Shown: positions 1-64,000 of the stretch, in pieces
Position numbering within the stretch: position 1 is the first letter of the stretch
How the letters are laid out: every line of letters starts with the position of its first letter
NCBI RefSeq assembly: GCF_033153115.1
Contig: NW_026889833.1
Span: forward strand, 1,178,001 to 1,242,000
Reading direction: 5' to 3'
Length of the DNA: 64,000 nucleotides
Source: Saccostrea echinata
Taxonomy: Eukaryota
Notes under the pieces: model-generated
Told to the model about the DNA's origin: nothing
Databases searched by the model: none
The model's input: only the letters and a program-made list of their open reading frames with translations
Translations under genes and position numbers: made by a program

Positions 1-13780: not shown

Positions 13781-13895
13781 AGTTCCTCAGAACTTAAACA
13801 TCACTCCTCAGAATTGAGGACCACACTCTCAGCCAATCACTCCTCAGATTTGAGGACCACAGCCTCAGCCAAGCCTTGCTCCTCCACTCTGAGGA
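13781..13895. repeat. ~36-bp tandem duplication spanning the stop codon of the giant gene
   Basis: tcactcctcaga(a/t)ttgaggaccaca..ctcagccaa occurs twice, with degenerate copies on either side. Confidence 0.8.
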
Positions 13896-14202
13896 CGTAA
13901 AAGCTTGTTTAGAACCTTCGGAGAGGGAACTGTCTTCTGCATATAAGGACTTTTTAACAACTGGACATAATGAGAAGGTGCCTGGGTGACATTGGAGGCA
14001 GAAAATGGACGTTGGTTGACAGAAATCTTTTTGTGTCGTTTTGGACTGCGAGGACGCTTCTTCATGAAGATTCTGTCAATGGGAGGGTCAGCATTTGTGG
14101 GGGAATCTGCCCTTTTGGGAGAGTGAGGACGACGTTCCTCTATGTATCGTGGTGCTGACAGAGCTGAAGTAGAACTCTCTCTTACCAACTGCAAAACTGG
14201 CT
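13865..14202 (-). CDS. Giant gene: terminal coding exon (basic, Ser/Pro/Arg-rich tail)
   Basis: Acceptor ttttccag at 14203, in frame with the previous exon; ends RPQSGGARLG*. A candidate polyA signal lies at ~12885 (tttatt on +). Confidence 0.85.
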
Positions 14203-17200
14203 CTGGAAAAAAGAAACATTGAAATATGGCTTTAAAATCATTTCAAGAACCTCTAAAAGGAATCAGAATCTTTAATTTACTTAACAATAGGATAAAAATA
14301 AGAACAATTGTAAATCTGAGCTACAGTTAAAATTTTTGGGATACCTTTCTTTTGCAAGATAGTTATTTGGTATTCATAACGTACAGTAAATAATGAATAT
14401 GGCTCCTTATATTATTTGATACAAAAAAAAAAAGGAAAAAAAAAGTTTAAAATGTGGTTCTCAATTATGAAGTTCAAATGATGCTTCTTTGAAAATCTGC
14501 ATTGATTTGATTCAAAGCGTAAGTTGAAGCAACCAGTAACAATTTAGAACATATTATCAAACTTTCCAAATTTTAATTAAATTGTCACGTCTTGAGATCC
14601 TTTTTACTTCGGGAAACACAGACTTGCCTGTCTGAGATTTTCATAAACAAGATTTATTTGATACAAGTGCATGAAAATATGTCAATCTGGTAGACAGGCA
14701 AGCTTGTGCTTTATGTTTTCTGAAACAGTATGTGCAAAAAATAAAATGAGAAAGTTCTGAATTTGACAAATTTCTAGACCATCCTGTCACCTCTGTATAT
14801 GACATCACTTGAAATCAATATCATTTTGAAACAGTTTTTGATTATGAACTATTGCAAAATTGTGAGAAACCCCCAAAACAAGGAGCCAAAAAGGGGGTCT
14901 TACCTAGAGACTCATCATCAATTGTCATATCATTTTTACAAGAGTCACACTGGAATACAGGACAACCCACTCCTTGAACCTCACTGAACGTGTGCCTCAT
15001 AAAGGCAGCAAAAGATGCGTAGTCATAGGCACTGTAACGACCATGCCAAGCAATGTAACCTAAAAATCAAGTCAAGAAATTATTTTTTACCACTTAAAAT
15101 TCTGGTCAATTTGAAAGCTTTTCTTCAATTGTCATTTTATCCAGTAGTTTTTTTTTTTTTTTTTTTTGATGAGCCACAAGAATGTATTTGATATAGACAG
15201 TATGTCATTGGTTGGTACAGGTCCAAAAAATCAGTACTAATTTTACATATACTAATAGTGAATTTATAAATAATCCCTTACCATCTGCATGAATAAACAG
15301 GAAAGTAGGCACACCAGCTATTCCCAGAATTTCTGTCAAATCTACGTGCTTTTTGCCATTCTCTATATCATTCCTGGGAGCAGATCCTTGTTGAAGAAAA
15401 AAAGAAACAATTGAAATCATGAAGAAAATTTCAAATTTCAAGTTTAAATTAAAAATCAATGATACAACTAGTAAAAGAAAAAGTTTATTGCATGGGTTAA
15501 AAGATAAATCTACCCAAAATTCCTTACCTGCAGTACTGTTTTTCCAGACACTGCTAGCTTCATCAATGGGGGATGCACACTGGCTTGTACAATGCCAAAT
15601 TACACCTTGTTCCCTCCAGCCATTGGATGTAATGGAGTGGATCAAGGATTTTCTGTCTGAGGCGTGGTTAGCTTCCACTCCACAGGAAACAGCGATAAAG
15701 TTATACTGAAAGTACACAAGAGTAGCCTCTGAGTACGCTTTCTGTTATTAGTGCAAATCTAACCACATGAGAGAAAAAAAATGATTAATTTTGTAAAACA
15801 CTGGGTTTATAACCATCTTTTTTTTTGTGTTGACCTTTTCTAAATAACAGTTCGTAGTTGCTTTATTACCTCAGAAGCTCCTTCTCTGGCAAAACGTGCA
15901 TAATGTGACATGACTTTCTGAGATCCATGACACCTGATAAAAGAAATTTAATCAAATTAAAATAATAAAGGAAATATTTTACCTACAATCTCGATATAAA
16001 ATTTTGATTCACCAATGAATCTTAAGTTTATAACTTAGCACTAAAGAGGCAAGAAGTCATTTTAGTTCATTTCACGAAATGATTGTCCAAAATCTTTCAA
16101 ACAATTAAGAAGTTTTCCACAATTACAGAAAATAATGCCAACCCATTTTTTCAGTTTTACAACTAACCATGGTGTCCAGAAGAGTATGGCAGTTGGGAAC
16201 TGTTTGTTGTGAGTCCCTAGGAAGGGTTTGTAGTCTCCCTGGAATATGTCTAGCAGGCTGCAGGCTGGGGGAGGGACTTTGCGTTTTAAGAGGCCCTGAT
16301 TGGCTAGTTTTTTGGCTAACTGTCGCTCATACATCACAGAGTCCTGATACTTGCAGCACCCCTGATTTGGCCACCTGGAAAAAGAAATTTTGAAGTATAT
16401 TATTACAAAACTTCCATCTTAATTTCTAAACAGCTCTAAGAGTTCAGCATTTCCTAAATTTTCGAAAGTTTTTGCGAGAAATGAAAATTAAAACATTATT
16501 CTACAGGATACATGAATATGTAAATCTTGGATTTTATCTAATAAACAGGAAAGTTGTCCAATTTTAGTAAATTTCTAAGTTCTCATATATCTGTACATAA
16601 ATTTACCTTGCATTTTGATTATGAATACTGTGATAGCAGTAGAATGAGAAGGGTCTGAAGGTCTCTGACAGAAGATCAACAGCGTTTGATTCGGCACTGG
16701 AGGCCTGCGGTTTGTCTGACACAGACACCATAGTCAATTTGTAGATTGGCTGCTCTGTTCCAAGCTAAAACATTCAAACAAATTAAATACTGTTGACACT
16801 GTAATGGTTTTGATTGAAAGTTTATAAAATTTCTTTGCATGTACATCTAAAAAATCAAGATTGCAAAGCATTCTTTTGGCTCAAATCTTTCAGAAAATCG
16901 ATATATTTCAATGTTTACTGACAGTAAAACCTATGCACTTTATTTACTTCAAACCTCATTTGAGAATTTAAATGATTTTTCTTATATATACAGAACCATT
17001 TCAAAGTGTTATTATTTTTAAGTCAGTACTCTTCATTAATTGTCATCAGCATAAATTAAAAATTGTTACATGTAATACAAGCAAGTACATTTACCTTGAT
17101 GCGAACTTGTTTGACTCCCTCATGCATGGTATTTCCATACTGTTTCCCATCAATCAGAACTTTAAATCCTGACACACTTGTCTCACTCTGCCTCTGAGGA

Positions 17201-20200
17201 CAAGACCAACTGACATGGGCAATCAGCTGCCCTGTATAATGTTCCAGGGCACTGAAGCAGTGTTCCAGAATTTCCTCTATCCTGGATAATGTGTGGGCTC
17301 CCTCAATCACTCCCCTATTCTTCTCTGCTCTCAATGGATTTGATAAAGCACCAATTTCTTTTAGTTTATGACCAACTTTTCTTATTAATCTGAAATTTAT
17401 AGAAATTTCTGTAACCTCTATTATCTAGTCCCCTTTCACTATGGCACATTGTATCCTGTTATACTTAGTTGATAAGACTGAAATCAAAAGTAGTTACCTA
17501 TCCCTCTTGTTGACTAGATCACATGTAAGTCTCTCCAGAGCCCTGCGTTCATCCAATCCAACAACTGTAACAGTAACCAGGGGTGGATCCGGGGCAGGTG
17601 CAGGGGCCACATGTAGAGGCTCAGAGCACACCACATCACCAGTGTTGTACAGCTTAAATTGAAAATTATACCCTTATTGTAACCCAATAAAATTCAATAT
17701 AAATCTTCCAGAATTAAAGACATTTCTTTATAAAACACAGAACTTGAGAATTCAGTAGATTAATTACATGTTAGAATATAATTATTCAACATATTAAACA
17801 TCAGCATGTAGTACATACATGTACTTCTAAGAAGATGCTGTATGATCCTCTCTTAAGGTTCTTGAACTCTGCCTCTCTGGTGTTAGGATGAATTGGTCCA
17901 ATGGAGGGTGTCACTTCCTTTTCTGTGTCACGTTCCACACAAACAGCCTAAGACATTAACAGTGGAAACACAAAATTATTCCCAAATGTCAGCTTAACAT
18001 AAAACAAATCAAGATCTATCAAGAAATCCATTTATCAGGGGTATTCACCTTCATTTTTCAAGGAAAACTATTCTAACAAATTGAAATTTCTCTTTGATAA
18101 AATATGAAAGTGAAAATACTGACCCTGAAATGTTTGACCTTGACCCCTTCTGTGAGGTAAGGATCATCCCAAGCAATTCTGACACAAGAACTGCTGTGGG
18201 TGGCAAGTCGTTTCAGTGCTGGGGCCTTACATCCTGGCCAAACCACCACTAGGGGTTCCGAAACTTTGCTGTGGAGTTTTTCGAAAGAAGTCAGGGCTTG
18301 CACTTGGAAAGCATATTCCTGGCACCATTTCCCATGTGTGAAGGTAAAGCTCATCTGCTCTGCATTCAATATGGCCTCAACAATGCCATTTACGTACACC
18401 TTGTAGCCTGTTACTAAGGCGTCTCCATATGTGTTGGGTTTCTCCCACTGTACTGCTATGTACCGGAAGTTGCAAGCTCTACAAGATGAAAATTAATGTT
18501 AGTAAAGTAGAACATGTAAATCAAATCAAGTGTCATATTTCAGCACAATTTGTAAATTCAACATGGCCCAAGGACAACAACAGACTTTTACTGTTTTTTC
18601 TGTTTAAAAAATTTGATCCTTTCTATATCCCACCTATAATCCCCAAAACCATGATTTGATATATTCTATACTGTAGATTCCTAAATATACGCGAGGAATA
18701 AATTATCGCGTCATTACGCGAGAAGCACCACTCGCGAAATAAAATTACTCGCTTTTATTTTTATGGTGCTTTAATGTATGTAAAATCTCTTGATAAATCA
18801 CCGATTCGCGAATTATTGTTCTCGCGGTTTGACGCCCTTGGGTCACTTCGCGATATTAAGTACTCGCGTAAAATAAGGAATTTAAAGTATCTTTGTTCAT
18901 GGAGATGCTTGCATATCAGTTGCCTATATAACCATCTTATTACTGTTCTTGAAAAGAGGATATTTAAATTTTTTTCGTAAACATTCTAGGTATAACACTT
19001 TGACCCAATCCTAGCACTTGTCCGTGAATTGAATAAAAATCTAATCTACATCATATATTAAAGGAAGCTTTCACAACAATTTTGTTTTAGCTTAGTAGTT
19101 TTTGAGAGGGTTTTATAATATTCCCATTCTATTTTAAATTCACTGCTGGTGTTTTGAATGGGAAAAAGAACATACGGTTTGATGGACTGAATCCCTTTTA
19201 CCCAAGGATGCTTTATGACAAGTTTGGTTAAAATTGGCCTGTGGGTCTCAAAATTGTGAAAAGACAGATATTTTACAGGTAACTTCAACCAGAAAACCTC
19301 ACTTGAGCCTTTGTCTTAGGTAAACTTAAAAACACTAAAAAAGACCACCATTGCATATTAAGGAAATCACATTGCATGTGATTCTTAATTAATTGACTTG
19401 TACCTGACAGACAGAATTGGAGCATCTGGTGGAGCTGAAGTCTGAATGGTCAATTGTTTGGACTTCTCCAGAATCTGTCCGTCAGCATCAATAGCAATTA
19501 GTCGGACAAAGTGAGTGGTCCCAGGCAGACAGTTGTTAATTACACAGCTACTGTCCTTATCTGAGAGTTTGACCTCTCTTTGCTGGAAAGAAAATCATAG
19601 TGACCTTTCATTCATCACAACTGTTAAAGGTAACACCAACCAAACTGAAAAACTGACTAATGACTTAAGTTTATACATCAGTCTATAAATCAGTAAACTA
19701 AATAACCAAAAGCCAATGAATTTTTGACAAATATACTACACATATTATGATTTTTACTACATGAAGGAATATTTCAAAACAATACTGTACATTCATAAAT
19801 TTTAAGTGTGATCTTTTTATACAAACATATGCCATATGTGTCCTATTTAGTGTATTCAGTTTTCTTAAGAACTTTAAAGTTTTCTACCCTTTTAAGGAAG
19901 ATTAAAGCCTTTTTAGCAGTAATAGCTCTAAAACTGATAAGTCACAATGTTTCCTTTACATTTTAATAACTGTCACATATTTTTCACCTTGTATGGTATA
20001 CTAAATTTGCTTTGATTTTCATAATTTCATTTCTCTCTCATCTTTTGTTAGAGAATTATCAATATTACAGCAAAGTTTCATTTCCCCTTAATTCTTCTCT
20101 AAGAGTTACATACTGCTGGTTGGGCCACACTGCTCCACTGAATTTTATATCCTGTTACCCCCTCTGTCTCTATGAAGTTGGACCAGTCCAATTGTATGGA

Positions 20201-23200
20201 GGTTTCTGTGATGGTAGTGACCTTGACTGGAATCATGTCCTGATCCTCCCGGATCATATCCTCCCCTGACAGAAGGCGGGGGGAGTGGGGGGAGGTGCTG
20301 ACCAGTAGCATGTTAGAGAAGGATGAGTCGCTGTAGAATGAGTTGTCACTTAAGGCCACCAGCTGTACTTTGTAGTTCCTGCAAGTCAAAAGTAATGAAA
20401 TGTATATATGTACTTACCAGAAATGTTTTGTCTACCTTTTTCACATTTCAAGGCATGATAATCATACAAGAGTACTAAGACATTTTTCTATTTTAGAGAC
20501 TTTCTTTAGCAACGTGTGAGATCCTCGATATTTATACTTGTTAATCCCTCCCCACTTCCACCTTCAAAAAAAAAACCCTACATCTCCAGCATATCAGATA
20601 ATTTTTTTAAAGAAAAACCTTAAAATAATAGATGTGAAAGTGCATAGTCCTAAAGCCAGTATTAATTTTTTCACAAGAAGTTGTTAATTAAGTTTTACTG
20701 AAACACTTACTTATTTGGACGGCATGGTATTACGGCCTTGCGATGAGAATTACTAAGTTCATTTCCCACTTTCTTGTCATTCAAATATACCTTCAAATGA
20801 AAGAATAGAAAAAAAAGACAGGTTACAAATTTCGTTCAATCTTGTACGAAAGAAATCCGATCAAATCTCTATCCCAAATAAAACACAGAAAATACGTCCA
20901 TGATAAGAAAGTTTATCTTCAATAATAAATTAAAATCTTGACAGTGTATCACTTAACAATGAAAGAGGTGATAAACAAAAGTTCTCCAAATCAATATCTG
21001 TCAAAAGATCTGGATAAAGAGAATTATTATTGACATGGTTGCTATGGAGATATTAAGGAAGCCATCTTAAAATGAAGTGCCACTGTGGAACCATGTTGCT
21101 ACAAGGATTCTTAATGTCAAAACACTTGAGCTTATGGGGAAAAAAAAATCAAATACACCTTATCAGAGAGAAAGAAAATAGAGAGCACTAGACAATCAGA
21201 TAGGGGACTGTTCAGATAACATTGATCTGTTACCTAAGCCTTATGAGTGTTTACCAGTAACCTGTCAAACACTGGAGTTGAACATTAAACATGCATGTAC
21301 AAAATGCTTAGAGAAAATCAAACAACTTTCTTCTATGACAACTGGGCATATTTCATTGTTTCAGAAGGGTCAAAATTTGGGTCAGTTATGTTTCTTCTAT
21401 TAAATGATTGATTAACATGTATGTTGTTGATTAACACACTATAAAGAATTTCATTGTAAATATGAATTTAAAATATTCAACCCATTTTTAGAATTTTCAA
21501 ATTGAGCATGCACAAATCAACAAATTTATTATGACAAAAGAGAAATAAGAATTTAACAGAGATTATTTTTAGAAAAATTTTAGCACACATTGTACATTGT
21601 AAAAGTGTTCAATGATAAATTTGACAGGTGCTTCTAAAATAAGAGTGGTATACCTGTCAAAGTCTTATCTGAGGTTTCACAAATCTTGTTTAACAATATC
21701 TTGCTTTACAAATTACCTATTAAGGCTATTACATTATGGCAATGTACTATCATCAAGCCCTTATCATTCAACCACCGTAATTCACTACCTATTGATTTCT
21801 TAATCCTAGCTAATACATTTGATTCAATACTTGTCTTCATGGCCTTGAACCTTCCTAGACACTGACCTGGTAACCTCGAACTTTGACCCCTCCAAACAGC
21901 CTAGGTTCTCCCCATTCTATGACAAACTCCTCTGGGCTAACAGACTTCAGAAAGATTTCTGGTGGATCTGGGGGACCAGGAATAACCAGCTGAATTTTCT
22001 GGTTAACCTGGTGCAGGGCATCTGTAAAGTAATCTGGTTCCACTTGGATATCATAAGAGGCCCTATAAAGATATTTCAGGTTAGAATCATATTTATGTCC
22101 AGGATAAAAAAAAAGTACAAATATGTACATAACAACTCAATTTTATTAATAGTATATAAGGAATATTAGTAAAGGAGTAAAACTTGTATTATGTAAATTT
22201 AAATTTCAATGAAAGTATGCATTTTTGATTTTTCTTTTTTAAATAAAACGTAGCAGTCTGCATCCAGAATCTTGTGAGTATCTGAATATAAGTGACACAC
22301 ATAATTGAACTCAGATATGCCTTGCTACTTACTTTAACCTTGTGACCGGTATCAGAGTTTTCCTGGCATCAGGAGTGACAACTCTTGTCTGGACCTGCCT
22401 CTCCTCAGTGTTAGACCAGATAACGTTAAACTGCTTGACGTGAGTGATGACATCACTTCTCTCCCCTTGTGTTTCCCAGCGAAGTTCAATGTCACCAAAT
22501 GTACTGTTGTCTCTATCCTCATCATGCTTGAATGTGCACTCTAAACTCTTGATGTAACCTGGAAGGACAATTGTATATCTTTTGAATGACTGAGGGTATT
22601 TTATTTGTGGTTTCTGAGTGTTACACATCAAGAAGGCTTCTATATCAAGGTTACCAATCCATATTGATCTGATCTTTCAATGATATAACAAGGCATAATT
22701 ATCAACCAGAGAGAGAGAGAGAAAGAGAGAGAGATTTAACTTCTTCTAGCTAGTAATCAGTATGGTATCAAACTTCTACTGAGAGTGAATGTTTATGTCA
22801 ATTCAACTTACCATCTTGGTCCCTGGGAAGGACAACTTCCAGAGGTTCTGAAGGTGAAGGGTCAAGGTTATCCTCATCTTGGAGTAGAGCTGAGTAGTCT
22901 ACCGTCTGTAGACTGACATTTCTGTATACTCCCTTGTACTAAAGAAGAAATCAATCAATATTGATCTTAAAACAATTTTTTTTTTTGCCCTTTTTTTGCT
23001 GCATAAATTTCTGTCAAAGAGACATTTAAGTAATTCATCATTTCCTAGTTTAACACAAGACAGAAAATCAATACACTGCCACACACAGAGCACCCATTCT
23101 ATTATTTACATGAACAATTTAATGTACCAGGTAATATTCAACCACTTTTTAATATCTTTCATTTTCATTTACCCTGATACATGTAGTTTACTCAATACAA

Positions 23201-26200
23201 TATTAATACGATAATGCAGATCAATTTTACTAGGATTTTAATTCATTTTCTAAATAATATTTTTTTCCATTGAAAGCAATCTTGATTCTGGACAATATTG
23301 TACACATTGTACCAGTACCTTCTTTTTGCGGTCTTTCTTTCCTTGGTCAGTACAAGTCAGTGCCACCAGCACCACTCGGTACTTTTTGCCCGGTTTACAC
23401 TTGGTCAGCTGACAACTCTGGGCATTGGGTCCCAAACAGGAATGAAGTCTGTCATTAATTTCCAGTTTATACCCCTCTAAGTACCTCCTGAGATATTTAG
23501 GTCGTCCATCATTCTCCTTGCCAATGACCGACACCAGGGGAGGTTTTTCCCAATACAGCTGGGCAGTGGTTTGGGTGTATCCTGTGATGTATACCCTGGG
23601 GGGCTCCGTTGGAGCCCTAGTTCTAGTGAACAAAGGCTTTGACATCACGTTGGCAGTTCTGCGGTATCGTTGTATATCTTTGTCGTTTTCAGCAGATTCT
23701 AGGGAGGTTTTGATGCTGACCACTGCTTCTACTACAATCTTATATTGTGCCCCAGGGGTCAGGTCTTCAATGGTCACATTATTATCTGCAGGGTCAAGGT
23801 TGATATGGCTGGCCACATACCATTCACTATCACCTTTCTTGGAATTTTTCACATCAGACCATCTGAGAACTTGTCCAATTAACTTATTAGATCCATAAAC
23901 AATCGGTAAAAGCCAGGTCACTGAAAGTCCTGAAGTTGAAGACTCAACGATCTTCAGATTAGCGGGGGGCTCTGTTCCAGCAGTTTTGGCCATGGTGTAA
24001 GTGTTTGGCAGCCATATTGAATCATCAGCAGCAACCATTCTGTCTCTGGGAATGGAACGGACTTTCTTTAGCTTGTGCCTCTCTGGAAGTCTGTCGAAAT
24101 ATTCATCAGTAACTGCCGTGACTCGTAGGACATAGTCTGTCTTCTCTCGCAGGCCTTCAATGTCGGCCCTGCATTCATCTGGTCGTACTTCTACAGACAC
24201 ATGATGAAGGTCACTGGTGTTTATAGACTGAGCATCAATTCGGATAGCTGTAAAGTAAAATGTGCTTGTGCATTTAGAAAATTAATCCTTACATATTTTG
24301 TTACGGTCATAGCGATTACTCAAGGGCAGCTGAAATTGCTTCAGTATGTCAAAAATTTGATATATCCATGCAGTTATTAATTCACGTTTTACTAGCTAGT
24401 ACTTAGTAAAAAAAAAAAGATTAGCTTGTTTTATGCCTTTATTTGTAATGTCCATATTATTTGCCATAAGCCTATTTAATTGCAATTTCTGAAACATGTG
24501 CCATTGAGAAAAGACAGAAAACTTGTTTCTTAAAAAATTATGCTGAGACTTTTTTTTCACTTTTGATGCTCATCAGACCCATAATTCAATTGTATATGCT
24601 TCAATCATAAAATGAATGTTGCACAATTTTCTGAGTTTTTATGTCTGCAAAGGTGGCATTCTGCAATTAATTCTCAAACATTTACACACCTATTATTTCC
24701 ACTCCATGTTCTACAGGTGGATCCCAGACAAGTCTGAGGGCATTACATGTTGAGGCAGCTATCGACAGATTACTGGGCGGGTCAGGTGGGCGGGCCGTTC
24801 TCAGAGTCAGAGGTTCTGATTGGGCGGTTAGGATAAACTTGTTGGTGGTGTCATTTTCTTCTCCTTCAAAACAGAAAATTATTTACATGTATACATAAAA
24901 ATCTTTACTACTTAATAATATTAACTTGAATTTACAAAAATATTAATTCTGAAAAATCATTTTGAATGTAATTGCTTGAAACGATTGATTTTTAATCAAA
25001 TTTACTTATTCAAGAAATTCTCGACAAGAATTAACTGATACTGACCTTCGACCTTGTAATTCTCCATACGTCGTGCCTCAACGACTATGGTGTATGTTGT
25101 TGCTGGATGGAGCCCAGTGATCAGAATATGATCCTCTGAAAATCAAAAAAACAGTACATTTAATTTAACAACATAATGTTGTGTTCACTTATTTATTTAT
25201 TTTTTTATAAAAATCATAAAATTGAATTCCTCCTACCTTTAGTCTCTTCACTCTGGACATCGTTTTTATCGCCACACCACCAGGTCACTACATAATGGTC
25301 AGGACGAACAAAGTGGCCGTGTAGCTTGTCCTCTAAAAATAAAAAAATAATCAAAAACATTATAATTAACTACAAAAAAAGCCTCAACTTGTCCTGAACA
25401 AAGCAACTAAAGTTCAATCCATCAGTTTCAATAATTAAAGCTTATTTATGTTAAGCAAATACAAATTACATTTTGTTTCAATACATGGACATCATATACA
25501 AAAATTCATAAACATTGACCTCACACCCAGAACACATCAAATACATAAAGTATTAATCATAGTACTGTAACCGCTTATCTTGAACTGTATCAAATCTTCA
25601 AGTGCTCTCTGAATAATGATAGATAAAAAGATCTTCAAGCAGCCTGTAAGTTAGGGCAAAATCCAAGTATTCTTGACACACACACAATGATGAAATATGA
25701 TTGAAATTGTCAATGTATGGTCAGAGAATAAAATGGCAAATAAAATGCAGAAAAACTTTTTCAACAATGACAAAGTTCCGTTGGCAACCTTTGGCAGCAA
25801 ATTGCAAGTTATTGACAAGCATGAATAAATAAAGCATATTTCATAACTGTTCATATTAATTAAGTTAACAATGTAAGCTGATCCTTAAAAGAAGTATAAG
25901 TTTACATGATGAAAACAAAGCTCATTCAAAACCAGCTTCCATATTAGTGAATATAAAACTAAAACACAAAGCATTCGATCATCAGGTTCACCTGGGATAG
26001 GTAATTTCAGCTTATCTTGCTCATGGAGATATTGGTTAAGTTCAAAAATATCATCTATAAAAAAATCAAAAGTAAGAAACTCTAAAATGTGAATGCAATT
26101 TAAAATCATTTTTTTTGAATCTGGAAATAAAAGTAACAGAGACAAACAGTATTTCTTCTGTATCTCTCACACAACTGCCATTTTGTTAAAATGTTGTTGA

Positions 26201-29200
26201 TGAATTCATTTCTCCCAGTAATTCATTACATAATTAAAAGTTTTGATTAATCACATACATCTGCATATTCTACCAGTTATGACAAAGTTTTTCATCCTCA
26301 TGTTCATTTTTTTCAAATTTGAAATTATGCATTCTATATATTCTTCAGTGTGAGAATAATGAACAAGAAAATGAATCCACTGACAGTAAAATTAACTGAA
26401 ATATTAAAGTGCTTTGATGCCATCAACTGTGAAAATTTTAATGATATGAATAACAATTTTAGCCCAAAAGCAGTTGATTGCTAAGGTTTCCATACTTGAA
26501 AAAACTCCATTTATTAATCAAAATATAATCTTTATAAAAGAAAAAAAAGAACACTCAATACCTTTTCAACAAAACACTAATCAATTTTTCTGATTTTGAT
26601 GCATCCTTCATATTATTTTGTTCAAATAAAAGTTAACTGGTGACTAAAAATAGTCAGGGACTAATAATAAATGCAAACTGGCTTAAGATAAAATTCACAA
26701 CAACCGTTGGGTACACAGAAAATTCTAAACATGTAAATTAACATGCCACCAAGAGGAAATGGATTATCAGAAAAAAATTCAAATACACAATTAATCTGTC
26801 CACAATAATGCCATGTACCATTTAGTGTTAACTTAATGGGGAAATGGATCAAAGGGAAATTTACTGCCTCAGCAAAACAATATGGAATCCAAATTGCAAT
26901 TATACAGTCAAAAAAGGAAAGCACTTACCAAATGGTTAGCAACTTTACATACAAGTGGCAATACTGGTACATGTAAAAATCTGACACTATTACGCTGTAT
27001 TTGTGCTGGTTAAATATTCAAACCCAATATTTTTCTTTTGCTTTATAGTTGACAGTCTTGAGAGATTTTGCAATGAAGTCATTATAGAGAGGGGCCAAAA
27101 AAGCCACGACATATTTTCTGAAGAAACAAATAATGCTACAATTATATAATTGTCTGTTTAAACTCAGTTAATTGACCAAACATGTTCAATGTATGCATAT
27201 AGCATGGTATATTTATCTGAACAGAGCATGCCTTGTATACCAGCCAGAGTCTATGGAAAATATACAACTTGCAAGAATTAATTGTCTTCTTTTTTATTCC
27301 CTTTCTGGCAGAAGTCATACAAATATATGTGTCAAAAATTGTCAAATACTATGGCATATATGCTTTAGACTTTGTAAAACTTCAATTTGTCTTTGACATT
27401 CAAGGCTATAGGGTTCTGATTTTAATTGAATTTCTTTACACCCTGTAATTATTAAGGTTAACCTTTGTTGAATTTAGCCATTTTCTAAAACTACTGCAAT
27501 AAAAATCAATGTTTATCAATATGAAAAAATTAAAGGCTTCATGTTAACAAATATAATATATCAAGGGAGCTGACTCCCAAGGACCAGATTTCAAGAACAA
27601 TGATCAAGACAGTTAATGATAAATCTGTTATAACATCTTATTTTTTCCCTAGACCCTATAGGTCTACAGCAAATATGGTATGTACTGTTTATTGAAATGA
27701 ATGAATTAATAAAGGGTGCATTGAGGAATATTTGAGAATTTAAGAAAATTAGATGTATTCAGTTATGCTTTTAAATCATCTTCATTATGTTTTATAAAAA
27801 ATCATTGGTGACGATGTAAAACTGACAATTAAATACTGTAACATTATTTCAAACTCTCAATTTCAGGGCTTCGCTAGCATTGTTCTTTAATTAAACAGTG
27901 CAGTGGGTTCAATATTACCTGGACAAATACATTTCTGTCCATAGTTACTAGCACACCCAATTTCAGGCTACTGCATAAACATGGAATTATATTGTGTTTG
28001 TTTTGTCCATCATATTGCCCTTAAAGTAAACTTGTACAAGTTTAAAATGTGCTCGACAGCTCCGAAAAGCAAATAATGCTTGTTATATATTGTCTTTCAC
28101 GCATTCTTCAAGTTAATAGTGTCGTGAAAGTGATACCTGCACTAAAAAGAAATGTCGATATCGGTGTAAATGTTTGATTTCACAAATCTGACACTTTCCA
28201 TGTTTGGAAAGGATATTAGATTCCTAATTCAGATCATGATGGTAATGATAACCCGGGCCCTGCTCTTCAGTGCTTTTATGGAATTTACATAAAAAATATT
28301 TATTCAAACAATTTTTAAAGTGCTGTGTATACAAGTAGGGATGTATAAGTGAAATAAAAAGTTTTTTTTTTAACATATTGATTATAATTTCATTTACATT
28401 GGTGCCTAAAAAACTTGAAGAATATCCCTTTTGCAGATTGAATTAAACATATGTCATTCAAAATTTGCATGGAGACAAATATTTTAAAATTCATAAAAAA
28501 TGTACCTAAGAGCTTTTTGGCTTCAATTGTATCTTTTTGTTTTTGGACAACAATTAGTGAATGTAAACTCCTTTTAGATATACTCAGAAATACTTTTTTA
28601 CAACATTTATATAAAAATATGACATTTTTTAGGGTACAATGTGAAATTGTTATCCTACAAAAACCATTGTTGACAGAGGCAAAGCAGTGTTTTTTATTTC
28701 CTTAAATAGACAAAAGGAATTTAAATCAAAAACAGAATATCATTTAATTAATTTTTGAAAAGAAATGAGATACATTCTTCAAAATGATAACATTATAAAC
28801 ACTTGAACTTTAATAGAAAAGACAAAGTAAACTTACTGTTAAAAGATAAAAGAAATATTCCTCAACACAGAATGAAAGATTCTCACACTTTGAGAGCCAA
28901 TGAATATTTAAGTCATTTTAAAAGGCGTGTAAACATGCACCATTTAAATGTCATTCTGCAATACTGATCACACATAGGACTTTCTTATCCAATGAATAAA
29001 ATAAAAAAAAGGGAAAAAAAATCAATGTTCAATTATTCAGATCAATTGGTTAGAAGTACACTTATATCCCATTGATCTTCCTCTTCTCATAGTAACGATA
29101 CAGAAAAAGGCTCGTAAAGAGAAGCAACAACAAACTTTGTAATTCCTTCTTAACTCCCACTACTAAACACAGAGATATACAAAGAGTACAGGGGATCGTG

Positions 29201-32200
29201 TATAGCTCACACCCTTTAATTTAAAACAAAGGCAACAAAACTCCACTGAAAAAAGCTTTTATGGGTATCTTGGATGTTTAAAACGGACGAAAATATGTGT
29301 AGTTTAAAATTATTGACCATAATAATGTGGAATGAATAAGTTTTGGTGCCGCATGTAAAGAATTAATTGATCTGAGAATGCTTGTCCAAGACTCATGATG
29401 ATATAGCAACCACGGGATACAATGGAATTTCATTGATTTTGTATAAATGTTTATTTATGGTGGAAATGTCAAACATTTAAAATCTAATAAAACATATTTA
29501 GTTACAAAAAATAAATAAATAAATAAAAAGGTTGGAAAATATTATGAGATGGGCATAAACAATAATATATAAGAGACACAAATAAACAAAAACAAACAAG
29601 CAAACTTTGAAAAAAAAGTGTCACTTGATTTAATAACATGTTAATTAAAAGTGGACCAATATTATTCAAGTTCCATTTGACTTTATAATTTTGAAACACT
29701 TTTCTACATGGTCTGAAAAAACTCTATCTTATCTTGCCATGGTTTAACTTCTTCAATACCATCTCTTTTAATTAGTGTTCTATAGTTCTAAATGTTACGT
29801 ACTCAATATTTAAATTCAAACAGTAGGGATATAGTGTATTACTAAGCATGCGTCTCCAATAATTTTTACAAATGACGGACGACCATACAAAAAGCCTCCT
29901 GATGTACAAGATAAGATTGATGATCTGATAAACTGCATAAGCATTTTATAGTCAACTTGAATCTCTAGATGATCTACCATTTACTCAAGAGTCTAGCAGA
30001 CCATGATTTTTAAAGGGCATATTTTTCGCACTGCGATGAGAGGACCCTCGTGCTAGCCATTGTTCTTAACTTGGGTACACATCTTCTATCAGATCCTAAA
30101 CCATGGTTAAATTACCGATTGTATGGGACGTTATGATCTTCTAATTTTTATCTGACCCTAGTGGCTCTGTTAAACCAACCCTTTCAATATGTAGCTTTTA
30201 GGAATATTGGAATAAACTGCAACAATTCTGATGTCATCATACCTAAATCTTGTATACCCGCAAGGCCGCAGAGCTATTTTAAAATTCCAAAATAAAATTC
30301 TTGTCCTAATAGCCTTCAATATGTGAATATAATTATGAGCTGCTAGGCTTAAGCGTGCATAAATGTCTCTTTTCTTATTGATATATGGGATGGAGTGATG
30401 GAAAAATGGCCCATACTTTATCACATTTAAAATCATCCTTTAACCAGACATTATGCAACTTTTGCTTCAAACAGTTTTGAAGCTGTTTTCAGTTATGTCA
30501 AATCAATAAACAGGCTTTTAAAATGTATTATCTCTTCATTCTATGGACTGTGTAGATTTCAAATAATTTCAATATTTATGTCATTTAAAGATGATTTATG
30601 ACCTATTGACAATTACAAAACAAGCTTGAATAAATTTCAGTTTAGAATAAGACCTAGTTGTGATGTAAATACATGTATCATTAAAGACAGATTCTTCGTT
30701 AAGAACCAATTTAAGTTAGGTTTCCTCATTTTTAACATTTCAATCAGCTTCTTATAACACTACTATGACCTCCATTAACACCCAAAATATTCTTTATCAA
30801 ATATCCAGCCTAATACAGTCTGAAACCTATACCTGTTCATCAAGAATGATGAATTCTTTTTTTTTTTAGCTATTTGTTTATTAAGAAAACCAAACCTCCA
30901 AGTTTAAAACAGATTTTGGAGCAATGTGTTGAAACACTTACTATAGTACATTTCCATACTTTCCCAAATTGGAAGTCGATTAAAACATTGTATGTGTAAA
31001 TACAATCTAAATGAATGATTTTAAACTTGCACTGTAAGTTCTTGTATTTCAAAATTTGCAATCAGGTCAATAGTACAGGTGTACTAGTTACACCTACCTT
31101 TTTTCCAGACCACAAGTGCTGAGTGTCCAGTCACCTGCTCTAGCCACACATCGTCCGGACCCCTGACGAGGCCTGTGTAGTGAACGGTCAGTTTGGGGCC
31201 TGGACGACAACCTGCATATTTCTCTCCAAGCAACATATCTGTAAGTAATGACAAGAGAAAGTGAGATTTTATTAAAGTTCTTGTAAAAAATGAGTATTTT
31301 TTTTTAAAAAAATCCCCTAAAAATGCAGTGGAATAAATTTAATGAATAAAAATGCCAATTAAAAATAGTGGGGGATATTTCATTATAAATGAACTATTTG
31401 AAAAATCAGTAGTAAGCACAGTATTATACAAGCAAAATTTCAGAGAAAATCATATGGAGAGGCTTTGTAAGGTTGAGGGTTGAATGAAGCATGTGCATGA
31501 TTGTAAAGATCACCTTAATACAAATATGCTTGGATCACATATTGAAAATCTTAATGGTACACAGTGATAAAATGCCTCTATAAATAAAATTGGATTTATT
31601 TTTGTCTGTAAATAATGAACAATACATTTGGAGTTCAGTGATGTGTAAAAACTGCCCATTGTTTTAAATCGGTGACAAAGCACTATGTAGCCTGTATGTC
31701 TATGTGTGAAGTATACAGTGTCAATCAGTGAAACATACATTGACGTAAATAAAACAAACAATGCACATAACTGATCTTTATCTATGATAGTGTTAATCAA
31801 AAAACAACTTTTTTTCTTTCAAAAATAATTCTTCAAACTATAAAGCTTGATATAGTATACAAATATTTAAGCGCCAACACTTTAAGCACTGAACATGCTT
31901 TAAAAGATTCAAAATTTACAAGGTTTTTCTACAGTCATAATGGTAACTGTTTAATCAATTTTCTTTCTTGGGCAGAAAATGTTCATTTAATACAATTCCT
32001 GTGGTGCTACAATATATCCATGATTGAAGTTTTTTTTAAACATGCATTTCCTTTATACATACATATGCCAGCCATAAGCTAAAGCTATTTGCTAAGTCCA
32101 TGAAAATCTAACAAATCAGCATCAAGATGAGTTAACAACAGCATCTAATTAGGCAGCAGTTACTTGGAATAGAAATGCAGACAGATGCTCTGGCATAGAT

Positions 32201-35200
32201 TACAGTTCAAACATAAGAATGTCATTCCTAGCTTCAATCTGGTTAGTTACCCTCAAGCTCAATCTGTTATGTACATGTAGCTCTAAGCTTACAATGAGTT
32301 AAGCATTAGTTAGGATCTATGAGTTAAGCATTAGTTAGAATCTAGTTAATTACCTTCTAGCTTCAATCTACTATGTAGCTTTAAGCACAAAATGAGCTTT
32401 AAGCATACAAAGTTAAGGTCTACTTTGTTACTAGCTTCAATCTACTACTTTATATAGCTTTAAGCATAATACAATGAGTTAGGAGTTAGTTAGAATCTAG
32501 TTAGTTACCCTCTAGCTTTATTCTGCTATGTAGCTTTAAGAATACAAGGAATTAAGAGTTAGTAAGGATCTAGTTAGTTACCCTCTAGCTTCACTTTAAG
32601 CATACAATGAGTTTATAGTTAGTTAGGATCTAGTTAGTTACCCTCCAGTTTGTTAGTAGACTCGGTTTTAGTCCAGCCCTTGGTTTTCACTCCCTCTGTC
32701 AGAGTGAACACTTTCTGATCACTACCAGTGAGTTGTGCTAGTGCAAAATCAACATCATAAACTAATGGTGTAAGATGTGTAACTTTACTGAAGGCATAAT
32801 AGTACACACACTGCTGTTGAGATGATCACAACATCCCTTCCATAACAATACTTCATATACAGACATTTAGCCAAAGTAAGAAAGAAAGCCAAATTGAAGA
32901 GTACAACAGTATTTTTTGTGCGCTTCTGAAAACTTAAAATTTACAAATTCACCAACATTAGATCAAATGGACTTGTCATCTGTTATGCCTTCCTGTTACT
33001 TTCAAAGTGAGTGAAGATTAATTGAAACACAATCAATGTCATGAGTTGTGCAAATAATTGTTCAAACCATTCTAAAGCAATCAACAAAAAAAAAATTACT
33101 GCAACAAAGAGAGCTACTGTCCACATACTTTCAAAGGTTTAATTTTGAAATGAAAAATTGAAAGAAGAAATGAGTTACAAACTTATCTACCTTGTTGTCG
33201 TGGTGATGATTCATCTCTCTCGAGTTCCATAAGAGCTCGCTCGAGTTTCCCTACTGGATGATTTGTCAAGGCCACCAGCTGAAGGACAACCTTGTCACCG
33301 AGGGAAATCCCAGTAATATCTACAGCGTTAACGTCAGGTCCCATGACGTGTCCATACAGTTTACCATTCTTCAGCAGACGGTAACCCTGTGATTTTATGG
33401 AAATAAATAAGTCTCCATGAAAGTATATTTCAAACTCTTTTATGAGATTGTCCTACTCACTATCTTTTTCTGACAATACCATTAATTTGACATTCTACTT
33501 TTTTCTCCCAAACCATTCATGTTTTAATTAAAGATAAACAGAACTTAATAATATTTAGTAATTTAAGGGAAGTAACTCACAAAGTATATAGCTATAATTG
33601 TGATATTCATACAGTATTTGTTTCTAATAAAATAAAGAGAAAAAATTTTAAGTTATTAAATGTAGACATTTAAGAGACACTTTTTCTTCAAAGAAATTTT
33701 TTTCTTATGCAACTCACAGAAATTTCTGCCTCCCCGTACTGCTGAGGTGCTAGCCATGTGACCCTGATTCCCTGGGGGGTCATGCTCTCTAGCCTGAGCT
33801 CTGGAGATTTAGGAGCCGCTGGAGCTTGGACAGGGATAGTGTTAGAGAAAGCACTCTCACTGATACAGAAAATGTGGTTCTGGTCGGGATCGACATGTTT
33901 TTGACCAGCCATACTCTGTGAAAATCATAAAAATAAAAATTTTAAAAATTGTCATACATGCACATGTGCTCAATAGTCTTATTCCTTAATGATTTTCCCT
34001 AACACTTTATAGGCTCAATGAAATCGTATAATCAAACTGTCCAACACATTGCTTAGCTCTAAATCCCTGTTACCAAAGAAACATCCTGGTTCATCACTGA
34101 AGTAATTCTTTTGTAAATACTATAACATAGATATAAAATGACTATTTATTAATTTCTTTGAATGATTCCCTAGCATGTTGAAAAACTGCTTTGTACACTT
34201 TGCACAGTATCACATAAAAAAAAATTAAAGACTGTAAATCTGTACATAATTTGACAACACAATTATATACACCTACCTTGACCTTGACATCATAACTTTC
34301 CTCGGGGTTAAGGCCAGTGATCACATACTGGTAACCTTGGCGATCCATTTTGGGGGAGGCATCTATCTTCCCAAAGTATTTATCATTGACATATATCCTA
34401 CAAAATAAATACAGATACTTAAAACTCCACAACTGACTCGCTAACTTTACAGAAAATAAACCTTGTTCCTATTCTATGAAATTTCAAATGATGTCACATA
34501 TCATAACACTCAAACCTACAGTATGCAAGTGTAACTATTGGTATAAAGTCTTAGTTATTAAGTTAACACAATTTAAAAATAAATCTGTAAAAAGATTTTA
34601 ATGTTTTAACAAATTCCATGTCTTCTCTGAAATGAAATACATGTACATTAAGAGTGAAGATGAGAAACAACCGAGTATACTCAAAGAAATTTTGGGGTAC
34701 CTGTAGCTGGTGATTCCCTCCTGAGCCACGGCTCTCCTGACCCCTCCTGGCTTGTCCCAGGCCACCAAAACACTGCCGTGTTTGTGGAGGGGCTGCTGGC
34801 TGATATGAGGGGGAGGGGGCCTCTTAGGACAGGTGATGTGTATCTGTCGGGAGGGTTCACTTTCTATACCACTCTGTCTCAGGACCGCTACCACCGATAC
34901 ACCGATTGTCTTTCCTACATGAGAAAATGAGAAATTGAAAGTACAATATACATGTACAATTTTTGTATGGAATTTGTCAAAGGTAAACTATGTAGTGAAC
35001 ACTTGGTTGAAAAGGGAATAGAAGACTCTTTATACAGATATCTACTGTGAAAATTTCATTGGACTTAATTACTCAAATTAATAAATATTCAATTTGCTTA
35101 GAAAATAATAGACTCCTGGAAAAAAAGCATGAAAAATGCTACAAGTACTTGAAAAGAAAAACTAGGATAGATACTTCAAAAACCAGATCAAAATGACAGT

Positions 35201-38200
35201 TTTAACCATAAGTAATATACAAGATTGCTTTTTAAGGGAGATAACTCTTACCTGGCACCAGGTCATTAATCACCAATTGTCGTGTGTCTTTTCTCTGAAG
35301 CCCTTGTAGAACCTTGTTATCTACATAGATTTTATAACCCAGTAACTCCAGCCCACTCTGTAGTCTGGGAGGATCCCACTGAACTGTGGTCTATACAGAA
35401 AAATAGTTTCACTTTATAATAACCCAGTAGTTATTGCCAAATTTATAGCATCATTTGATTTTCTTAATTTCTTATTCCTGCACAATGATAAACTCTCCAT
35501 GAATTCTAATTGAGTTTTTTCTCATAATAAAACAAACTGTATCATTATATGAATTTAATTCTGCATGATGGATAAATAAAAAAAAATATTTTATTTTAAT
35601 TTACAAATCTTCACATGATTTTCTCAACTAAATATCTACACAATCATTGAGTGTAACCTGTACCTGATATAATCCAACATTAAGGACCCTGACAAATGGA
35701 GGGAGAGGGGGTCCTATTGTGGTGTAGTAAATCACAGGAGATGTAGCCTGGACCTCTATAGGCTTCTGTTCCTCCTCCTCGTCACGGAAACCATAATTTG
35801 CCACCACAAACACCCTGAATAAATATGTCAATATATACGTCTTTCATGTTTCAATACTGAAAAATATATGTACTTAAAAATAAAACTGCAGATAACATAC
35901 ATGTAGATAGTTGTCTTGAAGTAACATATGTACTGTATATATATAGCCCAATCTTTAGCACCCACCTGTACGTGTTGTCAGGGTACAGACCCCTGATGTT
36001 GATTTTACGTTTGTTTCCATCCAGAGTCCAGCAATGCTGGGTACCTCTAACACTGTGACCTTTGTTATCCACAAGGTTACACTCAAAACTAAAAGTGAAA
36101 ATATCAAATATACTTAAAATCCTTATATACATGTATATAATTTTTGTAAAAGTTCACAACTCTTCCTGAAATTTAGTGTTAGTGTGTTCGGTACCTGATA
36201 TGACTGTTGACATCCTTGGCACTGAAGTCTCTGCCCACTATGTTGACGATATACTGCTGGACTTCATACTCCGAGTCAATGCGATTGTCAATGTACCACT
36301 CCACAATCAGCCCCGATTTGCCCATACTGGATACTTTGATAGTTGGAGCAGGCACACCCACTTGTGCATCATTGGCAGGGTTATATACAGGCTGAAAATA
36401 AGAAAATGTGTGTAAAAATTTAAACATTACACACCAATTGTAAATAACAATACTTTGTAGCTAAAATTAGCATAATTTTATTGAAAAATACTTTAATCAA
36501 TGAAATCTTAAATTTTCCTCATTTACCTCCCCTTCCTCTACTTGGCGGCGTCTACTTCCTCTTTCTTTGGACACAACGACACTCTTCATCATGTGGTCTT
36601 CATTCAAATCAATTGAGGCAGTCTCCTCTACTTCAATGAGTGCCCTTCGAGCTAACCTAGGAGGACTCATGTCTGAGCGAGCACTGTGGGTATCTCTATA
36701 CCGCCTAGCAGAAGGGGGTCTCGGAGTAATATCTGACTGTGTCCCAGTGTCAGTTTTGTCATCTCTAGCAATGTAGCTGCTCCTGGGTCTGCTCTGTTGC
36801 ACGACCTCTCTGGTGACCTTTGGAGCATACTTTGCATCCTTCATGCTGACCACCATAACACTTCCTTCATTAGATAATCTAGTTCCTTCTGAGGCAGTCT
36901 CACTTTCGGTTTCACTTTCAGTTTCTGATGAGCCAGTCTCAGACTCAGTCTCACTTTCTGAGTCAGAAATTTGTGCTCGCCGAGATTGGGCTCGCTCCTC
37001 TGAGAAGTCACCTGAGCCATAGCTATCTCTGAGATTTTTCACTCGAGATTTGCCCCTTGGTGTCTGTGTTCCCTTCTCATAGTTGTCATCTGTCATCATA
37101 CTCTGATCTGCAAAAGAATTCAAAACATATATATTCTACTGAAGAAAGAACAACTTTTCATGTAAACAAGGATTTAAAAAAAACAAACAAAAAAACCCCA
37201 TTAATTCAAGACTTCTTAAGACCTTATGAAGTCAATATTTCTTAAGACTATTGCAGAATTGAAAAACATGTAAGAAACAAAGTTTTATACAAAATCAAAT
37301 TGTGAAGACAAAATGCAAAACTTGTACAAGTGTTCCTTTAAATAAAATAAGCATCAAGAACATTTAGAGGATGTGACAAGTGCATTTTATAGGGAAGGGT
37401 TATCTATAGTATGGAGGGACAATTGATGAAGGAAAACAAAGCAGGAATATGTATAATAAACAAAAATCAATGTACCTTTGGCTTATATTAGATAATACCT
37501 AAATGTATACGATAGGAATGTATAGTATTTATATAAGAATGTACAATCAGTTATTCAGTTGGGTACATTTGGCAAAATCATTGGGAAAGGTACAAAAATC
37601 AAAGAAGTATTTGTAGCGTCAATGAATGCTTTGTACTCTTGTCAAAGTTAAGTTTTCAAATAAAGCCCCTGGTTAACGTAAAGAAGTTCAAATATATTTC
37701 AATCAAGCCCAATTAAAACTCACTGTCCTGGCACAAGATGTGACATTTTAGTTTGGAGATGAAGACTTTAAGCCAGTGTCCTTTTGAAGTAAATGTTTTA
37801 GCAAAATGATGTAATCTTTAAATGTCTTTACACAATGAATAAAACACCAACATGAAATCTGACACTAGAAAAGGTAAAATGTTAGTAAACTGGTTCTGTG
37901 ACAGTCACATCTGAAACTGGTTCCCTAACTTACCATCAGAGGATTCTGAAATCAAATTCAAAATCTGTAAACATTTTGTCAGGTGGTATTTAGTGATTGT
38001 ATGAAGGATATAAATAATGCAATTAAAAAAACTTAATATGTAAATCTATCTGGTATTGTCAGAATTTAGAAAGAGAATACAGTAAATTCAACTAGCATTA
38101 GATATGCTATACACAATATGAACCTGGATTAAAATAAACAAATATATTTACACAAGCACCTAGCATCAAATCAAGCTGTCAAAGAATAAGAAGCAATACC

Positions 38201-41200
38201 AAAAGAAATAGGTCTATAAATGTCAAATAATCATTCCAAACAAAAAATAAATTTGGTTCAAATACATTCTGAAATCATAAAAATCAATGAAGTAATCCAT
38301 TCCATTTAAAGTGATCATGTAACAATGTTAGAGGTCATGCAGTTAAATCTCTGCAAAAGGAGTGCCTCATTCTGCACTACAGTGATTCATTCTTATCAGT
38401 GAATTTGTCATCCATGCAGATATCTTCCTCTACCTTCATGGTCCATCTGAATGGCATCCTGGAGCAGCTGTCCATGAAACATCTTCCCATAAGTGGCCAG
38501 GGTTTTGAGAGCTGGGGGGAGCTCTGGGGGATACTCTACATCCTGGTCCAGCATGTTATACAGGGCTGAATGTCTCTTTGGTCTCTTCCTCTTCTTTCTC
38601 CTGGACTTCCTTTGTGACTCATTGTACTCCTTTAGAGTTAATGGTGGGGGCTTAGATCCTGGTCCACCATAAATCCCAAAGTCTGTGTCAAAACCTCTTG
38701 ATTTTATTTTCTGCTTCTGTTTATCTTCTGGGCTTCTTTTCCTGTGACTTCTTACATTCTCTTTCTTATAACTTGGCAAATGTCTTTTTTGTCTTGGTGG
38801 TAGACCTCTAGGTCCACCTCTTCTATGGTATATTGGCTGTTCTCTGTATCTTCTGCTCTCCTGTGCATAATATGGGGGACTCTCATACTCATCAGAAGAG
38901 ACAATGAAATCCTCATATTCTTCATCATAGTCTGATTCACTCTCATAGAAGCCATGGTCTCTGGAGTGTCTCTCATCATGAGAATTTCTTTCAAATCCAC
39001 TGTCATAGTCTCTTGCACTTCTCTGTGGTCCAGACCTTTCTCTGCCTTGATACTCAAACCAGTCATCATGGGGACCCATATCTAGCCTCCTCTCTTGAGA
39101 ACGGGAATGTGACCTTGACTTACTTTCTCTTCTATAAGGAGAGTGTCTTTCCTCTGGTCCATAAAACTCGAATCTTGGACTCCTTCTACTTCTGTCAGGA
39201 CTGGCATGATCAAATGATCTTCCATGATAGGTAGACCCCTCTTGTCTACCTACATCCAAGTTATGCCCAAACCTTGAACTTCTAGAACTTCTTGGAGGTT
39301 CATGAGAATAATATTCATGTCTTGGTGATCTGTGCTGCCCACCAGTATGTTCAGGATAGAGATCTGGGTCAAGCTGTTGTCGCATAAAGTTGAGGTGTCT
39401 CTCTCGCAAATGATCAGTTTGATGTTGATTAAAAACAAATTCTGAAGTTGCCCTGTCCTCTTCCTGGGGTGCGATGGATGGGGTAGGTGCCTGAAGCTGA
39501 TACATCACCCCTGCATCTTTCTCCTTATCAAATGGCTTGGTTATGTGGATCCATGTTCTGAACCGTGGCCAGTCAAATCTGAACCTTTTCTTCACCCTCC
39601 CTGGAGCTATGGCTGTCATGACAATATTCTGTTGAGTAATGAAGTTTTTCACAGCTTTTGCCACCATCTTGAAGGTTATTGGGTACTTATGTTTCTGCAG
39701 TTGAAGATTCACAGGCTGAGGTTGACTAAGTTTTGCTACAGTTCCAGCTGATCTCAATGAAACGTGGTGATGTCTTTGAGGTTCCTCCACATTAAGTTGT
39801 GGTGGAGCTTGCAAGACAGGCATGTGATGCGATTGGGAATATGATGGCATATCATGTTGGTCTATTCCTTGTCTATTAGATCTAAGAGATAATCTTCTTT
39901 GAATCATAGGGTTCATCTCTAAATACTGATCAGCTACACTGGGAGAATTAACCTGCTGTTGGAAAAAGCTCTTCTGGGATGACCGTCTGCTTAGATCTCT
40001 AGAGAGTGGGTCTCCACCAAAATATTCACTGTTGGCTTGACTATTTGCTCGGGAATTCAAACATTCATTTACAAGTTCAATACTTCTTTGTCGTTGGCGA
40101 TCAGAGATTCTGTCGGCCAGTGATGGAACAAGAGATTGGGGTCTTGATTGTTCAAGAGCCGGTGTGGCATATCCATGTGAAAGCATGCCATCCGGAAGCG
40201 GCATGGATAACTTCTGATGTGGATCAGAAGCAGACACTGGATGAGATGCATTGTGGGATGCATTAGAGGAAGTTAAGTCCGGAGTCTTTGATTGTAAAGT
40301 TGTTTTCTTTTTCAGTGGTTTCACTCCTATTAGTTTTTAAATGTTCCATGAATGAAAGGTGCATGAATGAAGATCAAGAAAGATTGAAAATATAAAGGAG
40401 TCAGCATTATCTCTATCAATTTTTGAAAAAATAATGGTATTTCTGATGTATAATGATAGATGCTAGTGTTTCAGAAAGGAAGAAGTTTGATATTTGACTG
40501 GTAATTTTGACCATTATTTACCTCTGTATCTGGGATCTTCCACTTCTACCACAGCCGGTGCTCCCGGTCTTCTGTCTGAAACAGAAAACAGAGTAAAACA
40601 TAAAATATCAATAAAAGCTGTTAAGTGTGCAAGAAACTTCAATATATATCATGTTAATGCAAATCAGCTATGGCTTTGTTAGGTAACTATAATCAAAATT
40701 ATCCATTTGTTATGAATATATGAGAAATTCCTAGCAAATGTAACAAAAACCTCTACCAAATGACTACACAAAATCAGCATTGTGCATCCACATTACGTTA
40801 ACGTGTTTATGATAAGTTCACAATCTACATACAAGGCATTCTATTCTGATTTGATGAGGCCATTCTCTCTGTAGAGTGGACTTGTTAATGTGTAATACCT
40901 ATACATATAGTCAAATTATTGATAAAAACCCTGGATTGGAGTGAATTCACAATGGAAATGGCATACATGATTAAGGATCAATTGGACAACTCTGACAAGT
41001 TGATCAATTTAAGAATCAAATCAAATTCCCCAATTATATATCTGGAATCTTTTCTCATGAGAGTAATTTTAGGATTCAACAAATTCCAGTAAATGTAGCT
41101 GATTTTTAGCTTTTTGATCCATAATCACAGGGAATTCCAATGGAAGTGACAAAAAATTACACAATGTACAATTTATAGAAATATGTTCTATATGGTTTTC

Positions 41201-44200
41201 GAAATTTTAATAAGTTTAAAACATTTTCAATAAAATTTGCTTTCTGTAAGAAATACATTACTACTTCACATTCATGAATCACCTACTTTTAAGCAAACAT
41301 TTTTATTTCTGAGAGCTTCATTTTTTGAAAGTGGCATTTCAAAAGTGACTCATTTTTGCCATAGATCTGACAGAATTCCATATATAAAACTACACAATAT
41401 ACATACTGATATTATAAGTGTGTTTTATACTTACTATCTAAATGGGTCATTATTTTATTTTAGTTCATCAATAAAATTAATGTTGTATTCATTGATGGTT
41501 CTTATATTTTAGGGAAAAAGTCATTGTTCTCGACAAATTATGGTATTTTTGGAGTAAAAAAAAATTAAAAAATTAATATTTACAAATTATTTAAGAATTT
41601 GAAATCAATATGTTGCTTATAAATCAACCATTATTACTTTAAATTTAAGAATAATTATTCAGAATCATAGAATTTCACAAACACTCTCTGATTAATGACT
41701 ATAACTATAGATTTTATCACATATTTGGGAAATAACCTCTATATTATTTATACAGCAATTTAGGATCATGTTTTAATTAAATTGATGTCAGCTAGTCCAT
41801 GGAAAATCCACCCTTATTCCATATGTTGTTTGGCAACTTCAACAAAATTCTTATTTAACAACTTAATTAAAATTTGAGGAAATTAAATTTTTTTCTTAAG
41901 TATGAATAAAAACAGATTCCATGCATTTATCATGAAAACTTCCCTAAAACTATATAAATTTAGTTTTTGAATATATCCATTACTTGTACATCAGTGCTGT
42001 AAAAAAAAGAGGAGGTAAATAAGCATGCAGACTATTTATTTTTTCATGACGACAATTTATCAGTTTATTTCAAGTTTCTTAAAGATAAAAAGGCAAATGG
42101 CTGTCAAAAATGCCAGAACTGACTACAATAGATTTTTTAACTGACATATTTACCCGTGGGTTGTTTACTTGACGTATACTGGTAGCTGGTAGTGAGAGGT
42201 GGTACGTTGTTAGTTTCAATGTGATGACGTTTCGCTGAAGAATGATGTGAAATACCAAAAGCTCAAGCAAAAATACAAAGCACTTCAAACACACAACACC
42301 AAACAAATTTATTCAAGTGTGTCCTCAATACATGGAAGTATAATCACCATAATGAAAAATTAACTAGGTAAATTAAAATGTAACCAATAAAGAATCACAA
42401 TGTGTGAACAAAATATTCTCGTGATTCAAAATTCATAATTTCAATATAATAATATTATGTTAAAATATTCAAGTGTTGACAATTTTAAAAGAACATTTTT
42501 TTTAGAATATTCTCGACTCCCTATTCAAATTTTCAATTTTAATATGCTAAAAATTAAAAAAAAAAAAAAGATTATAGTATTGATAATTTTTTAAAAGAAC
42601 TTTCTTTTTTTTTTAGAGTTTTTAAAGTTTAATTGACAAATTTTTGAATTTTAAAAGAACTCTTTGAACAGGTGATCAATGCAAGAACGTGTATTTGATG
42701 AAACACTTGGATAACTGTAGAATGAAATACGAATACATGTATTAATAAAAGTGTTTGGACTACAGAGATGAAACAAAAATTAATGCTAGAAATATATCTT
42801 GATCTAAGAAGTTACATAAAAGAACTAACTGCCTTCAAGCACCTAAAACTCAAATTATTACTACTGAAACACTAATCAAAAGCCTACATATTTTTTTTTT
42901 TCTTTTTTTTTTAAAATATTTATTATTAACAGTGTAAAATATTAAACTTGAATGAGATGAGTATTAGATTATCATTGCTTTACAACAATTTATTAAGTCT
43001 AATGAATCAGTTGCTGCCTTACAACACAACACTACAAAAAAAGCTCTAAAACACCATCACAGATAAATCAAAACAGCAAATTAAAGAAAAAAACCCAGCA
43101 CACAACATCTAAGATCACCAACAGGAAGTGCCTACCATCCATGGCTGCCAGATATCCACTTCCTTCCTGTATAGAGATGTACTCCTGATAGAGTTCCTCT
43201 TGGTCCAGTCTCTCGTCTTCCTCAGGAAGTACAATCTGTGAGGTATCCAGTGGGAGGACCACCTCTATCACATTGGACATACGCCCATCTTCAACATTGT
43301 CTGTTAAACAAATCACTAGAGAGTTATTTCACATGAAAACTTCAACGTGTCTTTTGACATTTATGTAAACGATTTTTGCAAATGCAACATTCATAACTTG
43401 AGATGAACCAGTAAATGGTATTTTATGTTCCTTTAATTTACTCGAGTATCTCTCATGCATGAATAAAGAGTTAGTAACATTCCTGATACCAAGAAAAAAA
43501 ACCTCTCTGTTTCCATATTTATATTCAGAAAGAAATTTTGCTAAATCTAATCTAACAGGCATCATCTTGTGCAAAGTAAAAAATAAAAAAAATGTCAAAA
43601 TGTATGCAGTTTAATCCTTTTCCACAAAGGTAGTGTACTAACACACTCTTTCTTTAATAGATTCTAACATTAAGGCAACTAGACTCTGAATAGTACAGAA
43701 TTATACATCTGATGCATATATACAACAGCTGGTTCGATCGTCTAATAATTGCTACTACTTGTAGATAATATTCTTTTGAAAACTTTCCTCCAAAAGTAAA
43801 TACAAGTTAGACTTCGTACATATATCAAATATACAGCTTTCAAAATGAACTTTTAATCTCCATTAACACCACTTTACTAAACCTAGACTGAAAGCCTTTA
43901 ACTGTGCTTAATATACTACTGATATGATGTGACGAATGAGATTCATACTACTGGTAATAAATAAATAAATTCATCACTATTTCCAATGAAAAGTTAAATT
44001 TTTATCCTTCTCTATTTTCTAGGCTTGGTAAGCCACTGAAGCAAATATGCAGAGATAGAACTCCGAAACTATAGAAAAGAAGCTCTGTGTTCAATTGAAT
44101 GTAAACTCACCATTTGTACCATCTGACAAATATATCAACGAGAAAATAAGATTTCAGAGCAAAAGGTCATAGAACTGACTGATAAAATACCATAAAAATG

Positions 44201-47200
44201 ATTCTGATAACATATGACACCACAATACATAGTTTACAGTAAATTTACATTCATAGATTGTTGACAGTTTGGAAATGTGGCTGATTGTGGATATATGATA
44301 TATCATTTTTTCTTTGACGCCTTACAATTATGCAACTGTCTAGCTATAATTAATTTAATAATTATTTAATGTTTCCACAAAGTCTTCATCTCTGTTTTCC
44401 TGCTCTCTCTCCTAATCCAGAATTACACAAAAGCATATTCATAGTATTTGTAAAATATCAAACAAAGATGCATGACTTTGAAAAAAGAAAAAGATTTGTA
44501 TTACAGGATTTGACTGAAGTGTGAATAGAAATCCCTGCAATACAAACACTTAAAATTTAGTCCTGAAAAGTTATTGGTTTTTGATACTTACCTTTTGGTA
44601 GAGCAACAACATAGATCCTATGCTCCTTATTCAGCTCACATCCACCAATGAAAACCTTACATCGGTTCTTGTCTGGATCAGGCACAAGCTAAAAAATATA
44701 ACAAGGTTGCTATAGGAAACTCCAATATAGTCAAGAGTACTAAAGATCACAGATGAAAGTTGATAATGTTATCATGAATAATTGAGAATGCTCTCTCTAC
44801 CTGTAACAATAAACAAAACAAGTAAATACACTTGAGGTGTTCAGGAATACCTAATTATTGACCAAGAATTAATTTCCTCTCCAGAGATGGATATTAAAAA
44901 ATAAATAAAGCTTGTGTTAGAAGAAAAAAAAATTAAAAACAGACTTTGAATAATGAGGAAACTGTCGCTAATCAATAATGGCTTTTGGAAGCATTAAGCA
45001 CTGTTTAAATATTGGGTATGTGAAAATAAACAAATTCTTTGTGAAAAGCTTCTTCCAACATATAAAATGGTGTCTCAGTGCTCTGAAAAATTTAAATCAA
45101 TTGTTCGATGGGAGTGTAAATAACAAGGTGATTGAGTATGGGATAATGTATTATTCCCTCCCTTCTACATGCCAGATATTGTACAGTCCAAAGCACAAAG
45201 AAGAAATTATACCATTTCAGTATATGGCATGCAACCTTTATGAACAATTGCAATAACCGTAGCTCAGACCTCACTTAATAAGTATATAATTTAAAAAAAA
45301 AAAGATAACTTATTTTACAATAATTTTTCATAGAAGCTGTTGAAATTCAAAAAGATTTACAATATAATTGCCATGTTAATTAAAGTTTAAGATGATAGTC
45401 ATGATAGCACTTAAAATGTACCTATAGTAGTAACTAATTTTAATTAAAAAAAAACAAACAAACAAAAAACAATGCTCAAGTTTAAGGGTGGTATTAATTA
45501 AATATACCTATTTTATACCTATATTGTAAAACTAATATATACATGCATTTATACATTAGTATGCAGACAATATAACACGCATCATCAATCCAAAGATTGG
45601 TTTTGCAAATTGACTCAGCTCTTAAATCAAAATTTTACCTGAAATCAGAGATTTCCTTATCCATGCAATGTCCAGAGACATATAGAACTTTATATGTACA
45701 TTCACAAAAGAGAAGTTATTCAGAATTTTGATGATTTGTACTTTAAATGTACTTAATATACACCACTCACTAGTAACCACAGGTCAGGTTAAACAACATA
45801 TACCAGACATTTAAAGTCATGTAGCTAATAATACGAGCCTTCTAATCAAACGTAAAGGCTATTCAAGTTCCAAATGGATTAATCACAAAACCATGTCAAG
45901 GGATTTAAATTTTTCATGTAGTACTAAATCATTCCTCAACCTGTTCATAAATTTTTTGATGTACCTGTTGATATGGCTTAATCCTACTAACTTGTGGAAA
46001 TAAGTTATGAGTTGTCTTTAATATTAACTTTTACCATTTTGAATATTTGTCTCAGAAAATAAAAGACACCCCCCCCCCCCACAAAAAAAAGGGGGGGGGG
46101 CAGATTTATTAATTCAAAATGTTATATAATGTATTCTTTTCTGCAAGCAGTGGGATTTAAACCCTTTCAATCAAAATATTTAATAGTTCATAACTCTAGA
46201 CATATTATAACATTAGAAAGAAGATCAAATCATAGCAAGGAAGTATAAGCACCAAAGAAAAACGAAATGAATGAAAAGAAATTGGATAATGATGCAATGA
46301 ATTCATAAAAAACTAGAATCAATATATACTGGCATCTCATAATATTGTGGTACTTATTTCCTTTGTGTACAAAAAGTTATTCCAAATTCTTACTTTAAAC
46401 TTTTCATCAAATGCTATATTCATAAACCTAACAATGAGTTAACTTAAAGTTTTCAGTTTCCCCCTCCCCATTAACAATGCTGCAATAGTCTGAGAAAACC
46501 AATTTAAAGCACCCAAAAGTCATTAACATCAACGCATACTCTCTGTCCAATTACTAAATTCCTTGCAAGTTCATTCTATACAGGATTTCAAATTAAACAA
46601 TTTAGAAAAATGAGACTCACCATAGCTCCACACTGCTGATCATTTAGGAACACGAGGTAGCCCTTGATGGGGTACTCAGTGGTGTCGATAGACATCCATA
46701 CCACAACCAGGGCATCCTGCTTGTTAGCCCGCTCAAGGGAGATTACTGGTCCACCCTCCTTTGTCATCAGGGGCACCTTCATTGTCTGAAGAGATAAAAA
46801 TGACACATATCAATATTCAACTTAGATTAGTGCATTTATCCAAGTTTCTTCAATTTTAATACTAAGGTGAAGTTCATATATACATTTTCTTTGTTGTTGA
46901 CATCTCAGCTAGGGGCCTTTTACAACTAAGATCAAAACTTAAGTTAATTGTAAAATTTTCTGATATGATTCTCTTAAAAACTGCTTGCATAAAAATACCT
47001 TAAAGTTTCTAAATTCTTTTAAAAAAAAAGATTAAAACCACCTTGAGATTAATGTTAAAAAGAAAATTAATTTTCACAGAATTACATCATGGTCATAGTC
47101 GTAATTTTTTTGTAAAATGGAGCCCAGAATAACAATCTTTTAAGCTATTTAACTATTTTTATTTTCACACTGTTTACAAGATCATGGGAAAACAACAAGA

Positions 47201-50200
47201 ATTCATAGAAGGGGTTGAGATTATGAAAATATGCAAGGTAAATTGAATTACCTGGCCTTTGTAAGGATTTTGCAGTGTGCATATGACTTCAGTGATAAAC
47301 AATATGACAAAGTAATATTTCAACAATTGTGTATAATCTTAAATTGTGTTTTGTTAATAAATGTGCTTTACTGGCCTAATTTAGGAGTGGATGGGGATAG
47401 TTTAAGCATTGAAGCAGCTGTTTTATTGATAAACTGACAACTCACCAGTTTGTTTGAGGTCTGAGGGTTGAGTTTTTTATCCAGAGAATAGACCTCTACA
47501 TAAACCTCGTATATCCGATTTCCTGCCAGTCCAGTGATGTTAAGACTATTATTATTGGGAGGGAACATTTCACAGTACCTCACTCCATTCAGGAAAATCT
47601 GATAAAAAAAAAAAAAAAAAAAAATTAACAATCACAATAAAATTTCAATTTTTTCAATATTATCTTAAATGCTGGAATTTCTCTAGGATAACGCATTCAT
47701 AAGCATCTTTATAAAATTGGTTTGGTTCTGCAAATTTCACTGCAAGAAGGCATATACAAGTACATGTACTTTTAGCTAGCTAGGTCAAAGCTGGGTTAAG
47801 TGTACACTACAACTAAAATGTCCTTCAAACTAAGTAAACTATGCACAGCTTCATCTGAAATGCATGACAAGGTAATCAAAAACAAAGAAAAGACCGTTTA
47901 CCTGGTACCCTTTGATGAGTTTTTTCTGGATAGCATTAGGCTCCTCCCAGAAAACCTCCATGACCCCGGGGTCAGTAAAGCACGCTTTGACGGTCGGCGC
48001 ACAACTCCACCAGTCCCAATTATCATTTTTCTACATAAAAAAGGGGAGAGAACATGTCTCAGAAATTGCAGGGTTTCTTGGATATTATACTGAAAACTTT
48101 TCCCCTCAATATGCAAAACTTTAATTTTTCTTTTACAATTAAGAGGATTTTTACCTGCGGAGTCTGTCGCTTCTCCTCCTTCTGGTCACCAGATGTCTCT
48201 GTTTCTGAGGAACTTTCCTCCACCGTACCCTCTTTGGCCAAAACCCAGTATCGCCTACAATATTTATAATGAAATGGTGCATATATGGTCCTAAAGTTCA
48301 GGTAAAATAAAGGAATATGTGCTTATCAAAAAAAAAAAAGACGAAAAAATTTGTAAGTGATTTCTAACATGTCTTATTTGAATGATAAAATACTAGAATC
48401 TTAGGGTAAATTATAAGTTAATTAGCTAACAGGATTGGGAGTCATGTATGAGTCTTCTATGATTTTCTTCAAAATTACAGTGTACAATGTACAATATGAT
48501 GTACAACTCATTATCCAAATTTTAAAAAGATAATTAACATAAGCATATCTACATCTTTTGAAGAGAAATGATAATACCATGGGATTAAATTTTGTTGAAA
48601 ATGAATTTTGTAATTCATAAAAATTCAATTCCAATTAACATTATACAGTCATACCTCAATATTTCAAACTCAATGGACCAAGAAAAACTTCAAGATGTCC
48701 AAGAGATTGAGATATATTAAGGACTTTAAGCTGACTTGCACAAGTGCATGATAATCGAAATAATGATGTTTGAGACACCAATCAAAGTTTAACTGTATAT
48801 TTAAAATACATGCTTTGTCTTAACCCAAGTTACTTACTTAGAGGTAAAAATGGAACTATTGAGGAGTCCTTCCTTTACTGCCATAGCTCTTATAAAACAC
48901 AGTCCATGTTTCTTAAGAATGACACCTTTCTCTGGGTTGTATAGCTAGAGAAAAAAAAATCAAGAAACAGAAAACATTTAAAATTTTATCTTTCAGGGCC
49001 TAGATTTGCTAGGATTATAAATCTTAAAGGCAAGTCTTCATGTCTGCCATTGCCAAGCAAATCTCTCTTCTTTCCTGGAGAGTTCTTTAGTCATTGATTG
49101 CTGTATAATATCACCTATCACTTTTCCATGTAAGAAAATCTTAATCATGATCAATTTTTGCAAAATGTAACAAATGACTTATCTTATTTAATCTTTGACC
49201 TGTCTATTGATAAGAAATTTAATCAATGCAAGTTTTACCTTTGCTGATTCAATGTGAAGTTCAGGTGGGGATCCATCAGTGGTGTAGAAAATTTTGGATC
49301 CGAGTGTTTCACAGACCAGTTCTATCTTGCTGAATTGATCAACAGTTCCTCCATTCAAGGAGTTTGGAGCTACCGAAGGTTCCTTTACATGATCAGCTGA
49401 AAAAGGTGAAAAATGTAGCTCACAAATCAATCTTCTATTTACCATAAAGACAATGGATATTATATTTCTCAATCTTTCCAAAACTAGAGCTATCCCAATG
49501 AGGTAAAAAATAAAATCCCCTAAAAACCCTCAAAGAAGGCAGGAATTCAAAGTATACCCTGAAAGGGCACACTAAAATCAAGGAAAGGCAGATAATGCAG
49601 TGAAGAACACTGAAAAATTTTCAACATTTAACATCCCCTGATCATGGAACATTAATGTTGACATATGAACATGATATCTCTTCTGGTCAGAAATGCTACA
49701 GACCTGTAAGAACCTTTATAATCTCTACATTTACATATAACATAACGACTCACACAAGAATTCAGAATCCTTAAATAATTAACTTTTTTGCTAAACAGTT
49801 TACCTGCTGTGTGTCCAAGAGTGAAGAAAAAAATCTTTTAAATATGACAGTTTTTACCTCATCACAAGTAAAGATAGGATCATAATGTACTCCCCCCCCT
49901 TTCTAATCCAATTATAGCAAATATGTTTAATATATGGATCCTAGTATTTGGCTGAAATTAGTCCAGCTGTTTAAAAGAAGCTCAAATTGTTGAAAGTTTT
50001 CACACGTCTTACAGTGAGAGACAAGAACACAGATAGCAACTGGTCATCTGAAGGTTACAAAATATAGAAATATTTTACAAACTACTTTACACATAAGCTT
50101 TGAGGACTATTATGGCCCAAGATCTCTACTGCCCTGAAGAAGAACATGCACAAAGTAAGCAACTTTTGGCTTTAATATTTAAATCTATTTCATAAAACAA

Positions 50201-53200
50201 GTAAAAACACTTCAAATGTTATTATTACACTCCACAATCAATTAATTCAATGCACCAACTTCAGACACTTTTAATACATATTAAATGTTTACCATGCATG
50301 CTAATAAATCAAGCTCCATATATGCTCAATCTTTCCCTAAAAAATGCACATTAAAAGCACATCGATCACTCTGCCTTTTCCCTTAAGGCAACGTTCCAGC
50401 TTTTTTGGCATTACTCTAGATGCATGTTAGCTATCAAAAAGCTCCCAAGTATGCAAAATTTCACGCCTCTCTTACCATCCACCACAAAAACAGTACAGAT
50501 TTCATCTGGCGCCCCCTCAGACATGATAAAATACTGTCCGATCCTATCAAATGTGTGTAAAAACTCTCGATTTTTCTCCAACATGCCGCTCCGAAAACCT
50601 CGGATTCCAGTGACAATTTTTTCCTTGATTGGAACCTAATGAGATAATATGAAAGAATTTAATCATCATTTTAATATGATTTTTACCTGATGTTATGACG
50701 TGAACCGTACAGGAATATCCAGGTGCACCTTGGGAAGCCACAGTGAAACTACCGAGCTCGTCAAATGTGTAGAGGAAGCTGTTGTTTTTTACCTGTTTGC
50801 CACTGTTAAATGATTTTACACCACCAACTACATTAAGGGGTTCCTGTTGGCCAGAAATAAGCATTTAATACAATGTATACAAACAATCCTGGAAAGGCAC
50901 CATTAACTCTGTAAAGCAATTTAAAAATTTTATATATTTGCTCTGGTTTAAAAAAACAGTTTCATTGCTGTTTGACATACAAACATAAATAAATGAATCA
51001 AATTGAATTCCTTTAAAAAAAAATCAATTAAACTGTTATTTTCATTGAAATGTTGAACAGATTTTTTAATGTTTTACTACTAGTAAAGTCCCATTAGTAT
51101 TTAGGAGAAGTAGGAAAAGTACCACATGTTCTCTTATGTGGAGAGGAAAAAGTACTCAGAAAGGCTTCGAAAAATTACAAAATTTTATGAGACAGTATAA
51201 ATAATGACAAGAGTTCAGAAAATACTAAATACTTTCTAGACTAGTTAGTTTTTATTCATATCTGTAAGGGGAGGAAATGGTAAGATTCATGTCATACAAA
51301 ACAATTCTTCTTTTTTCAAAATTATAGGTTATTTGACAAATACATGTCATTTTAAACATTTAGCACCATTTCATCAGAGAAAAATATGCATGTAGCAAAT
51401 GCAAAGGCTAAAATTTGACTCAGTATTAAATGATTCAGTCAAGACTATTTCAAATTCCAGCAACCATACATATTACCAGATTAAACAATTATATAACAGT
51501 AAGAAACAGTGAATTAATCTAATACGAAATTTTCCCTTAAACTTGGCCAATGTAGGGTAACATATTTTTATGAAAGTTAATACTACATAAATTTTAATGC
51601 TAGATACTGGTTTTCCTTTGGAAGAGTGGTGGATAATAGGATAAATGATAGTATGACCATGAATAATTATCACAGACAGGACTCACTTGAGGGTTCATTC
51701 TTCCAAAACGGTCCTTGATTAAAGGATAATGCAAAACAATTAAGTAAATCTATTCTAACTACATCTTTCATGAATAGAATTCCATTAAATTAATTAATGA
51801 ATCACTACAATTTTTTTACATCTTTTGTAATACCAGTGTTTAGTACCTTGCTATCTGGAGAGGTGACATGGATGATATTGTGTTCCTCATCCGTGTTGAT
51901 CCAGGTCCATCTGACACTTTCTCCCTAATAATTAAAAACCGAATCAAAGTTTACAAGTATTCTTAAACATTTCTCATTGTACTTCTGAAATTGGTGCCTG
52001 TTAAAAGTTACCTCCCTTTAAAAAGACTAAAACACTTCGAAGGAAAATCTGAAGTCAGTTACTAACTGATAAAATGTCAGTTTCTATACAGTAAAACTCG
52101 CTTATAAGGAACTCTGATATTAGTAATTCTCAGTTATGATAAGAAGAATTCCCCATCTCTCATATCATAATATGTTCTTACAGTGAAACTCATTTAGTAT
52201 GAACATGGATATAGCAAATTCACAGATATAGTGAATTTTTTTTTATCCCACGCAAAATTCTAAACAAATCCTAGGAAAATATAACGATTATAAGTAACTC
52301 TGATATAGCAAATTTCTGGATATAGCGAACTGTTTTTGTGTCCCGTAGAGGTTAAAAATAACGAAATTACATCTTTTATAATGAATTTTCGGTATCTTAA
52401 AACTCAAATATTTATGTGGCATTATTTATCATTAGTATTAATATCTGAAATTCAATTCATCAGAAATCTTTAGAAACTTTAGGGAAAATTTTGTATTTAA
52501 TACCACCCAGTACATATTTGGTAGTCACATTTGAAGGAAAAAATGCATATTGCGAATTTTTTATACATGTATATACTTTAACTAATTCGTTATATGGATA
52601 TAACCAAATATGGAAATAGTGTTCAAAGTAAATTCACAGGTTCCTAGAACTTGGCTATAATCAAGTTTTACTGTATATGGATATTAAGTACTTTGGTTAC
52701 AAGGAACTAAAAATTTATATCTCAAGAAATTCCTAATAAGCAATTTTTACTGTATATATATTTTGATCAAAAAGACAGTCTTAAACCAGTTTTAAATACT
52801 ATAATTATAGAGTCTGTCCATACCTTCTGTACATATACAAAATGTGGATGAAATCCCTGCTGGTCGACTTTGATGACTGTGTTGTCATAGCGCTCATCAC
52901 TGATCACACTGCTAAATCTCACATCCTCCAGGTACTGAAGAAACAAATCATCTCACAAATCAAGAATAATTATACTGTTATAATGCCTTATACAGTATTT
53001 TCAATTTGGTACTGTAGATAAATTTTGTGAAAAATTAGCTCAATAGGTGAAAAAATAATGGAGTTTTAATTTCACTATAGATGCATATGCTAAGAAATTT
53101 TAAAGTCAAGAAACAGTGGTCATCATATACACTTGTGGATGCACTTAAGGAATAACTGTCTAATTTTTTGGTTTCATGATGTGATCAATCGAGTGGCTTG

Positions 53201-56200
53201 CGTGATAATTTGCATAAACGCCGAAGGCGTTTATGCATAAAATTATCACGCAAGCCAATCGACTGATCATCGTCATGAAACCCCAAAATCTGACAGTTAT
53301 TCCTTATATGTACATGCTCTTAATTCTGCAAATTCACATGCTACAAGCCCCCGCTTCTGTCTCTATTCGTCCCGCCCCGCTCGTGATTTTTTTTCAACAC
53401 GCCTATCAATGAACCAGTAGATTTATGTAGAAATAAAGTTTTTTTTACTATTTGAAATTTTATCTCACACAAAGACATTGGAAATGTAAACATTTTATAT
53501 TTCAGTGAATTAAAACATGTGTCAAAGAAAAAAATATTTGTGATTAAAACAAATTACAATTCATGTGGAATTTGCAAGATCTATTGTAAAGCTTACATTT
53601 TCGACATTTTTCTTTTGTTTGTTGAAGGACTTGCTGTAGAAATGCATCACTCCTGTTTTGTCTATAGCCTTGCTCAAACAAGACCTAAAAATAAATCAAT
53701 CATAAAATTAAAACAGTAAAAACTTAATGAGCAATGCTTTGACAGTTCTCTACATGGCACTAAGTGATATGTGAAGCCATTACAAAGTTAGACAGTGGTA
53801 AGACCATGAGCAGATTTACAGCTAGACAAACTGACAGCCTTAGAGAAAGACATACAGACAGACAGACATACAAAGCAGACAGATGTACAGCTAGACAGAC
53901 AGACAATAAAAACTGACCTTGCACTGACTTCTTCACACTGTAGATCTTCTGTAACTTGGTCAGGATGGGTGATTTCGACTACATTCTCTTTTTGTGGTTT
54001 GCTAAAGATCCAGCACACAATGTCGTGAACTTTGACAGAGATGGGGTCAGGACGTATGATGGGTCCTACTTCCACCTCGTGAACCACTGGCTGTGTGGTC
54101 ACAACCACTGCTCCAAATATCTTTGGTAAACTTTGACTAGAAAGTAAAATTTTCTTATGTTACAAGTTTGCATATTTCATATGTTGTAACTTACTCAGAT
54201 GGTAAAATTCAAAATTGATTTAAAAAAACAAAACAAAAAAAACTAGTAAATCTTGAAAAATCAATTACCTACAACCTAGCACACAAATCAACCTAATTTT
54301 ACCTTTTATAGTAAAATACTCCTGGAAATTCGAAGGTGTGTACGAAAGCTGAGGGTGAGTCCCGAGGCATACCGCTGCAGAATCCCCCAGGGATGGGATC
54401 ACCTTGATGGGACACCTGTATGACATTATGCTGCTTCTTGGTGCTCTGCCACACCCACCAGACCCGGTCATTGGGTCGGACCGACATGATGACCTTCTGT
54501 TCTGGACCGCTGTCTGTCAGGTGGATTGTGTGATTCTGAGAAAAACAGAAACAAGAAAAAAATTCTCATGTTTAAATATGAAAAAAGATTTTCAAGGACT
54601 TATATCCGAACAAGCAAAATTTTTTTGCTTGTAATATTTCTGTAAGTTCCCTTTTGCCAGATAATATTATATTTTGAATTTTCTTTTTCAAACAAATGAA
54701 AGCTATTTTAAAACCCAAATAATGCAAACTGCAATTTATACATTGTCCATATACAAGGGAAATAACTACAACATCACTGACCTTTTCTCCTGGGCTGACT
54801 ATCACAGAACACACAGTCGAGTTCCGTACCCTGTAATGGTACACTCCAGTTGTGGAATAAAAAACTGTTGCAAATCCCACATCTGTGATCAGTTTTACAG
54901 TCTCCTCATCTGGGTGCTGGTATTTAGCTGCAGATAAAAAAACAAAGTTCTCTTTATTTCTAATAATTGCAATTCCACAATCTTTAAATTTTTTCCTTTC
55001 TCCATAAGATTTATTATTCACTAAAGTTAGTTTTACAACAAAACTTATTTGTAGTTCTGAACTGTAAATTTATCCTCCACAATGAATGCAAATATAGCAA
55101 TACATTGATCTACATGTACATTATGCTTTAGAGATTGCAGTTTTGAAACTTTGCAGTTTATGGAATTTTAAGACTGTGTTTAAGACCACCTTCCTGACTT
55201 ACATTCATCCTCTGGTGTGGAAGGTCGCTTCGTTGCTGGGTTCAGACATTTTTCTACCTCCCTCAGTAAAACTGGAATATTTTTCTTTGAAAACAGAATG
55301 GGGTTCCACCAGAACCAGATTCTCTCTCCTGTTCTGATTCGTACTACATCTGTTCAGATTAAAAGGCAAAAAATAAAAAATGATTAGTATGATACTGAAA
55401 TTTATTACACCAATCATAACTTTTCATTTGTATTGTCCTGTGCTATGAGGTTACCTGGTTCAAAACCGTCCTCCTTGATCATTACCCTGTGTTCCTTTGG
55501 TTTAGGTTTGACTATCACAGTACCAATGTACTCAGCTGCCTCCTGGAAGTTTTGGTCCGAGTAATAGAACACTCCAGGTTCTGTGAACACATGAGACAGC
55601 AGACCCTGCTTACTGTAAAACAGATTATGTCAATCACTTAATACATGCCTCCTGTTTGTGAGCAAAAATCAAACCACTTCATTTATCAACTTATTGATAA
55701 GTCTTTTCTCTTGTGACATATTGTGGACCCCCCTTTCAAATATTTTTTTTTCGTTGTCACCTTCAATAGTTAGTAAATTTTATATGGCACAAATTTAACA
55801 AAGCTATATCACATAAACTGTAACTTAACATAAAATAGGCTAAGTGAATCAGTTGCAATAGGTCTAATTATTTAGGAAGTGGCAATATTTAACAGTAAAC
55901 TATATAGAAGTCCAGATAGCACCCAGTTTACCATCATATAACATAACAATTCAATGAAAACCAGTGGTTATGTTTAAATAAATAAACTAACAGGAGAATT
56001 GATTATCTCCCCTACCTTGGTTGACTCCACCTGAAGCCATTCTGAACCGGTTGATATGGTTCCTCATCATCCTGGTTCAAGGTCGGGGCCTCTATCTGAT
56101 ATACACAATGGTGTTTCTTGCACTGTGAACACACAAAAAAAATGTCAGGGTTATTACCTAAAATTGTATAATCTAGAATAATGATGGCCTCTTTTTTAAA

Positions 56201-59200
56201 AGCAATTATTTTTTTAAAAATCTGACCTCTGTCTATTCATGTCCTCTTAAATTAATACAAAATAAAACAAAAGCTACCGGTACTGCTTTTATTTATTTAT
56301 CTAAAACTTCTTTTTTTATAATTTTTAATAAATTTGCTCAGAGTTTTAAAAACTTTGAGAGTTCAAATCTCTACCTTGAATTTGTCCCAGTACCACCAGA
56401 CTCTGTCCCCTGTCTCTATCAGTAACACAGGGGGGTGGTAGGCACGGTCTGATATCTCCACTTTGTACTCCCTACGGTCATCAAATGTATTTACAGTAAA
56501 GCAATTCAACATCGTCAAGTCTTAAGCAAAAGTTAGGGAACTTAATGTTAATATTTCCCGTACTTTTTAATAGGCAAACCTTTAAAACTAGACTATATTT
56601 AAGAAGAGCACTTTTCAATATCATCCTGTACTTCCAAGAAATGGCATGGCACGTACTGCCATACATTTAGGTAACTAGGCACACAAAAGGAATATTAAAT
56701 TGAAATTGTTATTAACTATCATGAAGATCCACTTAGGAAACATTCCTTAATGTTAATTCTTTCTCAATAGATAACTCTCTTTAATACCTGATGCTTTGCC
56801 GGACTCTCACAACACAGAAATGTTGTTTATGAAGCTCGGAACTCTCTGTCTGAAAAAAGTATATTCCTGGACGCCTGATAAAAAGAAAAATGTTTTCTTG
56901 TAAATTTTTTTGATGCATAATTTCTCCTATTCAAAATGCACCATGTACAATTATTACCTCTACTAAAAAGTTAATAATAAAGTCGTTATATATATATATA
57001 CAATGTAAATCAGACTTACGGAAATTTTTTTGAGAAGTGTCCTGTGATTGTTCTTACAACATTACTGAAAAAAAATAATCATGATTAAAAGATTTACATG
57101 TCTTAAATCATAAATACATGTAGTTGATTAAACTAGAAGGAAATTTCTGTGTACAGTGATACCTTTAATAAGTTTAATATATAGAGAATATTACATACTA
57201 AGATCCATATCATGTGTCATATCAGCCCGAGTGGCCCCATATCAGCCCGAGGGCTGATATGGGGCCTGAGGGCTGATATGACATATGATATGGATTTCAG
57301 TGTGTAGTATTCTATTTATCATATATTTAAAATACTTAATATGCGAGTTAACATAAAGTCATTGAAGAATGTTTCCTGCATGTCTATGACCCTTTTCTTT
57401 AAAATCTAATAGCGCCAATAATACATCTTTCAAAACAAATTAGTCCACAAATGTTCATAAAGAATTATTTTACATGTATATTGAAATAAAATCAAGTTAA
57501 TTAACTTTTAAATTTTATACAAACGTTACTTCCAGTTTGATATGGATTTTTGCACGCTGGTCCGACACGCGATTAGGGTTGGATACCGTTAAGAATGAAA
57601 CAGTACGATACCATACCAGTATTTTTGAAACGATGAGGTATTTTTAACGATATGGTACTATACCTTGATGAATGAGAATAAGGGTTCATTTCATAACAAA
57701 TATGCTTTCACCAATCATCAACCTTTCAATGTTATAACCTAAAATGAGCTTATAAACTATGTTTATATTTCAACCTTTTAATAAATGACCAACAAAACAA
57801 ATAAATTAAATCTCAAACAAATTAACTTGAATAGATACATAATCACAAGTATACACAACTTCCATGGTTGCTAGGACCCATTTTGTTTGGTCACACTAAA
57901 CAACGAGACATTAGAAGATGGATAGAAATGCACATCATATTATTGCGACATTTTGCCTTTTTAATTTACATTTATTATCAGTTTTTATTAATTAAGTTAA
58001 ACACGATTAATCTTAATAAAAGAGATATACATACTGATTTACCTCGAATATTGGCAGTCGAAAGCAAGTGTCGTATAGTCATACTAAGCATCCATTTCGT
58101 TAATTAGCCTACCCTTTCAATGTGCAGAGAATTCTATTTTAGCGAGTTTTAAATCATTTTGAATGTATTAAAATGTTTCTAAGATTAAGAAATAGTACCG
58201 TTATTAGTACCGATATTAAATGAAATGGTATTTTACCGGTATTTTTGAAGTAACTATTCGGTATGGTTTTGGTACCGAGTACCGGTATCCAACCCTACAC
58301 GTGATATGGATTTTTGGACCGGTCCTTGACATGGGGTATTGTGACGTCACCCATATTGCAAAGTGCAGAATCGGTGTATTTACTACTTAGTATATGATAA
58401 AGGTCTTTAACAATTATATCAGAATTTCAAAAGAAACTGGTCTTTGAGAATGAAATTTTCATCATAAATAACTACAATAAAACTGGAAACAATGGAAATA
58501 TAATGAATTCATGCTTACAGCAAAGTGATTTATATTCCCTGTAGGTTTTAAACATACCAGTACTATATATGCATTTAACAGATATACAACAAATTACATT
58601 TATTATGAATCAAGTTGTTTAATACCTGACACTTTGCCAAAACCATGTTTTACTGTAAGTATATTCTTTACAGATTTTCTTCATACATAAAACACATACC
58701 TTGCCCCATCTGCCCACTGACTTTTGACAAACACTCCTTTGTCAAACAGATAATTCACTTCCTGTACGGAGTGGGGCACAGTACAGTCCTTCCATGACCA
58801 CTCAACCGTGTCCCCCTGGTCAACAGCAATGATCTGGGGGTTAAAACCATCGTCTGTCACTCCTGCCCTCAACGGCAGACGTCGTCTTACAATCACAGTC
58901 AGAGGTGTACAACGTATCTTAGACCTAAAAGAGAAAGAAACTTTGAAAACTAAGCTGAAAACATTAACTTGTAGAGTACACAGAATGGATCCCACTGAAA
59001 ACATGAATATTAAGTTGTACACAGAATGGAACCCTCAATTCTCAAAATGCTAGTTTATAACTAGATCACAGTGCGACTTTTATCTTCAGCTTACACTGCA
59101 AATTTATATTCTCCTTCTAAGTTGAATTGTTGTATATAGTTATCATCTTTGTCCTTGACCTTGGCATCTTTGGAACCAAATCCACCAATCACAGGTCTTA

Positions 59201-60055
59201 GGTTGTCACCATCATGGATCACCTAGGTAACCAAATCAGTCACAGACTTTATGAATACATGTAACAGTAAAGTATCTCATGGCAAATTTTAGAGGGTCTT
59301 GTAAAAAAAAAAAAAGAATAACGAAATAATTTAAATTTGTGGAAATAATTATAACCTGAACAATCTCCAGGGTCTTTCTGCCTCCCTTTTCAAACAAAAC
59401 TCCTTGACCTTCCATAATGATGACCTCTGGCACTGCAAACCCTGTATCCATGACATCCACCCTAGCACATTGAACTCCCTCTATTGTTGAAATAAAAATC
59501 AAAACATGTCTTTCATTTTACTAATAGGTAAAAAAGCAGCATTTCTCCATTTTACTTTTTACATTTTGCTATAAAAATTCATTCAAATCAGTTGATGCTT
59601 AATAAAGTGTAATCCCGTTCTTGATATTTTTCATTGTTCTAGAAGAAAATCTGGCAGATTCACAAGATTATACATTTCCACCTCTACAATAATTTGAGGA
59701 TTGCAAAAACTTTTCTGGAAATAAAATGATGCTGTCAAACACAAAAACTTCATTAACTAACCAACATATTTCATTTTACTGGTATCCACTTCCTCCCCAT
59801 CTATCTGTGCCAGATTCCGGGAGCCCCTCTGACTGAGGTCTGTTGGCTTACTAGCCTGTTCCTCCATGGTTGATTGGGAAGGACCCTCCTCTACTTGCTC
59901 AAGGGGGTCAGTCCCTGTGTCCACTCTTGCTGGTCCCTCCTGTTCCTGGTCTGGGGGGTTGGTCCCTGCTTCAACTTTTGTAGAACCCTCCTCCTCTTGT
60001 CTTATGGGACTAGTCCCAGTCTCAACTTTTGTTGGAGGGGTCTCTTCTGGTTCCT
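13865..60055 (-). CDS. Giant uncharacterised multidomain protein (7 cupredoxin-like repeats, Fn3-associated domain, ~16 fibronectin type III repeats, C-terminal thioredoxin-like domain); 5'-incomplete
   Basis: 57 core exons with GT-AG boundaries and matching intron phases give one open frame of ~10.1 kb ending at TGA 13865-13867. The first exon found (59762-60055) begins in phase 1, so further exons lie upstream. Confidence 0.9.
14904..16374 (-). CDS. Giant gene: TlpA/ResA-like thioredoxin-fold domain with CxxS
   Basis: Exons 16168-16374, 15870-15933, 15528-15705, 15282-15386 and 14904-15059 give TAILFWTPWCHGSQK...FIAVS...LGIAGVPTFLFIHADGYIAW. Confidence 0.8.
16607..36391 (-). CDS. Giant gene: main array of ~14 FN3 repeats
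   Basis: Exons 36195-36391, 35966-36088, 35664-35814, 35252-35390, 34701-34914, 34277-34397, 33718-33915, 33191-33386, 31098-31238, 25237-25332, 25046-25135, 24690-24863, 23319-24247, 22812-22938, 22333-22558, 21867-22062, 20711-20790, 20114-20378, 19404-19582, 18124-18478, 17819-17947, 17498-17652, 17095-17389, 16607-16764. Repeated PxPP..vxWxxP..GYx(I/V)Y(V/L)(N/D)..LxPGxxY motifs. Confidence 0.9.
18580..19331 (+). mobile_element. Non-autonomous Helentron/HINE-like repeat interrupted by a MITE
   Basis: Internal units 'cccaaggatgcttt..caagtttggttaaaattggcc' and an end 'ctcacttgagcc...aggt..actaaaa'-like motif resemble the abundant oyster Helentron-type repeats; recognised by eye. Confidence 0.5.
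18669..18889. mobile_element. MITE with TA-bounded inverted ends, CpG-rich
   Basis: tactgtagattcct...tacgcgag at the left end matches ctcgcgta...aggaatttaaagta at the right end as imperfect inverted repeats; internal cgcga repeats. Confidence 0.75.
32225..32645. repeat. Degenerate minisatellite (~60-75 bp unit)
   Basis: Repeated ctagcttcaatct...tagctttaagcatacaatgagtt...agttaggatctagttagttaccct. Confidence 0.85.
36527..42234 (-). CDS. Giant gene: low-complexity linker exons (42154-42234, 40522-40575, 38434-40326, 37934-37945, 36527-37107)
   Basis: All begin in phase 1, and the first four are frame-symmetric (81, 54, 1893 and 12 nt). The 638-aa and 208-aa ORFs in the track are these exons. 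Confidence 0.75.
43136..48030 (-). CDS. Giant gene: first two FN3 repeats
   Basis: Exons 47902-48030, 47446-47598, 46621-46785, 44592-44688 and 43136-43300 give EVFWEEP..KGYQIFLNG..ITGLAGNRIYEV and VVVWMS..IKGYLVFLND. Confidence 0.85.
48155..49396 (-). CDS. Giant gene: chitobiase/beta-hexosaminidase C-terminal (Fn3-associated) domain exons
   Basis: Exons 49239-49396, 48838-48944 and 48155-48254. The first two encode IELVCETLGSKIFYTTDGSPP...LYNPEKGVIL...IRAMAVKEGLLNS, the typical 'IYYTxDGSxP...I(R/K)A(M/I)A' signature. Confidence 0.82.
48644..48797. mobile_element. Degenerate Tc1/mariner-pogo-type MITE
   Basis: TA-CAGT...ACTG-TA ends; similar to the copy at 61279. Confidence 0.55.
50476..59480 (-). 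CDS. Giant gene: exons encoding seven cupredoxin/plastocyanin-like repeats
   Basis: Exons 59356-59480, 59095-59222, 58700-58924, 57020-57064, 56788-56874, 56375-56471, 56016-56122, 55455-55612, 55203-55349, 54782-54927, 54303-54535, 53918-54136, 53597-53684, 52824-52934, 51847-51924, then 50687-50843 or 50476-50635. The repeated pattern is GFxPxxxxVxxGDxVxWxW...H(N/S)V...HTFxxPGxYxY. Confidence 0.85.
52087..52754. mobile_element. Tc1/mariner-pogo-type MITE(s), apparently composite
   Basis: The left end tacagtaaaact pairs with gttttactgta at 52675 and with a second right end ttttactgta at 52754; internal ggatatagc(a/g)aa repeats. Confidence 0.75.
53146..53306. mobile_element. Palindromic (fold-back) element
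   Basis: Near-perfect ~75-bp arms taaggaataactgtc...gcataaacgcc-gaa-ggcgtttatgc...gacagttattcctta. Confidence 0.85.
53815..53910. repeat. (CAGA)n-like simple repeat
   Basis: Degenerate acagacagac / gctagaca units next to the donor of exon 53918-54136. Confidence 0.7.
57179..58400. mobile_element. Composite non-autonomous element with 5' hairpin (57179-57319)
   Basis: Hairpin built from atatcagccc/gggctgatat units; ttatcatata (57316) and tatatgataa (~58390-58400) form an inverted pair; internal tgatatggattt repeats. Confidence 0.65.
57574..58297. mobile_element. hAT-type MITE with 8-bp target-site duplication
   Basis: Perfect 15-bp TIR TAGGGTTGGATACCG...CGGTATCCAACCCTA flanked by cacgcgat / cacgtgat; sub-terminal tacc/ggta repeats. 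Confidence 0.9.
59762..60055 (-). CDS. Giant gene: acidic exon with three ~17-aa repeats
   Basis: Phase 1-1 exon containing TKVETGTSP..EEG / TKVEAGTNP..QEG / ARVDTGTDP..EEG. Confidence 0.75.
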
Positions 60056-61278
60056 CTACAAAATATAGATCATACAATTGTAAACTCTTTCTCATCTCAA
60101 TTTTATAAATTTGAATTTCAGCAAAACTTTTAAATTGACATTGATTTTAATATGAAGTCCTCTAAAACTGGTTTCATTGCCTCGCTAATTTCAGTGCTTG
60201 AATAACTTTTGCTTCAACTTTCGAAAGAAAAGGAAAATTTACAAATTCAAAAGTTTTCTATTTTCCTCTCTAACTGAAAATTTTGAATATGAAAAATTAT
60301 TACAGGTTTATTAGCTAATTCTACAATTGCCACCAACCTACATTTTAAATTAGTTAAAGCAAAGTACAGTACTACTTGTAGTGTCCTATTCAAGCAGTAT
60401 TCTATACATCTGAAATCCACATATATTCAAATTTACATTTTTGAGGGATTATCATTCAAACTCTACATCATGAGCAACTATACGTTGCAATCTAGTAGAG
60501 TAATTATTAATCAACCAGACTACATCAATGTTCATTTGTAACATGATTAAAAAAAGGGGGATGCAGCAATTGTCTGACTATTCAGTAAAGTTTTAACATT
60601 GTTGCTATGACTAATAGATATAAGCAAATTTATATTCTTTGAGAGAGAGCTGAGTTTAAAGTGTAGGGAACTCAACAGTTAAACAATTGTTTGGTAGCCA
60701 TCAAAGGATTTCACTGAAGTGAAAGTAAACATTTTATTTTGGGCATACAATTAGATAAATTATATACACTTGAAGTGTTTTCTGTTATCATGAAATAAAT
60801 ACCTAAAATGTAGATAAAGCAAAATGTCAACAAAACAAATGAACCTCTTGGTAACCCAACTATTAACTAAATACTTATAATCAGTTTTCTCTACGCATAC
60901 ATGCTAGGGTAAAAATGGCATTCTATGTGATTTCAATTTTTATGTGCACTTAAAACTAGCTTTTAACTGATTATGCATTTCAAAGGAAGCTATAGCAGCT
61001 ATAATATTGGCCTTAAATCAATACTGCAAAACGTGGTAACTTGTGCTGATATCTTGAAAAGATGACGTCGCTATCAAACTGCTGAATTTTGCTCTCATAA
61101 TGATATATGTTCTATAGATTCTACAGTAAATAGAACACTTTCTTGCAATATCTGCATTATTACAAGTTAAGTGCAAGTTTATACTAAACAAATAACAACA
61201 TGACATTTTGATGGATTATATCATTACTGGTTAGATTTATAGCCTGTAAGTGTTTAAAATGCACCTGTCCAGTTAATA

Positions 61279-61456
61279 TACAGTAAAACCTCGTTATCTC
61301 GAACTTGAAGGAAACGAGAAAATACTTCGAGATAACCGAGGATTCGAAATATCCAGGGTAAAATACTTAAGAAATAAGCAGGTGGGACTTCAAAATCACT
61401 TTGAAATATCCATGGTGTTTGAGATATCCGTGTTCGAGATACCGAAGTTCAACTGT
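61279..61456. mobile_element. Tc1/mariner-pogo-type MITE
   Basis: tacagtaaaacctcgttatctcgaac ... gttcgagataccgaagttcaactgt; internal ttcgagata repeats. Confidence 0.8.
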
Positions 61457-62734
61457 TTTTGAACATGCTGAAAGCTGAGTTACTTAGTATAAGTGTAGCT
61501 CTTTGATACTACAAAATATATACATGTAGCTATAGTTGTCTGAATATTTCTTTAAGAACATTGCAGATCAGGTATCTGATATTTATTGATGATACATGAT
61601 TATTTGGCTAAAACCTCTAGTAAATATGAAGATCTTTTTGATGTTCAAACACTTGTGTGTGAATACCTACAGGGATCTAAATACAAAAGCATTTTCCCAA
61701 AAAATTAAACGTTTAATTATCAGGAAGGCATGAGGCATGATTTTTCTTATTTTTCTCTGATAAAGCAAAAAATTTACACCAGACTTTTGTCAATATATCG
61801 ATACGTATTGATATTCCAGAATGTATCATATCCAAAATATAACTTACAATACGTATCAGACAGGCAGTTTTCCTTATAATTCTGTGAAAAAGTTGGGAAT
61901 TTCAATTACCAAAGATAATATTTAAAGGAGATAGCACATCTTATATAATTACTACAAAATACATGGACAACTATATTTTAACATGCTAGTTTTACAGTCG
62001 TTAAAAGTTTGAATTTGAAGTGTAATTTGTAATGATAGTGAGACAAGAACTTCGAATTTGGTTATAAAACATAAACATATAAAACACTCAGTTTTTATCA
62101 ACTTTATGCATTAAATGATTTAGAAGAATTTTTTTGATAGACTTGTTAAAGAATCCAATATATCGCATGTCGCTTTATAAAATTTTGTATCATATCATGT
62201 AGCATCAAAAAATTCTGCTCAATACACAGCCCTAGGAAGTATTTATTAATAAGGATTTGTCCTCAAAAAATAATCACTTAAAGGGGTAAATATTTGAAAA
62301 TACATGTACTGAACATTACTGCATCATACTATTGTACTGAAACAGTATCAAGCCATATGAACATACAATAGTGTATTGATATGGCCACTTTCTTCCTCAT
62401 CCCTAAGATACAGGAGTGAAAACACTAGGGAAAAAATATAACTGAGCAAACAAACAAGAGCAACAATTGAAGGATTGAGAACACGAGCCTGAAAAAGTGA
62501 GAGAGGGCAGCAACAATTGAGGGTGACAGCAATTAATAGAGAGCAAAATGCTGGGCAGCAACCAGAGAAAAGCAACATCATCAATTTGTTGCACTTAATT
62601 TTCTATGCACCCTTGATTTGCTGCTACCTAAACTGTGGACTCTGCAATCTCATATCCCTCATATTCTCCCTGACCTGATCAGTAAGCAATATATGAAAAA
62701 CACATTATTTGAGATTTACATGAAATACGGACAT

Positions 62735-62950
62735 AACAAACAGTAATCAAGCTCAAAACTCCACTGAAACTATACACATCGGGAGCAGAGCAAACACGAT
62801 CTCTAAAAGCATCCGAGGTGGGATCAGCTGCCATGCAGGAGTAAGCATCCCCTGTCAACCAGTCACACCAACCATGTGTTCCTTGTTATGATCGAGCAAG
62901 CAGAAAAATCCATAAATTCAGTGTGTAAATAATGGCCTAACAATTAGTAT
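62735..62950 (-). repeat. Fragment of a dispersed bivalve repeat (probably a retroelement 3' region)
   Basis: gaggtgggatcag...aggagtaagcatcccctgtc..ccagtcacac resembles a common oyster interspersed repeat; class not established. Confidence 0.4.
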
Positions 62951-63081
62951 GAAAAATGTGCCAACCCACAGATATGAATATTAAGTCTCCCAAAAAGATG
63001 CATTTTAAACTAGCATATGAATTAAAATAAGATTAATGTTCACAAAAAATAATTTAGCTATTATCATGATGATAATGAATA

Positions 63082-63254
63082 TACAGTAAAACATGCTTAT
63101 AGCGAACAAGCTTATAATGAATTGATGCTTACAGGTAAGTGATTTTCATTCTGCCTGGCCTTAAAATATAATATGAACTTAACGGATATTTAACTACTTA
63201 TCAAAATTTTCCTTCCCTGGCACTCTGTCTTTGTTATAAACATGTTTTACTGTA
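63082..63254. mobile_element. Tc1/mariner-pogo-type MITE
   Basis: TIR tacagtaaaacatgcttata ... tataaacatgttttactgta. Confidence 0.8.
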
Positions 63255-64000
63255 CATGTATGTAAGCTTATAACATTACAGAACATATGAACAATTTACA
63301 TTTCTATATAGCATATTACAATGAACATTTAAATACCTTGCACAGTTTCCATATTTTGTATACTTATATCCCAGATTTCTAAAAACCTGTTAAATTCCAA
63401 CAAATATTAATGACAAAAATCCTTAATGAAACGTTTTCAATGTTTATGAGTTTAACTTATAATCGTTCACCTTTATTGATACACAAGCACGCTGCTGCCA
63501 TTAGAAACACTATCAAATTGTCGCCTGAGATAGGAAAATGGAAATTTTAAATCGGAACTTTCAATCCTTCCACCTATACCCATGTTACCGAGAAATCTTT
63601 GCACTGCAGATCTACTCATTTGAAAGTGTGTTTGATATAGCGACAGGTTTTGGATTGATGTATCAATAGCCTGATATCTAGTCAAACAAGCAGGGAGATT
63701 ATTAACAGAAAATCCTGTCCTTGTTTAGGTTTAAATTATATTACCCAGGTAAGTTTCAGTGCAGGTATATTCTAAACAATGGCTACCTGTGTGCTTGTGC
63801 ATAATATAATGCTTCTGGTCTGATCTTTACCTGGTGATTTCTCCAAGAATGAGAATTGAGCAATTTGAGCAGAGATGCAAACTGTAATGTTGCATTTCGA
63901 TCAAGACAACAACATTAAACATAGGATTTTGTCACTTCCAAGCTTCAATACAAGCTTGACATACACAAATTTGGTACTCCATGAAAACAGCTACTCAACA

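What the first reader, a model, noticed from the sequence alone, without database searches (positions are those of the whole stretch)
13865..60055. Uncharacterised >3,300-aa protein joining a cupredoxin array, an FN3 rod and a CxxS thioredoxin domain
Seen: the exons splice into one frame with 7 cupredoxin-like repeats, a Fn3-associated domain, ~16 FN3 repeats, a TlpA-like thioredoxin fold and a basic tail, with no transmembrane segment in the assembled part. Known: cupredoxin folds and TlpA-like thioredoxins usually occur in small electron-transfer or periplasmic proteins, and I recognise no named animal protein with this architecture. Inference: a long scaffold, perhaps cytoplasmic or ciliary, carrying metal-binding-fold and redox-fold modules at opposite ends.
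Basis: partly seen in the sequence, partly recalled or inferred. Interest (0 to 1): 0.85.

Follow-up and report, generated by a model that had tools for sequence, protein, structure and literature searches.

The report
Giant cupredoxin–FN3–thioredoxin scaffold gene
This is one real, expressed oyster gene for a roughly 3,400-residue protein with no signal peptide or membrane segment, built from seven copper-less cupredoxin folds, 16 FN3 domains and a one-cysteine thioredoxin fold; it is conserved from sea anemones to sea urchins and molluscs, yet no member has ever been studied.

Summary

**Gene model.** The minus strand carries one gene, with its coding sequence running from 63352 to 13865.
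- 57 exons give 3,365 aa.
- A symmetrical 1.9-kb cassette exon raises this to 3,996 aa.
- RNA contigs from four runs prove the last 11 introns. They join the FN3 rod, the thioredoxin exons and the basic tail on one mRNA.
- The remaining exons were placed with several orthologue proteins as guides. They agree except at three junctions (6-17 nt) and form one open frame.

**Domains.**
- There are seven cupredoxin-like repeats. The fold is supported by AlphaFold2 and Foldseek on relatives. No copper ligand set is present.
- These are followed by a CHB_HEX_C/Fn3_assoc domain, 16 FN3 domains and a disordered Ser/Arg-rich linker.
- The C-terminus holds a TlpA-like thioredoxin fold with the motif WCHGS, then a basic tail.
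- There is no signal peptide and no transmembrane segment.

**Relatives.** One-to-one orthologues, nearly all labelled "uncharacterized" or "hypothetical", occur in cnidarians, echinoderms, hemichordates, molluscs, annelids, nemerteans and brachiopods. None was found in chordates, arthropods or nematodes. Most start with MGxGAS, an N-myristoylation consensus; the oyster form found here starts with an acidic METVQEE.

**Reading.** The likeliest reading is a cytoplasmic or cortical rod-like scaffold with a monothiol redox or metal module. The function is inferred, not shown.

The scan noted the same architecture before on another piece of this genome (s1-813483). An identical copy lies on contig C11.

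The parts
63337..63352 (-). Coding part of exon 1. The ATG is at 63352-63350. It encodes METVQ plus one base, and the donor is CAAG|gtattt.
   Evidence: A pattern search found this site, and its phase fits the acceptor at 60055. The joined N-terminus METVQEEPEETPP matches the Saccostrea cucullata RefSeq N-terminus.
59762..60055 (-). Exon 2: an acidic, repeat-like N-terminal segment. The first 104 aa hold 26 Asp/Glu and 9 Lys/Arg.
   Evidence: tblastn with the oyster N-termini gave 78% identity to Saccostrea.
50685..59480 (-). Array of seven cupredoxin-like repeats of about 95-105 aa each, spread over 16 exons. Repeat spans: R1 59460-58879, R2 58863-56793, R3 56461-55498, R4 55485-54785, R5 54526-54088, R6 54063-53600, R7 52874-50685.
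   Evidence: A locally built repeat HMM finds 7 hits here and in 21 of 25 orthologue models (7 of 7 full-length models except the partial Bulinus one). Pfam Cupredoxin_1 and Copper-bind are above cut-off in orthologues. An AlphaFold2 model of the repeat-5 homologue P0002 has pLDDT 78. Its best Foldseek PDB hits are cupredoxins: 5fc9 with TM 0.70/0.77, then plastocyanins and amicyanins. The ESM Atlas points the same way.
50476..50635 (-). Duplicate of exon 50687-50843 (160 nt against 157 nt), a candidate mutually exclusive exon in repeat 7.
   Evidence: Both copies align to the same orthologue residues. Swapping one for the other keeps the open frame, while using both shifts it. Which is used was not tested with RNA.
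48838..49396 (-). CHB_HEX_C_1 / Fn3_assoc domain, in two exons.
   Evidence: Pfam on the open frame 49191-49529: CHB_HEX_C_1 E 9.7e-6, 25.9 bits against a cut-off of 22; Fn3_assoc 22.8 bits against 23. The same domain is present in all full-length orthologues scanned.
44599..47985 (-). FN3 domains 1 and 2.
   Evidence: Local FN3 HMM; exons from the guided spliced alignment.
40522..40575 (-). Possible 54-nt frame-neutral micro-exon. This is a prediction only.
   Evidence: The exon-chain program proposed it. The open frame is kept with or without it. It has no homology or RNA support.
38434..40326 (-). 1,893-nt symmetrical cassette exon encoding 631 aa of disordered Ser/Arg/Pro-rich linker with a basic cluster.
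   Evidence: The length is divisible by 3 and the open frame is kept with or without it. It is absent from the oyster RefSeq isoforms read. A homologous stretch is present in Mytilus coruscus and Sinanodonta models. Pfam finds nothing.
36527..37107 (-). Constitutive 581-nt linker exon, disordered and carrying a Ser-Glu-Thr repeat. It is needed to keep the reading frame.
   Evidence: Phase arithmetic. It is 81-97% identical to the same segment in all oyster isoforms read.
17819..36352 (-). FN3 domains 3 to 15, the main rod, in 21 exons.
   Evidence: Pfam fn3 on open frames 23253-24281 (E 1.3e-20), 18076-18492 and 20102-20413. Local FN3 HMM. Exons agree between four guides apart from three junctions that vary by 6-17 nt. 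The last three exons are proven by RNA joints.
16720..17652 (-). Conserved segment between FN3 15 and 16 (helical by sequence pattern only, not tested), followed by FN3 domain 16.
   Evidence: Exons are RNA-proven. FN3 HMM hit at 17250-16720. Conserved columns appear in alignment A1.
16607..16764 (-). Exon carrying the conserved Cys/His motif (FYC-x-H-x2-H ... G-C-C) just upstream of the thioredoxin fold.
   Evidence: RNA-proven exon. The Cys, the second His and the second Cys of G-C-C are each kept in at least 23 of the 25 orthologue models with a usable C-terminus. They are lost together with the active-site Cys in Intoshia and Dimorphilus.
14904..16374 (-). TlpA-like thioredoxin-fold domain in five exons: 16168-16374, 15870-15933, 15528-15705, 15282-15386 and 14904-15059. 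The active site is W-C-H-G-S, with the intron lying inside the Trp codon. The cis-Pro loop GVPT is at about 15315, and a C-x4-C-x2-C motif at about 14964.
   Evidence: All four introns are proven by RNA joints; translation. WCxxS and GVPT are conserved. An AlphaFold2 model of the homologue L019:434-1021 has a core pLDDT of 70-90. The Foldseek PDB hits listed are almost all TlpA/ResA/DsbE/CcmG/Etrx-type thioredoxin-fold proteins, with probability 1.0 and E down to 7e-6. Lingula Thioredoxin_8 scores E 7.5e-4, below the cut-off. The ESM Atlas agrees.
13865..14202 (-). Last exon: the basic tail and the stop codon at 13867-13865. From the C-x4-C-x2-C motif to the end there are 132 aa with 23 Lys/Arg and 12 Asp/Glu. 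It includes the conserved short motif ISVNQRPFSA.
   Evidence: RNA contigs join 14202 to 14904 and run on beyond 13800 as 3'UTR. Composition; motif conservation.

Best explanation
**What it is (shown).** This is the oyster orthologue of an old, single-copy animal gene family that databases hold only as 'uncharacterized protein'. Examples are Ostrea edulis LOC125654190, Crassostrea gigas LOC105321045, Strongylocentrotus LOC577931 and Nematostella LOC116611762. One mRNA encodes about 3,365 aa, or 3,996 aa with a cassette exon. In order, the protein has:
- an acidic N-terminus;
- seven cupredoxin-fold domains that lack the copper ligands;
- a CHB_HEX_C/Fn3_assoc domain;
- two FN3 domains;
- a long disordered Ser/Arg-rich linker;
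- fourteen more FN3 domains;
- a Cys/His motif;
- a TlpA-like thioredoxin fold with a single active-site cysteine (WCxxS);
- a basic tail.

**How it probably works (inferred).**
- It is an intracellular, rod-like scaffold. In most species it is tethered to a membrane by N-myristoylation; in oysters and mussels there is also an acidic, untethered N-terminal isoform.
- The copper-less cupredoxin array serves as a protein-binding or structural module, not as an electron carrier.
- The C-terminal monothiol thioredoxin fold, together with the conserved flanking Cys/His, either captures a partner through a mixed disulfide or holds a metal or redox centre.
- The disordered linker is the likely regulated hinge.
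For: **One gene.**
- RNA contigs of 3.1-4.1 kb in four runs from two studies splice 12 exons from FN3 to the stop codon.
- Those exons form one 772-aa frame.
- The whole locus is collinear with single proteins of Bulinus and Ptychodera.
- The model aligns end to end with Ostrea isoform X1, residues 1-3365 against 1-3480, at 88% identity.

**Folds.**
- Cupredoxin.
- TlpA-like thioredoxin.
- FN3.
- CHB_HEX_C.

**No copper site.** The column that holds the copper-ligand cysteine is Cys in only 2 of 176 repeats, and never together with His in the ligand loop.

**Intracellular.**
- None of nine orthologue models has a 19-residue window with a Kyte-Doolittle mean of 1.8 or more. The window model's maximum is 1.52.
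- 19 of 25 species models begin MG-x-G-A-S, the N-myristoylation consensus.
- Mytilus edulis has both MGAGAS and acidic first exons.

**Monothiol site under selection.** WCxxS is kept in 23 of 25 lineages from Cnidaria to Bilateria. It is lost only where the other conserved Cys/His are also lost.
Against: - No experiment or expression pattern bears on function, and no paper mentions any member.
- The myristoylation start was not found in this window or in the 20 kb upstream. The oyster RefSeq isoforms read all start with acidic or other non-MG sequences.
- Pfam's Thioredoxin_8 model does not reach its cut-off on any orthologue and gave no match at this locus in the six-frame scan of the genome.
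- The fold evidence comes from relatives, not from the window's own spliced sequence. L019 is 25% identical to the window (E 9e-39). P0002 aligned at 64% identity to the window's repeat-5 exon.
- The thioredoxin model has a mean pLDDT of only 65.7 and lacks the last strand and helix.
- The copper-ligand columns were set by alignment, not by a structure of each repeat.
Confidence: 0.6

Rival explanations
1. It is a structural component of cilia or flagella, or of their base: the same scaffold, but specifically ciliary and delivered through its myristoylated N-terminus.
For: The family occurs in animals with abundant motile cilia (cnidarians, echinoderms, hemichordates, molluscs, annelids, nemerteans, brachiopods, orthonectids). 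It was not found in nematodes or arthropods. 19 of 25 models start with a myristoylation consensus. From general knowledge, several ciliary proteins are myristoylated cargo.
Against: It was not found in chordates either, although these have motile cilia. No expression, proteome or localisation data could be reached. The oyster isoform found here has no myristoylation start.
Confidence: 0.15
2. It is a secreted or cell-surface matrix or adhesion protein, as most FN3-rich animal proteins are. One orthologue is even labelled 'fibronectin, partial'.
For: FN3 arrays and CHB_HEX_C/Fn3_assoc domains are common in extracellular proteins. The Plakobranchus model is named fibronectin.
Against: Neither the window model nor the nine orthologue models scanned has a signal peptide or a hydrophobic segment. 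The N-terminus is either a myristoylation consensus or strongly acidic. The linker is Ser/Arg-rich with basic clusters. The conserved cysteines are few, and I saw no sign of a disulfide-rich extracellular module.
Confidence: 0.05
3. It is an active electron-transfer or copper-handling enzyme: the cupredoxin domains bind copper and pass electrons to, or receive copper through, the TlpA-like domain. Bacterial TlpA serves copper-centre assembly in this way.
For: Among the best structural matches are TlpA in complex with the Sco copper chaperone and with cytochrome oxidase subunit II. The first copper-ligand His, followed by Asn, is kept in several repeats.
Against: The essential ligand Cys is absent: it is Cys in 2 of 176 repeats, and none has Cys plus His in the ligand loop. 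The thioredoxin site is CxxS, not CxxC, so it cannot by itself complete a dithiol reduction cycle (general knowledge of thioredoxin chemistry).
Confidence: 0.04
4. It is two or more neighbouring genes wrongly joined, by the reader here and by automatic annotation elsewhere.
For: RNA was laid only on the last 6 kb. The junction across the 6-kb linker region (43136 to 36391) rests on homology and frame arithmetic. Mytilus coruscus has an 1,807-aa model that holds a stretch homologous to the cassette exon, which would fit a short N-terminal isoform.
Against: The same order of all modules is found in single gene models of more than 25 species across seven phyla. The model aligns end to end with RefSeq oyster isoforms. 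The open frame is kept through every junction. FN3 to thioredoxin to tail is proven by RNA.
Confidence: 0.03

Closest known systems
RefSeq 'uncharacterized protein' orthologues: Ostrea edulis LOC125654190, Crassostrea gigas LOC105321045, C. virginica LOC111106240, Saccostrea cucullata LOC134246841/LOC134237993, S. purpuratus LOC577931, Nematostella LOC116611762
   Same: They are the same gene. Identity is 86-88% end to end with Ostrea and Crassostrea, and 91-97.6% with the Saccostrea fragments. Module order and count are the same: 7 cupredoxin-like repeats, Fn3_assoc, about 16 FN3 domains and the thioredoxin-like end.
   Different: Nothing essential differs. They are predictions without any study. 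Their precomputed Pfam lists contain no thioredoxin family, so that domain is not annotated there.
TlpA / ResA / CcmG(DsbE) / Etrx family of bacterial thiol-disulfide oxidoreductases (Pfam Thioredoxin_8, AhpC-TSA, Redoxin clan)
   Same: The predicted fold matches over whole targets, about 137 columns, with target-normalised TM up to 0.65 and probability 1.0. The layout is W-C-x-x at the start of helix 1 and a cis-Pro loop (GVPT) before strand 3.
   Different: Those are small, secreted or membrane-anchored periplasmic enzymes with CxxC. This is a domain inside a giant protein without a signal peptide, with CxxS, with extra conserved Cys/His on both sides, and with Pfam scores below cut-off.
Eukaryotic Thioredoxin_8 proteins: nucleoredoxin-like and NHLRC2-like genes of the same genome
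   Same: They share the fold class and are cytoplasmic. Local profile comparison aligns the active-site strand/helix and the cis-Pro strand in the right places.
   Different: Those genes score 65-81 bits with PF13905 and carry WCPPC or CxxC-type sites. This locus gave no PF13905 match. hhalign gave only P 0.002-0.004, with probability 9-15%.
Single-cysteine (CxxS) thioredoxin-fold proteins such as ERp44 and AGR2 (from general knowledge, not tested here)
   Same: A thioredoxin fold keeps the N-terminal nucleophilic Cys and has Ser in place of the resolving Cys. In those proteins this supports long-lived mixed disulfides with client proteins.
   Different: Those are small proteins of the secretory pathway. 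No sequence relationship was tested or is claimed.
Type-1 copper cupredoxins: plastocyanin, amicyanin, pseudoazurin, Nitrosopumilus purple cupredoxin 5fc9
   Same: Eight-strand Greek-key sandwich. The best match has rmsd 1.6 A over 83 columns and 28% identity. The first ligand His, followed by Asn, is retained in several repeats.
   Different: There is no Cys-His-Met ligand loop, seven copies lie in tandem, and the setting is an animal protein with no signal peptide.
Giant intracellular FN3/Ig rod proteins (titin, obscurin, twitchin; RIM-BP2 FN3 domains)
   Same: A long array of FN3 domains in a protein without signal peptide or membrane segment. Weak Pfam Ig_RIMBP2 and titin PDB matches reflect FN3 similarity.
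   Different: No Ig domains, kinase, SH3 or other module of those families was found. Titin-named hits lack the cupredoxin and thioredoxin parts.

Membership tests
Cupredoxin fold (Pfam Cupredoxin_1 / Copper-bind clan) | Greek-key eight-strand beta sandwich recognisable by profile and by structure | tested here: met
   Pfam Cupredoxin_1 and Copper-bind are above cut-off on orthologues. An AlphaFold2 model of the repeat-5 homologue has pLDDT 78 and its best PDB matches are all cupredoxins. The window's own single exons give only a faint hit, E 0.26.
Type-1 (blue) copper proteins | Copper ligand set: His, then Cys-x(n)-His-x(n)-Met in the C-terminal loop | tested here: not met
   The Cys column is Ser, Asp, Val or Thr in nearly all repeats. 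It is Cys in 2 of 176 repeats, and never together with His at the loop column (alignment).
Fibronectin type III domain | Match to Pfam PF00041 above cut-off | tested here: met
   Open frame 23253-24281: 73.8 bits against 25. Open frame 18076-18492: 30 bits. A local HMM finds 16 domains in the model.
CHB_HEX_C_1 / Fn3_assoc | Match to PF13290 or PF13287 above cut-off | tested here: met
   PF13290 scores 25.9 bits against 22 on open frame 49191-49529. PF13287 scores 22.8 against 23, just below. Both are above cut-off in Ptychodera and Saccoglossus.
TlpA-like thioredoxin fold (Thioredoxin_8 and relatives) | Thioredoxin fold with N-terminal hairpin, active site at the start of helix 1, and a cis-Pro loop | tested here: met
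   The model of homologue L019:434-1021 was tested. The PDB matches listed are almost all TlpA, ResA, DsbE/CcmG, Etrx and StoA-type proteins, with probability 1.0. GVPT is invariant in alignment A1 and cis-Pro is kept in the C-terminal alignment. This was tested on a relative that is 25% identical to the window (E 9e-39), not on the window's spliced sequence.
TlpA-like thioredoxin fold (Thioredoxin_8 and relatives) | Pfam profile match above the curated cut-off | tested here: not met
   The best result is Lingula, 20.2 bits against 27. Other orthologues give nothing. The six-frame scan of the genome with PF13905 gave no match at this locus.
Dithiol thioredoxin-type oxidoreductases | CxxC active site | tested here: not met
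   The window has WCHGS, proven by RNA-joined exons. Ser (Ala in Anneissia) stands at the second position in the 23 lineages that keep the Cys.
N-myristoylated proteins | Met-Gly start with a small residue at position 6 (consensus MGxxxS/T) | tested here: not met
   The window N-terminus found is METVQEE. No MG-type first exon was found in the window or 20 kb upstream. The feature is met in 19 of 25 orthologue models. Actual lipidation cannot be tested here.
Secreted or membrane FN3 proteins | Signal peptide or transmembrane helix | tested here: not met
   The maximum 19-residue hydropathy is 1.52 in the window model. None of nine orthologue models has a window of 1.8 or more. This is a simple hydropathy scan, not a dedicated predictor.

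The most novel reading that the evidence does not exclude
The family is a previously unrecognised, ancient animal cortical or ciliary 'ruler'. A myristoyl anchor and a copper-less cupredoxin array sit at the membrane, a 16-FN3 rod sets a fixed distance, and a distal monothiol thioredoxin/Cys-His centre acts as a redox- or metal-gated latch for a partner. Chordates and ecdysozoans would have lost this system.
Probability: 0.15. Interest if true: 0.8.

Novelty: new variant of a known kind. Interest (0 to 1): 0.6.

Why it matters
Cupredoxin folds are very rare in animal proteins that lack a signal peptide, and I know of no other protein with a tandem array of seven (recalled from memory, not searched). 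Joining that array to an FN3 rod and a single-cysteine TlpA-like thioredoxin fold is an architecture with no characterised example.

The gene is large, single-copy (the genome's only other match is an identical copy on contig C11) and conserved in order and domain number from cnidarians to echinoderms and molluscs. It therefore very likely does something important in these animals. It has probably escaped attention because no orthologue turned up in vertebrates, arthropods or nematodes.

This report gives three things to build on:
- a complete gene model with RNA-proven splice sites for the redox end;
- structural support for two folds that Pfam barely detects;
- testable features: myristoylated against acidic N-terminal isoforms, the WCxxS cysteine, and the Cys/His cluster that is lost as a block.

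Nematostella, sea urchin and oyster all offer ways to test these.

Tried and rejected
- **Pfam on single exons of the cupredoxin and thioredoxin parts.** Almost nothing, because introns cut the domains.
- **The search for homologous proteins with one repeat exon.** Only three exon-sized fragments.
- **The search for homologous proteins with the Lingula C-terminal region.** Only the query itself.
- **PDB sequence search with Lingula P0005.** Only FN3 hits. With the exon 16170-16373 there were none.
- **PF13905 scan of the own genome.** It finds nucleoredoxin-like and NHLRC2-like genes but not this locus.
- **Local hhalign of the C-terminal profile against those genes.** The right segments align, but weakly: P 0.002-0.004 and probability 9-15%.
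- **Search for an MGxGAS first exon in the window and 20 kb upstream.** Not found.
- **My first two exon-chain models.** They over-extended or dropped exons. A protein-guided spliced aligner replaced them.
- **Idea that the His-Cys after helix 2 is the resolving cysteine.** Rejected. That Cys is replaced in 8 of the 23 species that keep the active-site Cys.
- **Titin, usherin and tenascin-named hits.** They are generic FN3 matches without the other modules.
- **Paper searches by domain words and by 18 gene or protein identifiers.** Nothing relevant.
- **Joined model.** It was assembled only inside local scripts, to check the frame, count domains and compare with proteins already fetched.

Full report
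**Where and what.** The window is AT-rich animal DNA with about 29-40% GC. It is G000:C84:1178001-1242000 of a 923-Mb assembly. Nearly all long open frames between 13.8 and 60.1 kb lie on the minus strand. Pfam on single open frames gave these results:
- fn3 at 23253-24281 (E 1.3e-20), 18076-18492 and 20102-20413;
- CHB_HEX_C_1/Fn3_assoc at 49191-49529;
- only a faint Cupredoxin_1 hit, and no thioredoxin hit, because those domains are cut by introns.

**Relatives.** I searched the 343-aa FN3 open frame against 1.84 billion representative proteins. It returned full-length proteins of 2,961-3,697 aa from Bulinus, Ptychodera and Anneissia, and partial ones from Lingula, Saccoglossus, Dimorphilus, Intoshia and Nematostella. 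All were labelled uncharacterized, hypothetical or predicted.
- Pfam on these shows Cupredoxin_1 and/or Copper-bind (above cut-off in several), Fn3_assoc/CHB_HEX_C_1 and many fn3.
- tblastn of the Bulinus and Ptychodera proteins against the window is collinear from 59222 down to 14935.
- A profile search with six full-length members added orthologues from many more species: 13 further molluscs including Ostrea, Crassostrea, Mytilus, Mya, Haliotis and Lottia; Owenia; Lineus; and seven more echinoderms and hemichordates. Every one lacks a functional name, apart from one Plakobranchus model labelled "fibronectin, partial".
- No chordate, arthropod or nematode orthologue appeared. Vertebrate hits are titin or tenascin FN3 matches that lack the other modules.
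- The window protein is 88% identical end to end to Ostrea edulis isoform X1, 86.5-87% to Crassostrea, and 91-97.6% to Saccostrea cucullata fragments. The window therefore comes from an oyster close to Saccostrea.

**Transcript evidence.** I laid four runs that hold the FN3 exon on window 13800-19799.
- Single contigs of 3.1-4.1 kb carry eleven joints, all with CT..AC ends, which is GT..AG on the minus strand.
- They define exons 19404-19582, 18124-18478, 17819-17947, 17498-17652, 17095-17389, 16607-16764, 16168-16374, 15870-15933, 15528-15705, 15282-15386, 14904-15059 and the last exon ending at 14202. The contigs run on past 13800 as 3'UTR.
- Joined in a local script, these exons give one 772-aa frame that ends at the stop 13867-13865.
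- The FN3 rod, the thioredoxin exons and the basic tail are therefore on one mRNA.
- The runs are Logan contigs, so they show neither abundance nor the 5' end.

**Gene model.** Two simple exon-chain models of mine were imprecise. I then wrote a protein-to-genome spliced aligner.
- With the Ptychodera protein, about 36% identical, it reproduced all eleven RNA-proven introns. Its splice-site matrices had been trained on those same introns, so this is not a fully independent check.
- With four different guides it gave the same 24 exons from 59480 to 43136, apart from the local-alignment ends and one 45-nt exon missed with one guide.
- It gave the same rod exons from 36391 to 19404, apart from three junctions that vary by 6-17 nt.
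- The N-terminal block is a stop-free 1,074-aa frame, and every exon has AG/GT borders.
- Phase arithmetic shows that the 581-nt exon 36527-37107 is needed to link the two blocks. The 1,893-nt exon 38434-40326 and a predicted 54-nt exon are frame-neutral.
- Oyster and mussel RefSeq N-termini led to the true start. ATG at 63352, then METVQ plus one base and a GT donor, joins the acceptor at 60055 and reproduces the Saccostrea N-terminus.
- The final model has 57 exons and 3,365 aa, or 58 exons and 3,996 aa with the cassette.
- The joined protein was used only inside local scripts.

**Domain count.**
- A repeat HMM built locally from the orthologues finds seven cupredoxin-like repeats in the window model and in 21 of 25 orthologue models. 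The four exceptions have 3, 6, 6 and 8 hits, and include the partial Bulinus model.
- An FN3 HMM finds 16 domains in the window and in Ptychodera: two before the linker and fourteen after.
- In the long form the linker is 825 aa, with Ser 12%, Arg 11%, Glu 8% and Pro 7.5%, and it holds a strong basic cluster.
- The highest 19-residue hydropathy is 1.52 and lies inside an FN3 strand. No transmembrane segment is present.

**Cupredoxin fold.**
- P0002 is a 105-aa fragment from a related animal that aligned at 64% identity to the window's repeat-5 exon and covers a whole repeat 5. I folded it with a 10-row alignment and obtained pLDDT 78 and eight strands.
- The best Foldseek PDB matches are all cupredoxins. 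These are the Nitrosopumilus purple cupredoxin 5fc9 (TM 0.70/0.77, rmsd 1.6 A), then plastocyanins, amicyanins and pseudoazurins, all with probability 1.0.
- The ESM Atlas gives Copper-bind and Cupredoxin_1 clusters at 0.90.
- The copper site is absent. Across 176 repeats of 26 species, the column of the ligand Cys is Ser, Asp, Val or Thr. It is Cys in two repeats only, and never together with His at the loop column.
- The first ligand His, followed by Asn, is kept in several repeats.
- One flag printed ('with HN 0') came from an off-by-one column in my script and should be ignored. The per-repeat letters printed there show the His.

**Thioredoxin fold.**
- The RNA-joined sequence reads FWTPW-CHGS. 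The intron lies inside the Trp codon, and a GVPT loop follows about 100 residues later.
- An alignment of 26 species shows W-C-x-x-S in 23 of the 25 orthologues with a usable C-terminus. The position after x-x is Ser in 22 and Ala in Anneissia.
- The upstream Cys and His, the second Cys of G-C-C and a Cys after strand 2 are kept in 22-23 of the 25, and a His further on in all 25.
- In Intoshia and Dimorphilus the active-site Cys and the four other conserved Cys/His positions are lost together, while the cis-Pro remains.
- A C-x4-C-x2-C motif follows in about half of the species, including the window.
- Sequence-only tests were weak:
  - Thioredoxin_8 scores E 7.5e-4, below cut-off, in Lingula only.
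  - The PF13905 scan of the genome gave no hit at this locus.
  - hhalign gave P 0.002-0.004, with the correct segments aligned.
  - PDB sequence searches found nothing.
  - The ESM Atlas gave 0.82-0.84, all thioredoxin-like, which is a lead only.
- A degenerate DNA pattern for I-L-F-W-T-K-W-C found one metagenome contig, L019, that encodes a homologue without introns in this region, with the motif WCMSS. It is 25% identical to the window, E 9e-39.
- Its residues 145-340, folded with six orthologues, gave a mean pLDDT of 65.7, with the core at 70-90.
- The Foldseek PDB matches listed are almost all TlpA, ResA, DsbE/CcmG, Etrx, StoA and PilB-N proteins. They have probability 1.0 and E down to 7e-6, and cover the whole targets.
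The caveat is that the structure is of a relative and lacks the last strand and helix.

**N-terminus and location.**
- 19 of 25 species models begin MG-x-G-A-S (MGVSVS in Nematostella). This fits the N-myristoylation consensus.
- Mytilus edulis has both an MGAGAS isoform and isoforms with an acidic repeat-like first coding exon. The oyster isoforms read have only acidic or other starts.
- In this window I found the acidic start and no MG exon within 24 kb upstream.
- Either way there is no signal peptide. An intracellular location is inferred, with membrane tethering in most lineages.

**Interpretation.** Several things are shown: one gene, its architecture, the folds, the loss of the copper site, the conserved monothiol site, a wide but patchy distribution among animals, and no study in the literature I could search. 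The rest is inferred:
- a rod-like cytoplasmic or cortical scaffold;
- a cupredoxin array serving as an interaction module;
- a C-terminal domain that either forms mixed disulfides through its single cysteine, as CxxS thioredoxin-fold proteins are known to do, or holds a metal or redox centre with the flanking Cys/His, because these residues are kept and lost as a block.

Rivals are a specifically ciliary role, an extracellular matrix protein, an active copper enzyme, and merged genes. They are weighed in their own sections.

**Novelty.** The gene is already predicted in RefSeq for many species, so the locus itself is not new. What is new:
- recognition of the thioredoxin-fold module, which is absent from the precomputed Pfam lists;
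- structural support for the seven copper-less cupredoxin folds;
- the conserved myristoylation start;
- the block-wise conserved Cys/His set.

No characterised family has this architecture.

**Limits.**
- Only one read-laying run of 6 kb was allowed, so the 5' two-thirds of the model rests on homology.
- Three splice junctions in the rod are ambiguous by 6-17 nt.

Noticed in passing
window 7701-8354 (-): The next gene downstream on the same strand has a 218-aa open frame. It matches Pfam RD3 (retinal degeneration 3 family) at E 2.8e-33.
   Followed up: no
window 1247-2717 (+): Three consecutive open frames lie here. The first matches reverse transcriptase RVT_1 (E 2.8e-18), so this is probably a decayed non-LTR retroelement.
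   Followed up: no
window 18600-19400: The intron between exons 19404-19582 and 18124-18478 holds repeat-like sequence. RNA contig depth there is 10-100 times that of the exons, with many variant letters and loose ends. This looks like an expressed interspersed repeat, not part of the gene.
   Followed up: no
G000:C11:5038771-5048466 (opposite orientation): Two stretches of the locus, the window's last 1 kb and the repeat-5 exon, have 100% identical copies on contig C11. This is most likely an assembly duplicate or haplotig.
   Followed up: partly
L002 about 4700-5900 (G000:C84:1246700-1247900, upstream of the window): The same short open frame (MGDQSFT) recurs about every 166 bp at least seven times, which points to a tandem repeat of about 166 bp.
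   Followed up: no
window 13865-14202 (-), last exon: A short motif in the basic tail, ISVNQRPFSA, is conserved in Lingula, Anneissia and Ptychodera although the tail around it is not. It may be a docking or phosphorylation site.
   Followed up: no
window 38434-40326 (-): Residues 165-296 of the cassette exon have homologues at the same place in the Mytilus coruscus (E 1.7e-15) and Sinanodonta models, so part of this 'disordered' exon is conserved. Reading through its donor meets a stop after about 8 codons, which would allow a short isoform that ends here.
   Followed up: partly
L019 (ENA metagenome contig ERZ1738535 NODE-2733, 4,082 bp): An unknown organism carries a homologue of the C-terminal part with almost no introns: one short gap or frame change after the GVPT strand. 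It has the motif WCMSS and a long low-complexity tail.
   Followed up: partly
ESM Atlas result for Lingula P0005 residues 1085-1400: The nearest feature clusters include diatom proteins of about 340-370 aa that combine Thioredoxin_8 with fn3. This is a smaller pairing of the same two folds outside animals.
   Followed up: no

What the first reader, a model, noticed from the sequence alone, without database searches (positions are those of the whole stretch)
50476..50843. Hidden pair of tandemly duplicated, mutually exclusive exons in cupredoxin repeat 7
Exon A (50687-50843) encodes EPLNVVGGVKSFNSGKQVKNNSFLYTFDELGSFTVASQGAPGYSCTVHVITS. Exon B (50476-50635; not in the ORF track in this frame) encodes VPIKEKIVTGIRGFRSGMLEKNREFLHTFDRIGQYFIMSEGAPDEICTVFVVD. 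They align end to end (F.SG...FL.TFD..G...S.GAP...CTV.V). Both run phase 0 to 1 with AG/GT sites and are separated by only 51 nt. Including both shifts the frame, so they should be mutually exclusive. The swapped segment covers the C-terminal strands and loop that hold the metal ligands in true cupredoxins.
Basis: seen in the sequence. Interest (0 to 1): 0.8.

Follow-up and report, generated by a model that had tools for sequence, protein, structure and literature searches.

The report
Two swappable exons in oyster gene
A giant oyster gene of unknown function holds two neighbouring, duplicated exons of which each messenger RNA uses only one, giving two versions of one small protein domain; this is real and conserved across oysters, but it is an ordinary kind of alternative splicing, and NCBI isoform models of other oysters already show both versions.

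Summary
Exon A (50687-50843) and exon B (50476-50635) lie on the minus strand, are 157 and 160 nt long, both have AG/GT borders and both run phase 0 to 1. A 51-nt spacer separates them. Their peptides are 45% identical (E 2e-16), and nothing else in the window resembles either.

The interpretation also holds.
- In one RNA run of a close relative, each exon lies in its own contig that ends at the exon borders. Their depths (26 and 20.9) add up to roughly that of the shared downstream exons (51.3).
- In every RefSeq isoform I read, from Crassostrea gigas, C. angulata, C. virginica and Ostrea edulis, the protein carries either an A-type or a B-type segment at this position, never both. A partial Saccostrea model carries B.
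- A Pinctada model carries a B-like segment. Mussels, clams, gastropods, annelids and a hemichordate show only A-like ones.
- Both exons are as conserved among oysters (81-91%) as the whole protein (87-90%).

The domain folds as a cupredoxin, but both versions lack three of the four copper ligands.

Exclusivity most likely rests on the very short spacer (steric block) backed by frameshift and decay of aberrant mRNAs. That part is inferred, not shown.

I found no paper on this gene. This scan has noted similar exon pairs in other genes of this genome. New member of a known kind; modest interest.

The parts
52824..52934 (-). Constitutive exon, start of the last cupredoxin-like domain (...VIKVDQQGFHPHFVYVQK)
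   Evidence: tblastn of O. edulis X1, residues 724-760, 89%. RNA contig record 4 of X5 lies on 52823-52934, and its loose end resembles the start of the next exon.
51847..51924 (-). Constitutive exon GESVRWTWINTDEEHNIIHVTSPDSK. Ends in phase 0 and holds the retained 'HN' histidine of the former copper site.
   Evidence: ag|...|gtacta. O. edulis residues 761-787, 96%. Aligned to plastocyanin HNIV.
51687..51713 (-). Optional 27-nt cassette exon (DRFGRMNPQ), phase 0 to 0
   Evidence: ag|...|gtgagt. Its counterpart ETQGRMNPK is present in some C. gigas and C. angulata isoforms, with either A or B.
50687..50843 (-). Exon A, 157 nt: the ancestral-type version of the C-terminal half of the domain
   Evidence: RNA contig X5 record 3 (depth 26) lies on 50687-50834 and has a 29-nt tail. 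87-90% identical to the A-type of C. gigas and O. edulis isoforms.
50636..50686 (-). 51-nt spacer intron between A and B, with the pyrimidine tract and any branch point of B's acceptor
   Evidence: The smallest ordinary intron of the gene is about 101 nt. No joint skipping these 51 nt is listed in the RNA.
50476..50635 (-). Exon B, 160 nt: the derived, highly charged version of the same half-domain
   Evidence: RNA contig X5 record 2 (depth 20.9) lies on 50476-50637 with unlaid head and tail. 98% identical to the Saccostrea cucullata model and 83-91% to the B-type of C. virginica, C. gigas and O. edulis isoforms.
50547..50549 (-). Stop codon reached inside exon B if A and B were both included
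   Evidence: ORF 50547..50864 reads from A through the 51-nt spacer (a multiple of 3) into B out of frame and stops here.
49239..49396 (-). Constitutive downstream exon (A)DHVKEPSVAPNSL...IFYTTDGSPPELHIESAK, start of the CHB_HEX_C/Fn3_assoc domain
   Evidence: Pfam PF13290 E 7e-6. RNA contig X5 record 1 (depth 51.3) starts at 49397 and is spliced on through four more exons.

Best explanation
Exons A and B are a tandemly duplicated pair of mutually exclusive exons in a roughly 46-kb, about 3,450-residue gene (window 60056-13868, minus strand). The gene encodes about seven degenerate cupredoxin-like domains, a CHB_HEX_C-type beta-sandwich, many FN3/Ig_RIMBP2-like domains and a weak, below-cut-off thioredoxin-like match. 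Each mRNA takes one of the two exons. The protein therefore gets one of two versions of the second half of its last cupredoxin-like domain: a long loop, the last three strands and the loop that binds copper in real cupredoxins. The fold is kept in both. What changes is the surface: A has 6 charged residues of 52, B has 15 of 53, with the loop ...GAPGYS... replaced by ...GAPDEI.... The duplication arose in the lineage of true oysters and pearl oysters. B then changed fast and has since been kept under the same constraint as the rest of the protein. Shown: the pair, its expression, its either/or use in relatives, its conservation and the fold. Inferred: how exclusivity is enforced. My reading is that the 51-nt spacer (62 nt in C. 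virginica) places B's branch point too close to A's donor for both to be used (steric block). In addition, taking both exons (stop at 50547-50549) or neither (stop after three codons of the next exon) breaks the frame, so such mRNAs would be removed by nonsense-mediated decay. What the switch does for the animal is unknown. The most likely role is a change of binding partner at that pole of the domain.
For: Pair and frames.
RNA (run X5, contigs of an RNA library of a relative, 90-95% alike):
- Exon B lies in a 213-nt contig laid exactly on 50476-50637.
- Exon A lies in a 177-nt contig laid on 50687-50834.
- The flanking introns have depth 0.
- Each contig has a 29-nt unlaid tail, which with the shared final G makes 30 = k-1, the overlap expected if both merge into the contig that starts at 49397.
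- The depths 26 + 20.9 are roughly the 51.3 of that downstream contig.
- Raw reads are very few: about one read on B in X14 and 2-3 reads on A in each of X13 and X15.
Isoforms:
- C. gigas X1 has B; X3-X6 have A.
- C. angulata X4 has B; six other isoforms have A.
- C. virginica X3, X6 and X9 have B.
- O. edulis X5 has A; X1-X4 have B. O. edulis X5 and X1 differ only in this segment and one distant cassette.
- The partial S. cucullata model has B.
- Of about 65 isoforms read, none has both.
Genomic adjacency elsewhere: a C. virginica ORF reads A, a 62-nt spacer and B in one frame.
Conservation: A 87-90% and B 81-91% among oysters, against 87-90% for the whole protein. The four A differences listed for X5 all fall on third codon positions.
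Origin: in the tree, B plus the Pinctada B-like segment form one group (100/100), and B plus oyster A stand against all other taxa (95/83).
Fold: PDB profile hits are plastocyanin and amicyanin. AF2 models of the O. edulis domain with A (pLDDT 83.8) and with B (81.9) have the same strand order. The top Foldseek hits are pseudoazurin and plastocyanin, E about 1e-6.
Spacer: 51 nt against about 101 nt or more for 37 other introns of the gene. Hatje et al. 2017 (PMC5740500) use a donor-to-branch-point distance under 50 bp as their criterion for steric interference.
Against: - The letters of the contigs' unlaid ends were not shown, so in the RNA the junction partners are inferred from geometry and not read.
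- The RNA comes from a relative or a divergent genotype, not certainly from the window's own animal.
- Raw-read counts are too small for any tissue statement.
- RefSeq isoforms are computed models.
- Only 15 of 51 and 15 of 58 cluster members were listed for Crassostrea and Mytilus.
The spacer length is therefore known only for this genome and, indirectly, for C. virginica.
- I do not know the shortest spliceable intron in oysters. Flies and worms splice introns of about 50-60 nt, so the steric block is not proven.
- The tree rests on 52 columns, and no A-type segment from Pinctada was available.
Confidence: 0.9

Rival explanations
1. Exon B is a dead or unused duplicate (pseudo-exon) and only A is ever spliced in.
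For: B's frame was not obvious in the ORF list, where it appears only from an internal ATG.
Against: An RNA contig ends exactly at B's borders, at a depth similar to A's. RefSeq isoforms of five oyster species contain B. B is 81-98% conserved among oysters while the intron letters just behind it diverge (GKRGVKF / GKRRVET / GKRGVSF / GKISVDQ).
Confidence: 0.02
2. A and B are ordinary cassette exons that can both be included or both skipped, giving working proteins.
For: None found. A 51-nt intron is spliceable in some animals (my own knowledge).
Against: Both exons are 3n+1. Joint inclusion stops at 50547-50549 and joint skipping stops after three codons. No isoform of about 65 has both or neither. 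No joint skipping the 51 nt is listed. The depths of A and B sum to roughly the depth of the flanking exons.
Confidence: 0.03
3. The pair is mutually exclusive, but the choice and the exclusivity are set mainly by regulators or by competing RNA structures (docking and selector sites), not by the short spacer.
For: Most human MXE clusters show no steric or splice-site incompatibility (PMC5740500). A 16-nt, 81% complementary match links B's donor region (50470-50485) with 51626-51641 (pair I18). Which exon is chosen must be regulated in any case.
Against: The inverted repeats found are short, AT-rich and at chance level, and their conservation could not be tested. The spacer is half the size of the smallest other intron and is also short (62 nt) in C. 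virginica.
Confidence: 0.3

Closest known systems
Mutually exclusive exons derived from tandem exon duplication, as catalogued for human by Hatje et al. 2017 (PMC5740500), with alpha-tropomyosin exons 2/3 as the classic steric case (my own knowledge)
   Same: Adjacent homologous exons of nearly equal length and the same phase. One per transcript. They encode the same part of a fold, embedded in secondary structure. There is a frameshift if both are included, and the donor lies close to the branch point.
   Different: The host gene is an uncharacterised giant protein of lophotrochozoans and a hemichordate. The enforcing mechanism is not tested here.
Oyster alternative oxidase, duplicated exon 10 (Liu and Guo 2017, PMC5589949)
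   Same: [quoted passage not shown] One copy stays close to the ancestral form and the other diverges. Both are expressed.
   Different: The AOX exons are terminal and are chosen through an alternative 3' splice site, with a stop codon in the first copy. The exons here are internal and truly either/or. The AOX variants have a shown stress response; no condition is known here.
Type-1 copper cupredoxins (plastocyanin, pseudoazurin, amicyanin)
   Same: The same beta-sandwich (Foldseek E about 1e-6, TM 0.56-0.61). The HN histidine motif is kept. The swapped exon covers the strands and loop that carry Cys, His and Met.
   Different: In both A and B the ligand Cys position holds Ser, the loop His position holds Ala, and the Met position holds Cys (alignment, completed by eye). 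A canonical copper site is absent. The domain is one of about seven in a protein whose N-terminus does not look like a signal peptide by eye; that was not tested.

Membership tests
Mutually exclusive exon cluster (criteria of Hatje et al. 2017, PMC5740500) | Neighbouring exons with sequence similarity, similar length and the same reading frame | tested here: met
   157 and 160 nt, both phase 0 to 1, 45% identity, E 2e-16.
Mutually exclusive exon cluster (criteria of Hatje et al. 2017, PMC5740500) | Usable splice sites on both exons | tested here: met
   AG/GT with pyrimidine tracts on both. RNA contigs end at these borders.
Mutually exclusive exon cluster (criteria of Hatje et al. 2017, PMC5740500) | No transcript joining the two exons, unless the joint form is frameshifted | tested here: met
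   No isoform of about 65 has both. No joint skipping the 51 nt is listed. A joint form would be frameshifted anyway.
Mutually exclusive exon cluster (criteria of Hatje et al. 2017, PMC5740500) | Junctions from each exon to the flanking exons that bridge the other exon | tested here: inconclusive
   These junctions are explicit in the protein isoforms of relatives (SPDSK|VPI...VVD|AEHVKEP and SPDSK|EPL...ISS|AEHVKEP). In RNA they are only inferred from contig geometry (29-nt tails, k-1 overlap). Junction reads in this species were not seen.
Cupredoxin fold (plastocyanin/azurin-like) | Greek-key beta-sandwich like the solved cupredoxins | tested here: met
   AF2 pLDDT 83.8 and 81.9. The top Foldseek hits are pseudoazurin, plastocyanin, amicyanin and other cupredoxin-fold copper proteins.
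Cupredoxin fold (plastocyanin/azurin-like) | Pfam family score above the curated cut-off | tested here: not met
   Cupredoxin_1 scores 24.3 bits against a cut-off of 27 in O. edulis, over residues 736-793. The exon peptides alone give no hit. However, the A+B profile finds bacterial proteins that are strong PF00127/PF13473 members.
Type-1 blue copper protein | The four ligands His, Cys, His and Met | tested here: not met
   Only the first His (HNIIHV) is kept. The Cys position holds Ser, the second His position holds Ala and the Met position holds Cys, in both A and B (alignment, completed by eye).

The most novel reading that the evidence does not exclude
Exon B, born in the common ancestor of true oysters and pearl oysters and remade by a burst of substitutions (charged residues up from 6 to 15; loop GAPGYS changed to GAPDEI), gives the last cupredoxin-like domain a second docking face. 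That face sits at the pole where blue copper proteins meet their partners. Splicing would then switch the binding partner of a giant, probably intracellular scaffold protein between tissues or conditions, with the 51-62-nt spacer conserved as a steric lock.
Probability: 0.3. Interest if true: 0.45.

Novelty: new member of a known kind. Interest (0 to 1): 0.3.

Why it matters
It adds a clean, conserved example of exon duplication followed by either/or splicing in molluscs, where few cases have been described. The origin can be dated to a lineage, there is a visible burst-then-freeze history, and the spacer is unusually short, which makes the steric-block idea easy to test. It also marks a large, conserved, wholly uncharacterised lophotrochozoan protein whose last cupredoxin-like domain evidently matters. 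It does not change how splicing or cupredoxins are understood, and NCBI's isoform models already contain both forms.

Tried and rejected
- Pfam on the two exon peptides gave nothing.
I could therefore not read the orthologous genomic loci of other bivalves, measure their spacers, test intron motifs for conservation or compute dN/dS.
- A word search with the B-type ORF found only three close clusters.
- A paper search for six RefSeq gene ids of the orthologues found nothing.
- A search for docking/selector RNA pairing gave only short AT-rich matches at chance level.
- The sequencing-run search with the 368-nt stretch gave only small shares (0.17 or less) and very low raw-read depth. No tissue bias can be stated.
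Exons were searched apart, and the folds used natural isoform segments of Ostrea edulis.
- Rejected readings: B as the half of a further repeat (no N-terminal half lies beside it, and it sits 51 nt from A); B as a dead copy; a metal-site swap (both versions lack the ligands).

Full report
**1. The observation**

Each is bounded by AG and GT with a pyrimidine tract before the acceptor. They are 157 and 160 nt long and lie 51 nt apart. BLASTP of the two peptides gives 21 of 47 identical, E 2e-16. A tblastn of both against the whole window finds nothing else better than E 0.29. The likeness is therefore specific to this pair and is not the general likeness of the gene's repeats.

The exon before them (51847-51924, GESVRWTWINTDEEHNIIHVTSPDSK) ends in phase 0. 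The exon after them (49239-49396) needs one carried-over base, and both A and B end in the same G.

Because the spacer is a multiple of three, the ORF 50547..50864 shows directly what joint inclusion would give: B read out of frame, with a stop at 50547-50549. Skipping both exons puts the next exon out of frame, with a stop after three codons.

**2. The gene**

The Ostrea edulis X1 protein maps to window 60056-13868 (minus strand) in at least 47 blocks. Pfam on the O. edulis protein finds:
- many FN3 and Ig_RIMBP2-like domains;
- a CHB_HEX_C_1/Fn3_assoc domain directly after the A/B segment;
- weak cupredoxin matches in the N-terminal 840 residues;
- a weak thioredoxin-like match near the C-terminus.

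Full-length orthologues occur in bivalves, gastropods, annelids, a nemertean and the hemichordate Ptychodera. All are named 'uncharacterized'. I found no paper naming any of six RefSeq gene ids.

**3. Is the domain a cupredoxin?**

- A profile of A and B, run against 1.8 billion proteins, also reaches bacterial multi-cupredoxin proteins. These are strong members of PF00127 and PF13473.
- A profile of the whole domain from 22 sequences hits plastocyanin, a type-1 copper domain, nitrite reductase and amicyanin in the PDB, and little else (one unrelated weak hit).
- AlphaFold models of the O. edulis domain with A (pLDDT 83.8) and with B (81.9) have the same strand order.
- Foldseek puts the A model next to pseudoazurin, plastocyanin and amicyanin at E about 1e-6.

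The A/B exon encodes residues 65-116 of that 122-residue model. This is a long loop, the last three strands, and the loop between the last two strands, which carries Cys, His and Met in true blue copper proteins. In both A and B those positions hold Ser, Ala and Cys. Only the first histidine (HN motif, in the upstream exon) is kept (alignment, completed by eye).

A has 6 charged residues of 52 and B has 15 of 53. In the B model the last hairpin is tighter.

**4. RNA evidence**

The run search with the 368-nt stretch gave only small shares. I laid three raw-read RNA runs and one contig run (X5, an RNA library) on 47300-53200. Reads and contigs are 90-95% alike, so the RNA comes from a close relative or a divergent genotype.

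In X5:
- The introns have depth 0.
- A 713-nt contig (depth 51.3) starts at 49397 and is spliced through four further exons with GT..AG introns of 294, 583 and 124 nt among others.
- A 177-nt contig (depth 26) lies on 50687-50834.
- A 213-nt contig (depth 20.9) lies on 50476-50637.
- Each of the two exon contigs has a 29-nt tail that fits nothing nearby. With the shared final G that makes 30 letters, which is the k-1 overlap expected if both paths merge into the contig that starts at 49397.
- The two depths add up to roughly that of the common exons, as expected if each transcript holds exactly one of the two.
- No joint that skips the 51-nt spacer is listed.

Limits of this evidence:
- The letters of the loose ends were not printed, so the partners are inferred from geometry.
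- The raw runs hold only about one read on B (X14) and two or three on A (X13, X15).
- The upstream exon was too diverged to be laid. It is recognisable in a loose end at 52823.

**5. Isoforms in relatives**

A region search with the Elysia orthologue found the bivalve proteins. Cluster listings gave their isoforms. I classified the segment in each one.

| Species | B-type | A-type |
|---|---|---|
| C. gigas | X1 | X3-X6 |
| C. angulata | X4 | X1, X2, X5, X7, X9, X11 |
| C. virginica | X3, X6, X9 | none among those listed |
| O. edulis | X1-X4 | X5 |
| Saccostrea cucullata (partial model) | yes, 98% identical to the window's B | – |

- None of about 65 isoforms has both segments.
- O. edulis X5 and X1 differ only in this segment and in one distant 21-residue cassette.
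- A Pinctada imbricata model has a B-like segment (59 against 43 bits).
- Mytilus (15 isoforms read), Mya (13), unionids, gastropods, annelids, Lineus and Ptychodera have A-like segments only.
- A C. virginica genomic ORF in the Logan collection reads A, 21 codons and B in one frame. This means a 62-nt spacer and shows that the tandem layout is conserved.

**6. History and constraint**

In a maximum-likelihood tree of the 52-column segment:
- The B types including Pinctada form one group (100/100).
- B together with oyster A stands against all other taxa (95/83).
- The branch to B is long (1.4), while branches within oyster B are 0-0.07.

With annelids and the hemichordate on the other side, this places the duplication in the lineage of oysters and pearl oysters. 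A burst of change in B followed, and then a freeze.

Among oysters, A is 87-90% identical and B 81-91%. The whole protein is 87-90%. The intron letters just behind B differ freely between species while the exon does not. The four differences listed for A between the window and X5 all fall on third codon positions.

Caveats: there are few columns, no Pinctada A-type was available, and no DNA of other species could be read, so I could not compute dN/dS.

**7. How exclusivity is kept (inferred)**

- The spacer is 51 nt here and 62 nt in C. virginica. The 37 other introns I could measure in this gene are about 101 nt or longer.
- Any branch point for B's acceptor must lie within about 37 nt of A's donor.
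- Hatje et al. 2017 use under 50 bp as the criterion for steric interference, and they list frameshift with decay as a further mechanism (PMC5740500).
- Both mechanisms apply here.
- I found no convincing competing RNA structures, but their conservation could not be tested.
- What selects A or B in a given cell is unknown.

**8. Comparison and novelty**

The kind is well known: mutually exclusive exons derived from tandem exon duplication. An oyster precedent for a spliced duplicated exon exists in alternative oxidase (PMC5589949). Earlier notes of this scan report similar pairs in other genes of this genome. NCBI's isoform models of other oysters already hold both forms of this gene. I found no publication on the gene or the pair. 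I class it as a new member of a known kind, of modest interest.

**9. Steps not done**

The exons were searched apart, and natural isoform segments of relatives were used instead.

Noticed in passing
window 51687-51713 (-): A 27-nt optional cassette exon (DRFGRMNPQ; ag|...|gtgagt; phase 0 to 0) lies between the upstream exon and A/B. Its counterpart ETQGRMNPK is in some C. gigas and C. angulata isoforms, combined with either A or B.
   Followed up: partly
G000:C11:5050429-5053792 (loci L001, L003): A second copy of window 49-52 kb, 99.65% identical over 3,156 nt and with both exons intact. It is either a haplotig or a very recent duplication.
   Followed up: partly
   Followed up: partly
window 25993-26055 (-): A 21-residue cassette (DDIFELNQYLHEQDKLKLPIP-like) is present in O. 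edulis X1 and absent in X5.
   Followed up: no
protein P0019 (Logan), matches window 50687-50843: An ORF in the public protein collection reads like exon A after C-to-T conversion (P to F/L, A to V, T to I, S to F). It probably comes from an assembled bisulfite library of this or a near species.
   Followed up: no
window 52028-52618 and 53013-53200: RNA reads pile up at 90-95% likeness, with many loose ends and opposite-strand joints. This looks like a dispersed repeat inside introns, not exons.
   Followed up: no
window 50470-50485 and 51626-51641: A 16-nt, 81% complementary match between B's donor region and the intron behind the 27-nt cassette. It is at chance level for AT-rich introns and was not tested for conservation.
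   Followed up: no
window 7698-8336 (-) and 66-2717 (+): A separate RD3-domain ORF (Pfam E 2.5e-33), and ORFs that by eye look like part of a retroelement reverse transcriptase, lie beyond the 3' end of the big gene.
   Followed up: no
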